Program-made: the position numbers and the translations under genes | Shown: positions 1 to 36,276 of the stretch, piece by piece | Position numbering within the stretch: the first letter of the stretch is position 1 | How the letters are laid out: each line of letters opens with the position of its first letter | Assembly: GCA_029259995.1 (NCBI GenBank) | Contig: JAJDEC010000342.1 | Location: 1-36,276 of the forward strand | Origin: Phycisphaerae bacterium | GTDB lineage: Bacteria; Planctomycetota; Phycisphaerae; UBA1845; UTPLA1 | Reading direction: 5' to 3' | DNA: 36,276 nt | The notes under the pieces: model-generated | Seen by the model: the letters and a program-made list of their open reading frames with translations, nothing else | The model's database searches: none | What the model was told of the DNA's origin: nothing

Positions 1-1
1 T

Positions 2-151
2 TGCAAGCACCTGGTGCCTGTCGCGATCTACACATATTCAAATGTGGATGAGGCGCCGGAGCATTTGCTGGGCAAGTACGAGTATCGCAACGTCCATTTC
101 AATGTTGGACTCACTGAAGCCGATTTTGAGCCCGCCACATACGGTATGTAA
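2..151 (+). CDS. 3' end of an upstream CDS entering from the left edge (product unknown)
   Basis: Frame 2 is open from base 2 and reads CKHLVPVAIYTYSNVDEAPEHLLGKYEYRNVHFNVGLTEADFEPATYGM, with TAA at 149-151. Composition is protein-like and non-repetitive. It is too short to assign a family. Confidence 0.35.
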   Translation, partial: CKHLVPVAIYTYSNVDEAPEHLLGKYEYRNVHFNVGLTEADFEPATYGM

Positions 152-318
152 TTCACTTCCTGCGGCGGCGAAGGCGGAATCCGAAGCACACAATTCACCT
201 GAAGGCCGTGTTGCGGATGTAACCGCATTGTCGTGCGCTCGTGTAGTGCCTCGCTCAAACGTGCGTTTTCGAATGCGGGAAGTGCGGACGTCTCGCCGGC
301 GCGATTGGCCTCCGACAG

Positions 319-335
319 GCGGGCGGGACGCCCGC
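319..335. terminator. GC-rich hairpin between convergent CDSs (possible terminator)
   Basis: GCGGGCG-GGA-CGCCCGC forms a perfect 7-bp stem with a 3-nt loop. It lies 44 nt beyond the TAG (379-381) of the minus-strand CDS. There is no U-tract on either strand, so function is unproven. Confidence 0.2.
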
Positions 336-378
336 ACTCCCCGGAAATCTGACAGTCTCGAATTCGTACGGCACGATA

Positions 379-1476
379 CTAGCGGCCCGTGACGATTCCG
401 GTCGGGATACTCTCGAACGGATTCGATGTCAGCAGCCACGGCAGGACCCAGGCCAGCATACTGCAGACGAGCGTTGCCACGGCGATGACGCCGAGGATGC
501 TTCGCGTGCGGTCCGAGAGTCCGGTGAACGGCCGATTGAGAATTTCCAGCGCGTCAGCGACCCAACGAATCATAGTGCCCGGTGCGCGCTTGGCCGCGCT
601 GACGGCGCGTTTCACGATGGCGAGTACGTTTCCAAGGCCGGCGACGGATCGCCCGAGGCTTGACGGTTTGGGATTCTCGTCAATTGCTTCGGCAGCATCG
701 GCCTGTGACGTCGGTGCGGTCGCTTCGACGTCGGTTTCGGGCTCGATCGATGGAGGTGTGATTTCTGTTTCCGCAGTCGGCGTCGGTTCCTGGTCTTCGA
801 TCGGTTCCGGTTCCGCCACGGCGGAGTCTTCTTCGTCGTCGGGAATGTACAGAACTTCAGGTGTCGCTTCGTCGGGCGGGGCGACTTCAACCGACGCGGC
901 GGAAATTGGGTCCGCATCCGTTATTGATTCGTGTTCGGGATCATTCAGAAGATCAGGCAAGTCTCGGGCGGCTGCGTCGGGCTGATCGACGGATTCCTCG
1001 ATTGCGGCATCGACTTCGTTGAGAATCGCGTCGATTTCAGTTTCGTCGGATGGCGCCGACTCGAGATTTTTCGTGCGGGCATTATCGAGGGCCGCTTCAA
1101 TCTGCTCGTCCGCAGACTCCGAAGCCGGATCGCCGTCGCTGACGATCTGCTCCGATTCCTCGGCAGGCAGAGTCGCGACTTCAGATTGCGAATCACCCAA
1201 TTCGTCATGGATCGATGGTTTGACTTCGGCGGCAGCATCCTTCGTGGGCGTGGGGGGCGGTTTCGCTTCGACAGGGCCCTGGTCCGCGATGGACTCAAGG
1301 AACGCTTCCGGGGAGCCGCCGGCGTTGCTGGCGATGACTTCCGTCAGGTTTTCCGCATGTCGCAGCAGCGCCTCGATATCGTCATCGAACGCGGCCCCGT
1401 CGTTATCCACTGGAGGATCGACAATGGCCGCCTCATCGGCGGATGGCTCAACGGATTGCAATTCGGATTCGCTCAT
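379..1476 (-). CDS. Highly acidic low-complexity protein with a single C-terminal transmembrane anchor (unknown function)
   Basis: The ORF track gives 379..1758, but the 5' part overlaps rsmE. The ATG at 1474-1476 (MSESELQSVEPSADE...) leaves a 135-nt divergent intergenic region. About 300 aa are D/E/P/A/T-rich, followed by GLGNVLAIVKRAV... and a hydrophobic segment ILGVIAVATLVCSMLAWVLPWLL near the C-terminus. An alternative start lies at 1602. Confidence 0.55.
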   Translation of the reverse strand: MSESELQSVEPSADEAAIVDPPVDNDGAAFDDDIEALLRHAENLTEVIASNAGGSPEAFLESIADQGPVEAKPPPTPTKDAAAEVKPSIHDELGDSQSEVATLPAEESEQIVSDGDPASESADEQIEAALDNARTKNLESAPSDETEIDAILNEVDAAIEESVDQPDAAARDLPDLLNDPEHESITDADPISAASVEVAPPDEATPEVLYIPDDEEDSAVAEPEPIEDQEPTPTAETEITPPSIEPETDVEATAPTSQADAAEAIDENPKPSSLGRSVAGLGNVLAIVKRAVSAAKRAPGTMIRWVADALEILNRPFTGLSDRTRSILGVIAVATLVCSMLAWVLPWLLTSNPFESIPTGIVTGR

Positions 1477-1611
1477 GCTTCGTTTTCGCCCCAGGGCCGT
1501 GGGCCAACCCAACTTCGGGGCTTTCTGCCTGTCTATCGGCTTCAGACTGCGACGCGCTGAAGTTGCGCGTCGCTTGTCCGCGGCAATCCAACGTGGGAAC
1601 ATGCACGGACG

Positions 1612-2385
1612 ATGAGAGAACGACGATTCCTTGTTGAGAACCTGGATTCCTCGCGGATCGAACTTTCCGGCCGTCAGCGACATCACGCCGCGGATGTGCT
1701 TCGGTTGGCAGTCGGCGCCGACGCGACACTGTTCGACGGGCGTGGTCGCGAGGCGCATGCCAGAGTCGTCGACGTGTCTGCGGACCGGATCTCGTTTGAA
1801 TTGCTGGAATTACCGCGCGATGTCGCGACATCGGATCTCTCGCTGGTGCTTGCAGTGGCCACGCCGAAGGGATCACGGGCGGACTGGCTGGTGGAAAAGT
1901 GCGCGGAGTTCGGTGTGCCCCGACTGATATTCATCGAATCGGAGCGGGGCGAAGTCCATCCCCGCAGCGGCAAGCTGGAGCGCTGGCGACGAAAAGCCGA
2001 GGAAGCGGCGAAGCAGTCCGGCTCGCCGCTCGTCATGCGGATCGAATCCGACATGACGATTGCGGATGTCTGCAGCGCGGCAGGGGCGGGCAGCCGACTT
2101 TTATTCGGAGCGACAGATCGATCGGGGACTGCGCTTTCCACGTGCATTGCTTCATTGAATGACGGGGGGGCGGACGTTGACGAAGTGGTCTGTGTCATCG
2201 GTCCCGAGGGCGGGTTAACGGGTGATGAAACAGCGGAGCTGGCGAAATGCGGCGCGATCGCCATTTCGCTGGGACGATCTATCTTGCGCGTTGAGACGGC
2301 GGCGATTGCGGTTGCCGCGATTTGGGCAGGAATCGTGGTTGCGTCGGCGTCGCCGCAAGATCATGAATCGTCGGATCGCCCCTGA
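1612..2385 (+). CDS. rsmE: 16S rRNA (uracil1498-N3)-methyltransferase RsmE
   Basis: The N-terminus MRERRFLVENL...GRQRHHAADVLRL...LFDGRG has the PUA-like pattern. The C-terminal SPOUT motifs VIGPEGGLTGDE and LGRSILRVETAAIAVAA are typical of the RsmE family. Confidence 0.9.
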   Translation: MRERRFLVENLDSSRIELSGRQRHHAADVLRLAVGADATLFDGRGREAHARVVDVSADRISFELLELPRDVATSDLSLVLAVATPKGSRADWLVEKCAEFGVPRLIFIESERGEVHPRSGKLERWRRKAEEAAKQSGSPLVMRIESDMTIADVCSAAGAGSRLLFGATDRSGTALSTCIASLNDGGADVDEVVCVIGPEGGLTGDETAELAKCGAIAISLGRSILRVETAAIAVAAIWAGIVVASASPQDHESSDRP

Positions 2386-2400
2386 GTTGAGATGCAGAAT

Positions 2401-2468
2401 CCATCGTTGAGTGTGGCGCAGACGTCTCGCCCGGGGCGAACCGGCTATTCGCCGGTTCCACACGATGG
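2401..2468. terminator. Compound stem-loop in the 101-nt gap between convergent rsmE and lysA (possible bidirectional terminator)
   Basis: The inner hairpin is GAACCGGC-TATTC-GCCGGTTC (2438-2458; 8-bp stem). It is flanked by complementary CCATC...GTGTG (2401-2415) and CACAC-GATGG (2459-2468). There is no U-tract. Confidence 0.3.
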
Positions 2469-2486
2469 ATCATTCCCAATGCGTAC

Positions 2487-3767
2487 TCAGCAGCGCTCGG
2501 CGGCCATCAGGTCGTCGTAAGTCTCGCGTTTGCGAATGACTTGGAATGTGTCGCCATCGACGAGGATTTCCGGCGGGTTCGGTCGCGTGTTGTAGTGACT
2601 TGCCATGACCATGCCGTATGCACCGGCGGAATAGATGGCGAGGAAATCGCCGCGTTCCATGGGCGGGAGCATTCGGTCCCTGGCAAGGAAGTCGCCGCTT
2701 TCGCAGACGGGGCCGACGATGTCCATCAGCTTGAGACCGGGGAGTTCGCCCGCCGTCGCCCGATCCGCCGGAACGAAACCTTCTCGTGGTGATGTGGGCC
2801 ATGCGAAGTGATAGGCTTCATACAGCGCCGGGCGCAACAAGTCGTTCATTCCGCCGTCCACGATGAGAAAGTCGCGTTCGCCTGATTGCTTTAAGTAGAG
2901 GACACGCGTTAACAGAATTCCGGCGTTGGCGGCAATAGATCGGCCGGGTTCCATGATGACTTTGAGTTTCTTGTCCTCTAGCAGCGGTACGATGGCTTCG
3001 GCGTAACTAACGGCCGGCGGGGCTTCCGCATCCCGGTAGTGCGCTCCGAATCCGCCGCCGATGTCGATCGTATCGATGTCGAAGCCGTCGTTGCGCAGGG
3101 CGTCGATCAGTTCGACGCCTTTCGTGATGGCGCTGACATACGGTTCGATGCTGTTGACGGGGGAGCCGATGTGGAGATGGATTCCACAAAGGTGGACGGC
3201 GTCGTCACGGCCGTAGGCATCGAAGAATCGCCGGCCGCGTTCGAGGTCGACGCCGAATTTCGATTCCTTCTTGCCGGTCGACGTGTAGCGATGCGTCTTG
3301 GGATCGACGTCGGGATTGACTCGCAAGGCGGCGCGGGTGCGAGCGCCCTTGCGGCGGGAGATGGCGATCAGGTTTTCCATTTCGGCTTCGGACTCGACGT
3401 TGAACCAGCCGACGCCCGCATCAATCGCGTGTTCGATTTCGGCGTCGGACTTGCCTACGCCGGCGAAGACGATCTGCGACATGTCGGCGCCGATCGCCTC
3501 TGCTCGGGCGAGTTCTCCGCCCGAGACGATGTCGAATCCGGCGCCCGCGTTCTTGAGCATCCGACAGATCGACAGATTGCCGCAGCTCTTGATCGAGTAG
3601 CAGATCAGCGGATCGAGTGCCGCGAAGGCGTCCCGAACGGCACGATAGTGGTGCAGGAACGTCGCCTTCGAATAGACATAGGCCGGCGTTCCGACGCGCT
3701 CGGCAATCTCTGAGACGGGGACATTTTCGCAGTGGAGTTGGTTGTCTTGAAAATGAAAGTGATCCAT
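2487..3767 (-). CDS. lysA: Diaminopimelate decarboxylase
   Basis: 426 aa. It carries TPAYVYS, a PLP-lysine context CYSIKSC, DIVSGGEL, HLHIGS, DIGGGFG and CESGD plus AGAYG motifs, characteristic of fold-III PLP decarboxylases of the LysA type. Confidence 0.92.
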   Translation of the reverse strand: MDHFHFQDNQLHCENVPVSEIAERVGTPAYVYSKATFLHHYRAVRDAFAALDPLICYSIKSCGNLSICRMLKNAGAGFDIVSGGELARAEAIGADMSQIVFAGVGKSDAEIEHAIDAGVGWFNVESEAEMENLIAISRRKGARTRAALRVNPDVDPKTHRYTSTGKKESKFGVDLERGRRFFDAYGRDDAVHLCGIHLHIGSPVNSIEPYVSAITKGVELIDALRNDGFDIDTIDIGGGFGAHYRDAEAPPAVSYAEAIVPLLEDKKLKVIMEPGRSIAANAGILLTRVLYLKQSGERDFLIVDGGMNDLLRPALYEAYHFAWPTSPREGFVPADRATAGELPGLKLMDIVGPVCESGDFLARDRMLPPMERGDFLAIYSAGAYGMVMASHYNTRPNPPEILVDGDTFQVIRKRETYDDLMAAERC

Positions 3768-3883
3768 GGGTTGCAGATCTTCGCAGATATCAGGGCCGAG
3801 ATTCTGGAGCGCATGCCGCGGTCAGGAATGAAGCCGAGCCGATCGTGCGCAGTGCGGATTGTGTACGCGAATCGGTTTCGCCG

Positions 3884-4987
3884 CTACGTCCGGATGCCGT
3901 CGAGGAGTACGACGGCGATCGGCGCGAAGATGACGAACGGAAGCCAGGGGGGGAGTGCCGGATCGATGTTGAGCGCCGTAATCTCGACGGTATTGCAAAG
4001 AAATGTCGCCGCGTAGCAGAGACCGCAGGCGAGGAGGCACTTGCCTCCGAGAACGATGATGGACGGGCGTTCCCGATTCAGGAAGAAGGGAATGCCGATG
4101 CAAAGCAGCGTCATGTTCATAAAAACGGTCGTCAGTCTCGCGTGTTTCATTCGCACGAATTCGCCGACGCCGGCGGCGGAGAAGTAGCTCTGCAGGCGAT
4201 TCAATTCGCGGAGGCTGAGAAATTGCGTCCATTGTGCGGACTGCTGAAGGGCCATTTCCCGTGGCGTGAGAGATGATTTGTATTCAGGGACCGGTCGATG
4301 TCCCAGTCCGGCGGCGTCACTTTCGACGTCTCCCGTCGCGAGCGTCGTGGCGAATCCGTTCTCAAAGTGCCACTCGTGGCGTTCCGAATCCCAACGAGCC
4401 TGGTCAGCCTGGATGACTTCCGTCATCCGATTGTTGTCGTCGCGCTTGAGAATGACGACGCCTCGCATTTCCATGGCGGCCGGATTGAATTTCGCCGCCG
4501 ACAGCATGGCGTTGCCGTTTTGGCGATCGGGCAGGAAATAAACGGAAAAAGTCTTGCTGCCCTCGAGATCGCCGTGCTTGCGGGCGAGTTTCTGGGCGAT
4601 GCCCGGAATGACGAATTCCTGGTCGACGAACCAGAGGCAGTTCATGGCGAGGCCCGCGAGCAGGATCGGCGTGGCCACGCGATAGAGCGATACACCGGCC
4701 GACATGATCGCGGTCAACTCGTTCGACAAATGCAGCCGCCCCAGCGTGAAACAGGCGGCGACGACAGAAATCACGCCGGCCAATTGCGAGAAGTAGAGAA
4801 ACAGGTTGTGACCGTAGTAGTCGGCCATTCGGCCGAGCGTCTGCGCGATGCCCTTGGATCGCATCCCAGTGAATTCGTCGAGATTGACGAACAGGTCGAG
4901 GATGATGTAGAGACCGATGAGAATCGTCATCGCGAAGAAGTAGTTCACGACGAAGGATCGCAGGATGTAACGGTCGAGCGTTTTCAT
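3884..4987 (-). CDS. lptG: LptF/LptG-family (YjgP/YjgQ) LPS export permease, second gene of the pair
   Basis: 367 aa. The N-terminus MKTLDRYILRSFVVNYFFAMTILIGLYIILDLF is typical of the family. The layout is 3 TM, a periplasmic domain, then 3 TM. It sits 34 nt downstream of the paralog. The F versus G assignment is by gene order only. Confidence 0.8.
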   Translation of the reverse strand: MKTLDRYILRSFVVNYFFAMTILIGLYIILDLFVNLDEFTGMRSKGIAQTLGRMADYYGHNLFLYFSQLAGVISVVAACFTLGRLHLSNELTAIMSAGVSLYRVATPILLAGLAMNCLWFVDQEFVIPGIAQKLARKHGDLEGSKTFSVYFLPDRQNGNAMLSAAKFNPAAMEMRGVVILKRDDNNRMTEVIQADQARWDSERHEWHFENGFATTLATGDVESDAAGLGHRPVPEYKSSLTPREMALQQSAQWTQFLSLRELNRLQSYFSAAGVGEFVRMKHARLTTVFMNMTLLCIGIPFFLNRERPSIIVLGGKCLLACGLCYAATFLCNTVEITALNIDPALPPWLPFVIFAPIAVVLLDGIRT

Positions 4988-5021
4988 ACTTCACAATTCA
5001 GCGGCGACTTTCTGCGACGCG

Positions 5022-6671
5022 CTATCTCTTCAGGAACTTGAATCCGAGGACTCCCACGCCAGAGTAAAGCACGGTCGTCGCACCCCAGATCACCAGGACG
5101 GACGTGTAACCATATTGCGGCTGGTCCGCAAAGCTTCGTGCGACGAGAAACGCGATCAGCAGGAACACGCCGGGAATCATGCTGATAAAGACGGCCGTCA
5201 GGACCTGGCCGCCTTTCATGATGATTCCGAGCATGGCGCCCATCACGATCATGGCGATGGCGGCGACGGAAATCGCCATGCGAAGATGAATCTCGCCGCG
5301 GATTTCCGAATGGTATTCCTCGTATTTTCTGACGAGCTTCTGTCGTTTTTCCTCGTGATCCGAAAAGATCGGCACGGCGAAACTCGCCTTGAGCAGTTGC
5401 GCCTCGTCAAACTCCTCGAAGGCGCGGTTCATCTTTTCCTGCGCCTTGAAGGCGATGGCCGGCAGCGTTTCTTTCGGCTTGCGGATGACTTTCGACGCAT
5501 CTCCCTGGATTGAGTACTGGACTTCGTCTTTCAAATCAATCTGGATGATGGGGGAATGCAGTTCGAGACCGTCGTTGAGCTGGATGGTCGCGAGGTTTGA
5601 ATGATAGTTTCGAACGATCGGATTGCCGCTTTCCTTCACGACGGCATCAACGTCATTCAACTGGATGCGCCCGGTTGTCGGATCATTTCTGAATCCGCCG
5701 ACGTAGAGAGAAATCTCGGAGTTCTGATCCTTCAATGTGATGCGTGCATCGCCGCCGCGATCCAGAACGATCTCGTCCTTGAATACCTCGACGAGGAAAT
5801 AGGACTTCATGTAACGCCGCATCTGGTGCATGAGGTCGTCGATTTCGGGGATCAGGACGGGATTGGCCTGGAATTCAAGCAGCGTTGTCAGATTCTCGAA
5901 TTGAATCTTGCGCTTGATGGCCATGGGGATACCGATCGGGCCGATCATCTGATAATCAAACTCGAGATACTGTCTCCGCTGGGCGTCGTAGCTGCGCCCC
6001 TTCTGCAGCTCCAGCGTGATTTCCGGCGAACCGGACGTGCTGTCGAATTTGATCAGGGTTTCGTCGGCCGTACCGATGCGGACCAGGTCGTTCGACGCCA
6101 TTTCCTGAAATGACACGCCGGTCAGACGCAGGAATGAGAATCCGTCCCGATACTTCTCCGGCAGATCCGATGACGGCACTTTTTCGCAGGTTTCGGCCCA
6201 GATGGCGACTTTCTTTTCGTAGATCAGCGGTTTGCCGCGCAGGAATCGGCTCGCAACGATCTTGGGCACGTCGCGCCGCGTGATGTCTTCCACTTTCCAT
6301 GCGAGTGACGGAACGATGTAGTTGAATCCGAAGAATGCGACGACGCCGGCGATGAGTCCCAGGGCGAGCGACGGGAACAGGACGCGATGCAGGTTAATGC
6401 CCGCGGCCTTGCACGCGAGGATTTCGTTTTCGGATGCCGCCCGGCCGAATGTGATCGTGGCCGCGAAGAGGGCAGCGACGGGCGTCATATAGAGCAGCGC
6501 CACAGGCACAAGGAATATGAACACGCTGCCGATTTCGTCGGCACCGAGTCCCTGCGATGTGAATATCGAGGCGATTCCGCCGCCCATGACGATGAGCAGC
6601 GTGAGTGCGACGAGTGTCAAGGTGAATGCCTTGAGCATCTCGCGGGCGAAGTAGGCGTAAAGCGTCTTCAT
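5022..6671 (-). CDS. lptF: LptF/LptG-family permease with enlarged periplasmic domain
   Basis: 549 aa. The N-terminus is MKTLYAYFAREMLKAFTLTLVALTLLIV. Three N-terminal and three C-terminal TM segments bracket a soluble region of about 335 aa (about 5292-6296). The F versus G assignment is by gene order only. Confidence 0.78.
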   Translation of the reverse strand: MKTLYAYFAREMLKAFTLTLVALTLLIVMGGGIASIFTSQGLGADEIGSVFIFLVPVALLYMTPVAALFAATITFGRAASENEILACKAAGINLHRVLFPSLALGLIAGVVAFFGFNYIVPSLAWKVEDITRRDVPKIVASRFLRGKPLIYEKKVAIWAETCEKVPSSDLPEKYRDGFSFLRLTGVSFQEMASNDLVRIGTADETLIKFDSTSGSPEITLELQKGRSYDAQRRQYLEFDYQMIGPIGIPMAIKRKIQFENLTTLLEFQANPVLIPEIDDLMHQMRRYMKSYFLVEVFKDEIVLDRGGDARITLKDQNSEISLYVGGFRNDPTTGRIQLNDVDAVVKESGNPIVRNYHSNLATIQLNDGLELHSPIIQIDLKDEVQYSIQGDASKVIRKPKETLPAIAFKAQEKMNRAFEEFDEAQLLKASFAVPIFSDHEEKRQKLVRKYEEYHSEIRGEIHLRMAISVAAIAMIVMGAMLGIIMKGGQVLTAVFISMIPGVFLLIAFLVARSFADQPQYGYTSVLVIWGATTVLYSGVGVLGFKFLKR

Positions 6672-7159
6672 GTATTCGAATGCCCATCGGCGACGATGGT
6701 GCGGCCCGCCATCGTAAGCGCCTGTTGTATCGGGGCCTTACACCCGGAACCGGACTGCGCCGTGCCTGCTCACGCGGGAGCCGAACGGCCCGAGTCTAGA
6801 TGTCGTGCGCATGGCGTCAACCGAGGCATTCGAATTCGACGGCGGTCGACGACGATGGATCAGGGAGTGAGAGCGCTGCAAGGGGGCGTTTGGGGCGGAT
6901 TCTCCCGACTCTCATCGCTGTGAAAATTGTTTGGTGGAATGGGCGGCTGCCCCTCAAGTGGTCCGGCATGACCCGTGCGGTGTTGTGATTGGGATTTGTG
7001 GAGGGCCGCGGCGGCGAATGGTCCGCGATATCTGCCGGTTTGTGCTTGACCACGGGCGCAACTACCGCTCATATAGAGGGTTCGCAATATTTCGGCGGAA
7101 ATCCGAATGGGTAGGTTCAATCATGGCGTCCGGCCGCACTCCGGGCATGGGGATTATGG

Positions 7160-9109
<1,950 letters not shown>

Positions 9110-9345
9110 GATTCGATCGCGTCTGCCGTCGAATGCCCCGAACGGCACAGGCGGGGCGTCGGGCCGATCGGGATCTGCCGTGACGCGGTGCCGATCCTGA
9201 AGCCCTGTTCGAGGTCCGCGGCGATGTCCGGCGAATTCACCAAACGTCGTGTGGACTGCAATCCTTCAATCTGCCGTTCGTATAAGTGGCGATGAGACGA
9301 TCGGCCGCGGCCGCGATGATGCGGTGGGGTTGATGCGTAAGTCAA

Positions 9346-9374
9346 TTGTTTTCAGTCGTTTACGTGCATAGTGT
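9346..9374 (+). promoter_or_regulatory. Candidate sigma70-like promoter upstream of the secretion cluster
   Basis: TTGTTT (9346-9351), a 17-nt spacer and TAGTGT (9369-9374) sit in the only AT-richer patch of the 283-nt speA-gspF gap. This is pattern matching by eye only. Confidence 0.2.
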
Positions 9375-9392
9375 GTGCCGGGGCGGTCGCGA

Positions 9393-10586
9393 ATGCCGAG
9401 TTTTACCTACGTTGCAAGAGACATCCAGGGACAGACTGTATCGGGCGTTCTGGCCGCGGATTCGCAACAACAGGCGTTGCGGGCGCTGGATGAGCAGGCG
9501 TTGTTTCCGGTCGAAGTCCGCGAAGGCGGCAAGGCGGGGACGGGCGAGCGGAAGAAGAAAGTCCGGGCCACGGGCATCGCCGTCTTTTATTCTCAGTTTT
9601 CTGACTTATTGCGTGCCGGCGTGCCGGCGTTGCGATCGCTGGACGTTCTTTACAAGCAAACGCATAACGCCGTTCTGAAAGAGGTTCTGAAAGAGGTTCG
9701 AGAGGATCTCGCCAGCGGTCAAACGCTGGCGGACGCCATGGACAAGCATCACAACGCGTTCAGTCCGCTGCATGTGTCGATGGTGCGCGCAGGTGAAAAG
9801 GGCGGATTCCTCGAAGAGGTGCTGGCAAGAATTGCAATTTTCACGGAACGACAGAACGAGCTTCGAAACAAGGTTTACGGTTCGATGCTGTATCCGGCTG
9901 TGCTCATGCTCGTCGGCGTCGGAATCCTTGTGTTTCTGTTGACTGTCGTCGTGCCGAAGGTGCGTGGTTTTCTTCAAGGGGATTTGCCCGTTTTGACGCA
10001 GATCGTCTTTGCGGCGTGCGATTTCCTGAAGGAGCATGGCTTCTGGGCATTGGGTGGCCTGCTTGTGGCGGTGGCCGTGTTTATCGGTTTTTTCCGCAGT
10101 CCGGCAGGGAGAAACTATCTGGACCGGATTCAGCTCAAAGCGCCGCTCGTGGGCAACATATTCGTGCTTGTCGCGATTTGCCGTTTCTGCAGAATTCTGG
10201 GTACTTTGCTGAAGAATGGCGTTCCGATCCTGCAATCGCTGAAAATAGCGAGGGACTCTGCGGGCAATCAGGTCCTGGCGGAGATTATTGAGGATGCGAC
10301 GGAGAGCGTCCGGAAGGGCGCATCGTTGTCGAAGCCCCTGGGGCAGAGCAATTTGTTTCCGCTAGACATCGTTGACATGATTGCGATTGGCGAAGAAAGC
10401 AATAATCTCGAAAATGTCCTCGTGACGATTGCGGATTCCTACGAAGCGAGAACTTCGCGGAAAATCGAGCTGGCGATCAGAATGCTCGAACCGCTGCTGT
10501 TGGTTGGAATGGCCGGCGTCGTGGCGATCATTGCCGTGGCGCTGCTGTTGCCGATCCTGACGATGAGTGCAGGCGGCATCAAATAA
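9393..10586 (+). CDS. gspF: Type II secretion / type IV pilus inner-membrane platform protein (GspF/PilC family)
   Basis: MPSFTYVARDIQGQTVSGVLAADSQQQALRALDEQALFPVEV is the classic GspF/PilC N-terminus. The T2SSF domain is duplicated (LRAGVPALRSL... and LKNGVPILQSL...) and there are 3 TM segments. The track ORF starts at GTG 9375; the ATG at 9393 fits family N-termini better. Confidence 0.9.
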   Translation: MPSFTYVARDIQGQTVSGVLAADSQQQALRALDEQALFPVEVREGGKAGTGERKKKVRATGIAVFYSQFSDLLRAGVPALRSLDVLYKQTHNAVLKEVLKEVREDLASGQTLADAMDKHHNAFSPLHVSMVRAGEKGGFLEEVLARIAIFTERQNELRNKVYGSMLYPAVLMLVGVGILVFLLTVVVPKVRGFLQGDLPVLTQIVFAACDFLKEHGFWALGGLLVAVAVFIGFFRSPAGRNYLDRIQLKAPLVGNIFVLVAICRFCRILGTLLKNGVPILQSLKIARDSAGNQVLAEIIEDATESVRKGASLSKPLGQSNLFPLDIVDMIAIGEESNNLENVLVTIADSYEARTSRKIELAIRMLEPLLLVGMAGVVAIIAVALLLPILTMSAGGIK

Positions 10587-10677
10587 TGACATAACAAAGA
10601 ATTGGTATCGAGTCGATTGCTGTTCTCGGCTGAATGGGGCCGCAGAGGCGATCGACGTAGCAATCAGGAGATCAGTC

Positions 10678-11133
10678 ATGGTGACCAAGAAAAAAATGCG
10701 ACGAAACGTCCGAAGCCGGAAGGGCTTTACGCTGCTTGAGATTCTGCTCGTCGTGGGCCTGCTGGCGTTGCTCGCCGCCTTCGCCATTCCGGCATTGGTC
10801 GGTCAAGGTGAACAGGCGAAGAAAGACATCGCACGGGCGGCGATCGGACCGAACGGAAGTCTTTCCCAGGCGATCGACTTGTACAAGTTCAACACGGGGC
10901 AGTTTCCGGAGGAACTCAAGGACCTGATGGAAAAGCCCAGCGATGACGACATCGCCGAGAAGTGGACGGGTCCGTATCTGAAGGACGAACAGGGGCTCAA
11001 GGATCCCTGGGGCAAGGTGTTCGTGTATCAGTACCCGGGCGATCACAACGAAGGCAAGTACGACCTTTACAGCCTCGGCCCCAACGGCATTGACGGCGAT
11101 GAGGACGACATCAATAACTGGAAGGACAACTAG
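10678..11133 (+). CDS. gspG: Major pseudopilin GspG
   Basis: AGGAG lies 7 nt upstream of the ATG. The prepilin leader is MVTKKKMRRNVRSRKG|FTLLEILLVVGLLALLA, with Glu at +5. The core reads IDLYKFNTGQFPEEL...GPYL...DPWG..FVYQYPG. The C-terminal Ca-binding-type loop is YSLGPNGIDGDEDDINNW. Confidence 0.9.
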   Translation: MVTKKKMRRNVRSRKGFTLLEILLVVGLLALLAAFAIPALVGQGEQAKKDIARAAIGPNGSLSQAIDLYKFNTGQFPEELKDLMEKPSDDDIAEKWTGPYLKDEQGLKDPWGKVFVYQYPGDHNEGKYDLYSLGPNGIDGDEDDINNWKDN

Positions 11134-11268
11134 TCCGCGCCAGGCGTCGAGCCTCGTGCTCGCTGCGCGACGCATTGGCGTTTCGTGCCCGGAAAACCCA
11201 TGAACGCATCACATCGGATCATCGAATCTCGCTTGCTTCGTCGTGGCCACGCCCGTGGCGACGTACGG

Positions 11269-12387
11269 ATGGCGAATCGGCGCGCGTTCACGCTGATCGA
11301 GATTCTGATTGTCCTGGGCATGCTTGTGCTTCTGGCCGGTATCACGTGGCCCGTGCTCGAGACGCAGATCATTGGCTCGGAACTGCCGGAGTCGGCGTCG
11401 CGCGTGCGTGATGTATTATACATGGCCCGCGCAGAAGCCGCGAAAGAGAATCGGCGGGTCCGCGTGCGATTTGCGCCGGGCGCGCAGCAGCCGATCATCG
11501 AGATCGAGCGCGATCCGATTCGTGACTACAACGTCTGGACCCCCGTCACGTCGGCGTGGGCGGAGCAGGCGATGGAGTCGTTGCTGCTTTCCGACGTGCA
11601 GGTGCACGAGATCAAGCTCGGTCGTCCCGAATTCACGAAGCCGATTTCGATCAGCGAGAGTCCGGAAGAGGAAAAGGACGAGGGCGAAACACTCAAGGAC
11701 GAGGAAGTCGGGGCGCTCGACACGGAAGAGGCGTTTGACGATCTGGATCCGTCGAACCCTGACAACAATATTGTTGATGCGGATTATCCGGTCGACGACT
11801 ATCGCGCCGCGATCCTCTTTGATGCGCACGGCAAAGTGACGTGGGCTCTGATCACGCTGGCTCGGCGGTTGCCCGAAGATGCGCTGGAAGAGGAGGATCC
11901 GTCCTCCTGGGTCCTGCTCGACGGGCGAACCGGGATCGCGTCAGTCCGATCGCCGATGGACGAGGACGAACTCGCGGATCCGGCGAACTACATCAAGCGC
12001 GAAAACCTCTACCTGCCGGAACTGAGCGATCTGGGCCGGCTGTCCCTGAAATCGACCGGCTTCGGCGGTCAGCCTGCCGTTGACGATGATGGGGACGGCA
12101 TTCCGGATAATGTCCCCGGCGGCGATTCCGGCGAATTGGATGGGGGTTCGGGCGACCCGATGCAATCGGGCGACAATCCGGGCGACTCTTCGGGATCGAA
12201 TTCTCCGCCCCCGTCCCAATCGGATATCGACGACAAGCTCGACGAGTCCGGTCTCAGCGAGGCCGAGCAGAACAACATCCGAAATGCCCTGGGCGGCGGC
12301 CGTGGCAATCAATCCACGGGCGGCAATCGCGGCGGCGGTCGCAACGGCGGCCAGAAGCGTGACAATTCCGGCGGTGGCCGCAAGTAA
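11269..12387 (+). CDS. Minor pseudopilin, GspH-like, with long acidic then Gly/Arg-rich C-terminal extension
   Basis: MANRRA|FTLIEILIVLGMLVLLAG is a prepilin-type N-terminus with Ala at -1, followed by SASRVRDVLYMARAEAAKENRRVRVRF (a GspH-like helix/strand). The last ~120 aa are low complexity (DDDGDG...GGGRGNQSTGGNRGGGRNGG). Alternative starts are ATG 11200 and GTG 11185. Confidence 0.7.
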   Translation: MANRRAFTLIEILIVLGMLVLLAGITWPVLETQIIGSELPESASRVRDVLYMARAEAAKENRRVRVRFAPGAQQPIIEIERDPIRDYNVWTPVTSAWAEQAMESLLLSDVQVHEIKLGRPEFTKPISISESPEEEKDEGETLKDEEVGALDTEEAFDDLDPSNPDNNIVDADYPVDDYRAAILFDAHGKVTWALITLARRLPEDALEEEDPSSWVLLDGRTGIASVRSPMDEDELADPANYIKRENLYLPELSDLGRLSLKSTGFGGQPAVDDDGDGIPDNVPGGDSGELDGGSGDPMQSGDNPGDSSGSNSPPPSQSDIDDKLDESGLSEAEQNNIRNALGGGRGNQSTGGNRGGGRNGGQKRDNSGGGRK

Positions 12388-12608
12388 TCTCCGCATTCCT
12401 GAATCCGTTCGTCTCTCAGCTCTAACTTCTATTGCTGCAATATGTTACGGCAGTTGATGCGGTTGCGGCGATCCCATGCCAATGCTGAAACCTTGATGGA
12501 TGACGCTGCGTGGAGCGATCCGTGCGTTCGGGCGTCCAAAATCCGGGCGGCGGGACTCCCGGAAATTGCGACGAATGCCGCTATTCGGCGTACAAGGAGG
12601 CATCTGGC

Positions 12609-13496
12609 GTGAAGGTCGACCGGCACAATGGGGTGTCGAAACGGGGGTGGTCTAACGTGGCTCACCAGTTCTTCAACTCGGGTTCCTTCGCTCGTTCGAT
12701 GAGTCGAGCGCGGCGGTCGGGCTGCGCGAAAGTCGCGCGCCCGATACGACGCGGGGCGGCCTTGCTGGAAGTCATCCTGTCGCTCTCCCTGTTGCTGGTC
12801 GCGATGGTTGCCGTCGGCGTCGTCTTTCGGAACGGGCAGTATTTCGTCGAGAAGGCCGAGTTGCGCACCCGCGCGATGCTGCTGACGGAGAAGATCATTA
12901 CTGTTCTTGATACGGGCATGGACGAGGATCGCGACGGCGAGATGGACATCGACATCACGGAGCGTGAGCAATTCGGATACTTCGTCGTTGATGGCGCCGA
13001 CGTCGGTATTCCTGGCATGAGCTGGATGACGGAGATCGAACCGTCGCGGACGGTCGAGGGGTTGTACGAAATTGATATCAACATCTTCCTGGGCGATCCG
13101 GAGGATGAGGAGACGCGGCGGAATATTCTGCGAACGCGCATTGTTCGGGCTGAGCCGCGCGGGTTCGACTTCGAGCGCGACTTGGGGCTCGATGAAGATC
13201 AGATCGAAGAACTCACGAATGCCTTGCCTGACGGAGTCGGTCCACTTCTTGACCCGACGAATTTCGATCCGCGAATGCTTGCCCAGTTGCCGGCCGATCA
13301 GTTGATCGAGTTGTTACCGACGCTGATGCAGGCGTTCGGGAGTCAGTTGGGCGCCGGGCAGGTTGACCAGTTGATGAACATGGTCAATTCCGGCAATGCG
13401 CAGAACGTCGTCAATCAGGCCACGGGCGGAGCGAGCGGCGGTCAGTCGCCGTTGACGCCCGTCGTCTCCCAGCCGGGCCAAAAGAGGGATCAATGA
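12609..13496 (+). CDS. Minor pseudopilin, GspI-like, expanded
   Basis: The prepilin-like motif is PIRRG|AALLEVILSLSLLLVAMVAV, with Glu at +5. The best Shine-Dalgarno in the window (AAGGAGG, 12594-12600) lies 8 nt upstream of GTG 12609. ATG 12699 would give a shorter, more conventional leader. The stop overlaps the next start (ATGA). Confidence 0.6.
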   Translation: MKVDRHNGVSKRGWSNVAHQFFNSGSFARSMSRARRSGCAKVARPIRRGAALLEVILSLSLLLVAMVAVGVVFRNGQYFVEKAELRTRAMLLTEKIITVLDTGMDEDRDGEMDIDITEREQFGYFVVDGADVGIPGMSWMTEIEPSRTVEGLYEIDINIFLGDPEDEETRRNILRTRIVRAEPRGFDFERDLGLDEDQIEELTNALPDGVGPLLDPTNFDPRMLAQLPADQLIELLPTLMQAFGSQLGAGQVDQLMNMVNSGNAQNVVNQATGGASGGQSPLTPVVSQPGQKRDQ

Positions 13497-14371
13497 TGGC
13501 AGCTCCCATGAGGAAACTCAATGTGCGCCGCCAAGGCTTCACGCTGGTGGAAGTCGTCCTCGCGCTGGGGCTCGTCGTCATCATCGGGGCGATGATGTTC
13601 TCATTTTACGACCTGACATTGCGCACGCGCGAGCAGGGCCGCGTCGCCGTTAAGTCGGGGATTCTCGCGCAGCGTGTCGCGTATCAGATTGCCGAAGAGG
13701 TTCGGGCCTGCAACGGATTCCTGACGAGTATGGGGCCGGGCATTTCGGGGACAGATCGATTTCTCAGCATTCAATGCGTTCGATTTCCCGGCAAGCATGT
13801 GTTTCAGCGTCGTTCGATCACGGATGAGCAGCCGCCGGCAGAGTGCGACATCCGCCAGGTGCAGTATTACCTGGCTTACGATCTCGAAGAGGAATTCGAT
13901 CCGCATATGTATGCGAACGGCGTCGAGGGACCGAAGCCGCTCGGATTGGTTCGTCGGGAAGTCAAGACGCCGTTCCAACTGGCGTTCATCGATCGTGACG
14001 AGAAATCGGTTGCGTTGGATATCGTTTCCGAAGAGTTGAAGTACGTTCGATTCAGGTATTTCGACGGTGTCGACTGGGCGGACTATTGGGATGTCGGCGA
14101 GGGTTCGCCCGGCGGAAACTCCCTGCCGCAGGCCGTGGAAATCACGGTCGGATACACGGAACTCGCGCCGCCTGAAGAAGAGGAAGAGGCAGAGGATGAG
14201 GAAGACGAGGCGGAATTCGGCGATTCCAATCTGACGCCCGCACTGCCCGAACCTTATGCGGCTGAGACATATACAGTCACGGTTCGACTGCATCAGGCGG
14301 ATACATTCTTCGGCTCGCGCCTCATGCGGGCGCAGCAGAGCACGGGCGGTGGTGCAGGAGGCGGCATATGA
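13493..14371 (+). CDS. Minor pseudopilin, GspJ-like
   Basis: The N-terminus is MMAAPMRKLNVRRQG|FTLVEVVLALGLVVIIGAMMF, with Glu at +5. A beta-rich body contains a poly-acidic insert PPEEEEEAEDEEDEAEF. GAGGGA lies upstream, and both ends have ATGA overlaps with their neighbours. Confidence 0.7.
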   Translation: MMAAPMRKLNVRRQGFTLVEVVLALGLVVIIGAMMFSFYDLTLRTREQGRVAVKSGILAQRVAYQIAEEVRACNGFLTSMGPGISGTDRFLSIQCVRFPGKHVFQRRSITDEQPPAECDIRQVQYYLAYDLEEEFDPHMYANGVEGPKPLGLVRREVKTPFQLAFIDRDEKSVALDIVSEELKYVRFRYFDGVDWADYWDVGEGSPGGNSLPQAVEITVGYTELAPPEEEEEAEDEEDEAEFGDSNLTPALPEPYAAETYTVTVRLHQADTFFGSRLMRAQQSTGGGAGGGI

Positions 14372-16059
14372 CGTCTCTATCCTGCAATCGACGCAATCGC
14401 ATTGGGAAGACAGCGCGTCGGCCGGCGTTCATGCTTGTCGTCGTGCTGGTGATGATCGTGCTTCTGTCGCTGCTGGCCGCCGGATACACGCTGATGGTGC
14501 GATCGCATGTGGATACCGTGGAAACACGGATTCAGGAATTCCAGATGCGGATGGCGGCCGAGGCCGGGATTCAGAGGATCGTGCCGATTCTGCGCGACAG
14601 CCAAGGTGATCTCGCGACCTGGTACAACAATCCGGAAGCGCTGCGGGCGATCCCGTTTGACGGCGCCGACGACGAAGGGGGCGTGGCCACGATCGACAAG
14701 TCGTCGGAGGCTCGGACGTACGATTCGAGCGCCGATCCGATTGTCCGGTTCACGATCATCGCGTCGGATCCCGACGATCCGGACAAAGTCAGATATGGGA
14801 TCACGGACGAATGCGCCCGCCTGGATCTCAATCTGATCACTGAGCCGCAGCTGCGCCGACTCTTGAACAATGTGATTCCGCAGACGACGGAGAATGCAGT
14901 CGACATCAACGTATTGGTCGACTCACTGCTGGATTGGCGCGAGGCCGGCAACTCGGCGCGGCCCAATGGCGCAAAAGATGCCTACTACGGCGCGCTCTAT
15001 CCGCCGTATCAGGCAAAAAAGGCGCCCTTCTCCACGATCGAAGAACTGCTGTTGGTGCGCGGATTCACGGGCTGGGTTGTCTTCGGCGAAGACTACAACC
15101 AGAACGGTCTGCTCGATCCGAACGAAGATGACGGCAACGAGTCGTTTCCATTCGATGATGCCGACAGCGAGTTGTTTCCGGGATTGGCGAAGTATTTCAC
15201 GATCTGGTCGCAGGAAGCGAATGTGTCGGCCGACGGTCGACCGCGGATTTTTCTGAACCAGCAGGACCTTGAGAAGCTCCAGGAAGACCTCGAAGAGGAG
15301 ATGGATAGCGACATTGTCAGCTATATCATGAATGTTCGTTCGGGCGGAGCCACGTTTAACAGTGTTATGAACCTCCTTCCCGCGCCGCCGCCGATTGAGC
15401 CTGACGAATCTGACGAACAAACCGGCGTTCCAGTACAGCCGGACGGTGGCGATCCAACTTCGCAGCCGAGTGACGAGATTGACGAAATCACACCGGAAGA
15501 ATTGGCCGATCAAATTGCAAACCTGCAAGCGTCCGAGAATGTGGTCGCTGCGCCGCCGTCGTATGCGAATCTGACGGATGAGGAGCCGCCCGGGACGATT
15601 GAGGACTTGCCGCAGATTCTGGACCGGCTCACGGTACAGCCCACGCCGATTTTCCAGGGGCGGATCAATGTGAGTACGGCGCCGCGTCCGGTGTTGAGCG
15701 GTCTGATGGAATTGTCGGGCGACGAGATCGATGCGATCGTCGCGGCGCGCAAGGATTTGTCTTCGGCGGATCGTTCGTCGCCGGCATGGCTGCTGTCGAA
15801 CGGCGTGCTGGATGAGAATCGGTTTCGGCAGATATTGGACAAGATCACGACGAAGTCGTCGAAGTACAGGATCGAATCATTGGGCTATGCGGACCATCAC
15901 GGTGTCGTCGAACGGATCATGGTGATTCTGGAGATGCGCGGTCCCATTCCACAAGTCGTCTACTATCGAAATATGAACGAGCTGGGCCCCGCCTACACGC
16001 CGCATGGCGACGAAGTGCGCGGTCGAGCGAGTGGCGGACCAGGATCGAGCGGAAACTAA
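14368..16059 (+). CDS. gspK: Minor pseudopilin GspK-like (tip-complex cap), expanded
   Basis: AGGAGG lies 6 nt upstream. The N-terminus RRPAFMLVVVLVMIVLLSLLAAG lacks Glu+5, as in GspK. Further motifs are GITDECARLDLN, YPPYQAKKAPFSTIEELLLVRGF, the Ca-site-like NQNGLLDPNEDDGN and INVSTAPRPVLSGL...DEIDAIVAAR (an HhH-like part of the T2SSK domain). Confidence 0.8.
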   Translation: MTSLSCNRRNRIGKTARRPAFMLVVVLVMIVLLSLLAAGYTLMVRSHVDTVETRIQEFQMRMAAEAGIQRIVPILRDSQGDLATWYNNPEALRAIPFDGADDEGGVATIDKSSEARTYDSSADPIVRFTIIASDPDDPDKVRYGITDECARLDLNLITEPQLRRLLNNVIPQTTENAVDINVLVDSLLDWREAGNSARPNGAKDAYYGALYPPYQAKKAPFSTIEELLLVRGFTGWVVFGEDYNQNGLLDPNEDDGNESFPFDDADSELFPGLAKYFTIWSQEANVSADGRPRIFLNQQDLEKLQEDLEEEMDSDIVSYIMNVRSGGATFNSVMNLLPAPPPIEPDESDEQTGVPVQPDGGDPTSQPSDEIDEITPEELADQIANLQASENVVAAPPSYANLTDEEPPGTIEDLPQILDRLTVQPTPIFQGRINVSTAPRPVLSGLMELSGDEIDAIVAARKDLSSADRSSPAWLLSNGVLDENRFRQILDKITTKSSKYRIESLGYADHHGVVERIMVILEMRGPIPQVVYYRNMNELGPAYTPHGDEVRGRASGGPGSSGN

Positions 16060-17777
16060 TGGCATTCGGCGGCAAGAAGCTTCTGACAGTGGATTGGGAC
16101 ACGCAGGATTTGCGCATGGCGCTGGTCCAGCCGCGTGCGAACGGTATTGAATTGCTCAAGGCAGTTTCAGTACCGATCCCGAAAGAGATCGCGACGGATC
16201 AACCCGAGCGCTTCGGTGCGTTCCTGCGTGAGGCGATTCGCCAGTCGCGGATCGGCAACAAGCACGCCGTCTTCTGCGTACCGCGCGAGCAGGTCGTGCT
16301 GAACACGATCAATCTCCCGCCGTCACCGGCGGACGATCTGCCGGCGATTATTCTGAATCAGATCGCGCGGGAATTGCCGTTTTCGTCGGAACAGGCGTCG
16401 ATCGATTTCGCCCTCTCGTCGGATCACGATCCGAAGGAGCCGTCGACGGCCCTGGTTGCGGCCGTCCGCAATGAGGACGTCGATTTTTATCGAAAAGTGG
16501 CATCGGAAGCGGGTTTGTCGCTCAGCCGAATCGGTTTGCGTCCCTACGCCAATCGCCAGGCGATCATGGCATGCGTTTCGGAAGCCACGAATCAGACAAT
16601 GCTCGTGGTCGAAAGCGGGCCGCATCATACGGAGATCAGTGTCCTGCGGGACGGTGCGCTCGTCTTCAGCCGTTCGGCGACGGCGACGATGCCCGTGCTT
16701 CGCGAGGAGCGTCTCGACAACAACCAGGACAGTCGGATTACAACGCCGGGCGTGTTAGATGCCCGCGAGAGCGAGCATACGCGTGAGGCGATCAGCCGCC
16801 TGATGGTTGAGATCATCCGCTCGTTCGAGGCGTATCGTGCAACGGACACGTCGGCGAGCGTCGATCACATCGTTGTCTGCGGTGCGACGGGGCTGGAAGC
16901 CGAATTGGCGCAATCGCTGGCGGCGCGTTTTGCGGCCCGGGCGGAATTATTCGCCCCGGATCGGGCGCTGGATCTGTCGGCGAATCGCGCGAAGGAGCTG
17001 CGTGGCTTCAGCGCCGTCCTGGGTCTTGCGATGGGTCACGGTCGCGACCCGCTTGTGAGCTTCGATTTCCTGTCGCCGAAGAAGCCGATCAGTCGGCGAA
17101 CGGTTCGGATGCGGAAGGTCCCGCGCGTGGCGCTGACGGCGGCGTTTCTGGTCGCGGCGATCGGCGTGACGTACGGCAAGTTTGTCTGGGGACCGATGGC
17201 TCAGGCGGATGCGGCGCTGGAGGCCTACAAGAAGGACCAGCCTCAGGAAAAGCGAATCAAGGGTCTGAAGTCGCTGTTGGACATCGTCGAGTCATGGGAC
17301 GAAGCGGATCAATACTGGCCAGAAACCATCGTCAAGTTGACGAAAGTGTTTCCGGATTCGGATCAGGTGCAAGTGACGCGGATGTCATTCAGTTCGGATG
17401 AACGGGGCCGCAAGGGCAGAAGGAAATACGTCGCCACGCTGGATATGAAACTGCGTACGGCAAAGCTCGGCGTAGTGAACGAGATCACAGAAAAGCTTCG
17501 CGAACTCGGCTTCGAGGATGTCATTCCCGGCAGCGAATCGCCGATTCGTGGCCGCGGCGGTTCGATCTACAAGTTTGACACGAGCATTCGGGCCCAGATT
17601 CCCAAACGCAAGCGCGGCAAGTCGACGATCGCAGCCGAGGCTGCCGAGAATGACGAGGCGTTCGATGATGCAGCGGATGCGGATATCGAGGCGCCTGTGC
17701 CTGAAAACGATGTCGCTCCCGCAAATGAGAGCGTTACTGCAGCGGCAGCCATCAGTGGACGGGGGGCGTCGTCATGA
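16059..17777 (+). CDS. pilM: PilM-like actin-fold protein fused to a TM segment and a PilN/GspL-like periplasmic part
   Basis: The N-terminal ~340 aa show a PilM pattern (LLTVDWDTQDLRMALV...VFCVPREQVVLNTINLPP...LPAIILNQIARELPF...MLVVESGPHHTEISV). This is followed by the basic stretch RRTVRMRKVPR, the TM segment VALTAAFLVAAIGVTYGKFVW, a coiled/ferredoxin-like region and an acidic tail. The start overlaps the gspK stop (TAATG). Confidence 0.72.
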   Translation: MAFGGKKLLTVDWDTQDLRMALVQPRANGIELLKAVSVPIPKEIATDQPERFGAFLREAIRQSRIGNKHAVFCVPREQVVLNTINLPPSPADDLPAIILNQIARELPFSSEQASIDFALSSDHDPKEPSTALVAAVRNEDVDFYRKVASEAGLSLSRIGLRPYANRQAIMACVSEATNQTMLVVESGPHHTEISVLRDGALVFSRSATATMPVLREERLDNNQDSRITTPGVLDARESEHTREAISRLMVEIIRSFEAYRATDTSASVDHIVVCGATGLEAELAQSLAARFAARAELFAPDRALDLSANRAKELRGFSAVLGLAMGHGRDPLVSFDFLSPKKPISRRTVRMRKVPRVALTAAFLVAAIGVTYGKFVWGPMAQADAALEAYKKDQPQEKRIKGLKSLLDIVESWDEADQYWPETIVKLTKVFPDSDQVQVTRMSFSSDERGRKGRRKYVATLDMKLRTAKLGVVNEITEKLRELGFEDVIPGSESPIRGRGGSIYKFDTSIRAQIPKRKRGKSTIAAEAAENDEAFDDAADADIEAPVPENDVAPANESVTAAAAISGRGASS

Positions 17778-19336
17778 ATCCGGGAGAGAAGCGACTCGCG
17801 ATCATCTTTGGCGCGGCCGTATCGTGCGTCCTGGGATATTACATCGTCACGGGTGTGTTCATCGGTCCGGCGACGAAGGCAAAGGCGGACCTGGAGAACT
17901 GGACGCAGAAGCAAAGTGAATTGGACATGCTGACACGTTCCGAATTGAACTTCGCCGAACGCTGGCAAAAGTACGTCAATCGGACCTTCAGTTTCGATCG
18001 GAATCAGACGTTCGACTGGTTCGGCGAAGCGCTCAAGGAAACGGCCGCCGCCAACGGATTTTCCGCGCCGGATATCAAGAAGAAATCCTCGACGAAGAAG
18101 CTCGGCAGCAAGACGGGCATTGAGGCCATTTCGTATGAAGTGACCGTCAAGGATGAGTATACGAAGGCGATGACTCTGTTACGCGCGATGTACGATTCGG
18201 CGTACATCTCGCGCGTCACGGAGGTTCAGTTGACGCCGGAGCCGAGAGAAGGGCGCAACATCATCAAACTGACATTTGATGTGGCGACGATGATTCTTCC
18301 CGAAGTGCCCAGGAAGGAGTCGGCGATGTTCGCCACGGCGAAGCCGAAGATGCGGGATGCCGACGAGTCGCTCGGCAAGTGGCGCGATGACTTTCCGCCG
18401 GACGAAGCGTTTGCATTGCTCGAAGTGCGGAACATCTTCCGCGAACACATGCCGCCGCCGGCGAATACCGTCCTGATCGACAATCGCGATATCAAGCTCG
18501 TCGGCATCGATGCGGCATTCCTCTGGGAAGGCGAAGTCTCGACGCAGACGCAGTCGGGCGTTGAGCCGGGCAAGCAGAAGCAGATCGTCGGCAAGGGCGA
18601 TGAAGTCGATATTCGCGGCGTCTATGCGGATGGCACGGAGTTCCGTCAGCGTCATGCATTCCAGGACGGCAAGCCGTGGACCTACAAAGTGCCGAGCCAC
18701 ACGCCGCCGCTGCCGCCGAAGACGATCAACCTGGCGATCGACAGTCGCGACAAGGAAGAGGCGCGATTCACGATCACGATCACGGAAGAGGGCGGCAAGC
18801 AGAAGACGTTGCCGCCGATGGTGATTTCGCCGGAAACGAAACTTCCTCTGGGCGATTTTGAAGCCGTTGCCATCGCCGTGTCAGCCGTCTATCCGACAGG
18901 GAAGCTGGTGCGCGAGCAACGATTCACGCCGAGGCCGGGGGAGCAGGTTTACCTGATTCCCGAACAGGCGGTCGCCCCCGTCGAGATTGACGAACCCCCC
19001 GTTGAAGTCGTTGTCGACGATTGTCCGCCGAAGTCGGGATACACGGTATCGGGATTGCTGACTTATCGCGATCCGCAGACGGGCGACGACAAGCAGGAGA
19101 TGATCGTTAACGGACCTGACGGCCGCGAAATCTTCGTGGCGGGGAATACCGCGGATGTGATTGATTGCGGCGTGTTGATCGCCGTGTGCCCGTTGGGCGG
19201 CATCGTGTATATGCAGGAAACCGAGAGTTATTACCTTTATCCTCGCGGTGAGAGTTTCGAAGCGCGTGCGAAGCTGAACGCGGAGCAGCCCGAACAGCTG
19301 GCGATGGCGATTCAGGAATGGTCACAACAGAATTAA
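17774..19336 (+). CDS. PilO/GspM-like bitopic protein with ~350-aa extension ending in a PilP/GspC-HR-like segment
   Basis: The N-terminus is MNPGEKRLAIIFGAAVSCVLGYYIVTGVFIGP (short cytoplasmic part plus TM), then a coiled segment and a PilO-like fold region. The C-terminal segment is YTVSGLLTYRDPQTGDDKQEMIVNGPDGREIFVAGNTADVIDCGVLIAVCPLGGIVYMQE (19040-19230). It has an ATGA overlap with the upstream gene. Confidence 0.6.
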   Translation: MNPGEKRLAIIFGAAVSCVLGYYIVTGVFIGPATKAKADLENWTQKQSELDMLTRSELNFAERWQKYVNRTFSFDRNQTFDWFGEALKETAAANGFSAPDIKKKSSTKKLGSKTGIEAISYEVTVKDEYTKAMTLLRAMYDSAYISRVTEVQLTPEPREGRNIIKLTFDVATMILPEVPRKESAMFATAKPKMRDADESLGKWRDDFPPDEAFALLEVRNIFREHMPPPANTVLIDNRDIKLVGIDAAFLWEGEVSTQTQSGVEPGKQKQIVGKGDEVDIRGVYADGTEFRQRHAFQDGKPWTYKVPSHTPPLPPKTINLAIDSRDKEEARFTITITEEGGKQKTLPPMVISPETKLPLGDFEAVAIAVSAVYPTGKLVREQRFTPRPGEQVYLIPEQAVAPVEIDEPPVEVVVDDCPPKSGYTVSGLLTYRDPQTGDDKQEMIVNGPDGREIFVAGNTADVIDCGVLIAVCPLGGIVYMQETESYYLYPRGESFEARAKLNAEQPEQLAMAIQEWSQQN

Positions 19337-19467
19337 GTGCCGCAATCGTGCGGTGCGAATCTGGTATCAGTTCCCGTCCACTCGGGACGGGATTCAAAAG
19401 CAGCGGGCGACGTCGTCGGGGGCGTACTGGACGAGTCGCACGCGTTTGCGAAAGGACACAACGAATC

Positions 19468-22400
19468 ATGTTGTCCGAAATGATGAACAAACGAGTCTTT
19501 GGCCGAATGGCGAGTCTCGTCATGGTGTTGACACTGTTGTCGCTCGCATTCGGCGCGTCCCGCCTGATCGCCGCGCCCTACGGCGTTCTGGAAGAGCCCA
19601 AGCCGACAGAGTCCAAAGATAAGGACAAAGAAAAGGACGACGCGCCCAAAGACGAGGACGCAGACGAGGACAAGGAATCCTCGGACGACAAGAAGGACGC
19701 GGACTCCAAGGACGATGCGTCGAAGGACGAGAAAAAGGACGAGAAGAAGGAAGATCTGGACAAAGAGCGCGAGCGCGTTGCCGAAGAGAGTGAAGCCGAG
19801 AAGCAGAAGGCGCTCGACAATCTGAGCAAGACGCCCGGTGGCCAGGACATGAGCGCTGCCGAGAAGGCGGAAATGGAAGCCCAGTTGGAGGCACTCAAGC
19901 AGGCGGCGATCAAGTCCGTCGGAAAGACGCCGCCGCCCGCACCGAAGAAGACGACGATCAAGCCGCAGGCAACGAAACCCGCAATCAACATGGATTCGGC
20001 GAAGAAGCCGGGCACGACGTTCGAGGACACCGAGGCGGGCAAGCGGATCCGTCGAAAGATCGGACCCCGAGGCGGCCTGCCGAAAGTGACGGATGCCGCG
20101 GCCAACGACGAAACGCCGGCTTCCAAGAAGAACACGAAGGGCAATCGTCGCAACCTGATCGACACGAGCAAAGAGAATCCGGAAGTGGATCCGAACTCGA
20201 ACGCCGAGGATGTCGGGGAGCCAAAGACAGCGGAGCAGAAGCGGCAGGAAGCGATCGAAAAAGCCCAGCAGCGCGCCAAGGATCGCCGCGCCGATCTCGA
20301 GTCGAAGCGTCGCGACAAGATGAATGCGATCCTGGATCGGGGCAAGAACGATCGCGACGACAAGAAACCGTCGTCGACGAAGCGGCCCCGCGTCGGAAAG
20401 CGAGGCCGGTCAAAGGTTGACGTCGATGTCGAGGATGCCGCCGACGATGATGATTCGTCGGTTCAATCTCCCATCGGAGAGATTCCGGCCGTGTTCATCG
20501 ATATCAAGATGGCGCCCGCCGCGGATCGTGAGTTCAGCATCAATTACGAAGAGACGCCGTGGATGGATGTCGTGGCGGACTTCGCGCGGATGAGCCGGCT
20601 TCCCTTCGTGCGGAATCTCGATGATGAGATTGAGGGCACGCTGACGTACTTCAGTACGGAAAAGTTCAGCTATGACGGGGCGTTTCACAAGCTCAACGAA
20701 TTGTTGTTCGATCGTCCACTGAACAATCTCGTGATCCAGCGGCTCAACGATCGCATCACAGTCGTTCGAATCCCGGACCTGCTCAAGGCGGTTCCGAAGG
20801 ATCGAATCTTCGGTTCGTTCGCGGAATTCAGGGCGGCGAATCTGGATCCGTATGTTGCGTGTCAGACACAGTATGTGCCGCCTGTCGGATTCACGCCGTT
20901 TCAGATCATCGAGCGCTATCGGCCGCTGTTCAGCGACACGTACGGCGTGAAAATCTCTGATCCGGATCGGCTGGAACTGACGGGATTCGCGAAAGAGCAC
21001 ATCTACTTCGACGAGATGGTTCGCCATCTGACGAACATCGAAAATCCGGACGAAATCGACAAGTACGTCACGATTCAGCTCAACTACGCGAAGGCGAATG
21101 ATGTACTGACGATTCTGCGGCAGTTGTATCCCATTCAAGGGGCCGCGGCACCGCCCGCCAAGCGCGGCGGACGACGAGGTCGTCGGCAACCGCAGGCGAA
21201 CGCAATCGCCCCGGATCTCGAAGATGCGGATGCCGTGAATATCATCACGGAAGCGAAAGCGAACATCCTCTACATCAAAGCCCCCGATTACCTCATGAAA
21301 GAACTCCGGAGCCGCATCGCGGAGCTGGATGTACCGACGGAAAGTCGGCCGGAGATGGAACTCGTTGAGCTGACGTACGCCGATGCGTCGACTGTCGTTT
21401 CCCAGGTCCTGCCGATTTTGCAAAGCATCGGTCCCCGAATAACAAAGAGCCCCGACTTCGTGGCGCCCAAGGAGCAGGCCAAATTCGATGTGACGCTCTT
21501 CCCGAGCGCCAACGGCAACGGCATCGTCATCGTGGGCGGCCGGGAAGGTATCGAGTTCGTTCGGCAGCTTGTTTTGAATCAGTTCGACGTACCGCCCGAT
21601 TGGATCACGAAATCGATCGGCCTTCAGCATCGAGACGCTTCTTACATCGTCGAACGATTGAATGAGGCGATGCCATCTTCCGGCGGCGGCCCAACGGCGG
21701 TTCGCCGCGGCAAGAAGGGCGGTCCCGCGATCGTTGCGACAGTGGACCAGCCGCCGAGCATCACGATTGTGTCAAGCCGAAGCCTGTTCGTCAGTGCGTC
21801 GCGATTCGACCTGGCGATGATCGAGGATCTCGTTCAGAAGCTCGATGTCGTCGATCCCGAAGAACCGAGCGAACACTTCGTGTATGTCAGATGCGCGACG
21901 CCGTCGGAAATCGCAGAAACTGTCCAGCAGATCATGGCGGAAGACAGCACGCCGAAAGTCGCTCAGCCGATTGCGGCGAAGAACGCCAAGGCCAGAGCGG
22001 CGGCGCGTCAGAGGGCGGCGCGAGCCAGTCGCGGTCGCAGCGTCCAGAGCGGCGGTGATGGACCAATGATCATTCCGAATGACGCGGATCAGTCGCTGCT
22101 AGTCTATTGCAGCGATCCAGACTGGATTGAAGTGCAGCGGCTGATCGATCGACTGGAGAGCAATGCCTGCGATGTCGAGCCGCAATGGGTTCAGATCAAG
22201 CTTGAACGGGCGGAGCCGACGGATATCGCGACGTACATCAATCAGATGTTTCCCGCGCCGGGCGGAAGCGCCCAGTCCGTCACAGCGGATTCCTTTAACA
22301 AGACAATCAACATTTACGCGACGCCGATGTTCATCGAAAAGGTTCGGCCGCTCATTGAGAAGATCGACTATACGTCCACTGGCGAACTGACAATCATCAA

Positions 22401-25400
22401 GCTGATGTGGGCGAAGGCCGAGATCATCGCGCCGATCATTCAGCAGGCCGTTCCCGAATCGCAATACGTGTCGCCGACAGCCCGGATCAATGCCGCTACG
22501 GCGAAAACGCGTCGCGGCAAGACGCCGCCCAAGGCGGCCCAGAACCGCGTCGTGCAGTCGGCGGGCGATACGAAGGTTCGCATCGTTGCCGAGCCCGTGA
22601 CGAACTCACTGCTCGTGACGGCGCCGCCGGAGAAGCTGCGCACGATTGAGAATCTCGTCAGCCAGATGGAGGCCGTCGCCGAGAGTCAGCGGCCGGAGAA
22701 GGTCATCGTCAACGTCATCAATCGCAAGGCCGACGAGATCGCGGGCGTGCTTTCCAGCATATTGAACGCGACGCAGGGCGCGGGCGGTAAGGAAGGCGCG
22801 GCGGGCGGTTCCGTGAATCCGACGGATGTCGAGCTCTCGATCACGGCGATCGGCGATCAGCTCATCCTGTTCGGGCCGCAGAATGAAGTCGCCGAAGCGA
22901 TTCAGCTTGTCACGCAGATCGACACGCTGGATGCGATGCCGATCACGCGAAAGGTTCGCGTTTATGACGCGGAAGAGGATGAGAAAAAACTCCGTTCGAT
23001 GCTGGCGCTGAAGGCCGACACAGCAATTTCCGTCAACCAGGCTCCGCAAAAAGGCGGACGTCGCGCTCCGAATCGACGCGCGCCGACAAAGCCGACGGCG
23101 AAGCTGACGGACACGGGCGCGACAGTGTCTGATGTGCAGATCTACGCAAATCCGTACGAGAACACGCTGCTGATCCGCGCGATGCCGAAGGATTGGAAGC
23201 TGATCGAAGAGATTCTGGATGTGATTCGGGATGACGCACCGCCCATTCCCGGCAGCGAAGACTACGAGTCGATGTTCATCGTCAACCTGAAGCACAAGTC
23301 GGCGTGGGATATTTCATACGACCTGGAAGATGTCATCAACATCGAAGGTCGGCGACCGGTTACGTTCAAGGAAGGACCTCGCGACAAGGATCTGATCGTG
23401 ATGAACTTCCGCCCGAGTCAGCGGCCGGAGATCGAGAAGTGGATCGAGATTTATGACGTGCCGAAGGATGGCGGCAAATACGGTTCGGGATATGTCTCGA
23501 TCGACGTCAAGGGCGGTATGTCGGCGCTGGACGCGGCGAGGTTGTTGAAGGCGCGGGCAGGTTCTGAGTTTCCGATCGAGATTGCGGAAATCGGCAGCGG
23601 GAGTGCCGTTCAGACGATTGACATTCACGCTGGCGAAGAGGAAGAGGAGGCAGCGAGTACGGAAGGCAAGCGAACGGATCGTGGCGCGGACGGGCGGCCG
23701 ATCTCGGCGCTGCCGTCGCATATGCTGCCGCTCTGGTTGCGCGACGTCGTGTGTGCCGCAGCGATCGGTCAATCGGAATCGGAAACCGAAAAGGACGACG
23801 GCGCACCGCTCGGCGGGCATCTGGAATCCATCCTGAATCCGCCGACGGATCGCGTGCAGATTTTGACGGATCCGGATACGGGAAAGCTGATCCTGCTCGG
23901 GCCTGAGGAAGAAGTGCAGCGTCTGCGGGACATTCTCGAAGAACTGATGGGCGACGAAAAGACGGAACCCGTCATGCGGATCTTCCCACTGAAGTACGCG
24001 CCTGTATCAGAAGTCGCCGCCAAGCTGAATGAGATCTTCAATAGCCCGGCGCAGCGCACGGTGAATCGTGGCAGAGGAAATCGGGCGCAGCCCCAGCTGC
24101 CCGGTCAGCCAACACAAGCCGGCAAAGGCGACGACAAGAACGCCAAGGGCAAGCAACCGGTTCAGCAGCAGGCTCCGGCGACGCCGGCGCGAATCAAAGT
24201 GATTCCGAACGAGCGAACGAGTTCAGTTGTCGTCGTCGCGCCGCCCAAGGAAATTCCGCTGATCGTCGAAGTGCTTCGCCATCTGGACAGCAAGCGGATT
24301 CTCGACGTCAACATGCGGATGTTCGAGATGAAGAATCTCGACGCTTCGCAAGTCGTTGAGAACCTGAAGGAAGTGCTCGGCATTGAGGATCGTGCCTTGA
24401 CCCGCGCTCCGCAGCGCGGACGCGGCGCCGCCAATCAGCGGGCCCAGCAGCAAGTGCAGATCCAGGGCGACGACGGCGACACGCTTGTCAGCGCTGACAA
24501 AGTCAAGCTGACGGCCGAATCGCAGACGAATACGATCATTGCGCAGGGGCCGCCGGATACGCTCGACTTGATCGAGGGCATCATCAAGGACCTCGAGGAC
24601 AAGACGATCAAGTCGGATGTCGAGATGATGCGGATCGTTCTGCGGAAGGCCCGCGCGAGCGAGATTGCGGACATCGTCCAGAGCCTGATCGACGAGACGA
24701 TCAATAATCAGAATGCGACGCCTGCCGCAGCGCCGCAGCGCGGTCGCGGTCGAGGCCGCACGCCGGCAGCGGCATCCCGTCGCAATGAAAACGTGTCGGT
24801 CCATGCGGATCCGCGGACGAACAGCGTGATCCTGGCGGGACCGGGCGATCAGCTGGAGAAGGCGAAGGCGATTGTTGAGGAACTGGACAACACGGAAGTG
24901 GGTCTCGTGATTCGACAGATTCCCGTCAAGGGCGAGGCGACGGAGATCGCGAATACGCTTCGAACGCTGTATAACGTGGGCGGCCGGCCCGGAGCTTCGC
25001 CGGATGTCATCATCACACCGCTGGATGCGACGCACACGATCCTGATCAAGGCCCCTGAGCCTTTGATGGTTGACATCGAAGAGCAGCTCGCCCTGATCGA
25101 CGCCAAATTTGAATCCAGTGACAAGCTGCGCAAGATTGAGATGAAGTTTGCGAATGCGGAGACAGTCGCAACGCAGCTGTCAGAATTATTCGGTACGGGC
25201 CGAACTTCGCGAGGTTCAACGAATCGTTCCGCCCAGATCTCCATTCGCGGCTACAAGAGCAGCGGCATCATCTACGTGCAGGCGCCCGATGAGGAATTCG
25301 AACGCATCAAGGCGACGGCCGAGGATCTCGACAAGGTCGACACGTCCGTCCAGGTGCATCGCCTCCAGCTCAATCACGCGCCGGCACAGCAGGTCCTGAC

Positions 25401-28400
25401 GAAAATCCAGGCGATGATGGGCGAAGCGATTCGCTCGGGGGCGATGGGGAATACGAATCTCGATTACGTCAGCATGCAGGCCGATCCGCGAACGAATTCG
25501 CTGATCCTTGTCGGCGGACCGACGTCGGCGCTGTTGCTCGGCCAGATGCTGGCGACGATCGACGTTCCCCAGGAAGGGAAGAACGAGCAGGAAACCAAGG
25601 TCTACACACTGCCGCCGACGATCAACGTGGCGGACATCGTTCGCAACATCAACGAGCTGTTTCGGGGCATCAGCCTCACGACGCACGGCGTCGAGCCGCC
25701 CGTTGTGACGCCCAACCAGGGATCGAACCTGATCATCGTTCGCGCCAACGGCAAGCAGCACGAGCAGATCGAGCGCGACGTCGTGAATCCCGTGAAGGCC
25801 GAGGGCGACAAGGGCGTTCGCAAGGACAACATCTATGTCGTCAACAATGCGAAGGCCGTTGATCTGGCCAACGTGCTGACGCGCCACGTTCGCGAGACGA
25901 TGCAGCAGGTGAATCGGCAGTATCCCGTCAATATCGTTGCCGACGAGGGAACAAACCAGCTGATCGTCAACGCGACGGACGAGGACTTCAACAAGATCAG
26001 GCCGATGATCGAGGCGCTCGACCAGGAATCCGGCGAGCGCAGGACGGAAGTCTTCAAGGTTCAGTACGTTTCGCCGTGGAGCATGGCGACGATTATTACG
26101 CAGCAGTTCCGCGGATCGTCGCGAAATCCGAACGATCAGGTCAACGCAAGTTTCGAGGACGGTACGTACAGCATTATTGTCACAGCCAACGATGAAAACA
26201 TGGCGAAGGTGCGCGATCTGATTCTCAAGGCCGATGTGCCGTCGAAGGAGACGATCACTGAATACGTGCAACTCAAGCACGGCCAATCCGACGAAATGCG
26301 CACGTCGATCGACGCGGCCCTGCGTGGTCGCTATCCGTCGGATCGACGGGGGCAGATGCCGTTTAACGTCACGTCTCAGAACCTGTCGAATACGTTGATC
26401 GTCAGCGCCCGCGAAGACATCATGCCGGAGATCCTGGACATGATTTCCAGGCTGGACATCCCCGGCGGCGGCGAGCACATTCGCCGCGTCTTCAAGCTGA
26501 CATTCTCCGAACCGGGATCGGTCTCGCGGATGATTCAGAACCTGTTCCGGCCGACGAGTGGTCGCCCGTCACCGAGAGAACAAGTCAAGAGCTCCGACGA
26601 CTGGGCGACGAACAGCGTCATCGTGTCGGCTGTCGAGTCGAAGATGCTGGAAGTGGAACAGCTGATCAATGAAATGGACCAGCCGGGCGACAGCGTGCGC
26701 ACGGAGCGCGTCATCAATATCGAGAACGCGGATCCGAACGACGTCGCATCGAGCATACAGCAGATTCTACAACAGGCGACGTCAGGTCAGCGCGGTCGGC
26801 AGGCGGCCGTCGTTCGCGCCGTGCGGGGCACGACGAAAATCGTCGCCTATGCCAACGAGAAGGAATACGAGTCGATCAAGTCGCTCGTGGAGCAGATCGA
26901 CATCGAGGGCGGCCGAATCATTCACGCCGTCGTCATTCCCGATCAGGTGCCGGCGCGAACGATCGCGGACAACATCAACAACCTCTTCGGTCGCGGCCGC
27001 CAGGGTGGCGATGCACCGCATGCGGAGTCGCACGAGCCGACGAATACGGTTCTCGTCAGCGCGACGGACGCCGAATTCGAACGCATTCAGGCGCAGTTGA
27101 TCACACCGCTGAGCGATTCGAAGGCGTCGGGGATCTTCAGTATTCACTACATCCCCGTGAAGAATGCGATTGCCGATGAAGTCGCACAGACGATGCAGGC
27201 GTTCTTCGACAAGAAGGCGGGCATCAGCAGCAATCGCGGATTCGGTCGCGGCGGCCGGGGCGGGGGCCAATCCGCCGAGGATCGCGACAATCAGGTCACG
27301 ATCACAGCCGAACCGAACAGCAACACGCTGATCGTCTATTGCACGGAAAAGACCAAGAAGGAAATCGATGATCTGCTCGCCGTGATCGACAGCGCCGATA
27401 CGACGGAAAAACGCGTCGAAATGGTGGCGCTGCAATACGTCGATGCAACGACGATGATTGAGATCCTGACGGAAGTGCTGCGTGTCAGCCGGACCAGTGC
27501 GAAAGAACCGGACGATCGCCCCTGGTGGGCGCGCGACAACGATCGCGACGACGACAAGGATGTCGTGCTGGCGGGCGACACGCGTTTGAAGGCGATCACG
27601 GAAACGAACTCCGTCATCGTTGCCGGAAAATCCGAAGCCGTCGAAGACGCCCTGGCAAAGATCGCGGAGCTGGACAAGCCGGGCGATACCGGCGACACGC
27701 CGGTTCCCATCCGGCTCGTCAACACGAATGCCTCGACGCTCGCCGAGACGCTGAAGCAGGTGTTTGTCGAGAACAACCGCAGTGGTTCGGGCGGCCGGAA
27801 CGGCAAGTCGTCGGGGCCCGAATTGACGATCGTTCCCGATCAGTCGTCGAACACGATCTATGTTCGAGGAAAGTTGTCGGATGTGAACAAGGTCGTCGAG
27901 CAGGCGAGGCAGATGGACTCGGAAGCGAGCGGCGGAGAATCCGGCATCGTGGTCATTCCGATTCCGTTCGGTCACGACGTGACGGACCTGGCCAACATGA
28001 TTGAATCCCAGATCAACGAAAACGAGCAGAATGAGAAGCAGAAGAATCGGAACTACACGCCGGACCTCGTCAAGATCACGCCCAACGCGCGGACGAACGT
28101 GCTGCTCGTGAATGCATCAAAATCGAAGCTGGAGGACGTGAAGCGCGTGATTGAAGATATGCAACAGCAAATGCAGTTCAGGGGCGGCCCCACGCGACGC
28201 GTGCTCAAGATTGAGAACATGACGCCGGAGCAGGCGAAGGAACTGATCGAGAAAGTCAAAGAAGGGCAGCAAAGCAGCGGCTCGAGTGGAAACACGCGGC
28301 GCAGCAATCGCGGCGGTCGTCGCGGCGACGCCAACTGGACGCACAACCGACGATTCGACGATGCGAAGCACAGCGCATCGCCGCGCCGAACCAAGCGCGC

Positions 28401-31400
28401 CGGCACGATGGTTGCCGCATCGATGCCTGTCTTCCTGATGAACGTCGCAATCTCGACCGGCTTTGCACAGTCGGATGCACCGAAGAAGGATGATCGTGAG
28501 CCGCCGCGTTCGATGCGGATTCGACCCCAGCAGCGCGACGACAAGAAGTCGGATACGAACAATGAACCACGGGCGCGAAAGACGGTTGCGTCGGGCCAGC
28601 CTGCGGCGCGAGGGACTCAGCCGCAGCCCGCGGGGAGGGATCCGCGAGATCCGAACGCGGCGACGTCCAATGCGGAGCGACTGATTCGTGAACGCGCCGC
28701 AGCTTCCAGCGGACCGCGGATGTCGGACGAAGTGCTGGAGCAGTTGAGCCGGCGACTGTCAGGCACGGATATCAACGTGATCGAAGCGCCGGACGGCAGC
28801 CTGATTCTGGAAGGCCTGGAGCAGGACGTCGATATCGTCGCCGGCATCATCGAGATGGTCGACCAGCAGACGCCGCTCAAGCAGATTGAGATCGTCATGC
28901 TCAAGAACCAGTTGGCCGAGCCGCTGGCGCAGAAGCTGACAACGGTCTTCAAGACGTTGGAGCCGCCGAATCCGCGACCGATCGACAAGGTGGATTTTCT
29001 GGCGGACCAGCGGACGAACAGCATCTTCATCGCGGCCGCACCTTCGAACATGCAGCGAGCCATCGATCTGGCGCGCATGGCGGACCAACCCTCGAATATA
29101 TCGCGACAGACGAAGTCCTTCGTCTTTCAGAATCGTCGCGTGATGGAAGTCGGTGAGACGATCAAGAAGATTGCGGCGAACTATCTGCGACAGTTGCAGT
29201 TGCCGACGGATCAGATTCAGATCGAGATCGACTCGTTCACGAACCAAGTGATTGTTTCCGCGGGCGAGCAGGACCTGGAATTTGTCGAGACGATCGTCAA
29301 GACGCTCGACATGAGCATCGACGATGCGGAAGCCGCGGATAAGATGAGCGAGATTGGCAAGGCCGACGTCATGGTCGTCCCGCTCCGCATTTCGCAGGCC
29401 CCCACGCTCGCCATCCTGATCAACGAGTTGCTGACGAAGGCCGCGACGGGCGACACGCCGTTGAAGGATTTCATCCGGCGCTTTCGCCTGCTCGACGAGA
29501 ATGGTAATCCCATCGCCGACGTGAATCTGGATCGACCCATCGCCGTGTTCGGCGAGCCGGAGTCGAATTCGCTGATCATTGCGAGCACCAAGGAGAATTG
29601 TCTCGTCGTGAAGCAGATTGCGATGGCTTTCGACAAGGAACCCAGCAAGGCGGCGGTCACGTCACGCGTCTTCACGCTGGCGTATGCGGATGCGACGGAA
29701 GTCGCGACGCAGCTCGATGCACTGCTGACGTCAACGGAGCAGATTACATCGAAGGCCAGCGGCGGCGGCGGTGCGGCCGGCGTGCCCGATGGACCGATCG
29801 GCGCGTTGGTCTACAAGGCCGTTGTGTCGGCGGACGCGCGAACAAACCAGGTCGTCGTCATCGGCCGACCGGAGGCCGTCGAAGCGATGGCGGGGCTCGT
29901 CGAAAAGCTCGACGTCAAGGGTCAGGGCGTGATGCCGTTTGAGATCGTGAAGCTGAATCACGCGAACGCGTCGGGCCTCGCAACGGCGCTGACGGACCTG
30001 ATGGACAAGCGCAAGTTAGCGATGCCGGCGGGCGGCGAGAATTCCGTGAAGAGTGAGACAGTCGTCATCGTGCCCGACGAGCGTTCCGTATCGCTGATCA
30101 TCGCGGCGAAGCGCGAGCGGATCGAGGAGTTGAAGGGCCTGATCGCGAAGCTGGACATACCGGCGACGGCGCTGATCGACAACATCCGCACGCTGACGCT
30201 CAAGAACAGCACGGCGACGGACCTGGCGGCCAAGCTCCAGGATCTGTGGTCGCAGAGCGAGGCGAATCGCGATTCCGCGCAGGGCGGTCTGACGTTCGAG
30301 ACGCCGGCAATCGTTGCCGATGAGCGCAGCAATTCGCTGATCATCGCGGCGAGCGAGAGCGACTTTGATGCGATCAAGTCTGTCGTCGAAAAGATCGAGA
30401 ATCTCGAACTGAACCCGATGTCGGATATTTACATCGTTCGGCTCAAGCACAATTCGGCGGCCGAACTGAAGGGACCGCTGCAGACAATGTTCGACAAGCG
30501 GGCCGAAATGCGATCGCTCCAGGAGCCGCGGCCGGAGGACAAAGTGTCCATCGAGTCGGATCCCGTGAACAACGCGCTGATTTTCGTGGCGTCGCGCGAG
30601 AATCACGAGTTGTTGATGCAGAAGATTGCGGATCTGGATCAGCCGATCGGTGCGATTCCCGTTGTCGAATTCTTCAAATGCGAGAATGTGTACGCAGATA
30701 CGGTCAAGGAAGCGATCGAGAATTTCGTCGAGAATGCTTTCCGCCCCGGTACCGGTGGCGACAGCAGCGTTCTGACGGAGCGGAACAAAGTTGCCGTTGT
30801 AGTCGACAGCCGGGCCAACATGCTGATCGTCTCGGCGAGCCCGGAGAACATGGAAGTCATCCGTCGAATCTACAGCGAGATGAACGACATCCGAAGTCCT
30901 TGGACGCCTGTCCACATTCAGATTGTCGAGTTGAAGAACACGGAAGCGAGTCAGCTTGCATCGAAAGTCGAGACGTGGCTTGAGCAGTTGAACACGGACG
31001 TGCAGTCGGGAACGAGCGGTGGTGGCGGTTCGCAGAACCAGTTCGCCGTGCGCGTCATTGCCGACACGGTTCGCAACTGGCTCTTCGTCGGCGGCACGCG
31101 CGACGGCGTTCGCCAGGCGATGGACTTCATCGCCAAGTACGATCAACCGATCGATCCGAACGTGGGGCCGTTTGTCAGCGCCGAGGTATATCCGCTCAAC
31201 CAGGCGAAGGCGAGCCAGGTCGGCGAGATGCTTCGCAACATCTTCGACGCACGAAATAATCAGTCAGGGACGGGCGATGCGGCGATGCAGCCGATTCCCG
31301 TGACTGTCGAAATCAACGAGCCCGGGAATTCGCTGTTGATTAATGCGTCGCGGCAGGATCATCTCATGGTCACGGGATTGCTGGCCCGGCTTGATGTGCC

Positions 31401-33954
31401 ATCCGAGATCCCGCGGATGTTCAAGGTTTATCCGCTCTCCAAGGCGTCGGCGACTGTCGTCAAGGAGACGCTGGATCAGATTTACCAGTCGAGCAGCACA
31501 CAGGGCGGCGGCGCTCAGGGCATCGTGACGGTTGCGGAAGAGCGGACCAATTCCGTCGTCGTGGCCGTGCCTCCGGGCGAACTTGCCAATGTTCAAAAGC
31601 TGATTACGCAGCTCGACCAGATCGAGATCACGGAGATTGCCGAAGTCGAAGTCATCCAGTGTGAGAACGAAGACGCCAACAAGATGGCGGAGCTCCTCAC
31701 GGAGATCATGACCGGCCAGTCGGCACAGGGCGGCGCCGGCAGCGCGGCCGATGCGGAATCCGCGCGGCAGCTCAGCTCACTGCTGGTCCAGTTCGAGGCC
31801 AAGGACCAATACGGCCAGCGCGACATTCTCCAGACGGTTCGCGAGAACGTGCAGATCAGCTACAACGAACGCTCGAACAGTGTCATCGTCGTCGCGCCGC
31901 CGTCGTCGATGCGATTGATCAAGAAGCTGGTGCAGAAGCTGGATGGCATTCAGAAGCGCGAAGTTCGCGTGAAAGTGTTCCCGCTCGTCAACTCCGACGC
32001 CGCGATCATGGTCGAGAAGCTCGAATCCATGTTCGCCCAGGACGACAGCGCGTCCGATCAGGAAGCCTTCCAGCAAGGTCGTGAAATCACAGTCGAAGGC
32101 GGCGCCAGCGACGTCGCTTCGGGGCCGGAATTCGCAGGGGCGGCCAATTCGCGGAAGGGCACGTTCGGCCGACCGCGAACGACATTCGTCGCTGATGAGC
32201 GAACCAACTCCATCATCGTTGCCGGCTGGCCGGAAGACATCGACGTCGCCGCCGACATTATCGATGCGTTGGACTCGCGTGACATTCAGGAACGCATCAC
32301 GACGGTCTATCCGCTCGTCAACATGAAGGCCGACGAAGTGCAGGGATCGCTCGATTCGTATTTCCAGGCCCAGCGAGACGCACAGAGCTCCGTCGAAGGT
32401 CAGGCCCAGGCGAGATTGCTCGAGAAAGACGTGACAGTCGTGTCTCACGAGGAGTCGAATCAACTCATCGTTTCTTCCAGCCCGCGCTATCAATCGGAAG
32501 TGTTACGGATCATTCAGCAGCTCGACGCACCGCCGCCGCAGGTCATGATCGAAGTCATGATCGCGGAAGTCACGCTCGACGACAGTTTCGAAATGGGCAT
32601 GGAGTTCGCGTTGCAGCAGCTCAAATTCAGCGAGACGGCCGTCGCCGGCGGCAACGGCATTCTTCAGAGCAACTCGTTCGACTTTGTCGGAGGTACGGAC
32701 CTCGGCGCTGCGGGTGCGGGATTGGGCGGCTTCAGCTTCACGATCACGGGCGAGGATTTCAACTTCCTTGTGCGGGCGCTTCAGTCCGACAGCCGACTGG
32801 ATGTGATTCAGCGGCCGATGATCATGTGCCAGAACAATCAAACCGCCTCGATCAACATCGGTCAGCAAGTGCCCTTCGTTCGGGGCACGACTGTGTCGGA
32901 CAACGGCCAGACGACGGCCAACATCGAATATGAACCGGTCGGCGTCATCCTGAACGTCGAACCGATTATTAATCCGGATGGCTTCGTCTACATGCTGATC
33001 GAACCGGAAGTCTCGTCGATCACGGATTCCAGCATTCCGCTGGGTAACGGCATTTTCGCTCCGATCATTTCAGAGCAGAAGGCCAGCACGACGGTCGCCG
33101 TCAAGGATGGCGAGACAGTCGTCATCGGCGGATTGATCACGACGCGGGAAACGGAATCGGAGAGCAAAGTGCCCGTACTCGGCGACATGCCGGGGATCGG
33201 CAATCTCTTCCGCACGACGTCGCGCCGCAACACGCGTTCAGAACTGCTCATTGCGATGACGCCGACGATTATCCGATCCGTCGAAGATGCACGGCGCACG
33301 AGCGAATTTCAGCGTGATCTCGGCGGATATCTGACGCCGGAAGTCAAGGGCAGCCCGCTGATGCGGAATCTGCAGGTTGAACCGGAGTCGTATAGCGAGA
33401 TCGATTCGATCGAAAGCGATCCGGGAACGATGCAGCCGCGCGTGTTGCCGAGCGGCAAGCCGCAGATCATCCCGACGCAGCCGCAGCGCGGGCCGAGCTA
33501 TGTCCCCGCGGCGCCGCGATACGGTCCTGTCGTCCCGCAATCGACGTCGGGAACGGCGAATGTGATGGTGCGGAACGGCGCGGCAGTGTCGCCAGGCGCC
33601 TCGCAGGCGTCCTATCAGCGGCCCGTCTCATCGCAACGCATCGGTACGATGCAGCCGGCGCTACCGACAGTTGACCAGGTGCGCAGCGGCGCGGCGCCGC
33701 TGGGACGTCCGAATCAGGATTTGCGTCCCGGGATGCCGCAGGGTAATCCGCAGACCTATGCCAATCGACCTGCCGTTGCTTCGTCGCCGGTTCGAACGTA
33801 CATGCGATTGCCGGAATTCTCGGCGGACGAGGAAGCCGCACGGCCGATCGTGAAGATCAGCACGCATCCGTCGAAGCGAAGTACGTCGGAAAAGGAAGCG
33901 CTGCGCCGTCAGGCTGCCGTGAAGAAATCGAACCGGAGCGACACGCATCGATGA
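19468..33954 (+). CDS. gspD: Giant secretin (GspD/PilQ family), ~4,828 aa, with ~40 N-domain repeats and one C-terminal secretin beta-barrel domain
   Basis: The frame is uninterrupted to TGA at 33952-33954. ATG 19468 gives a Sec-type signal peptide, MLSEMMNKRVFGRMASLVMVLTLLSLAFGASRLIAAP. The track start at 19318 adds 50 Arg-rich residues and overlaps the upstream gene. The C-terminal region carries secretin hallmarks (see domain features). Confidence 0.9.
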   Translation: MLSEMMNKRVFGRMASLVMVLTLLSLAFGASRLIAAPYGVLEEPKPTESKDKDKEKDDAPKDEDADEDKESSDDKKDADSKDDASKDEKKDEKKEDLDKERERVAEESEAEKQKALDNLSKTPGGQDMSAAEKAEMEAQLEALKQAAIKSVGKTPPPAPKKTTIKPQATKPAINMDSAKKPGTTFEDTEAGKRIRRKIGPRGGLPKVTDAAANDETPASKKNTKGNRRNLIDTSKENPEVDPNSNAEDVGEPKTAEQKRQEAIEKAQQRAKDRRADLESKRRDKMNAILDRGKNDRDDKKPSSTKRPRVGKRGRSKVDVDVEDAADDDDSSVQSPIGEIPAVFIDIKMAPAADREFSINYEETPWMDVVADFARMSRLPFVRNLDDEIEGTLTYFSTEKFSYDGAFHKLNELLFDRPLNNLVIQRLNDRITVVRIPDLLKAVPKDRIFGSFAEFRAANLDPYVACQTQYVPPVGFTPFQIIERYRPLFSDTYGVKISDPDRLELTGFAKEHIYFDEMVRHLTNIENPDEIDKYVTIQLNYAKANDVLTILRQLYPIQGAAAPPAKRGGRRGRRQPQANAIAPDLEDADAVNIITEAKANILYIKAPDYLMKELRSRIAELDVPTESRPEMELVELTYADASTVVSQVLPILQSIGPRITKSPDFVAPKEQAKFDVTLFPSANGNGIVIVGGREGIEFVRQLVLNQFDVPPDWITKSIGLQHRDASYIVERLNEAMPSSGGGPTAVRRGKKGGPAIVATVDQPPSITIVSSRSLFVSASRFDLAMIEDLVQKLDVVDPEEPSEHFVYVRCATPSEIAETVQQIMAEDSTPKVAQPIAAKNAKARAAARQRAARASRGRSVQSGGDGPMIIPNDADQSLLVYCSDPDWIEVQRLIDRLESNACDVEPQWVQIKLERAEPTDIATYINQMFPAPGGSAQSVTADSFNKTINIYATPMFIEKVRPLIEKIDYTSTGELTIIKLMWAKAEIIAPIIQQAVPESQYVSPTARINAATAKTRRGKTPPKAAQNRVVQSAGDTKVRIVAEPVTNSLLVTAPPEKLRTIENLVSQMEAVAESQRPEKVIVNVINRKADEIAGVLSSILNATQGAGGKEGAAGGSVNPTDVELSITAIGDQLILFGPQNEVAEAIQLVTQIDTLDAMPITRKVRVYDAEEDEKKLRSMLALKADTAISVNQAPQKGGRRAPNRRAPTKPTAKLTDTGATVSDVQIYANPYENTLLIRAMPKDWKLIEEILDVIRDDAPPIPGSEDYESMFIVNLKHKSAWDISYDLEDVINIEGRRPVTFKEGPRDKDLIVMNFRPSQRPEIEKWIEIYDVPKDGGKYGSGYVSIDVKGGMSALDAARLLKARAGSEFPIEIAEIGSGSAVQTIDIHAGEEEEEAASTEGKRTDRGADGRPISALPSHMLPLWLRDVVCAAAIGQSESETEKDDGAPLGGHLESILNPPTDRVQILTDPDTGKLILLGPEEEVQRLRDILEELMGDEKTEPVMRIFPLKYAPVSEVAAKLNEIFNSPAQRTVNRGRGNRAQPQLPGQPTQAGKGDDKNAKGKQPVQQQAPATPARIKVIPNERTSSVVVVAPPKEIPLIVEVLRHLDSKRILDVNMRMFEMKNLDASQVVENLKEVLGIEDRALTRAPQRGRGAANQRAQQQVQIQGDDGDTLVSADKVKLTAESQTNTIIAQGPPDTLDLIEGIIKDLEDKTIKSDVEMMRIVLRKARASEIADIVQSLIDETINNQNATPAAAPQRGRGRGRTPAAASRRNENVSVHADPRTNSVILAGPGDQLEKAKAIVEELDNTEVGLVIRQIPVKGEATEIANTLRTLYNVGGRPGASPDVIITPLDATHTILIKAPEPLMVDIEEQLALIDAKFESSDKLRKIEMKFANAETVATQLSELFGTGRTSRGSTNRSAQISIRGYKSSGIIYVQAPDEEFERIKATAEDLDKVDTSVQVHRLQLNHAPAQQVLTKIQAMMGEAIRSGAMGNTNLDYVSMQADPRTNSLILVGGPTSALLLGQMLATIDVPQEGKNEQETKVYTLPPTINVADIVRNINELFRGISLTTHGVEPPVVTPNQGSNLIIVRANGKQHEQIERDVVNPVKAEGDKGVRKDNIYVVNNAKAVDLANVLTRHVRETMQQVNRQYPVNIVADEGTNQLIVNATDEDFNKIRPMIEALDQESGERRTEVFKVQYVSPWSMATIITQQFRGSSRNPNDQVNASFEDGTYSIIVTANDENMAKVRDLILKADVPSKETITEYVQLKHGQSDEMRTSIDAALRGRYPSDRRGQMPFNVTSQNLSNTLIVSAREDIMPEILDMISRLDIPGGGEHIRRVFKLTFSEPGSVSRMIQNLFRPTSGRPSPREQVKSSDDWATNSVIVSAVESKMLEVEQLINEMDQPGDSVRTERVINIENADPNDVASSIQQILQQATSGQRGRQAAVVRAVRGTTKIVAYANEKEYESIKSLVEQIDIEGGRIIHAVVIPDQVPARTIADNINNLFGRGRQGGDAPHAESHEPTNTVLVSATDAEFERIQAQLITPLSDSKASGIFSIHYIPVKNAIADEVAQTMQAFFDKKAGISSNRGFGRGGRGGGQSAEDRDNQVTITAEPNSNTLIVYCTEKTKKEIDDLLAVIDSADTTEKRVEMVALQYVDATTMIEILTEVLRVSRTSAKEPDDRPWWARDNDRDDDKDVVLAGDTRLKAITETNSVIVAGKSEAVEDALAKIAELDKPGDTGDTPVPIRLVNTNASTLAETLKQVFVENNRSGSGGRNGKSSGPELTIVPDQSSNTIYVRGKLSDVNKVVEQARQMDSEASGGESGIVVIPIPFGHDVTDLANMIESQINENEQNEKQKNRNYTPDLVKITPNARTNVLLVNASKSKLEDVKRVIEDMQQQMQFRGGPTRRVLKIENMTPEQAKELIEKVKEGQQSSGSSGNTRRSNRGGRRGDANWTHNRRFDDAKHSASPRRTKRAGTMVAASMPVFLMNVAISTGFAQSDAPKKDDREPPRSMRIRPQQRDDKKSDTNNEPRARKTVASGQPAARGTQPQPAGRDPRDPNAATSNAERLIRERAAASSGPRMSDEVLEQLSRRLSGTDINVIEAPDGSLILEGLEQDVDIVAGIIEMVDQQTPLKQIEIVMLKNQLAEPLAQKLTTVFKTLEPPNPRPIDKVDFLADQRTNSIFIAAAPSNMQRAIDLARMADQPSNISRQTKSFVFQNRRVMEVGETIKKIAANYLRQLQLPTDQIQIEIDSFTNQVIVSAGEQDLEFVETIVKTLDMSIDDAEAADKMSEIGKADVMVVPLRISQAPTLAILINELLTKAATGDTPLKDFIRRFRLLDENGNPIADVNLDRPIAVFGEPESNSLIIASTKENCLVVKQIAMAFDKEPSKAAVTSRVFTLAYADATEVATQLDALLTSTEQITSKASGGGGAAGVPDGPIGALVYKAVVSADARTNQVVVIGRPEAVEAMAGLVEKLDVKGQGVMPFEIVKLNHANASGLATALTDLMDKRKLAMPAGGENSVKSETVVIVPDERSVSLIIAAKRERIEELKGLIAKLDIPATALIDNIRTLTLKNSTATDLAAKLQDLWSQSEANRDSAQGGLTFETPAIVADERSNSLIIAASESDFDAIKSVVEKIENLELNPMSDIYIVRLKHNSAAELKGPLQTMFDKRAEMRSLQEPRPEDKVSIESDPVNNALIFVASRENHELLMQKIADLDQPIGAIPVVEFFKCENVYADTVKEAIENFVENAFRPGTGGDSSVLTERNKVAVVVDSRANMLIVSASPENMEVIRRIYSEMNDIRSPWTPVHIQIVELKNTEASQLASKVETWLEQLNTDVQSGTSGGGGSQNQFAVRVIADTVRNWLFVGGTRDGVRQAMDFIAKYDQPIDPNVGPFVSAEVYPLNQAKASQVGEMLRNIFDARNNQSGTGDAAMQPIPVTVEINEPGNSLLINASRQDHLMVTGLLARLDVPSEIPRMFKVYPLSKASATVVKETLDQIYQSSSTQGGGAQGIVTVAEERTNSVVVAVPPGELANVQKLITQLDQIEITEIAEVEVIQCENEDANKMAELLTEIMTGQSAQGGAGSAADAESARQLSSLLVQFEAKDQYGQRDILQTVRENVQISYNERSNSVIVVAPPSSMRLIKKLVQKLDGIQKREVRVKVFPLVNSDAAIMVEKLESMFAQDDSASDQEAFQQGREITVEGGASDVASGPEFAGAANSRKGTFGRPRTTFVADERTNSIIVAGWPEDIDVAADIIDALDSRDIQERITTVYPLVNMKADEVQGSLDSYFQAQRDAQSSVEGQAQARLLEKDVTVVSHEESNQLIVSSSPRYQSEVLRIIQQLDAPPPQVMIEVMIAEVTLDDSFEMGMEFALQQLKFSETAVAGGNGILQSNSFDFVGGTDLGAAGAGLGGFSFTITGEDFNFLVRALQSDSRLDVIQRPMIMCQNNQTASINIGQQVPFVRGTTVSDNGQTTANIEYEPVGVILNVEPIINPDGFVYMLIEPEVSSITDSSIPLGNGIFAPIISEQKASTTVAVKDGETVVIGGLITTRETESESKVPVLGDMPGIGNLFRTTSRRNTRSELLIAMTPTIIRSVEDARRTSEFQRDLGGYLTPEVKGSPLMRNLQVEPESYSEIDSIESDPGTMQPRVLPSGKPQIIPTQPQRGPSYVPAAPRYGPVVPQSTSGTANVMVRNGAAVSPGASQASYQRPVSSQRIGTMQPALPTVDQVRSGAAPLGRPNQDLRPGMPQGNPQTYANRPAVASSPVRTYMRLPEFSADEEAARPIVKISTHPSKRSTSEKEALRRQAAVKKSNRSDTHR
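19591..20460 (+). other. K/D/E-rich low-complexity region at the mature N-terminus of the secretin
   Basis: About 290 aa such as EEPKPTESKDKDKEKDDAPKDEDADEDKESSDDKKDADSKDD...KRRDKMNAILDRGKNDRDDKKPSS...DVEDAADDDDSS. The region has no hydrophobic core pattern. Confidence 0.8.
20533..20778 (+). other. N0-like (STN/TonB-plug-like) domain of the secretin
   Basis: FSINYEETPWMDVVADFARMSRLPFVRNLDDEIEGTLTYFSTEKFSYDGAFHKLNELLFDRPLNNLVIQRLNDRITVVRIPD matches the N0 pattern. That pattern is: first strand, helix with target-specific residues, G.vT.., a second helix, then a hairpin. Confidence 0.6.
21064..32526 (+). repeat. Array of ~40 protein-level tandem secretin-N (N1/N2/N3-type) domains, divergent at the DNA level
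   Basis: The unit recurs as: strand with (Y/F)xxA, a helix, a strand carrying [DE]x[RS][TS]N[STQ][LV][IL][IV]xA, a helix, then [LI][IV]xx[LI]D. Examples are ADPRTNSVILAGP (~24805), ADPRTNSLILVGG (~25482), ADERSNSLIIAAS (~30313), EERTNSVVVAVP (~31537) and ADERTNSIIVAGW (~32191). My manual count is 38-42. Linkers interrupt the array at ~23600-23830 and ~28250-28760. Confidence 0.8.
32527..33279 (+). other. Secretin C-terminal beta-barrel domain (PF00263-type)
   Basis: The domain runs PPPQVMIEVMIAEVTLDDSFEMGMEF...FNFLVRALQSDSRLDVIQRPMIMCQNNQTASINIGQQVPF...EYEPVGVILNVEPIINPDGFVYMLIEPEVSS...STTVAVKDGETVVIGGLI...SKVPVLGDMPGIGNLFRTTS...ELLIAMTPTIIRS. Confidence 0.92.
33280..33951 (+). other. P/Q/G-rich low-complexity C-terminal tail of the secretin (S-domain position)
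   Basis: About 224 aa follow the barrel, for example ...PQIIPTQPQRGPSYVPAAPRYGPVVPQS...RPGMPQGNPQTYANRPAVASSP.... The tail ends in the basic stretch KRSTSEKEALRRQAAVKKSNRSDTHR. Confidence 0.75.
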
Positions 33955-34007
33955 AGTAAGTCGCGGCAAGTCCATTCCGGATGAGGCAATTGCGCCGAAG
34001 GAGTACA

Positions 34008-34076
34008 ATGCGTGGGGCATCGGCAAGGCGTCGATGCCGCACGTGTTTATGGAAAAGGCAATGGCGAACTGAATGA
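34008..34076 (+). CDS. Candidate 22-codon upstream ORF / leader peptide coupled to the lipoprotein gene
   Basis: AAGGAG (33998-34003) lies 4 nt upstream of ATG 34008. The product is MRGASARRRCRTCLWKRQWRTE. Its TGA (34074-34076) overlaps ATG 34073 of the next gene (ATGA). It is below the ORF-track length cutoff and could be chance. Confidence 0.25.
   Translation: MRGASARRRCRTCLWKRQWRTE
34016..34038 (+). terminator. Hairpin downstream of the secretin gene (possible terminator or attenuator)
   Basis: GGCATCG-GCAAGGCGT-CGATGCC forms a 7-bp stem with a 9-nt loop, followed by GCACGTGTTTAT (only a weak T-run). It lies inside the candidate uORF. Confidence 0.25.
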
Positions 34077-34747
34077 AATGCTCACTTGACACGATTTCCG
34101 CGGCGAATCGACGACGAATCGGCGTCCAGCTCTGTTGCGTCGTCCTCATGGCGGCGTTCATGGGCGGATGCCAATGGCCGCCGCCGAACCTGTTTGCACA
34201 GAACAACGATCAGAAGCCGGACTATGGATCGAATCAGGCGTTCTCGGCCAAGAGCGACCGGGAGCCCACTGTCACGATCGTGTCGGAGAAGGAACGATCG
34301 GACATCGTTCAGGTGATCAACTTCGTCCCGACGAATCCGTGGCTGATTTTCGATCCGCTCGACGGAAAGATCGACGGATTCAAGTGCACGATCTACCTGG
34401 CCGCCGATGTGAAGAACCGGCCCGAAGGACGGAAGGACGGCGTCAAGGGCTTCTTCGGCGACGGCACGATCATCGTGCAGTTGTTTCAGGATGTATCCGA
34501 GGATGGCCGGCGATCGGACATGAAGCCCGCACATACATGGGAACTCTCGCCCGAAGACGCCTATCCATGGCGAGCGCGTGAAATGTCGCTTCTCGGCTGG
34601 GGATATGGTCTGCGGTTGCAATGGCCGGCGGAATTGAAATTGTCCGGCAGGAAGATTGCGATTCTCGTAAGTTATCGAAGGTCAGACGGGCGACTCATTT
34701 CGTCATCGAAGCCGATCGTTCGGCGCGTTCCCGTTCGCGGCGTCTAG
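34073..34747 (+). CDS. Predicted lipoprotein, unknown family (candidate secretin pilotin or accessory)
   Basis: The signal peptide is MKCSLDTISAANRRRIGVQLCCVVLMAAFMGG|C, with a lipobox-like FMGGC (Cys33 codon at 34169-34171). The mature part is ~190 aa and beta-rich (TVTIVSE..VQVINFV..FKCTIYLA..TIIVQLF..KIAILVSY). Confidence 0.65.
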   Translation: MKCSLDTISAANRRRIGVQLCCVVLMAAFMGGCQWPPPNLFAQNNDQKPDYGSNQAFSAKSDREPTVTIVSEKERSDIVQVINFVPTNPWLIFDPLDGKIDGFKCTIYLAADVKNRPEGRKDGVKGFFGDGTIIVQLFQDVSEDGRRSDMKPAHTWELSPEDAYPWRAREMSLLGWGYGLRLQWPAELKLSGRKIAILVSYRRSDGRLISSSKPIVRRVPVRGV

Positions 34748-34810
34748 CGCCCGGTTTGCAGTGGAGAATCTCTCATCGATACCGACAATCTCGATCTGGC
34801 GCAGGAGCAC

Positions 34811-35356
34811 ATGGCGGCAATCGACGTGTTGCGCGTCGCCAAGAATGCGTTCTTATGGCTGGCCGTTGCGGCCATCGCACTTCACCTGGTCGCGTTCGCC
34901 GTCGTGTTTTCGACATCCGACGACGCAGCCAGCGTCGGTTCCTGGTCTGATCGATTCGATCAACCCCTGACGATGGCGGGATTCGTCGCGCGTGCCGGCG
35001 TATTTGTCGTCAATGGGATTTTCGTTATTTCGCTGCTTGTCTGCCTGTCGGCGCGCATGGGAGGGGCTGCGGCATTGGCGCGCGGAACCGTCAGTTCATT
35101 GGCGGCGCTGGCGATGGTTCTGCCCTGGATCAACGCGAACGATACGCTCAACATGACGACGGCGCTCTACGGCTCCGCGGATGTCTATCGCGTCGTCGGA
35201 GGCGATGCCGCGCTGGGCGCGATCGGATTCATCCGATTCGCCGTCTGTCCGATCATCGTGATTCTCCTGATGCTCTTCGCGCAATGGAACTATCGGCTGG
35301 CCTATCGAAAAATGACGTTGTCCCCCGCAGCGCGCCTGCCGATTCATGAAGTCTGA
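34811..35356 (+). CDS. Small integral membrane protein (about 4 TM), unknown function
   Basis: AGGAG lies 3 nt upstream of the ATG. The hydrophobic segments are FLWLAVAAIALHLVAFAVVF, GVFVVNGIFVISLLVCL, VSSLAALAMVLPWI and IGFIRFAVCPIIVILLMLFA. I recognise no family motif. Confidence 0.55.
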   Translation: MAAIDVLRVAKNAFLWLAVAAIALHLVAFAVVFSTSDDAASVGSWSDRFDQPLTMAGFVARAGVFVVNGIFVISLLVCLSARMGGAAALARGTVSSLAALAMVLPWINANDTLNMTTALYGSADVYRVVGGDAALGAIGFIRFAVCPIIVILLMLFAQWNYRLAYRKMTLSPAARLPIHEV

Positions 35357-35493
35357 TCGCGGCCGAGTCAATCCCGCCGGGAGCGAACTTCCGAGACGGA
35401 TCGACGCGCGACGAACCCACTGAGATTCCTGCTTTGCCCCCATCTGCGAACATACCGATTGCCGCGCCGCGCAGCGCCGGTCGTGCCCGAATC

Positions 35494-36276
35494 GTGCGGG
35501 TCCTGCTCCTTGTCACGGCGCTGATCGGAATCATTATCTGCGCCGTACTGCTCGACATGTCGATCGGCGGGGCGGATCGTTCGGCGACGGATGTGTTCTG
35601 CAAGCCGACAGCGACGATCAACTGCGGCCACGTTCTGGCGAGTCGCTGGGCAACGATCGGCTATTTTCCGACGGCGCAACTCGGGCTGATCTATTTCGCG
35701 TGCATTCTCGGCTGGTATGCGATGATCGGTCTGCCGAACCGCGCGGGCCGCGCCTGGCAGCTTGTTCCCATTGCCGTGATTGGCGCGGGGCTCCTGGGCT
35801 CTGGCGCCTTTCTGTTCATCATGTCGCGTCTGCCCGTCTGGTGCACGTGGTGCGCCGCGGCGCATCTTGCGAATCTCGTCCTGTTTGTGTTATCGATTGT
35901 CGCCTGGTTTGCGGCGACAAATGACAACGCCGCAAGGCTGACGGGTTCGAAAGTCGGGGCCGTCGTCGGTGTCCTGATTCTGATCGGACTGACATTTCTG
36001 CTCGGCAGCACGGCCTATCGTCAACAGCAGGTCGCGCTGCAGTTTCAGAAGCACTATCTCGAAGTGGTCAACGACGTTGACTACATTGTCTGGCGGCATG
36101 CGTCGTCGCCTCGGGTTGAGATACCGATCCGGGACGACGACTTGCGCATCGGTCGTGACGATGCACGCCATACGCTGGTCATCTTCAGCGACTTTGAATG
36201 CGGTGAATGCGCGATTCTCCACAAGGAGTCGAACATTTTCGGGCTCGCGCAGCTGTTTCCGGATTCGCTTCGCGTT
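35494..36276 (+). CDS. VKOR (vitamin K epoxide reductase)-family membrane protein fused to a thioredoxin/DsbA-like domain; 3' partial at window edge
   Basis: Frame 1 is open from 35350 to the window end, and this ORF is not in the ORF track. It has a loop Cys pair FCKPTATINC, the membrane CXXC motif WCTWC (35839-35853) and 4-5 TM segments, then IFSDFECGECA (CGEC at 36199-36210). The start is uncertain: GTG 35494, TTG 35434 or CTG 35353. Confidence 0.8.
   Translation, partial: MRVLLLVTALIGIIICAVLLDMSIGGADRSATDVFCKPTATINCGHVLASRWATIGYFPTAQLGLIYFACILGWYAMIGLPNRAGRAWQLVPIAVIGAGLLGSGAFLFIMSRLPVWCTWCAAAHLANLVLFVLSIVAWFAATNDNAARLTGSKVGAVVGVLILIGLTFLLGSTAYRQQQVALQFQKHYLEVVNDVDYIVWRHASSPRVEIPIRDDDLRIGRDDARHTLVIFSDFECGECAILHKESNIFGLAQLFPDSLRV

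What the first reader, a model, noticed from the sequence alone, without database searches (positions are those of the whole stretch)
9393..33954. Hybrid T2SS/T4P cluster with complete pseudopilin set but no ATPase or prepilin peptidase
Seen in the sequence: the gene order is gspF, gspG, H-like, I-like, J-like and K-like pseudopilins, then PilM-N, PilO(-P)-like and the secretin. The pseudopilin block is T2SS-like: GspG carries a Ca-loop and GspK lacks Glu+5. The alignment block follows the T4aP pilMNOPQ order. Stops and starts overlap at 13493 (ATGA), 14368 (ATGA), 16059 (TAATG) and 17774 (ATGA), which indicates translational coupling. gspF starts 283 nt after speA, so the usual gspE/pilB ATPase gene upstream of gspF is absent. 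No GspC, GspO/PilD or retraction ATPase is present either. The flanks are housekeeping genes with similar composition, so the cluster appears to be core genome rather than an island (inference).
Basis: partly seen in the sequence, partly recalled or inferred. Interest (0 to 1): 0.65.

Follow-up and report, generated by a model that had tools for sequence, protein, structure and literature searches.

The report
Secretion gene cluster with giant secretin
This is a conserved type II secretion-like gene cluster of Phycisphaerae (Planctomycetota) whose motor ATPase gene has moved elsewhere in the genome, and whose outer-membrane channel protein is 4,878 residues long with about 42 ring-forming domains, about seven times the six rings of Thermus PilQ, described in 2017 as one of the largest characterised.

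Summary
No GspE/PilB-type ATPase or prepilin peptidase lies in the 36 kb window.

The missing ATPase is most likely an operon break. In Planctomycetia and several Phycisphaerae, an orthologous gspE sits directly upstream of gspF. In the window's clade speA sits there instead. In two Phycisphaerales genomes the gspE orthologue is a lone gene among housekeeping genes.

The "hybrid" label is only partly right. The order F-G-H-I-J-K-[L position]-[M position]-D is that of the Xanthomonas Xps T2SS. F, G, K and the secretin score best as Gsp. Only the L-position protein is PilM-type.

The "secretin" is a 4,878-aa ORF with this layout:
- a signal peptide and a charged low-complexity region;
- a GspD-like N0-N1 module;
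- about 27 N-domains;
- a conserved internal signal-peptide-like segment;
- about 15 more N-domains;
- the secretin domain.

It is real. A 4,928-aa gene is called in a closed genome, a metagenome relative aligns colinearly at 68.5% identity, and 76 of the 150 best cluster representatives share the architecture. Planctomycetaceae encode the two halves as separate genes. A conserved lipoprotein follows the secretin. I found no description of this in the searchable literature.

The parts
9393..10586 (+). gspF-type inner-membrane platform protein (397 aa from ATG 9393)
   Evidence: Pfam T2SSF 9.5e-62. TIGR02120 GspF scores 373 bits against 291 for PilC. This exact product is called on a Logan contig.
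10678..11133 (+). gspG major pseudopilin (ORF opens at 10567; likely start ATG 10678 after an AGGAG)
   Evidence: T2SSG 1.1e-23. TIGR01710 scores 104 bits, above the 88.85 cutoff. PulG 5wda 2e-15. Prepilin motif KG|FTLLE.
11269..12387 (+). GspH-position minor pseudopilin with a long acidic/Gly-rich tail (ORF opens at 11185)
   Evidence: N_methyl 1.7e-4, GspH PF12019 E=0.009, TIGR01708 E=7e-4. Motif RRA|FTLIE. The assignment rests mainly on position.
12699..13496 (+). GspI-position minor pseudopilin (ORF opens at 12510; a 265-aa form matches the gene called in CP030884.1)
   Evidence: Only XpsI at E=0.002. Motif RRG|AALLE. Conserved at this position in relatives. The called gene is 265 aa in L088.
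13493..14371 (+). GspJ-position minor pseudopilin
   Evidence: T2SSJ 1.4e-4, N_methyl 1.4e-4. ATGA overlap with the upstream gene.
14368..16059 (+). GspK-type minor pseudopilin lacking Glu+5
   Evidence: T2SSK_1st 1.4e-12. NF037980 GspK 1.6e-20. N-terminus RRPA|FMLVV.
16059..17777 (+). PilM-type actin-like domain (aa 11-326), TM segment (about aa 351-375) and periplasmic domain, at the GspL position
   Evidence: PilM_2 1.9e-22. TIGR01175 1.5e-26 and Amuc_1101 family 7e-16. The profile hits PilM structures 3jc8, 5eou and 2ych at 1e-18 to 1e-23. It gives only a faint match to the GspL periplasmic domain (E=0.25).
17774..19336 (+). PilO/GspM-like bitopic protein (TM, coiled coil, alpha-beta-beta x2) with a beta-rich C-terminal extension of about 300 aa of unknown fold
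   Evidence: The family profile hits M. xanthus PilO 3jc8_Oa at E=0.01. Orthologues give Pfam PilO E=0.011 (L075) and T2SSM E=0.0017 (L047). The AF2 secondary structure of aa 1-170 fits this fold, with an overall pLDDT of 44.6.
19318..33954 (+). Giant secretin ORF, 4,878 aa (probable start ATG 19468 or 19480, just before the signal peptide)
   Evidence: Pfam Secretin_N x31 (7e-287) and Secretin 4.9e-50. My own HMM finds 41-42 N-domains. Orthologues: a 4,928-aa called gene in CP030884.1, L089 at 68.5% identity over 4,786 aa, and an ORF of at least 3,699 aa in L083. Logan contigs of run X1 tile the gene without indels.
19468..19578 (+). N-terminal Sec signal peptide of the secretin (MLSEMMNKRVFGRMASLVMVLTLLSLAFGASRLIAAP)
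   Evidence: Read. Hydropathy peak at aa 60-69. Conserved in L002 and L003.
19585..20487 (+). K/D/E-rich low-complexity region (aa 90-390)
   Evidence: Composition is K 16%, D 14%, E 11%.
20500..21117 (+). GspD-like N0-N1 module, the presumed docking site for the inner-membrane platform
   Evidence: Profile A2 against the PDB: GspD 5wq7_A 4.3e-10, and also 3ezj, 6hcg and 3oss. It heads the giant ORF in Phycisphaerae and heads the separate N-domain-only protein in Planctomycetaceae.
21079..28395 (+). First array of about 27 N (ring-building) domains, with one 180-aa insert at aa 1304-1483
   Evidence: Domain table. Mean pairwise identity is about 20%, and there are no DNA tandem repeats.
28384..28476 (+). 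Internal signal-peptide-like segment RRTKRAGT-MVAASMPVFLMNVAISTGFA|QSD (aa 3023-3053) at the joint of the two halves
   Evidence: Conserved in L083, L089 and six distant representatives, always about 1,700-1,850 aa from the C-terminus. The ORF is continuous here and an independent X1 contig spans it.
28654..32526 (+). Second array of about 15 N-domains, colinear with the stand-alone secretins of Planctomycetia
   Evidence: The L058 secretin aligns to window aa 3954-4456 at 29.6% identity over 504 aa.
32728..33291 (+). C-terminal secretin (outer-membrane beta-barrel) domain
   Evidence: PF00263 4.9e-50. TIGR02517 GspD scores 258 bits against 178 for PilQ.
33355..33951 (+). P/S/R/Q-rich C-terminal tail of about 200 aa
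   Evidence: Composition. It is not covered by hits, where query coverage is about 75%.
34073..34747 (+). Conserved lipoprotein directly after the secretin; candidate pilotin or accessory factor
   Evidence: Lipobox FMGG|C. Homologues with a lipobox lie in the same position in L089 (63%), L082 (38%) and L083 (36%). No Pfam hit. The structure model was too poor to classify.

Best explanation
**What it is.** The region encodes the conserved, vertically inherited core of a type II secretion-like (type IV filament superfamily) machine of Phycisphaerae. Its parts are:
- a GspF platform;
- a GspG major pseudopilin;
- H/I/J/K-type minor pseudopilins that prime the filament tip;
- a PilM-type cytoplasmic/bitopic protein at the GspL position;
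- a PilO/GspM-like partner;
- a giant secretin;
- probably a dedicated lipoprotein.

**How it is powered and processed (inferred).** The machine is driven in trans by an orthologous GspE ATPase that has been separated from the operon in this lineage. The pseudopilins are matured by a prepilin peptidase encoded elsewhere.

**How the secretin works (inferred).**
- Its C-terminal domain forms the gated outer-membrane pore.
- Its roughly 42 N-domains are of the ring-building type that stacks as rings under other secretins. Here they form a very long periplasmic conduit or tether.
- The far end of that conduit is a GspD-like N0-N1 module, which docks on the inner-membrane platform.
- Thermus PilQ has six rings in a complex 350 A long. 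On that scale the array could span on the order of 100-200 nm. That would fit the enlarged, variable periplasm of Planctomycetota.

**Origin of the giant chain.** It corresponds to two genes in Planctomycetaceae: an N0 plus N-domain-only protein, and a shorter secretin. A conserved signal-peptide-like segment marks the joint.

**Shown versus inferred.** Shown here are gene content, homology, domain counts, synteny, the position of gspE in relatives, and the fused and split forms. Inferred are trans-acting GspE and peptidase, ring stacking and length, protein secretion as the output, and the role of the lipoprotein.
For: - **T2SS-type identities.** GspG scores above the equivalog cutoff. GspF scores above PilC. 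GspK 1.6e-20. The secretin C domain scores 258 bits as GspD against 178 as PilQ. The N0-N1 profile hits GspD structures at 4e-10.
- **Gene order.** It equals xpsE, xpsF, xpsGHIJKLMCD.
- **Conserved order.** The order holds in the Phycisphaerae loci and, more diverged, in Planctomycetia among the 80 species-level loci.
- **gspE in relatives.** gspE lies directly upstream of gspF in Planctomycetia and eight Phycisphaerae loci. These GspE are mutually 50-84% identical, so they are one orthologous group.
- **Unlinked gspE.** Hundreds of 561-565-aa orthologues exist at about 70% identity. Two that I examined are lone genes among housekeeping genes.
- **The giant secretin is real and under length constraint.** It is a 4,928-aa gene in CP030884.1. 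L089 is colinear at 68.5% identity. The closest representatives keep 37-42 N-domains. Seventy-six of the 150 best cluster representatives have N0 plus the secretin domain, with a median of 4,332 aa and 38 N-domains.
- **Not a recent repeat expansion.** Repeats are about 20% identical to one another and there are no DNA repeats. An independent assembly tiles the gene.
- **Split form.**
- **Ring stacking as precedent.** Thermus PilQ has six rings, is 350 A long, and spans a wide periplasm (PMC5745081).
Against: - No GspE or peptidase was located in the window's own genome, because the genome is not available to these tools. I did not show that the two genomes with a lone gspE belong to the window's immediate clade.
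- No GspC/PilP-like domain was detected. The GspH and GspI assignments rest on position and weak scores.
- Nothing shows that the 42 N-domains stack as rings rather than forming a flexible string.
- An internal hydrophobic signal-like segment is topologically awkward in a single exported chain. The mature product or products are therefore unknown.
- No expression data could be found.
- Secretion versus pilus formation is not distinguished experimentally.
Confidence: 0.65

Rival explanations
1. One reading: a self-contained hybrid T2SS/T4P machine that works without a dedicated ATPase or peptidase, or a decaying remnant that has lost them.
For: No T2SSE motif or A24 peptidase lies in the 36-kb window, nor within 10 kb upstream of gspF in the window-clade loci.
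Against: - All nine genes are intact and conserved in order across classes.
- The 14.6-kb ORF is kept open in several lineages.
- The ancestral arrangement has gspE adjacent.
- Orthologous gspE persists unlinked in two Phycisphaerales genomes.
- No member of this superfamily is known to assemble filaments without a GspE/PilB-type ATPase (my knowledge).
Confidence: 0.05
2. The cluster builds a true extracellular type IV-like pilus or fibre for adhesion or polymer capture, rather than a periplasmic pseudopilus for protein secretion.
For: - A PilM-type protein, with weak similarity to the Akkermansia families Amuc_1101 and Amuc_1098, which NCBIfam names as pilus-complex proteins.
- A PilO-like partner.
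- Planctomycetes carry abundant fibres that emerge from envelope-spanning crateriform complexes (PMC5394234).
Against: - The major subunit passes the GspG equivalog threshold and is a short GspG-type pseudopilin with the PulG-like C-terminal loop.
- GspK, GspF and GspD score above their T4P counterparts.
- No PilT retraction ATPase and no AMIN-domain PilQ is present.
Confidence: 0.2
3. The 4,878-aa ORF is not used as one chain. It yields two proteins: an N0 plus N-domain-only protein of about 3,050 aa and a secretin of about 1,830 aa. This would happen by cleavage at, or internal initiation before, the conserved internal signal peptide, reproducing the two-gene state of Planctomycetaceae.
For: - The internal segment has a conserved n-region, h-region and AxA-like site in relatives as distant as 28-41% identity.
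- A Met sits at the start of the h-region in the window (ATG 28408).
- Planctomycetaceae encode the halves separately, each with its own signal peptide.
Against: - No Shine-Dalgarno-like motif precedes ATG 28408.
- Other subfamilies have uninterrupted arrays of 44-57 N-domains with no such joint.
- The frame is kept open across the joint in every fused orthologue I examined.
Confidence: 0.3
4. The giant ORF is an assembly artefact: collapsed or chimeric repeats, or two genes joined by an error.
For: The run that holds the window covers it at low depth, about 5x. Many database homologues are truncated at contig ends.
Against: - Repeats are only about 20% identical to one another and there are no DNA tandem repeats.
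- Independent Logan contigs tile the gene and span the joint without indels.
- A 4,928-aa gene is called in closed genome CP030884.1.
- L089 is colinear at 68.5% identity over 4,786 aa.
- Seventy-six of the 150 best cluster representatives share the architecture.
Confidence: 0.02

Closest known systems
Xps-type type II secretion system of Xanthomonas (xpsE, xpsF, xpsGHIJKLMCD)
   Same: - Same gene order from F through the pseudopilins G-K and two platform genes, with the secretin last (PMC11981180).
- GspF, GspG, GspK and the secretin C domain score best against Gsp/Xps models.
- The N0-N1 module matches GspD structures.
   Different: - No gspE in the locus.
- The L-position protein is PilM-family, not GspL-family.
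- No recognisable GspC (XpsC/N).
- The secretin is 4,878 aa with about 42 N-domains. Solved GspD chains are about 620-660 residues and have four such domains, N0-N3 (my knowledge).
- The H- and I-like pseudopilins carry long low-complexity tails.
Thermus thermophilus PilQ (T4P/DNA-uptake secretin with six stacked rings N0-N5)
   Same: It is an extended stack of N-domain rings under a secretin. The stack is interpreted as an adaptation to a wide periplasm. It was described as one of the largest characterised: 757 aa, six rings, 350 A (PMC5745081).
   Different: - The window protein has about seven times as many N-domains and six times the length.
- It belongs to a GspG/GspK-type cluster.
- It has an internal signal-like joint and a charged low-complexity N-terminal region.
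- No structure exists.
T4aP alignment subcomplex PilM-PilN-PilO-PilP-PilQ (Pseudomonas, Myxococcus)
   Same: PilM-family actin-like domain: 3jc8_Ma 2.7e-23, 5eou 3.7e-21. A weak PilO-like fold in the next protein. The secretin comes last.
   Different: - PilM and the PilN-equivalent are one polypeptide.
- No PilP, no AMIN domains, no PilA-type pilin and no PilB/PilT nearby.
- The pseudopilin block is Gsp-type.
Akkermansia muciniphila families Amuc_1098 (named type IV pilus outer membrane protein) and Amuc_1101 (named PilM-like pilus complex protein)
   Same: Low-scoring NCBIfam matches of the PilM-type protein to the Amuc_1101 family (7e-16) and of the secretin C-terminus to the Amuc_1098 family (2.6e-28). 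Akkermansia and Planctomycetota both belong to the PVC group of phyla (my knowledge).
   Different: Scores are far below the family cutoffs (58 against 650 bits; 98 against 750 bits). The Amuc_1098 model is 805 positions long, so it is not giant. The locus here has a Gsp-type pseudopilin set.
N-domain-only proteins of Planctomycetaceae, Pirellulales and Planctomicrobium (uncharacterised; loci L059, L064, L072, L074-L076, L079)
   Same: The same N0-like head followed by 6-26 Secretin_N repeats. They are encoded in the same gene cluster, next to gspE.
   Different: They are separate polypeptides of 1,224-2,299+ aa without a secretin domain. The shorter secretin is a second gene after the PilO-like gene.

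Membership tests
Type II secretion system (Gsp/Xps) | GspE-family assembly ATPase belonging to the system | tested here: not met
   No Walker A / Walker B / His-box T2SSE motif occurs in any frame of the window, nor within 10 kb upstream of gspF in window-clade loci. It is present directly upstream in Planctomycetia and eight Phycisphaerae loci, and unlinked in two Phycisphaerales genomes. The rest of this genome could not be searched.
Type II secretion system (Gsp/Xps) | GspF polytopic platform protein | tested here: met
   PF00482 9.5e-62. TIGR02120 1.7e-111 is the best of all F/PilC models, although its 373 bits fall below the equivalog cutoff of 424.
Type II secretion system (Gsp/Xps) | Major pseudopilin GspG with prepilin motif and C-terminal loop | tested here: met
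   TIGR01710 scores 104 bits, above the 88.85 cutoff. PulG 5wda 2e-15 with the loop aligned, although one acidic position is Asn. Motif KG|FTLLE.
Type II secretion system (Gsp/Xps) | Four minor pseudopilins H, I, J, K, with K lacking Glu+5 | tested here: met
   Four consecutive prepilin-type genes. K: T2SSK_1st 1.4e-12, NF037980 1.6e-20, and Val at +5. J: T2SSJ 1.4e-4. H and I have only weak hits (E about 1e-2 to 1e-3) plus their position.
Type II secretion system (Gsp/Xps) | GspL and GspM assembly-platform proteins | tested here: inconclusive
   - The L position holds a bitopic protein with an actin-like cytoplasmic domain, but that domain is PilM-family. No GspL cytoplasmic hit was found, and the GspL periplasmic domain scores only E=0.25.
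- The M-position protein gives weak PilO (E=0.01) and, in orthologues, GspM (E=0.0017) hits.
Type II secretion system (Gsp/Xps) | GspC linking the platform to secretin N0 | tested here: not met
   No GspC/PilP/PDZ hit in any ORF. The beta-rich C-terminal 300 aa of the 520-aa protein could play this role, but it could not be classified.
Type II secretion system (Gsp/Xps) | Secretin GspD with N0, N-domains and a C-terminal secretin domain | tested here: met
   PF00263 4.9e-50, and PF03958 x31 by Pfam or about 42 by my own HMM. The N0-N1 profile hits GspD structures at 4.3e-10. The domain number is far outside the known range.
Type II secretion system (Gsp/Xps) | Prepilin peptidase (GspO/PilD) | tested here: not met
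   No Peptidase_A24 hit in window ORFs. None appears in the precomputed Pfam lists of L084, L086-L088. No credible A24 motif in any locus. It may be encoded elsewhere.
Type II secretion system (Gsp/Xps) | Secretes folded periplasmic proteins across the outer membrane | not testable with these tools
   This needs secretome comparison of mutants.
Type IVa pilus (PilA, PilBTC, PilMNOPQ) | PilA-type major pilin, PilB/PilT ATPases, and PilQ with AMIN domains | tested here: not met
   The major subunit is GspG-type. There are no ATPases. No AMIN domain was found in the secretin.
Type IVa pilus (PilA, PilBTC, PilMNOPQ) | PilM actin-like protein | tested here: met
   PF11104 1.9e-22. TIGR01175 1.5e-26, at 93 bits below the 133 cutoff. 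PilM structures at 1e-18 to 1e-23.
Secretin superfamily | C-terminal secretin beta-barrel domain preceded by ring-building N-domains, with a Sec signal peptide | tested here: met
   Oligomerisation and outer-membrane insertion were not tested.
Akkermansia Amuc_1098 / Amuc_1101 families | Scores above the NCBIfam family cutoffs | tested here: not met
   58 bits against a 650 cutoff, and 98 bits against a 750 cutoff.

The most novel reading that the evidence does not exclude
The giant secretin, or in Planctomycetaceae the N-domain-only protein plus the shorter secretin, builds an oligomeric tube of stacked rings more than 100 nm long. This tube physically pins the outer membrane to the inner-membrane platform across the enlarged planctomycetal periplasm. 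On this reading it is the molecular basis, or a major part, of the still unassigned envelope-spanning 'press-stud' complexes (crateriform structures) from which fibres emerge. The internal signal peptide would make one gene deliver two stacked ring-forming proteins.
Probability: 0.15. Interest if true: 0.9.

Novelty: new variant of a known kind. Interest (0 to 1): 0.66.

Why it matters
**Scale.** Secretins are among the best-studied outer-membrane channels. The characterised ones have two to six periplasmic N-domain rings. Thermus PilQ, with six, was called one of the largest characterised (PMC5745081). A conserved and widespread family with about 21-57 such domains, at 4,000-5,500 aa per subunit, raises two questions. 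How does a filament-driven secretion machine work across a very wide periplasm? And how is such a subunit exported and assembled?

**Planctomycete biology.** Planctomycetota are major polysaccharide degraders with many exported enzymes, an enlarged periplasm, and unexplained envelope-spanning complexes (PMC5394234). This cluster is a concrete, genetically testable candidate for their main exoprotein or fibre machine. The split versus fused gene forms offer a natural experiment.

**Annotation.** The 'missing ATPase' should not be read as an ATPase-independent system. System-detection tools that demand co-localised gspE will miss these loci.

**Literature.** I found no paper describing the giant secretin in six full-text searches. 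Surveys of planctomycetal 'giant genes' that I read do not mention secretins.

Tried and rejected
- **Whole-secretin homology search.** The search for homologous proteins with all 4,878 aa timed out. I replaced it with the C-terminal 549 aa and an exhaustive search with aa 380-1500.
- **Exact-product look-ups.** The K-like and PilM-type proteins are not on record. Only GspF is, on a 4.7-kb Logan contig.
- **Extending secretin fragments on long contigs.** L082 (CP070685.1) is scaffolded with N-gaps and is probably misjoined after rpoB, so it is uninformative for length.
- **ATPases 3.5 kb upstream in L025 and L026.** I rejected these as the cognate ATPase. They are only 40-44% identical to the cluster GspE group and are paired with their own gspF paralogue.
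- **Locating gspE in the window's own organism.** No contig length is shared between the listed GspE hits and the GspF hits or loci, so no same-genome link was made.
- **Metagenome scan with the joint region.** It returned only one locus, L089.
- **RNA evidence for a single transcript.** No RNA runs were found. Promoter and terminator scans were at background level and are not suited to this phylum.
- **Structure prediction.** Single-sequence models of the 520-aa protein (pLDDT 44.6) and the lipoprotein (pLDDT 49) were poor. Foldseek on the lipoprotein model gave only insignificant Ig-like hits with TM about 0.2, which I disregarded.
- **Internal translation start at the joint.** No SD-like sequence was found, so this is left open.
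- **A24 peptidase motif hits.** The regex hits were spurious. The one 'GAGDAK' hit, in L050, lies in a non-membrane ORF.
- **Giant-gene literature.** Omnitrophota giant genes next to T2SS-like loci (bioRxiv 10.1101/2023.11.21.568195) are a different situation. There the giant protein is a neighbour or cargo, not the secretin.
Full report
**1.

ORF listing and translation, together with Pfam and NCBIfam scans, show the following genes on the + strand:
- gspF, 9393-10586: T2SSF 9.5e-62; GspF scores above PilC.
- gspG, likely start ATG 10678, to 11133: T2SSG 1e-23; TIGR01710 scores 104 bits, above its 88.85 cutoff.
- Three prepilin-type genes at the H, I and J positions. H and I have only weak family hits. 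J hits T2SSJ at 1.4e-4.
- A GspK-type gene, 14368-16059: T2SSK_1st 1.4e-12; GspK 1.6e-20.
- A 572-aa protein with a PilM domain, one TM segment and a periplasmic part, 16059-17777.
- A 520-aa bitopic protein, 17774-19336.
- One ORF from 19318 to 33954 that ends in a secretin domain.

The four stop/start overlaps and the 283-nt gap after speA are exact. The gaps between F, G, H and I are ordinary intergenic gaps. Glu+5 is present in G, H, I and J and absent in K. The C-terminal loop of GspG aligns with that of PulG and EpsG, with one Asp replaced by Asn. No T2SSE ATPase motif and no A24 peptidase lie anywhere in the window.

The flanks are rsmE, a DAP-decarboxylase-like gene, lptG/lptF and speA. 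Composition is even across the region.

**2. Where the window comes from, and how conserved the cluster is**

A scan of one genome per GTDB species with GspF returned 80 loci. The closest are Phycisphaerales and Phycisphaerae MAGs at 85-88% GspF identity, and they share the window's flanks.

The order gspF-G-H-I-J-K-PilM-type-PilO-like-secretin is kept throughout Phycisphaerae. In more diverged form it is also kept in Planctomycetia: Pirellulales, Planctomycetaceae, Gemmataceae and Planctomicrobium.

The window sequence itself is found in biofilm metagenome runs.

**3. The missing ATPase is an operon break**

- Six-frame motif scans find a GspE-type ATPase directly upstream of gspF in most Planctomycetia loci and in eight Phycisphaerae loci. 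None lies within 10 kb upstream in the window's clade, where speA (or speA plus nrfHA in CP030884.1) sits instead.
- The cluster-linked GspE proteins form one orthologous group. They are 50-56% identical between the two classes and 60-84% within Phycisphaerae. The ATPases 3.5 kb upstream in L025 and L026 are a different paralogue with its own gspF copy.
- Searching with the L047 GspE finds very many 561-565-aa orthologues at about 70% identity. In the two long Phycisphaerales records I examined (CP070744.1 and a 2.67-Mb contig), the gene stands alone between housekeeping genes, with no gspF nearby.
- I could not search the window's own genome. I also could not show that those two genomes belong to its immediate clade. 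'GspE acts in trans' is therefore an inference, though a strong one.
- No prepilin peptidase lies in the cluster in any relative.

**4. 'Hybrid T2SS/T4P' is only partly apt**

The order E, F, G-H-I-J-K-L-M-C-D with the secretin last is the Xanthomonas xps order (PMC11981180). The back half therefore does not point specifically to pilMNOPQ.

The L-position protein has the GspL architecture: an actin-like domain, a TM segment and a periplasmic domain. Its actin-like domain, however, is clearly PilM-family. A profile of 26 orthologues hits PilM structures at 1e-18 to 1e-23. It gives only a non-significant match (E=0.25) to the GspL periplasmic domain.

The 520-aa protein family gives several weak hits:
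- PilO in the PDB at E=0.01.
- Pfam PilO at E=0.011 in L075.
- Pfam GspM at E=0.0017 in L047.

A low-confidence model shows a TM helix, a coiled coil and an alpha-beta-beta x2 pattern. Its beta-rich C-terminal 300 aa are unclassified. That region is the only candidate for a GspC/PilP-like connector. Apart from the PilM-type domain and the PilO/GspM-like protein, the classifiable parts score best as Gsp.

**5. The secretin is the remarkable part**

The ORF encodes 4,878 aa. Pfam reports 31 Secretin_N stretches (7e-287). An HMM iterated on the protein itself finds 41-42. Its layout is:
- a signal peptide at about aa 51-87;
- a K/D/E-rich region, aa 90-390;
- a module at aa 395-600 whose family profile matches the N0-N1 domains of solved GspD structures (5wq7 at 4.3e-10, also 3ezj, 6hcg, 3oss);
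- about 27 N-domains;
- a 170-aa linker that holds a signal-peptide-like segment, RRTKRAGT-MVAASMPVFLMNVAISTGFA|QSD, at aa 3023-3053;
- about 15 further N-domains;
- the secretin domain at aa 4471-4658 (GspD scores above PilQ);
- a P/S/R/Q-rich tail.

The repeats are old. Mean pairwise identity is 20% and there are no DNA tandem repeats.

**6. The giant ORF is real and widespread**

- Closed genome CP030884.1 (GspF 80% identical) has the same cluster, with a called secretin gene of 4,928 aa.
- A metagenome contig (L089) has an open frame of at least 4,712 aa that is 68.5% identical and colinear over 4,786 aa.
- L083 has an open frame of at least 3,699 aa with 33 N-domains.
- Independent Logan contigs of run X1 tile the gene at even depth without indels. 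One contig spans the internal joint.
- An exhaustive profile-free search with aa 380-1500 against 1.84 billion cluster representatives gave 952 hits. Of the best 150, 76 have the N0-like head plus a secretin domain, at 2,561-5,532 aa (median 4,332) and 21-57 N-domains (median 38). Another 70 have the head but no secretin domain. Many of these are 2,200-3,500 aa and the shorter ones are probably fragments.
- The closest subfamily keeps 37-42 domains. This suggests that length itself is under selection.

**7. Fused and split forms**

In Planctomycetaceae, Pirellulales and Planctomicrobium, a separate protein made only of Secretin_N repeats lies next to gspE. These proteins are 1,224 to more than 2,299 aa, give 6-26 Pfam stretches, and have no secretin domain. 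They carry the N0-like head.

The gene after the PilO-like gene in those loci starts with its own signal peptide and ordinary N-domains. It aligns colinearly with the last 900 aa or so of the window protein.

The window protein therefore equals those two proteins in one frame. The internal signal-like segment sits at the joint. That segment is conserved in L083, L089 and six representatives at only 28-41% identity, always 1,700-1,850 aa from the C-terminus. Other subfamilies have uninterrupted arrays.

Three readings of the segment remain open. It may be a fusion relic, a processing site, or an internal start. No SD-like motif precedes the Met at 28408.

**8. One more component**

A predicted lipoprotein gene (34073-34747) follows the secretin, and it does so in three relatives as well. 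Identity falls to 36%, and each homologue has a lipobox. It has no Pfam family. I propose it as a pilotin-like accessory factor on synteny alone.

**9. The mechanism I consider most likely**

The cluster encodes a GspE-powered (in trans) pseudopilus machine of T2SS type. Its outer-membrane pore hangs on a very long stack or string of ring-building domains. The far end of that array, N0-N1, contacts the inner-membrane platform.

The only characterised precedent for 'more rings for a wider periplasm' is Thermus PilQ: six rings, 350 A, 'one of the largest' (PMC5745081). By simple proportion, 42 domains could reach 100-200 nm. Planctomycetes do have an enlarged periplasm. They also have unexplained complexes that pin the two membranes together and carry fibres (PMC5394234). 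Linking the two is speculation, and I give it about 15%.

**10. Novelty**

Six full-text searches found no description of a multi-N-domain giant secretin in Planctomycetota. The papers I read on planctomycetal secretion systems and giant genes do not describe one either.

Public databases already hold many of these proteins under automatic names such as 'secretin N-terminal domain-containing protein'. The sequences are therefore not new.

I rate this as a new variant of a known kind. The feature it did not mention is the one worth following.

Noticed in passing
window 28384-28476 (aa 3023-3053 of the secretin ORF): A conserved internal Sec-signal-like segment (basic n-region, h-region of about 18 aa, AxA-like site followed by Q) lies in the middle of a 4,878-aa exported protein. 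It is topologically awkward for a single chain. It is conserved in distant orthologues at the same distance from the C-terminus.
   Followed up: partly
window 34073-34747 (+): A predicted lipoprotein (lipobox FMGG|C) is conserved immediately after the giant secretin in L089, L082 and L083. It has no Pfam family. It is a candidate pilotin.
   Followed up: partly
window 11269-12387 and 12699-13496: The H-like and I-like pseudopilins carry long acidic, Gly- and Ser-rich low-complexity C-terminal extensions. The H-like one is about 250 aa. This is unusual for minor pseudopilins.
   Followed up: no
L064:1-6897, L075:1229-7777, L059:5081-8752(-): Planctomycetia encode very large proteins made only of Secretin_N repeats behind an N0-like head, with no secretin domain, next to gspE. 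As far as I could find, this protein type is undescribed.
   Followed up: partly
L025 about 5089-7119 and L026 5502-8531: A second, paralogous gspE-like ATPase plus gspF-like gene pair lies a few kb upstream of the cluster's gspF in two Phycisphaerae genomes. It could be mistaken for the cognate ATPase.
   Followed up: partly
L088 (CP030884.1) 7525-9712 and 15071-16836: In this closed genome, nrfH/nrfA-like cytochrome genes sit between speA and gspF. The K-like gene is called as two ORFs (431 + 157 aa), and the second ORF holds the T2SSK C-terminal domain.
   Followed up: no
window 379-1758 (-): A 459-aa highly acidic, Pro/Glu/Asp-rich protein with a C-terminal TM segment and no Pfam hit. It is conserved at about 40% in L002 and L003 at the same position.
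   Followed up: no
window 5022-6671 (-): The LptF-like permease is 549 aa. Its Pfam LptF_LptG match is split into two stretches, which implies a large periplasmic insertion relative to the 353-position model.
   Followed up: no
L082 (CP070685.1) 9901-10000: The 'chromosome' of this MAG joins rpoB to a secretin C-terminal fragment across a 100-N gap. This is far from its gspF locus (L045) and is probably a scaffolding error caused by the giant gene.
   Followed up: no
window 19000-34000: The secretin gene has a strongly positive AT skew (0.1-0.29) compared with about 0 in the flanks. This reflects its K/E/D/A/T-rich, repeat-domain composition.
   Followed up: no

What the first reader, a model, noticed from the sequence alone, without database searches (positions are those of the whole stretch)
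19468..33954. Giant ~4.8k-residue secretin with ~40 stacked N-domain modules and a single barrel
Seen in the sequence: one stop-free 14.5 kb frame begins with a Sec signal peptide. Its only secretin beta-barrel region sits at the extreme C-terminus (32527-33279). Upstream of the barrel I count about 40 (38-42) copies of the secretin N-domain signature. Examples are VHADPRTNSVILAGPGDQLEKAKAIVEELD, VADERSNSLIIAASESDFDAIKSVVEKIE and VADERTNSIIVAGWPEDIDVAADIIDALD. The copies are diverged at the DNA level, so this is not a simple assembly duplication.

Established knowledge: canonical GspD/PilQ secretins are roughly 600-800 aa, with one N0 domain and 2-3 such N domains that form stacked periplasmic rings.

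Inference: if these domains stack in the same way, the periplasmic conduit would be about an order of magnitude longer than in known T2SS/T4P machines. That would fit a cell with a greatly enlarged periplasm, as described for Planctomycetota. It could relate to surface pit or fibre structures whose genes are not well assigned, but that link is speculation.
Basis: partly seen in the sequence, partly recalled or inferred. Interest (0 to 1): 0.9.

Follow-up and report, generated by a model that had tools for sequence, protein, structure and literature searches.

The report
Giant forty-domain outer-membrane secretin
A real 4,828-residue outer-membrane channel protein (a secretin) from a Phycisphaerae bacterium carries about 40 copies of the small periplasmic ring domain, where studied secretins carry 3 to 6; it belongs to a large, unstudied family of such giants.

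Summary
ORF 19468-33954 (+) is stop-free and starts with a signal peptide. It contains one N0 domain, about 40 diverged Secretin_N modules (31 by Pfam, 40-41 by my own HMM) and a single C-terminal secretin barrel. It follows type II secretion genes (GspF, GspG, pseudopilins, GspL-like).

It is not an assembly artefact. In 24 related Planctomycetota metagenome genomes the ORF stays open across all 10 kb of upstream sequence available. A 68%-identical full-length homologue exists. Of the 150 best cluster representatives, 116 exceed 3,000 aa, with up to 58 modules; cluster members reach 6,885 aa. Databases name them automatically, and I found no paper describing them.

New anatomy:
- The module train is cut by two long loops, each holding a conserved hydrophobic helix.
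- The second loop holds a complete signal-peptide-like element and splits one module in two.
- A sister clade has a gene boundary in exactly that loop: a barrel-less N-domain protein followed by a 14-module secretin.
- The 14-15 modules next to the barrel are constant in number; the others vary.
- A conserved beta-sandwich lipoprotein follows the gene.

A 120-160 nm stacked conduit remains inference. The enlarged-periplasm rationale is weak for Phycisphaerae.

The parts
19468..33954 (+). Giant secretin gene, 4,828 aa plus stop
   Evidence: Stop-free frame. The start is shared with the 68%-identical P0001. Pfam Secretin_N E=4.7e-287 and Secretin E=4.8e-50. TIGR02517 GspD scores 1070.7 bits against a cut-off of 351.
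19468..19578 (+). N-terminal signal peptide: basic n-region, 17-aa hydrophobic core, small-residue c-region
   Evidence: Highest hydropathy of the whole protein at aa 14-30. Read from the sequence; no signal-peptide predictor was available.
19579..20472 (+). Low-complexity spacer of about 300 aa, 41% Lys/Asp/Glu
   Evidence: Translation; composition.
20533..20784 (+). N0 domain, the domain that docks canonical GspD to the inner-membrane platform
   Evidence: A profile of 30 homologues hits the GspD N0 domain (5wq7_A residues 4-93, E=3.1e-5) and the XcpQ and PilQ N0 domains. The AlphaFold model has pLDDT 87. The top Foldseek hits are XcpQ, GspD, LspD and PilQ N0 domains, probability 1.00.
21031..23241 (+). 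Part 1: 8 clear Secretin_N modules, plus 1-2 degenerate ones up to about nt 23600
   Evidence: Own HMM.
23704..23778 (+). Junction 1: conserved amphipathic helix SALPSHMLPLWLRDVVCAAAIGQSE (motif LPxxL...small-x-G/A-Q-S/T) inside a variable acidic loop
   Evidence: Conserved in 16 aligned relatives while the flanks are hypervariable. The sequence after the loop matches only the second half of a module, HMM positions 49-83.
23833..28182 (+). Part 2: 18 Secretin_N modules
   Evidence: Own HMM. The number varies from 13 to 22 in relatives.
28195..28266 (+). Left half (beta1-alpha1) of the module split by junction 2
   Evidence: Matches HMM positions 8-42. Joined to the right half it gives a full module, HMM 8-86, i-Evalue 2.8e-8.
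28321..28476 (+). Junction 2 loop core: conserved RGDANW motif, then a complete signal-peptide-like element (RRTKRAG / TMVAASMPVFLMNVAISTG / FAQ|SD)
   Evidence: The n-, h- and c-regions are conserved in the window and all 23 aligned fused-clade loci, whereas the rest of the loop is hypervariable. It lines up with the genuine signal peptides of the split-clade secretins. No start codon is conserved upstream.
28768..28863 (+). Right half (beta2-beta3-alpha2) of the module split by junction 2
   Evidence: Matches HMM positions 56-86. Mature split-clade secretins begin with the same half-module.
28849..32544 (+). Part 3: 14 Secretin_N modules next to the barrel
   Evidence: Own HMM. The count is 14-15 in all full-length fused relatives and 14 in most split-clade secretins (range 11-18).
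32776..33276 (+). The single secretin (outer-membrane double beta-barrel) domain
   Evidence: PF00263, one stretch, aa 4437-4603, profile positions 1-169 of 169, E=4.8e-50.
33295..33951 (+). Pro/Gln/Ser-rich C-terminal tail of about 220 aa, probably disordered; its length varies among relatives
   Evidence: Translation; composition. ORF ends in the related loci differ.
34073..34747 (+). Conserved lipoprotein (lipobox ..FMGG|C) directly after the secretin gene; candidate pilotin or accessory protein
   Evidence: Sequence. Found directly downstream of the secretin in 55 related loci, split clade included. The lipobox is conserved. It has no Pfam family. The model is a beta-sandwich with pLDDT 79 and resembles no known pilotin.
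34811..35356 (+). Small hydrophobic protein with about four membrane helices, syntenic in the closer relatives
   Evidence: Sequence. tblastn hits in 15 loci at the same position. A gene of 181-200 aa sits at this position in other contigs.
9375..19336 (+). Upstream type II secretion-like genes: GspF (9375-10586), GspG (10567-11133), four pseudopilin-like genes (11185-16059; one J-like, one K-like), a PilM/GspL-like gene (16059-17777) and a 520-aa single-pass membrane protein of unknown family (17774-19336)
   Evidence: Pfam hits: T2SSF 9.5e-62, T2SSG 1.1e-23, N_methyl, T2SSJ (below the cut-off), T2SSK_1st 1.4e-12, PilM_2 1.9e-22. Translation of the last gene. No GspE, GspC or prepilin peptidase lies in the window.

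Best explanation
This is the outer-membrane secretin of a type II secretion-like (type IV filament superfamily) machine in an uncultured Phycisphaerae bacterium. Its periplasmic N-domain array is greatly expanded.

Shown here: a Sec-type signal peptide; one N0 domain; about 40 ring-building Secretin_N modules; one C-terminal secretin barrel. The gene sits in one strand-run with GspF, GspG, pseudopilins and a GspL-like gene, and is followed by a conserved lipoprotein.

Inferred mechanism:
- The chain is exported through Sec.
- The barrel oligomerises (12-16 subunits in known secretins) and inserts into the outer membrane, possibly helped by the lipoprotein.
- The modules of neighbouring subunits pack into stacked rings and form a periplasmic tube.
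- The N0 ring at the far end docks to the inner-membrane platform.

The 14 modules next to the barrel are constant in number across relatives. I read them as a fixed-length spacer of roughly 45-55 nm. The 26-27 modules further away vary in number and would extend the tube to about 120-160 nm if they all stack.

Two modules carry long loops with conserved hydrophobic helices. The second loop holds a full signal-peptide-like element and is the point where a sister clade splits the protein into two genes. In that clade the two chains should rejoin by complementing the two halves of one module.
For: Identity:
- Pfam and NCBIfam hits.
- N0 domain by profile and by fold.
- Operon context.

Reality of the ORF:
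- 24 independent metagenome genomes keep it open across the whole 10 kb flank.
- P0001 is 68% identical over the full length.
- Separately assembled contigs carry gene calls of 4,853, 4,400, 4,719 and 4,745 aa.
- There are no long DNA repeats.

Family size:
- 116 of the best 150 cluster representatives exceed 3,000 aa.
- Representatives have up to 58 modules; cluster members reach 6,885 aa.

Fixed spacer: part 3 has 14-15 modules in all full-length fused relatives and 14 in most split-clade secretins (range 11-18), whereas part 2 has 13-22 and part 1 has 7-10.

Split module:
- In the window, the sequences on either side of the loop are the left and right halves of one module.
- In the split clade the upstream protein ends with the left half in 7 of 8 loci, and the secretin begins with the right half in 8 of 8.

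Continuity is under selection:
- 24 of 24 fused loci are in frame, against 5 of 13 same-frame pairs in the split clade (coordinates).

Precedent for N-domain rings spanning a wide periplasm: T. thermophilus PilQ, with six rings and a length of 350 A.
Against: - No structural or experimental evidence shows that the 40 modules form rings, or that they stack in one line. I did not model any oligomer.
- A tube of 120-160 nm exceeds a normal periplasm several-fold. Phycisphaerae are reported to lack the internal membrane system of other planctomycetes.
- A pseudopilus piston would have to be very long to act through such a tube.
- GspE, GspC and the prepilin peptidase are not in the window.
- The conserved internal signal-peptide-like element has no role in a simple single-chain model.
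- The lipoprotein resembles no known pilotin.
Confidence: 0.6

Rival explanations
1. A polyprotein, or a multi-chain assembly in function. The single ORF is cut after the A-x-A|Q site of junction 2, and perhaps after the small-x-G|Q site of junction 1. The cut would be made by signal peptidase I or another periplasmic protease. The mature machine would then have the same two or three chains that the split clade makes from separate genes, held together by the reconstituted split module. The fusion would serve only to guarantee equal amounts and co-export.
For: - All three signal-peptide features (basic n-region, h-region, A-x-A|Q) are conserved in every aligned fused locus, inside an otherwise hypervariable loop.
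- Junction 1 keeps a -3/-1 small-residue pattern followed by Q.
- The split clade uses the equivalent position as a real gene start with a real signal peptide.
- Two populations that are 99.97% identical differ by TGG versus TGA at the conserved W at the start of this loop. One is called as a 4,745-aa gene and the other as 2,885 + 1,607 aa.
- The barrel tree suggests that fused and split states changed more than once.
Against: - Signal peptidase I normally needs the h-region to span the membrane with its N-terminus inside. A helix that follows 3,000 exported residues would enter the translocon the other way round.
- The junction 1 helix is only weakly hydrophobic and contains Arg and Asp.
- The ORF stays in frame in all 24 loci, which argues that the covalent link matters at least during synthesis.
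- There is no direct evidence of cleavage.
Confidence: 0.3
2. The modules do not form one straight tube. Only part 3 (14 modules) spans the periplasm. Parts 1 and 2 form something else near the inner membrane, such as a folded-back second wall, a basal cage or a flexible scaffold. The two hydrophobic loop helices would anchor particular rings to a membrane surface, or form extra gates in the lumen.
For: - The module count is constant in part 3 and variable in parts 1 and 2.
- The loop helices are flanked by basic residues and carry a conserved central Asn or Gln.
- Phycisphaerae are reported to lack an elaborate internal membrane system, so 120-160 nm is hard to fit.
Against: - The basal family members have uninterrupted trains of 36-58 modules with no such loops.
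- N0 lies at the far end of the chain, as expected for an end-on docking tube.
- There is no structural evidence for fold-back.
Confidence: 0.3
3. The machine extrudes a fibre or a polymer rather than secreting folded proteins. It would act as a type IV pilus-like sheath or a nozzle, and the long tube would guide a filament.
For: - The TIGR02515 PilQ model also scores above its cut-off, and the neighbour gene matches PilM_2.
- The pseudopilin-like genes are unusually large, at 292-563 aa.
- A piston acting through a very long tube is implausible.
Against: - The best model match is GspD (1070.7 bits against 351.8 for PilQ).
- The neighbours hit T2SSG, T2SSJ and T2SSK models.
- No AMIN domains, PilT or PilB were found in the window.
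Confidence: 0.2
4. An assembly or annotation artefact: collapsed repeats, a chimeric contig, or neighbouring genes fused by sequencing errors.
For: - The source is probably a metagenome assembly.
- The exact protein is not on record in the gene index.
- One relative (L074) does carry a stop in the loop.
Against: - The same continuous ORF is found in 24 related genomes and in several independent assemblies.
- The modules are only 18.5% identical to one another.
- There are no long DNA repeats.
- Base composition is even along the gene.
Confidence: 0.02

Closest known systems
Type II secretion secretin GspD (E. coli, Vibrio and Klebsiella GspD/PulD; Pseudomonas XcpQ)
   Same: Signal peptide, N-terminal N0 domain, Secretin_N ring-building modules and a C-terminal secretin double barrel. 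Encoded with GspF, GspG and pseudopilins. The best NCBIfam model is TIGR02517.
   Different: About 40 N modules instead of three, and 4,828 aa instead of about 650-750. It has a 300-aa charged spacer before N0, two long loops with hydrophobic helices inside modules, and a 220-aa Pro/Gln-rich tail. No recognisable pilotin fold was found. GspC and GspE are not nearby.
Thermus thermophilus PilQ (757 aa, 13-mer, six stacked rings N0-N5, 350 A long)
   Same: A secretin whose number of N-domain rings is raised so that it spans an unusually wide periplasm. Loops between rings form an additional gate (PMC5745081).
   Different: Six rings against about 40. It is a type IV pilus and DNA-uptake secretin, made as a single chain with no internal signal-peptide-like element.
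Split-clade Phycisphaerae secretin pairs (for example loci L035, L037, L045)
   Same: Orthologous barrel, the same 14 modules next to the barrel, the same downstream lipoprotein and the same loop position.
   Different: They are encoded as two genes: a barrel-less N-domain protein that ends in half a module plus an Arg-rich tail, and a 1,500-2,200-aa secretin with its own signal peptide that begins with the other half-module.
Uninterrupted giant secretins of Phycisphaerae metagenome genomes (for example P0011 at 5,532 aa with 58 modules; OQB85541.1 at 6,805 aa)
   Same: The same family and domain types, with N0 at the N-terminus.
   Different: They lack the two long helix-bearing loops, and some have even more modules.

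Membership tests
Secretin superfamily (GspD, PilQ, InvG, pIV) | C-terminal secretin domain (PF00263) | tested here: met
   One full-length match at aa 4437-4603, E=4.8e-50, 169.9 bits against a cut-off of 27.5.
Secretin superfamily (GspD, PilQ, InvG, pIV) | Periplasmic ring-building N domains (PF03958, beta-alpha-beta-beta-alpha) | tested here: met
   31 Pfam stretches, 927 bits; 40-41 by my own HMM. The fold of the modules themselves was not modelled.
Secretin superfamily (GspD, PilQ, InvG, pIV) | Sec signal peptide | tested here: met
   The n-h-c pattern is visible at aa 1-37, and this is the top hydropathy segment of the protein. No dedicated predictor was available.
Secretin superfamily (GspD, PilQ, InvG, pIV) | Homo-oligomeric (12-16-mer) gated channel in the outer membrane | not testable with these tools
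   Needs oligomer modelling or experiment.
Type II secretion GspD | Match to the GspD equivalog model above its cut-off | tested here: met
   TIGR02517 scores 1070.7 bits against 351.35, and the best stretch covers model positions 199-598 of 600. The total is inflated by 23 repeated N-domain stretches.
Type II secretion GspD | N0 domain at the N-terminus | tested here: met
   Profile hit to GspD N0, E=3.1e-5. Model pLDDT 87. Foldseek top hits are XcpQ, GspD and LspD N0 domains, TM-score 0.79 relative to 4jtm.
Type II secretion GspD | Three N domains (N1-N3) between N0 and the barrel | tested here: not met
   About 40 modules. This is why I file it as a variant and not as an ordinary member.
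Type II secretion GspD | Encoded with a complete Gsp set (C, E, F, G-K, L, M, O) | tested here: inconclusive
   F, G, J-like, K-like, two more pseudopilin-like genes and an L-like gene are present. E, C and O were not found within the 36 kb.
Type II secretion GspD | Pilotin or S-domain pairing | tested here: inconclusive
   A conserved lipoprotein lies directly downstream in 55 loci, but its beta-sandwich model matches no known pilotin.
Type IVa pilus PilQ | PilQ model match, AMIN domains and a pilMNOP neighbourhood | tested here: not met
   TIGR02515 scores 351.8 bits against 284.35, well below the GspD score. No AMIN domain is reported. Only a PilM_2-like neighbour is present.

The most novel reading that the evidence does not exclude
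The giant secretins are trans-envelope tubes built from up to 40-58 stacked rings. In the window's clade the single precursor behaves as a bacterial secretory polyprotein. A conserved internal signal-peptide-like element sits in the loop of one ring module. It either directs cleavage or anchors that ring to a membrane. The resulting pieces stay joined because each carries half of the same domain. The sister clade achieves the same assembly from two genes. That would be a natural case of protein assembly by domain-fragment complementation, and a new way of building an envelope-spanning conduit.
Probability: 0.25. Interest if true: 0.9.

Novelty: new variant of a known kind. Interest (0 to 1): 0.72.

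Why it matters
Secretins are among the best-studied outer-membrane machines. Their periplasmic part has been regarded as a short stack of three to six rings. A widespread family with 30-58 ring modules per subunit, which would give complexes of about 8 MDa for a 15-mer, would change the known size range of these machines.

It raises concrete questions:
- How is such a protein exported and assembled?
- How can a pseudopilus or pilus work through it?
- What does the envelope of Phycisphaerae, common in sludge, sediments and soils, really look like?

The split module and the internal signal-peptide-like element give a testable model for how large periplasmic assemblies can evolve through gene fission and fusion without losing function. 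A conserved new lipoprotein partner is also defined.

Tried and rejected
Searches that gave nothing usable:
- The homologue search with the full protein and with a 490-aa C-terminal piece timed out.
- A search with aa 335-761 returned no hit, although homologues exist.
- The exact-sequence look-up of the giant protein found no record.
I repeated it with database homologues.
- Foldseek on the lipoprotein gave only generic Ig/FnIII-like beta-sandwich hits.

Ideas tested and set aside:
- Internal translation start at junction 2. ATG, GTG or TTG is absent within 25 codons upstream of the helix in 3 of 23 loci. Its presence in the others is about what chance predicts (my own estimate is roughly 76% for a 25-codon window). 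There is no Shine-Dalgarno usage at any gene start in the window. It is not excluded, but it is not supported.
- Stop-codon readthrough in the split clade. The stop codons are mixed: 8 TAG, 6 TGA, 6 TAA.
- Both junction helices as transmembrane passes. The junction 1 helix is too polar, and a single pass at junction 2 would place the barrel on the wrong side of the membrane.
- Apparent three-gene splits in L039, L046 and L063. The breaks fall inside modules, so they are probably errors or pseudogenes.
- An automated screen for split modules across the whole family was noisy, because half-modules score too weakly.

Literature: ten full-text searches found no description of giant secretins.
Full report
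**1. Observation**

The + strand frame from 19318 to 33954 has no stop codon. The full-length homologue P0001 (4,890 aa, 68% identity over the whole length) begins with the same MLSEM... residues. The strongest hydrophobic segment of the protein lies at aa 14-30.

Pfam reports Secretin_N with E=4.7e-287 in 31 separate stretches. It reports one Secretin domain at aa 4437-4603, which is nt 32776-33276. NCBIfam's GspD equivalog scores 1070.7 bits against a cut-off of 351. An HMM built from the protein's own modules finds 40-41 modules with a median spacing of 84 aa.

The modules are old and diverged. Their mean pairwise identity is 18.5% and the maximum is 38%. At the DNA level only 33-43 nt stretches of 60-79% identity recur, and there are no tandem arrays.

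**2. Context**

Upstream on the same strand lie GspF, GspG and four pseudopilin-like genes. One of these hits T2SSJ weakly and one hits T2SSK. They are followed by a PilM/GspL-like gene and a 520-aa single-pass membrane protein. Further upstream are an arginine decarboxylase, LptF/LptG and housekeeping genes. No GspE, GspC or prepilin peptidase lies in the window.

Directly downstream is a lipoprotein with lipobox FMGG|C. It is conserved at that position in 55 related loci. It has no Pfam family. Its model is a beta-sandwich (pLDDT 79) that resembles no known pilotin. A small four-helix membrane protein follows it in the closer relatives. In several relatives a VKOR-DsbA fusion comes next.

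**3. The gene is real and has many relatives**

A pattern scan of one genome per species returned 68 loci. Nearly all are Phycisphaerae or Planctomycetota metagenome genomes. In 24 of them the ORF runs without a stop through the entire 10 kb upstream flank, giving more than 3,380 aa and 31-37 modules in view. Contigs from other sequencing projects carry gene calls of 4,853, 4,400, 4,719 and 4,745 aa.

An exhaustive HMMER search with the last 1,200 aa before the tail found 45,175 proteins at E≤0.001. Of the best 150 cluster representatives, 116 are longer than 3,000 aa. Representatives have up to 58 modules in 5,532 aa, and cluster members reach 6,805 and 6,885 aa.

Sources name these proteins 'secretin N-terminal domain-containing protein' or 'type II secretion system protein D'. 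Every named one comes from a metagenome genome. Ten full-text searches found no paper that describes such proteins. A 2025 review of the phylum does not contain the words 'secretion system'.

**4. Anatomy**

After the signal peptide comes a spacer of about 300 aa that is 41% Lys/Asp/Glu. An N0 domain follows.
- A profile of this region from 30 family members hits the N0 domains of GspD, XcpQ and PilQ.
- Its model has pLDDT 87.
- The best structural matches are those same N0 domains.

The module train has three parts: 8 clear modules, then 18, then 14. Among relatives, part 3 has 14-15 modules in every full-length fused relative and 14 in most split-clade secretins (range 11-18). Part 2 ranges from 13 to 22 and part 1 from 7 to 10. 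After the barrel there is a Pro/Gln/Ser-rich tail of about 220 aa whose length varies among relatives.

**5. The junctions**

Both interruptions are long, hypervariable loops that each contain a short conserved island.

Junction 1 (aa 1413-1437) is an amphipathic helix with the pattern LPxxL...small-x-G/A-Q-S/T.

Junction 2 (aa 2973-3003) has every feature of a signal peptide: a basic n-region, a 17-residue hydrophobic core and A-x-A|Q. All three features are conserved in the window and all 23 aligned fused-clade loci.

The sequence just before the junction 2 loop matches the first half of a module (HMM positions 8-42). The sequence just after it matches the second half (positions 56-86). Joined together, they score as one complete module. 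The loop is therefore an insertion between alpha1 and beta2 of a single module. That is also the position where ordinary modules carry their variable loop (alignment).

**6. The split clade**

In about 25 more distant loci (44-52% identity in the barrel region) the secretin gene is only 1,500-2,200 aa long. It has 14 modules in most of these loci and its own short signal peptide. Directly before it lies a large barrel-less gene with 16-22 Secretin_N modules that runs off the locus.
- That upstream protein ends with the first half of a module plus an Arg-rich tail, in 7 of 8 loci tested.
- The mature secretin begins with the second half of a module, in 8 of 8.

The gene boundary therefore falls in the same loop as junction 2. 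The signal peptide of the split secretin corresponds to the internal helix of the fused protein. The simplest reading is that the two chains rejoin by complementing the two halves of one domain. This is inference.

The stop codons at the boundary are mixed in type, so there is no sign of programmed readthrough. The two genes share a reading frame in only 5 of 13 split loci, as chance predicts. All 24 fused loci are in frame, so the continuous ORF is maintained by selection.

Two populations that are 99.97% identical differ by TGG versus TGA at the conserved Trp of the RGDAxW motif at the start of the loop. One is called as a 4,745-aa gene and the other as 2,885 + 1,607 aa.

A rough neighbour-joining tree of the barrel region places the uninterrupted giants at the base. 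It places the split clade between two loop-bearing giant clades, with one fused protein inside the split clade. The fused state is probably ancestral, and the state has changed more than once. The tree is too crude to be sure.

**7. What the internal signal-peptide-like element does is unexplained**

- An internal translation start is not supported. Three of 23 loci have no ATG, GTG or TTG within 25 codons upstream, the rest are at about chance level, and this organism shows no Shine-Dalgarno signals.
- A single transmembrane pass is topologically impossible between two periplasmic parts.
- The remaining candidates are cleavage at A-x-A|Q (a polyprotein), a surface membrane anchor for one ring, or a gate in the lumen.

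**8. Mechanism and its limits**

By homology, the barrel forms the outer-membrane channel and the modules form stacked rings.

The characterised secretin with the most rings that I found, T. thermophilus PilQ, has six rings and is 350 A long. [quoted passage not shown] I estimate 3-4 nm per ring from that figure. On this basis 14 modules give about 45-55 nm and 40 modules give about 120-160 nm.

The constant count of part 3 suggests that its length matters. Whether parts 1 and 2 continue the same tube is open. Phycisphaerae are reported to lack the internal membrane system of other planctomycetes. No evidence links the gene to crateriform structures, whose components remain unknown.

**9. Verdict**

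This is a real, conserved, hyper-expanded secretin of a type II secretion-like system. It is one member of a large family that public databases annotate automatically but that has not been studied. It is a new variant of a known kind.

My confidence that it is a genuine giant secretin is about 0.9. My confidence that all its modules form one long stacked conduit is about 0.4.

Noticed in passing
window 34073-34747 (+): A lipoprotein with no known family lies directly after the secretin gene. It is conserved at that position in 55 related loci. Its model is a beta-sandwich unlike any known pilotin. It is a candidate new accessory protein for secretins.
   Followed up: yes
L073 versus L074, locus position 4376: Two metagenome contigs that are 99.97% identical differ by TGG versus TGA at the conserved Trp at the start of the junction 2 loop. 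The change turns a 4,745-aa gene call into calls of 2,885 and 1,607 aa. It could be a natural fused/split polymorphism or a sequencing error.
   Followed up: partly
window 34811-35356 (+); L069 11361-12656; L070 10687-11955; L073 11395-12615: A small four-helix membrane protein follows the lipoprotein in the closer relatives. A VKOR-thioredoxin-DsbA fusion gene comes next in several relatives. Junction 1 carries conserved Cys residues (SPCVLP and CPIC motifs in relatives), so disulfide formation may matter.
   Followed up: no
P0164 and P0169 (cluster of P0127): Even larger family members exist: 6,805 aa (OQB85541.1, Planctomycetes bacterium ADurb.Bin126, named 'Type II secretion system protein D precursor') and 6,885 aa.
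   Followed up: no
window 17774-19336 (+): A 520-aa protein with one N-terminal membrane helix and a large periplasmic part, with no Pfam family, lies between the GspL-like gene and the secretin. It could stand in for GspM or GspC and contact N0.
   Followed up: no
window 2487-3767 (-) and 7160-9109 (+): Two pyridoxal-dependent decarboxylases lie next to the secretion operon: an ornithine/DAP-type enzyme and an arginine decarboxylase. An LptF/LptG pair at 3884-6671 (-) fits an LPS-containing outer membrane.
   Followed up: no
L039, L046, L063: In these loci the large upstream gene is broken inside modules, not in a loop. These breaks look like frameshifts, sequencing errors or decay rather than natural gene boundaries.
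   Followed up: partly
window 19318-19467: The open frame extends 50 codons upstream of the conserved start and overlaps the end of the previous gene by 19 nt. Gene callers may therefore report 4,878 aa instead of 4,828.
   Followed up: yes

Follow-up and report, generated by a model that had tools for sequence, protein, structure and literature searches.

The closest described counterparts of the gene studied here are the GspD/PulD/XcpQ secretins (PF00263, PF03958; PDB 3EZJ, 5WQ8, 6HCG), with which it shares a C-terminal secretin barrel, the type II secretion (T2SS) operon context and ring-building, KH-like Secretin_N domains in the periplasmic part. A classical GspD has the domains N0-N3 in about 650 aa, whereas the N-domains of the giant secretin number about 39 and form three blocks with signal-peptide-like linkers, and in its relatives, again unlike classical GspD, the N-domain array is divided between two genes. 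Extra rings in a PilQ secretin suit a wider periplasm. One such secretin, Thermus thermophilus PilQ, has further rings stacked in the periplasm (PMC5745081). Additional N-type domains lengthen the conduit in PilQ and the giant secretin alike, but PilQ is a single 757-residue gene and has neither an internal signal peptide nor a barrel-less partner. In the Tad pilus, a separate barrel-less periplasmic ring protein, RcpC, extends the channel under the secretin (PMC12307814). RcpC is analogous to the upstream product (unit A) of the split relatives described below, although it is not made of Secretin_N repeats. We know of no RcpC fused to its secretin through a signal peptide.

Cleavage at an internal signal peptide reportedly occurs in the cytochrome b/c1 precursor FbcH of Bradyrhizobium, said to have been described by Thöny-Meyer et al. 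in 1991, where the internal signal exports the downstream part and is cleaved, one gene giving two proteins. That signal is said to follow the cytoplasm-facing end of a membrane protein, and hence to have a conventional topology, whereas in the giant secretin the part upstream of the internal element, here called H3, is itself exported. In pestivirus Erns/E1, signal peptidase cuts after a trans-side membrane-associated helix between two luminal domains (PMC8310223). The topology is the same as that of H3, a hydrophobic helix between two trans-side domains and no classical N-in/C-out signal, but the enzyme is that of the eukaryotic ER, the substrate is a viral polyprotein, and the Erns helix is long and amphipathic, while H3 is short and not amphipathic.

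The giant secretin and its signal-like elements

The window, i.e. the whole stretch of 36,276 nucleotides analysed, derives from a Phycisphaerae-type bacterium and carries at 19318-33954 an ORF of 4,878 aa in the ORF list; this and all features below are on the forward (+) strand. The ORF is a type II secretion secretin, an outer-membrane channel protein with about 39 Secretin_N repeats. Pfam detected Secretin_N over 31 stretches (E = 7e-287) and one Secretin β-barrel/gate domain (PF00263, E = 4.9e-50) at residues 4487-4653 (32776-33276), and a purpose-built repeat HMM gave 39 N-domain matches arranged as three blocks. Module 1, preceded by a K/D/E-rich region, spans residues 599-1303 (21112-23226), module 2 has about 18 repeats at residues ~1510-2949 (23845-28164), and module 3 about 13 repeats at residues ~3189-4403 (28882-32526); a P/Q/S-rich tail of about 225 aa separates the barrel domain from the stop codon. 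The gene is the final large one of a T2SS-like operon that also holds gspF, gspG, minor pseudopilins, gspK, a PilM/GspL-like gene and a 520-aa membrane protein, and the same gene order is found in the related locus L022.

The true N-terminal signal peptide, MMNKRVFGRMASLVMVLTLLSLAFGASRLIAA, covers residues 55-86 (19480-19575), of which residues 64-86 form the top-ranked hydrophobic window of the whole protein, with a Hessa-scale 12-mer sum of -2.3 kcal/mol. The mRNA at 19480 is weakly structured (-9.1 kcal/mol), and position 19318 is overlapped by the ORF 17774-19336; the real start of the secretin is probably ATG 19480 or 19483 rather than 19318.

The preliminary description had reported a segment organised like a signal peptide deep within this protein, at 28381-28473, and translation in the ORF frame confirms it: the segment reads PRRTKRAGT-MVAASMPVFLMNVAISTGFA-QS, with an in-frame ATG at 28408 (residue 3031), from which 1,848 aa remain to the end, as previously stated. 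Residues 3022-3051 follow the order basic n-region, 19-residue uncharged h-region, G-F-A and Q, the h- and c-regions of H3 being residues 3031-3050 (28408-28467), and a type I signal peptidase site is predicted between A3050 (28465-28467) and Q3051 (28468-28470). K/D-rich low complexity follows both this segment and the N-terminal signal, again as described. Whether windows of 15 or 19 residues are used, H3 ranks second in hydrophobicity behind the N-terminal signal, and it is the longest charge-free run of the protein (25 aa). A rule asking for a net basic 10-mer, an uncharged hydrophobic 12-20-mer and small residues at -3/-1 found just two matches in the 4,878 residues, the N-terminal signal and H3. 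AlphaFold2 predicts a helix at residues 3036-3049 with pLDDT < 50. The observed hydrophobicity of 1.93 was reached or surpassed in 97.6% of composition-preserving shuffles, in which the maximum was 2.36 +/- 0.27; the peak is thus within chance, and the significance of H3 rests on homology and conservation, not on composition.

In the more closely related fused loci the best Hessa-scale 12-mer of H3 sums to +1.2 to +2.6 kcal/mol, and in P0008 to +0.6, while real signal peptides gave -0.25 to -2.3 kcal/mol, i.e. are more hydrophobic. A membrane-inserted hairpin had been one of the roles proposed earlier, and the charge-free run and the second rank would suit an inner-membrane anchor for the mid-part of the protein, in the form of a stop-transfer transmembrane helix or a hairpin. 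We find this hardly credible. The best 19-mer sums to +4.5 kcal/mol (+3.7 to +7.1 in relatives), and P, N, S, T and G occur within the segment. Its basic residues would face the periplasm, contrary to the positive-inside rule; with a single span, the half that bears the barrel would stay cytoplasmic; and the protein offers no partner hydrophobic segment for a hairpin.

A more degenerate copy of this type of element, H2, was overlooked in the preliminary description. It reads MLPLWLRDVVCAAAIG followed by Q at residues 1469-1485 (23722-23772), ranks fourth among the hydrophobic windows and lies in a long low-complexity linker within the α1-β2 loop of an N-domain. H2, with its motif [LI]-G-Q-[ST], is kept in L001, L002, L005, P0001, P0003 and P0008, and also within the barrel-less gene P0135. 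Its h-region contains R and D, and the Hessa-scale 12-mer sum of +4.25 argues that it is not signal-competent here; H2 may be an older or decaying copy of an H3-type site.

Split-gene relatives and the bisected domain

In an alignment of seven fused and eight split loci, H3 falls on the N-terminal signal peptides of stand-alone secretins. These secretins of related Planctomycetota have 1,450-1,970 residues and begin with the H3-homologous signal, and downstream of it fused and split proteins alike have a P/T/Q-rich linker and then the motif LSGxPIxV..DGxLIL.G.E.D. The gene directly upstream of the split secretins has 6-31 Secretin_N matches, no barrel, an N-terminal signal peptide of its own and a basic C-terminus, so that the barrel-less repeat protein and the separate secretin suggested earlier do occur as two genes, with a stop and a start at the position of H3. 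In every split relative GGAG/AGGAG (SD) lies 5-10 nt upstream of the secretin ATG. The fully syntenic operon of L022 has a gene of 2,593 residues, separated by an in-frame spacer of 66 nt from a secretin of 1,718 residues; the secretin signal is MFQQTKIAASLPILIIYMALGTAVA followed by QT, and its residues 5-1704 align to window residues 3030-4742 with 53.5% identity. L022, L023 and L024 share this synteny, and their junction DNA is identical across the three assemblies, which argues against the split loci being assembly frameshifts.

The stand-alone signals (L022; L008-L018; P0056, P0076, P0089, P0116, P0118) resemble H3 in position and in sequence, with LP..., an end in A-x-A or L-G and then Q, and the same downstream linker and first half-domain; the junction of a small residue and Q is common to true signal peptides, H2 and H3. 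H3 differs in being internal, 3,030 residues into the protein, in lacking an SD, in being less hydrophobic and in its conserved central N/Q/H. We conclude from the alignment that residues 3022-3051 are by ancestry a genuine Sec-type signal peptide, orthologous to the N-terminal signals of stand-alone secretins. Two units are thereby delimited. Unit A is an exported barrel-less protein in which an N-terminal region is followed by about 26 Secretin_N repeats and, at the C-terminal end, by β1-α1 and a basic tail; unit B comprises a signal peptide, a linker, β2-β3-α2, about 13 repeats and the secretin barrel. H3 sits at a recurrent gene fission/fusion breakpoint between them, and in the window they are joined in frame.

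This breakpoint is the α1-β2 loop of one Secretin_N domain, and AlphaFold2 gives the order β1-α1-[linker]-β2-β3-α2 across it. The first half, RRVLKIENMTPEQAKELIEKVKEG, residues 2959-2988 (28192-28281), has a strand and a helix at residues 2959-2964 and 2970-2988 (E75-80 and H86-104 of the model); its homologue in split relatives is the C-terminal end of the barrel-less gene. Then follows a basic linker with 12 R/K in 42 aa (28282-28407), which holds the conserved motif R-G-D-A-N-W-T-H-N-R-R-F-D (28321-28359) and the n-region PRRTKRAGT (28381-28407); G3000, R3002 and D3004 are invariant in the alignment, and the counterpart in split relatives is a basic C-terminal tail, a stop codon and a spacer. 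Beyond H3, a low-complexity K/D/P/Q/R-rich linker at residues 3051-3152 (28468-28773; pLDDT < 50, pN/pS 0.27-0.48, many indels) matches the N-terminal linker of mature stand-alone secretins. The second half, residues 3153-3184 (28774-28869; E269-272, E277-282 and H284-300 of the model), matches Secretin_N profile positions 34-66. A fresh module had been announced after H3, and LSGTDINVIEAPDGSLILEGLEQDVDIVAGIIEMVD does align with the first folded element of stand-alone secretins, but it belongs to a half domain and not to a complete one. The folded parts resemble GspD N-domains. When the end of A and the start of B were joined and scored against the whole Secretin_N profile (cut-off 28.2 bits), two passed the gathering score, L009 with 30.8 and the H2 junction with 30.1 bits, while the H3 junction of the window gave 19.4 and L022 15.7.

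Constraint on H3 and its possible role

The window, L001 and L002 have the same 13 residues, VAASMPVFLMNVA, encoded with at least eight synonymous codon differences and no nonsynonymous one. The h- and c-regions have a pN/pS of 0.17-0.28 over only 23 codons, compared with 0.27-0.65 in the linkers and 0.7-1.35 in the n-region (pS about 0.6); in these three genes, all fused, they are as constrained as folded domains at near-saturated synonymous sites. The motif [ST][LMI]P...[NQH]...[GA]xA-Q is kept in fused proteins whose module 3 shares only 49-58% identity with the L022 secretin, and A3050 and Q3051, the predicted -1/+1 pair, are the only invariant columns among about 140 linker residues, the linker around H3 being almost unalignable across the fused clade. 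Taken at sequence level, the pattern establishes that H3 is still under purifying selection in the fused state. A neutral, slowly decaying relic of a former two-gene state would show the near-neutral n-region seen here and the decay displayed by H2, and lineages may toggle between split and fused so that selection could act in split phases only; given the constraint on the h- and c-regions and the motif held throughout the fused clade, we consider such a relic quite improbable.

We lean, with modest confidence, towards H3 being a signal-peptide homologue at the split/merge point, retained under selection as a putative signal-peptidase site. Of the three functional alternatives raised in the preliminary description, the signal-peptidase site appears best supported by the conservation pattern, and the chance that H3 still works as a signal-peptidase-I processing site seems to us a little short of even. 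The giant precursor would then be cleaved at A3050/Q3051 while it is exported by Sec or afterwards, giving the same two mature proteins as made by split-gene relatives, and these might re-associate via their shared half-domains into one long periplasmic conduit beneath the outer-membrane pore. If true, one giant gene yields two proteins, with H3 as the place of the cut. The usual substrate of signal peptidase I is an h-region inserted N-in/C-out. Both flanks of H3 are expected in the periplasm because unit A homologues bear their own signal peptides, and the absence of a second hydrophobic segment to restore N-in/C-out insertion is a difficulty for cleavage. The pestivirus Erns/E1 site offers a precedent for a cut in such a setting.

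Alternatively, H3 may stay uncleaved and function within the full-length protein. SecYEG would pass it into the periplasm, where 12-15 copies round the conduit would touch a leaflet of a membrane, the cell wall or a partner protein; or it may assist in handling the very long chain during translocation. In more distant, deep-branching giant secretins the linker retains a hydrophobic segment that has a proline close to its start but often no clear A-x-A-type end, which hints at a role for hydrophobicity as such. The mid-helix N/Q/H, conserved in fused genes and replaced by Y in the truly N-terminal version of L022, weakens the h-region as expected if arrest in the translocon must be avoided, and the sequence-specific conservation exceeds what is usual for signal peptides. 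We nevertheless hold an uncleaved element to be unlikely. Split relatives, including one inside the fused clade, use a removable N-terminal signal with the operon intact, and since an H3-type element can turn into a cleaved signal peptide in L022 while the system stays intact, it is unlikely to be required in the mature protein. Moreover, H3 has a hydrophobic moment below that of shuffles, and conservation peaks at the predicted scissile pair A-Q, not in the hydrophobic core.

Translation might also start at ATG 28408, as proposed earlier, so that a secretin precursor of 1,848 aa would be made separately, in addition to the full-length product or in its place. An internal start would account for the conservation of all three signal-peptide regions, and an in-frame ATG is present in the n-region of five of the seven fused loci with DNA, or in about 5/10 lineages when protein-only relatives are included (chance expectation about 2/10); in L003 it is preceded by the SD-like AGGGAAGGA in weakly structured mRNA (-12.4 kcal/mol). 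In the window, however, such a start is disfavoured and seems to us improbable: the 30 nt upstream of 28408 hold no SD-like motif of the kind present in every split relative, no promoter-like site for it was found, and the mRNA there (-19.9 kcal/mol) is more structured than at about 80% of 109 in-frame ATGs, with true starts at -8 to -17.6 kcal/mol. Furthermore, the n-regions of L005 and L006 lack ATG, GTG and TTG, and yet the element is conserved.

Direction of change

The preliminary description had explained the ORF as a fusion of formerly separate genes. The correspondence to two genes in relatives holds, but fusion as the direction of change is not established: the continuous giant form is the commoner of the two states and occurs in the earliest-branching lineages, and the boundary bisects one Secretin_N domain. 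L022 is nested within the fused clade (100% bootstrap; 90% with the subgroup of the window), and its spacer carries DVGWTHDGR, a remnant of the fused-linker motif in a shifted frame. On these two grounds L022 arose by fission of a fused ancestor, and it is the sole transition that can be polarised.

An internal segment with signal-peptide traits in the giant secretin

Nucleotides 28381-28473 lie in frame within a single ORF (19318-33954, 4,878 aa), which matches Pfam Secretin_N in 31 stretches (E = 7e-287) and carries one Secretin barrel at residues 4487-4653. In type II and III secretion, type IV pili and filamentous phage, secretins serve as the gates in the outer membrane; normally each is a single gene coding for 500-800 residues. 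With its C-terminal PF00263 barrel, PF03958 N-domains and T2SS gene neighbours the giant protein is, judged from its sequence, a member of the secretin family (T2SS GspD type), and from this membership we infer that it would form a 12-15-mer outer-membrane channel. A self-built repeat HMM gave 39 N-domain matches in three blocks (residues 599-1303, ~1510-2949 and ~3160-4403), parted by long low-complexity gaps. The listed start, ATG 19318 on the plus strand, overlaps the upstream gene and stands ~54 residues ahead of the signal peptide; translation more plausibly begins at ATG 19480 or 19483 (MMNKRVFGR…), as the local mRNA is open there (-9.1 kcal/mol).

The segment translates to PRRTKRAGT-MVAASMPVFLMNVAISTGFA-QS with ATG 28408 as residue 3031, and its h- and c-regions (hereafter H3) cover residues 3031-3050 (28408-28467). 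The n-region, PRRTKRAGT, holds four R/K and no acidic residue, and it is basic in all relatives with a fused gene, though the sequence itself is not conserved. The segment holds the longest uncharged run of the giant secretin. Its h-region consists of 19 uncharged residues, where an uncharged, hydrophobic stretch of ~7-15 residues is typical of signal peptides; the best 12-mer sum on the Hessa scale is +1.75 kcal/mol, homologous real signals being stronger (-0.25 to -2.3). The end, G3048-F-A3050/Q3051 (slash, predicted cut), follows the small-residue rule of von Heijne at -3/-1, and [GA]-x-A/Q was found in every member of the fused clade with A and Q invariant. As the segment is also homologous to the N-terminal signal peptides of orthologues, it has the sequence traits of a Sec/SPase I signal peptide, with the exception of the defining N-terminal position; it begins at residue 3022 of a continuous ORF.

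When windows of the protein were ranked by hydrophobicity the segment came second, after the N-terminal signal (residues 64-86), and a crude n-h-c rule applied to the whole protein (net basic 10-mer, uncharged hydrophobic 12-20-mer, small residues at -3/-1) selected these two sites only. A hydrophobic peak of such height was reached in 97.6% of composition shuffles and is not significant as a stand-alone statistic, hence the case rests on comparison with relatives. We rejected a lipoprotein (SPase II) signal, since the lipobox L-x-x-C is absent and residues 3031-3060 hold no Cys, in contrast to FMGG-C in the ORF starting at 34073. A Tat signal (S/T-R-R-x-F-L-K next to the h-region) was likewise rejected, the window having P-R-R-T-K-R and its relatives GKKRAGT, GKSRMRT or KAKVGGT.

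Gene boundaries in related loci

Scanning one genome per species with the barrel-proximal part of the secretin gave 18 Planctomycetota/Phycisphaerae loci. The relatives (loci L001-L024 and P-numbered proteins) are metagenome-derived predictions throughout, and L003, P0005, P0009 and P0020 are fragments. In the closer relatives L001, L002, L005, L006 and L007 (56-88% identity) the ORF runs on for thousands of residues upstream of the barrel, as it does in L003 (66%), where the contig end cuts off the 5' end. At the ~40%-identity loci L008-L016 and L018 the secretin ORF is just 1,435-1,754 aa and opens with a signal peptide, e.g. MIASWLLVAAAVLGQATQP. Directly upstream of the secretin, seven of eight such split loci have a long ORF with 6-31 Secretin_N matches and no barrel. 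This upstream gene ends in a basic tail (…GGGRYR and …VRGRRR, each followed by the stop), then comes a spacer of ~50-350 nt, and a GGAG-type Shine-Dalgarno sequence precedes the secretin ATG.

In a multiple alignment the internal segment of the window falls exactly on the N-terminal signal peptides of the split secretins, and in fused and split forms alike it is followed by a P/T/Q-rich linker and then by the conserved LSGxP[IV]x[IV]…DGxLIL.G.E.D. The preliminary description had proposed looking for a stop and start at this position in orthologous loci; two genes indeed meet there in split relatives, L022-L024 among them. We regard it as almost certain that the internal segment is homologous to these signals and marks the breakpoint.

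A 322-aa query spanning the junction gave no match at E <= 1e-5 in a word-indexed database, and an exhaustive search over 1.84 billion representatives found 2,566 matches. Among the best 150 of these, 114 were barrel-bearing proteins of at least 3,000 aa (up to 5,532 aa and 57 N-domain matches) and 11 were barrel-bearing and below 2,000 aa, the complete ones starting with an N-terminal signal; several were arrays without a barrel (up to 5,437 aa), each with a signal peptide of its own and a basic C-terminus. By these comparisons the window locus belongs to a large family of 3,000-5,500-residue secretins, undescribed as far as we found, with up to 57 predicted stacked periplasmic domains, some members of which have part of this stack in a separate protein that lacks a barrel. 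Neither giant planctomycetal secretins nor barrel-less Secretin_N-array partners nor secretins with an internal signal peptide were found described in the searchable literature. A large set of the continuous giants (3,000-5,500 aa, at most 57 N-domain matches) is without an internal hydrophobic linker; together with the barrel-less arrays, the proteins concerned are P0010-P0051, P0059 and P0025.

The L022 operon bears on the direction of change. Its barrel-less protein P0135 (2,593 aa, encoded on three independent assemblies, L022-L024) matches the window with its C-terminus up to ~residue 3003, and the gene order is that of the window; the shared genes include the 520-aa one upstream (37% identity) and the lipoprotein gene downstream (38%). 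Beyond the P0135 stop there is an in-frame spacer of 66 nt with GGAAGGAAGAAAGGAAGGA, and then a 1,718-aa secretin beginning MFQQTKIAASLPILIIYMALGTAVAQT, residues 5-1704 of which align to window residues 3030-4742 with 53.5% identity (49-63% to the fused proteins). A distance tree with 200 bootstraps placed this secretin inside the fused-gene clade (100%), grouped with L003, P0004 and the window's subgroup (90%). In the window the motif R-G-D-A-N-W-T-H-N-R-R-F-D (28321-28359, residues 3002-3014) stands ~17 residues upstream of H3. Its consensus, R-[GS]-D-A-x-W-T-x-x-R-R-[YF]-[DE], recurs in every fused relative (G3000, R3002 and D3004 are invariant) and has no coding counterpart in the split ones. 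The L022 spacer encodes DVGWTHDGR in a frame unlike that of either gene, which by its likeness is a remnant of this motif; with the nesting of L022 in the fused clade, it makes L022 a secondary fission of a fused gene.

In a broader distance tree, without bootstrap, the continuous giants were deepest and the main split clade was derived with fused members nested inside it, so the boundary between fused and split has been crossed more than once. The earlier suggestion that the ORF is a fusion of formerly separate genes thus finds support in the two genes at the homologous place, but describes one half of a two-way traffic, as L022 went the other way. The n-h-c architecture implies that at some stage in the window's ancestry the segment would have acted as an N-terminal signal.

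Two features of the split loci were noted in passing. G+C-rich hairpins stand directly after the barrel-less gene stop in L012 (~6843-6880, with a T-run) and L013 (~8182-8225), and suggest a possible partial transcription termination between the two genes and hence unequal dosage, which would be impossible for a fused gene. L012 also has an in-frame TAG (1429-1434) in the middle of a Secretin_N domain of the barrel-less repeat gene. A reading of L012 as three genes matching three modules was rejected, as this single TAG lies inside a repeat with neither spacer nor signal; the locus therefore consists of two genes and an added stop or sequencing error, and the codon may be a sequencing error, a pseudogene mark or a read-through codon.

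Selection on the segment and its present role

A stretch of 13 residues, VAASMPVFLMNVA, does not differ between the window, L001 and L002, and at least 8 of its codons show synonymous changes. The pN/pS ratios (Nei-Gojobori-type counts) were 0.17-0.28 for the H3 h- and c-regions, an estimate from 23 codons in three sequences, 0.18-0.61 for flanking folded domains, 0.27-0.65 for linkers and 0.7-1.35 for the H3 n-region, pS being about 0.55-0.65 in all regions compared. The pattern [ST]-[LMI]-P-x-x-x-x-[NQH]-…-[GA]-x-A-Q is kept throughout the fused clade while the neighbouring linker is barely alignable, and in an 8-sequence alignment A3050 and Q3051, the predicted -1/+1 of a type I signal peptidase site, were the only invariant columns in ~140 linker residues. 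This small-residue/Gln end is common to the true signal peptides of split relatives and to H2, a second element described below. It seems likely that the segment has remained under selection in the fused genes; a neutral relic is contradicted by the identical residues despite synonymous change, the low pN/pS, the clade-wide motif and the invariant A-Q.

A structural role in the mature protein is hard to reconcile with L022 and the large split clade, which made the element a removable N-terminal signal, and the segment is not amphipathic; an in-plane amphipathic helix was rejected, with a hydrophobic moment of 0.02-0.13, lower than in shuffles. Likewise the membrane-inserted hairpin of the preliminary description, or any stop-transfer helix anchoring the protein, is unlikely. 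The best 19-mer sum on the Hessa scale was +4.5 kcal/mol (a plain, approximate sum in which positions are unweighted), charges are distributed wrongly for an N-out/C-in span and a partner helix is absent.

In-frame internal-start isoforms occur in SctQ and IF2, and a start at 28408 had been proposed here as well. An ATG is present in five of seven fused loci, and L003, with an SD-like AGGGAAGGA and open mRNA, is a possible exception, but in the window such a start is unlikely. There is no SD-like motif within 30 nt of 28408 (among fused loci only L003 has one). The local mRNA has a folding energy of -19.9 kcal/mol and comes 88th when the 109 in-frame ATGs are ranked by openness, where the true starts of split genes fold at -8 to -17.6 kcal/mol. 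Further, the n-region contains no canonical start codon in L005 and L006, which still conserve the element. We found no internal promoter or terminator at the window junction.

The best-fitting reading is a retained signal-peptidase processing site, as this explains why the n-region stays basic, why the h-region is uncharged and why A/Q never varies; that cleavage itself takes place we consider quite possible, if a little short of probable. The two mature proteins cut from the fused precursor would then be those that the split operons make. Topology is the weak point of the processing-site reading. Homologues of the upstream barrel-less unit have signal peptides, so the upstream part is exported and the h-region cannot simply sit N-in/C-out. 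The h-region might loop into the translocon while the very basic linker has still to cross, or the cut might be made from the periplasmic side. Fused versions are less hydrophobic than the N-terminal version in L022 (central N/Q/H versus Y), which suggests a compromise between being recognized and not arresting translocation.

A bisected Secretin_N domain, the second element and the operon

The last folded element ahead of the H3 linker, RRVLKIENMTPEQAKELIEKVKEG, is a β1-α1 unit, and the first beyond it, INVIEAPDGSLILEGLEQDVDIVAGIIEMVD, is β2-β3-α2. An AlphaFold2 model of residues 2885-3270 (8-sequence alignment, mean pLDDT 61), used for secondary structure and confidence only, gave the order β1-α1, a disordered stretch of ~165 residues that includes one helix (3036-3049; pLDDT < 50), then β2-β3-α2, with complete N-domains flanking the bisected one on both sides; the folded parts match GspD, XcpQ and PulD N-domains in the PDB. 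We removed the linker in silico and scanned the spliced halves against Pfam Secretin_N (cut-off 28.2 bits). All four constructs covered most or all of the profile (positions 2-66/67; 10-63 for H2). The end of gene A joined to the start of gene B in L009 (30.8 bits) and the window H2 junction (30.1) scored above the cut-off, and the window H3 junction (19.4; its second half by itself 15.0) and the L022 pair (15.7) below it. From this we infer that the two half-domains pair across the H3 linker. If they do, split relatives must complete the domain in trans, which would provide a natural clasp from the barrel-less stack to the secretin and makes the split N-domain a directly testable docking mechanism between two proteins.

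H2 (MLPLWLRDVVCAAAIG/Q, 23722-23772, residues 1469-1485) lies in the long linker between N-domain blocks 1 and 2, where it occupies the α1-β2 loop of another N-domain. Fused relatives keep its [LI]-G-Q-[ST] end, as does the barrel-less P0135 in its interior; R-D interrupts the h-region of the window copy, and no gene boundary at H2 was seen in any relative examined. A recent duplication of modules 2 and 3 as cause of the H2/H3 likeness was rejected (only ~21% identity, in several registers).

More tentatively, we speculate that giant planctomycetal secretins are Sec-exported polyproteins, an idea we hold to be possible though rather doubtful. Translocation would be restarted at internal signal peptides, which would lie in the loops of ring-building domains and be cleaved by SPase I, and two (or three) ring-forming proteins would join by completing a split Secretin_N domain in trans. 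Lineages could switch freely between one giant gene and two, because both would give the same mature parts. Internal signal-peptide cleavage in a polyprotein has reportedly been seen in Bradyrhizobium FbcH. Other functional analogues, among the nearest found, are the multi-ring secretin PilQ of Thermus (PMC5745081), RcpC as a separate periplasmic conduit protein (PMC12307814), and for the cleavage the pestivirus Erns/E1 junction, where signal peptidase cuts from the trans side (PMC8310223). The internal signal peptide marks the exact place where the stack is divided. If still cleaved, it would represent a rare bacterial polyprotein maturation by signal peptidase with unconventional substrate topology, change the predicted subunit composition of the machine, and offer a defined system for export of very long chains and for conduits spanning an enlarged periplasm.

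The G+C content is 59%. The giant secretin ends a T2SS-like operon, preceded by gspF, gspG, three N-methyl pseudopilins, gspK, a PilM/GspL-like gene and a 520-aa membrane protein; no GspE-type ATPase was found among the 17 ORFs scanned in the window. Upstream of the T2SS genes are lptF/lptG-like permeases (3884-6671, minus strand), two PLP-dependent decarboxylases (2487-3767 and 7160-9109) and, also within 1-9109, an RNA methyltransferase gene. In classical secretins a short pilotin-binding S-domain stands after the barrel; here ~225 residues of P/Q/S/A-rich low complexity follow it (33277-33951, plus strand, residues 4654-4878). Directly 3' of the secretin, a 224-aa ORF (34073-34747, plus strand) without Pfam matches has a lipoprotein signal (…LMAAFMGG-C) and a conserved counterpart in the corresponding place of L022 (38% identity, E = 5e-39); its product may be a pilotin or assembly lipoprotein of the giant secretin. 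The next ORF (34811-35356, plus strand, 181 aa), with several hydrophobic stretches and no Pfam matches, is a probable multi-span membrane protein; L022 has a 192-aa ORF at the equivalent position, a positional match only.
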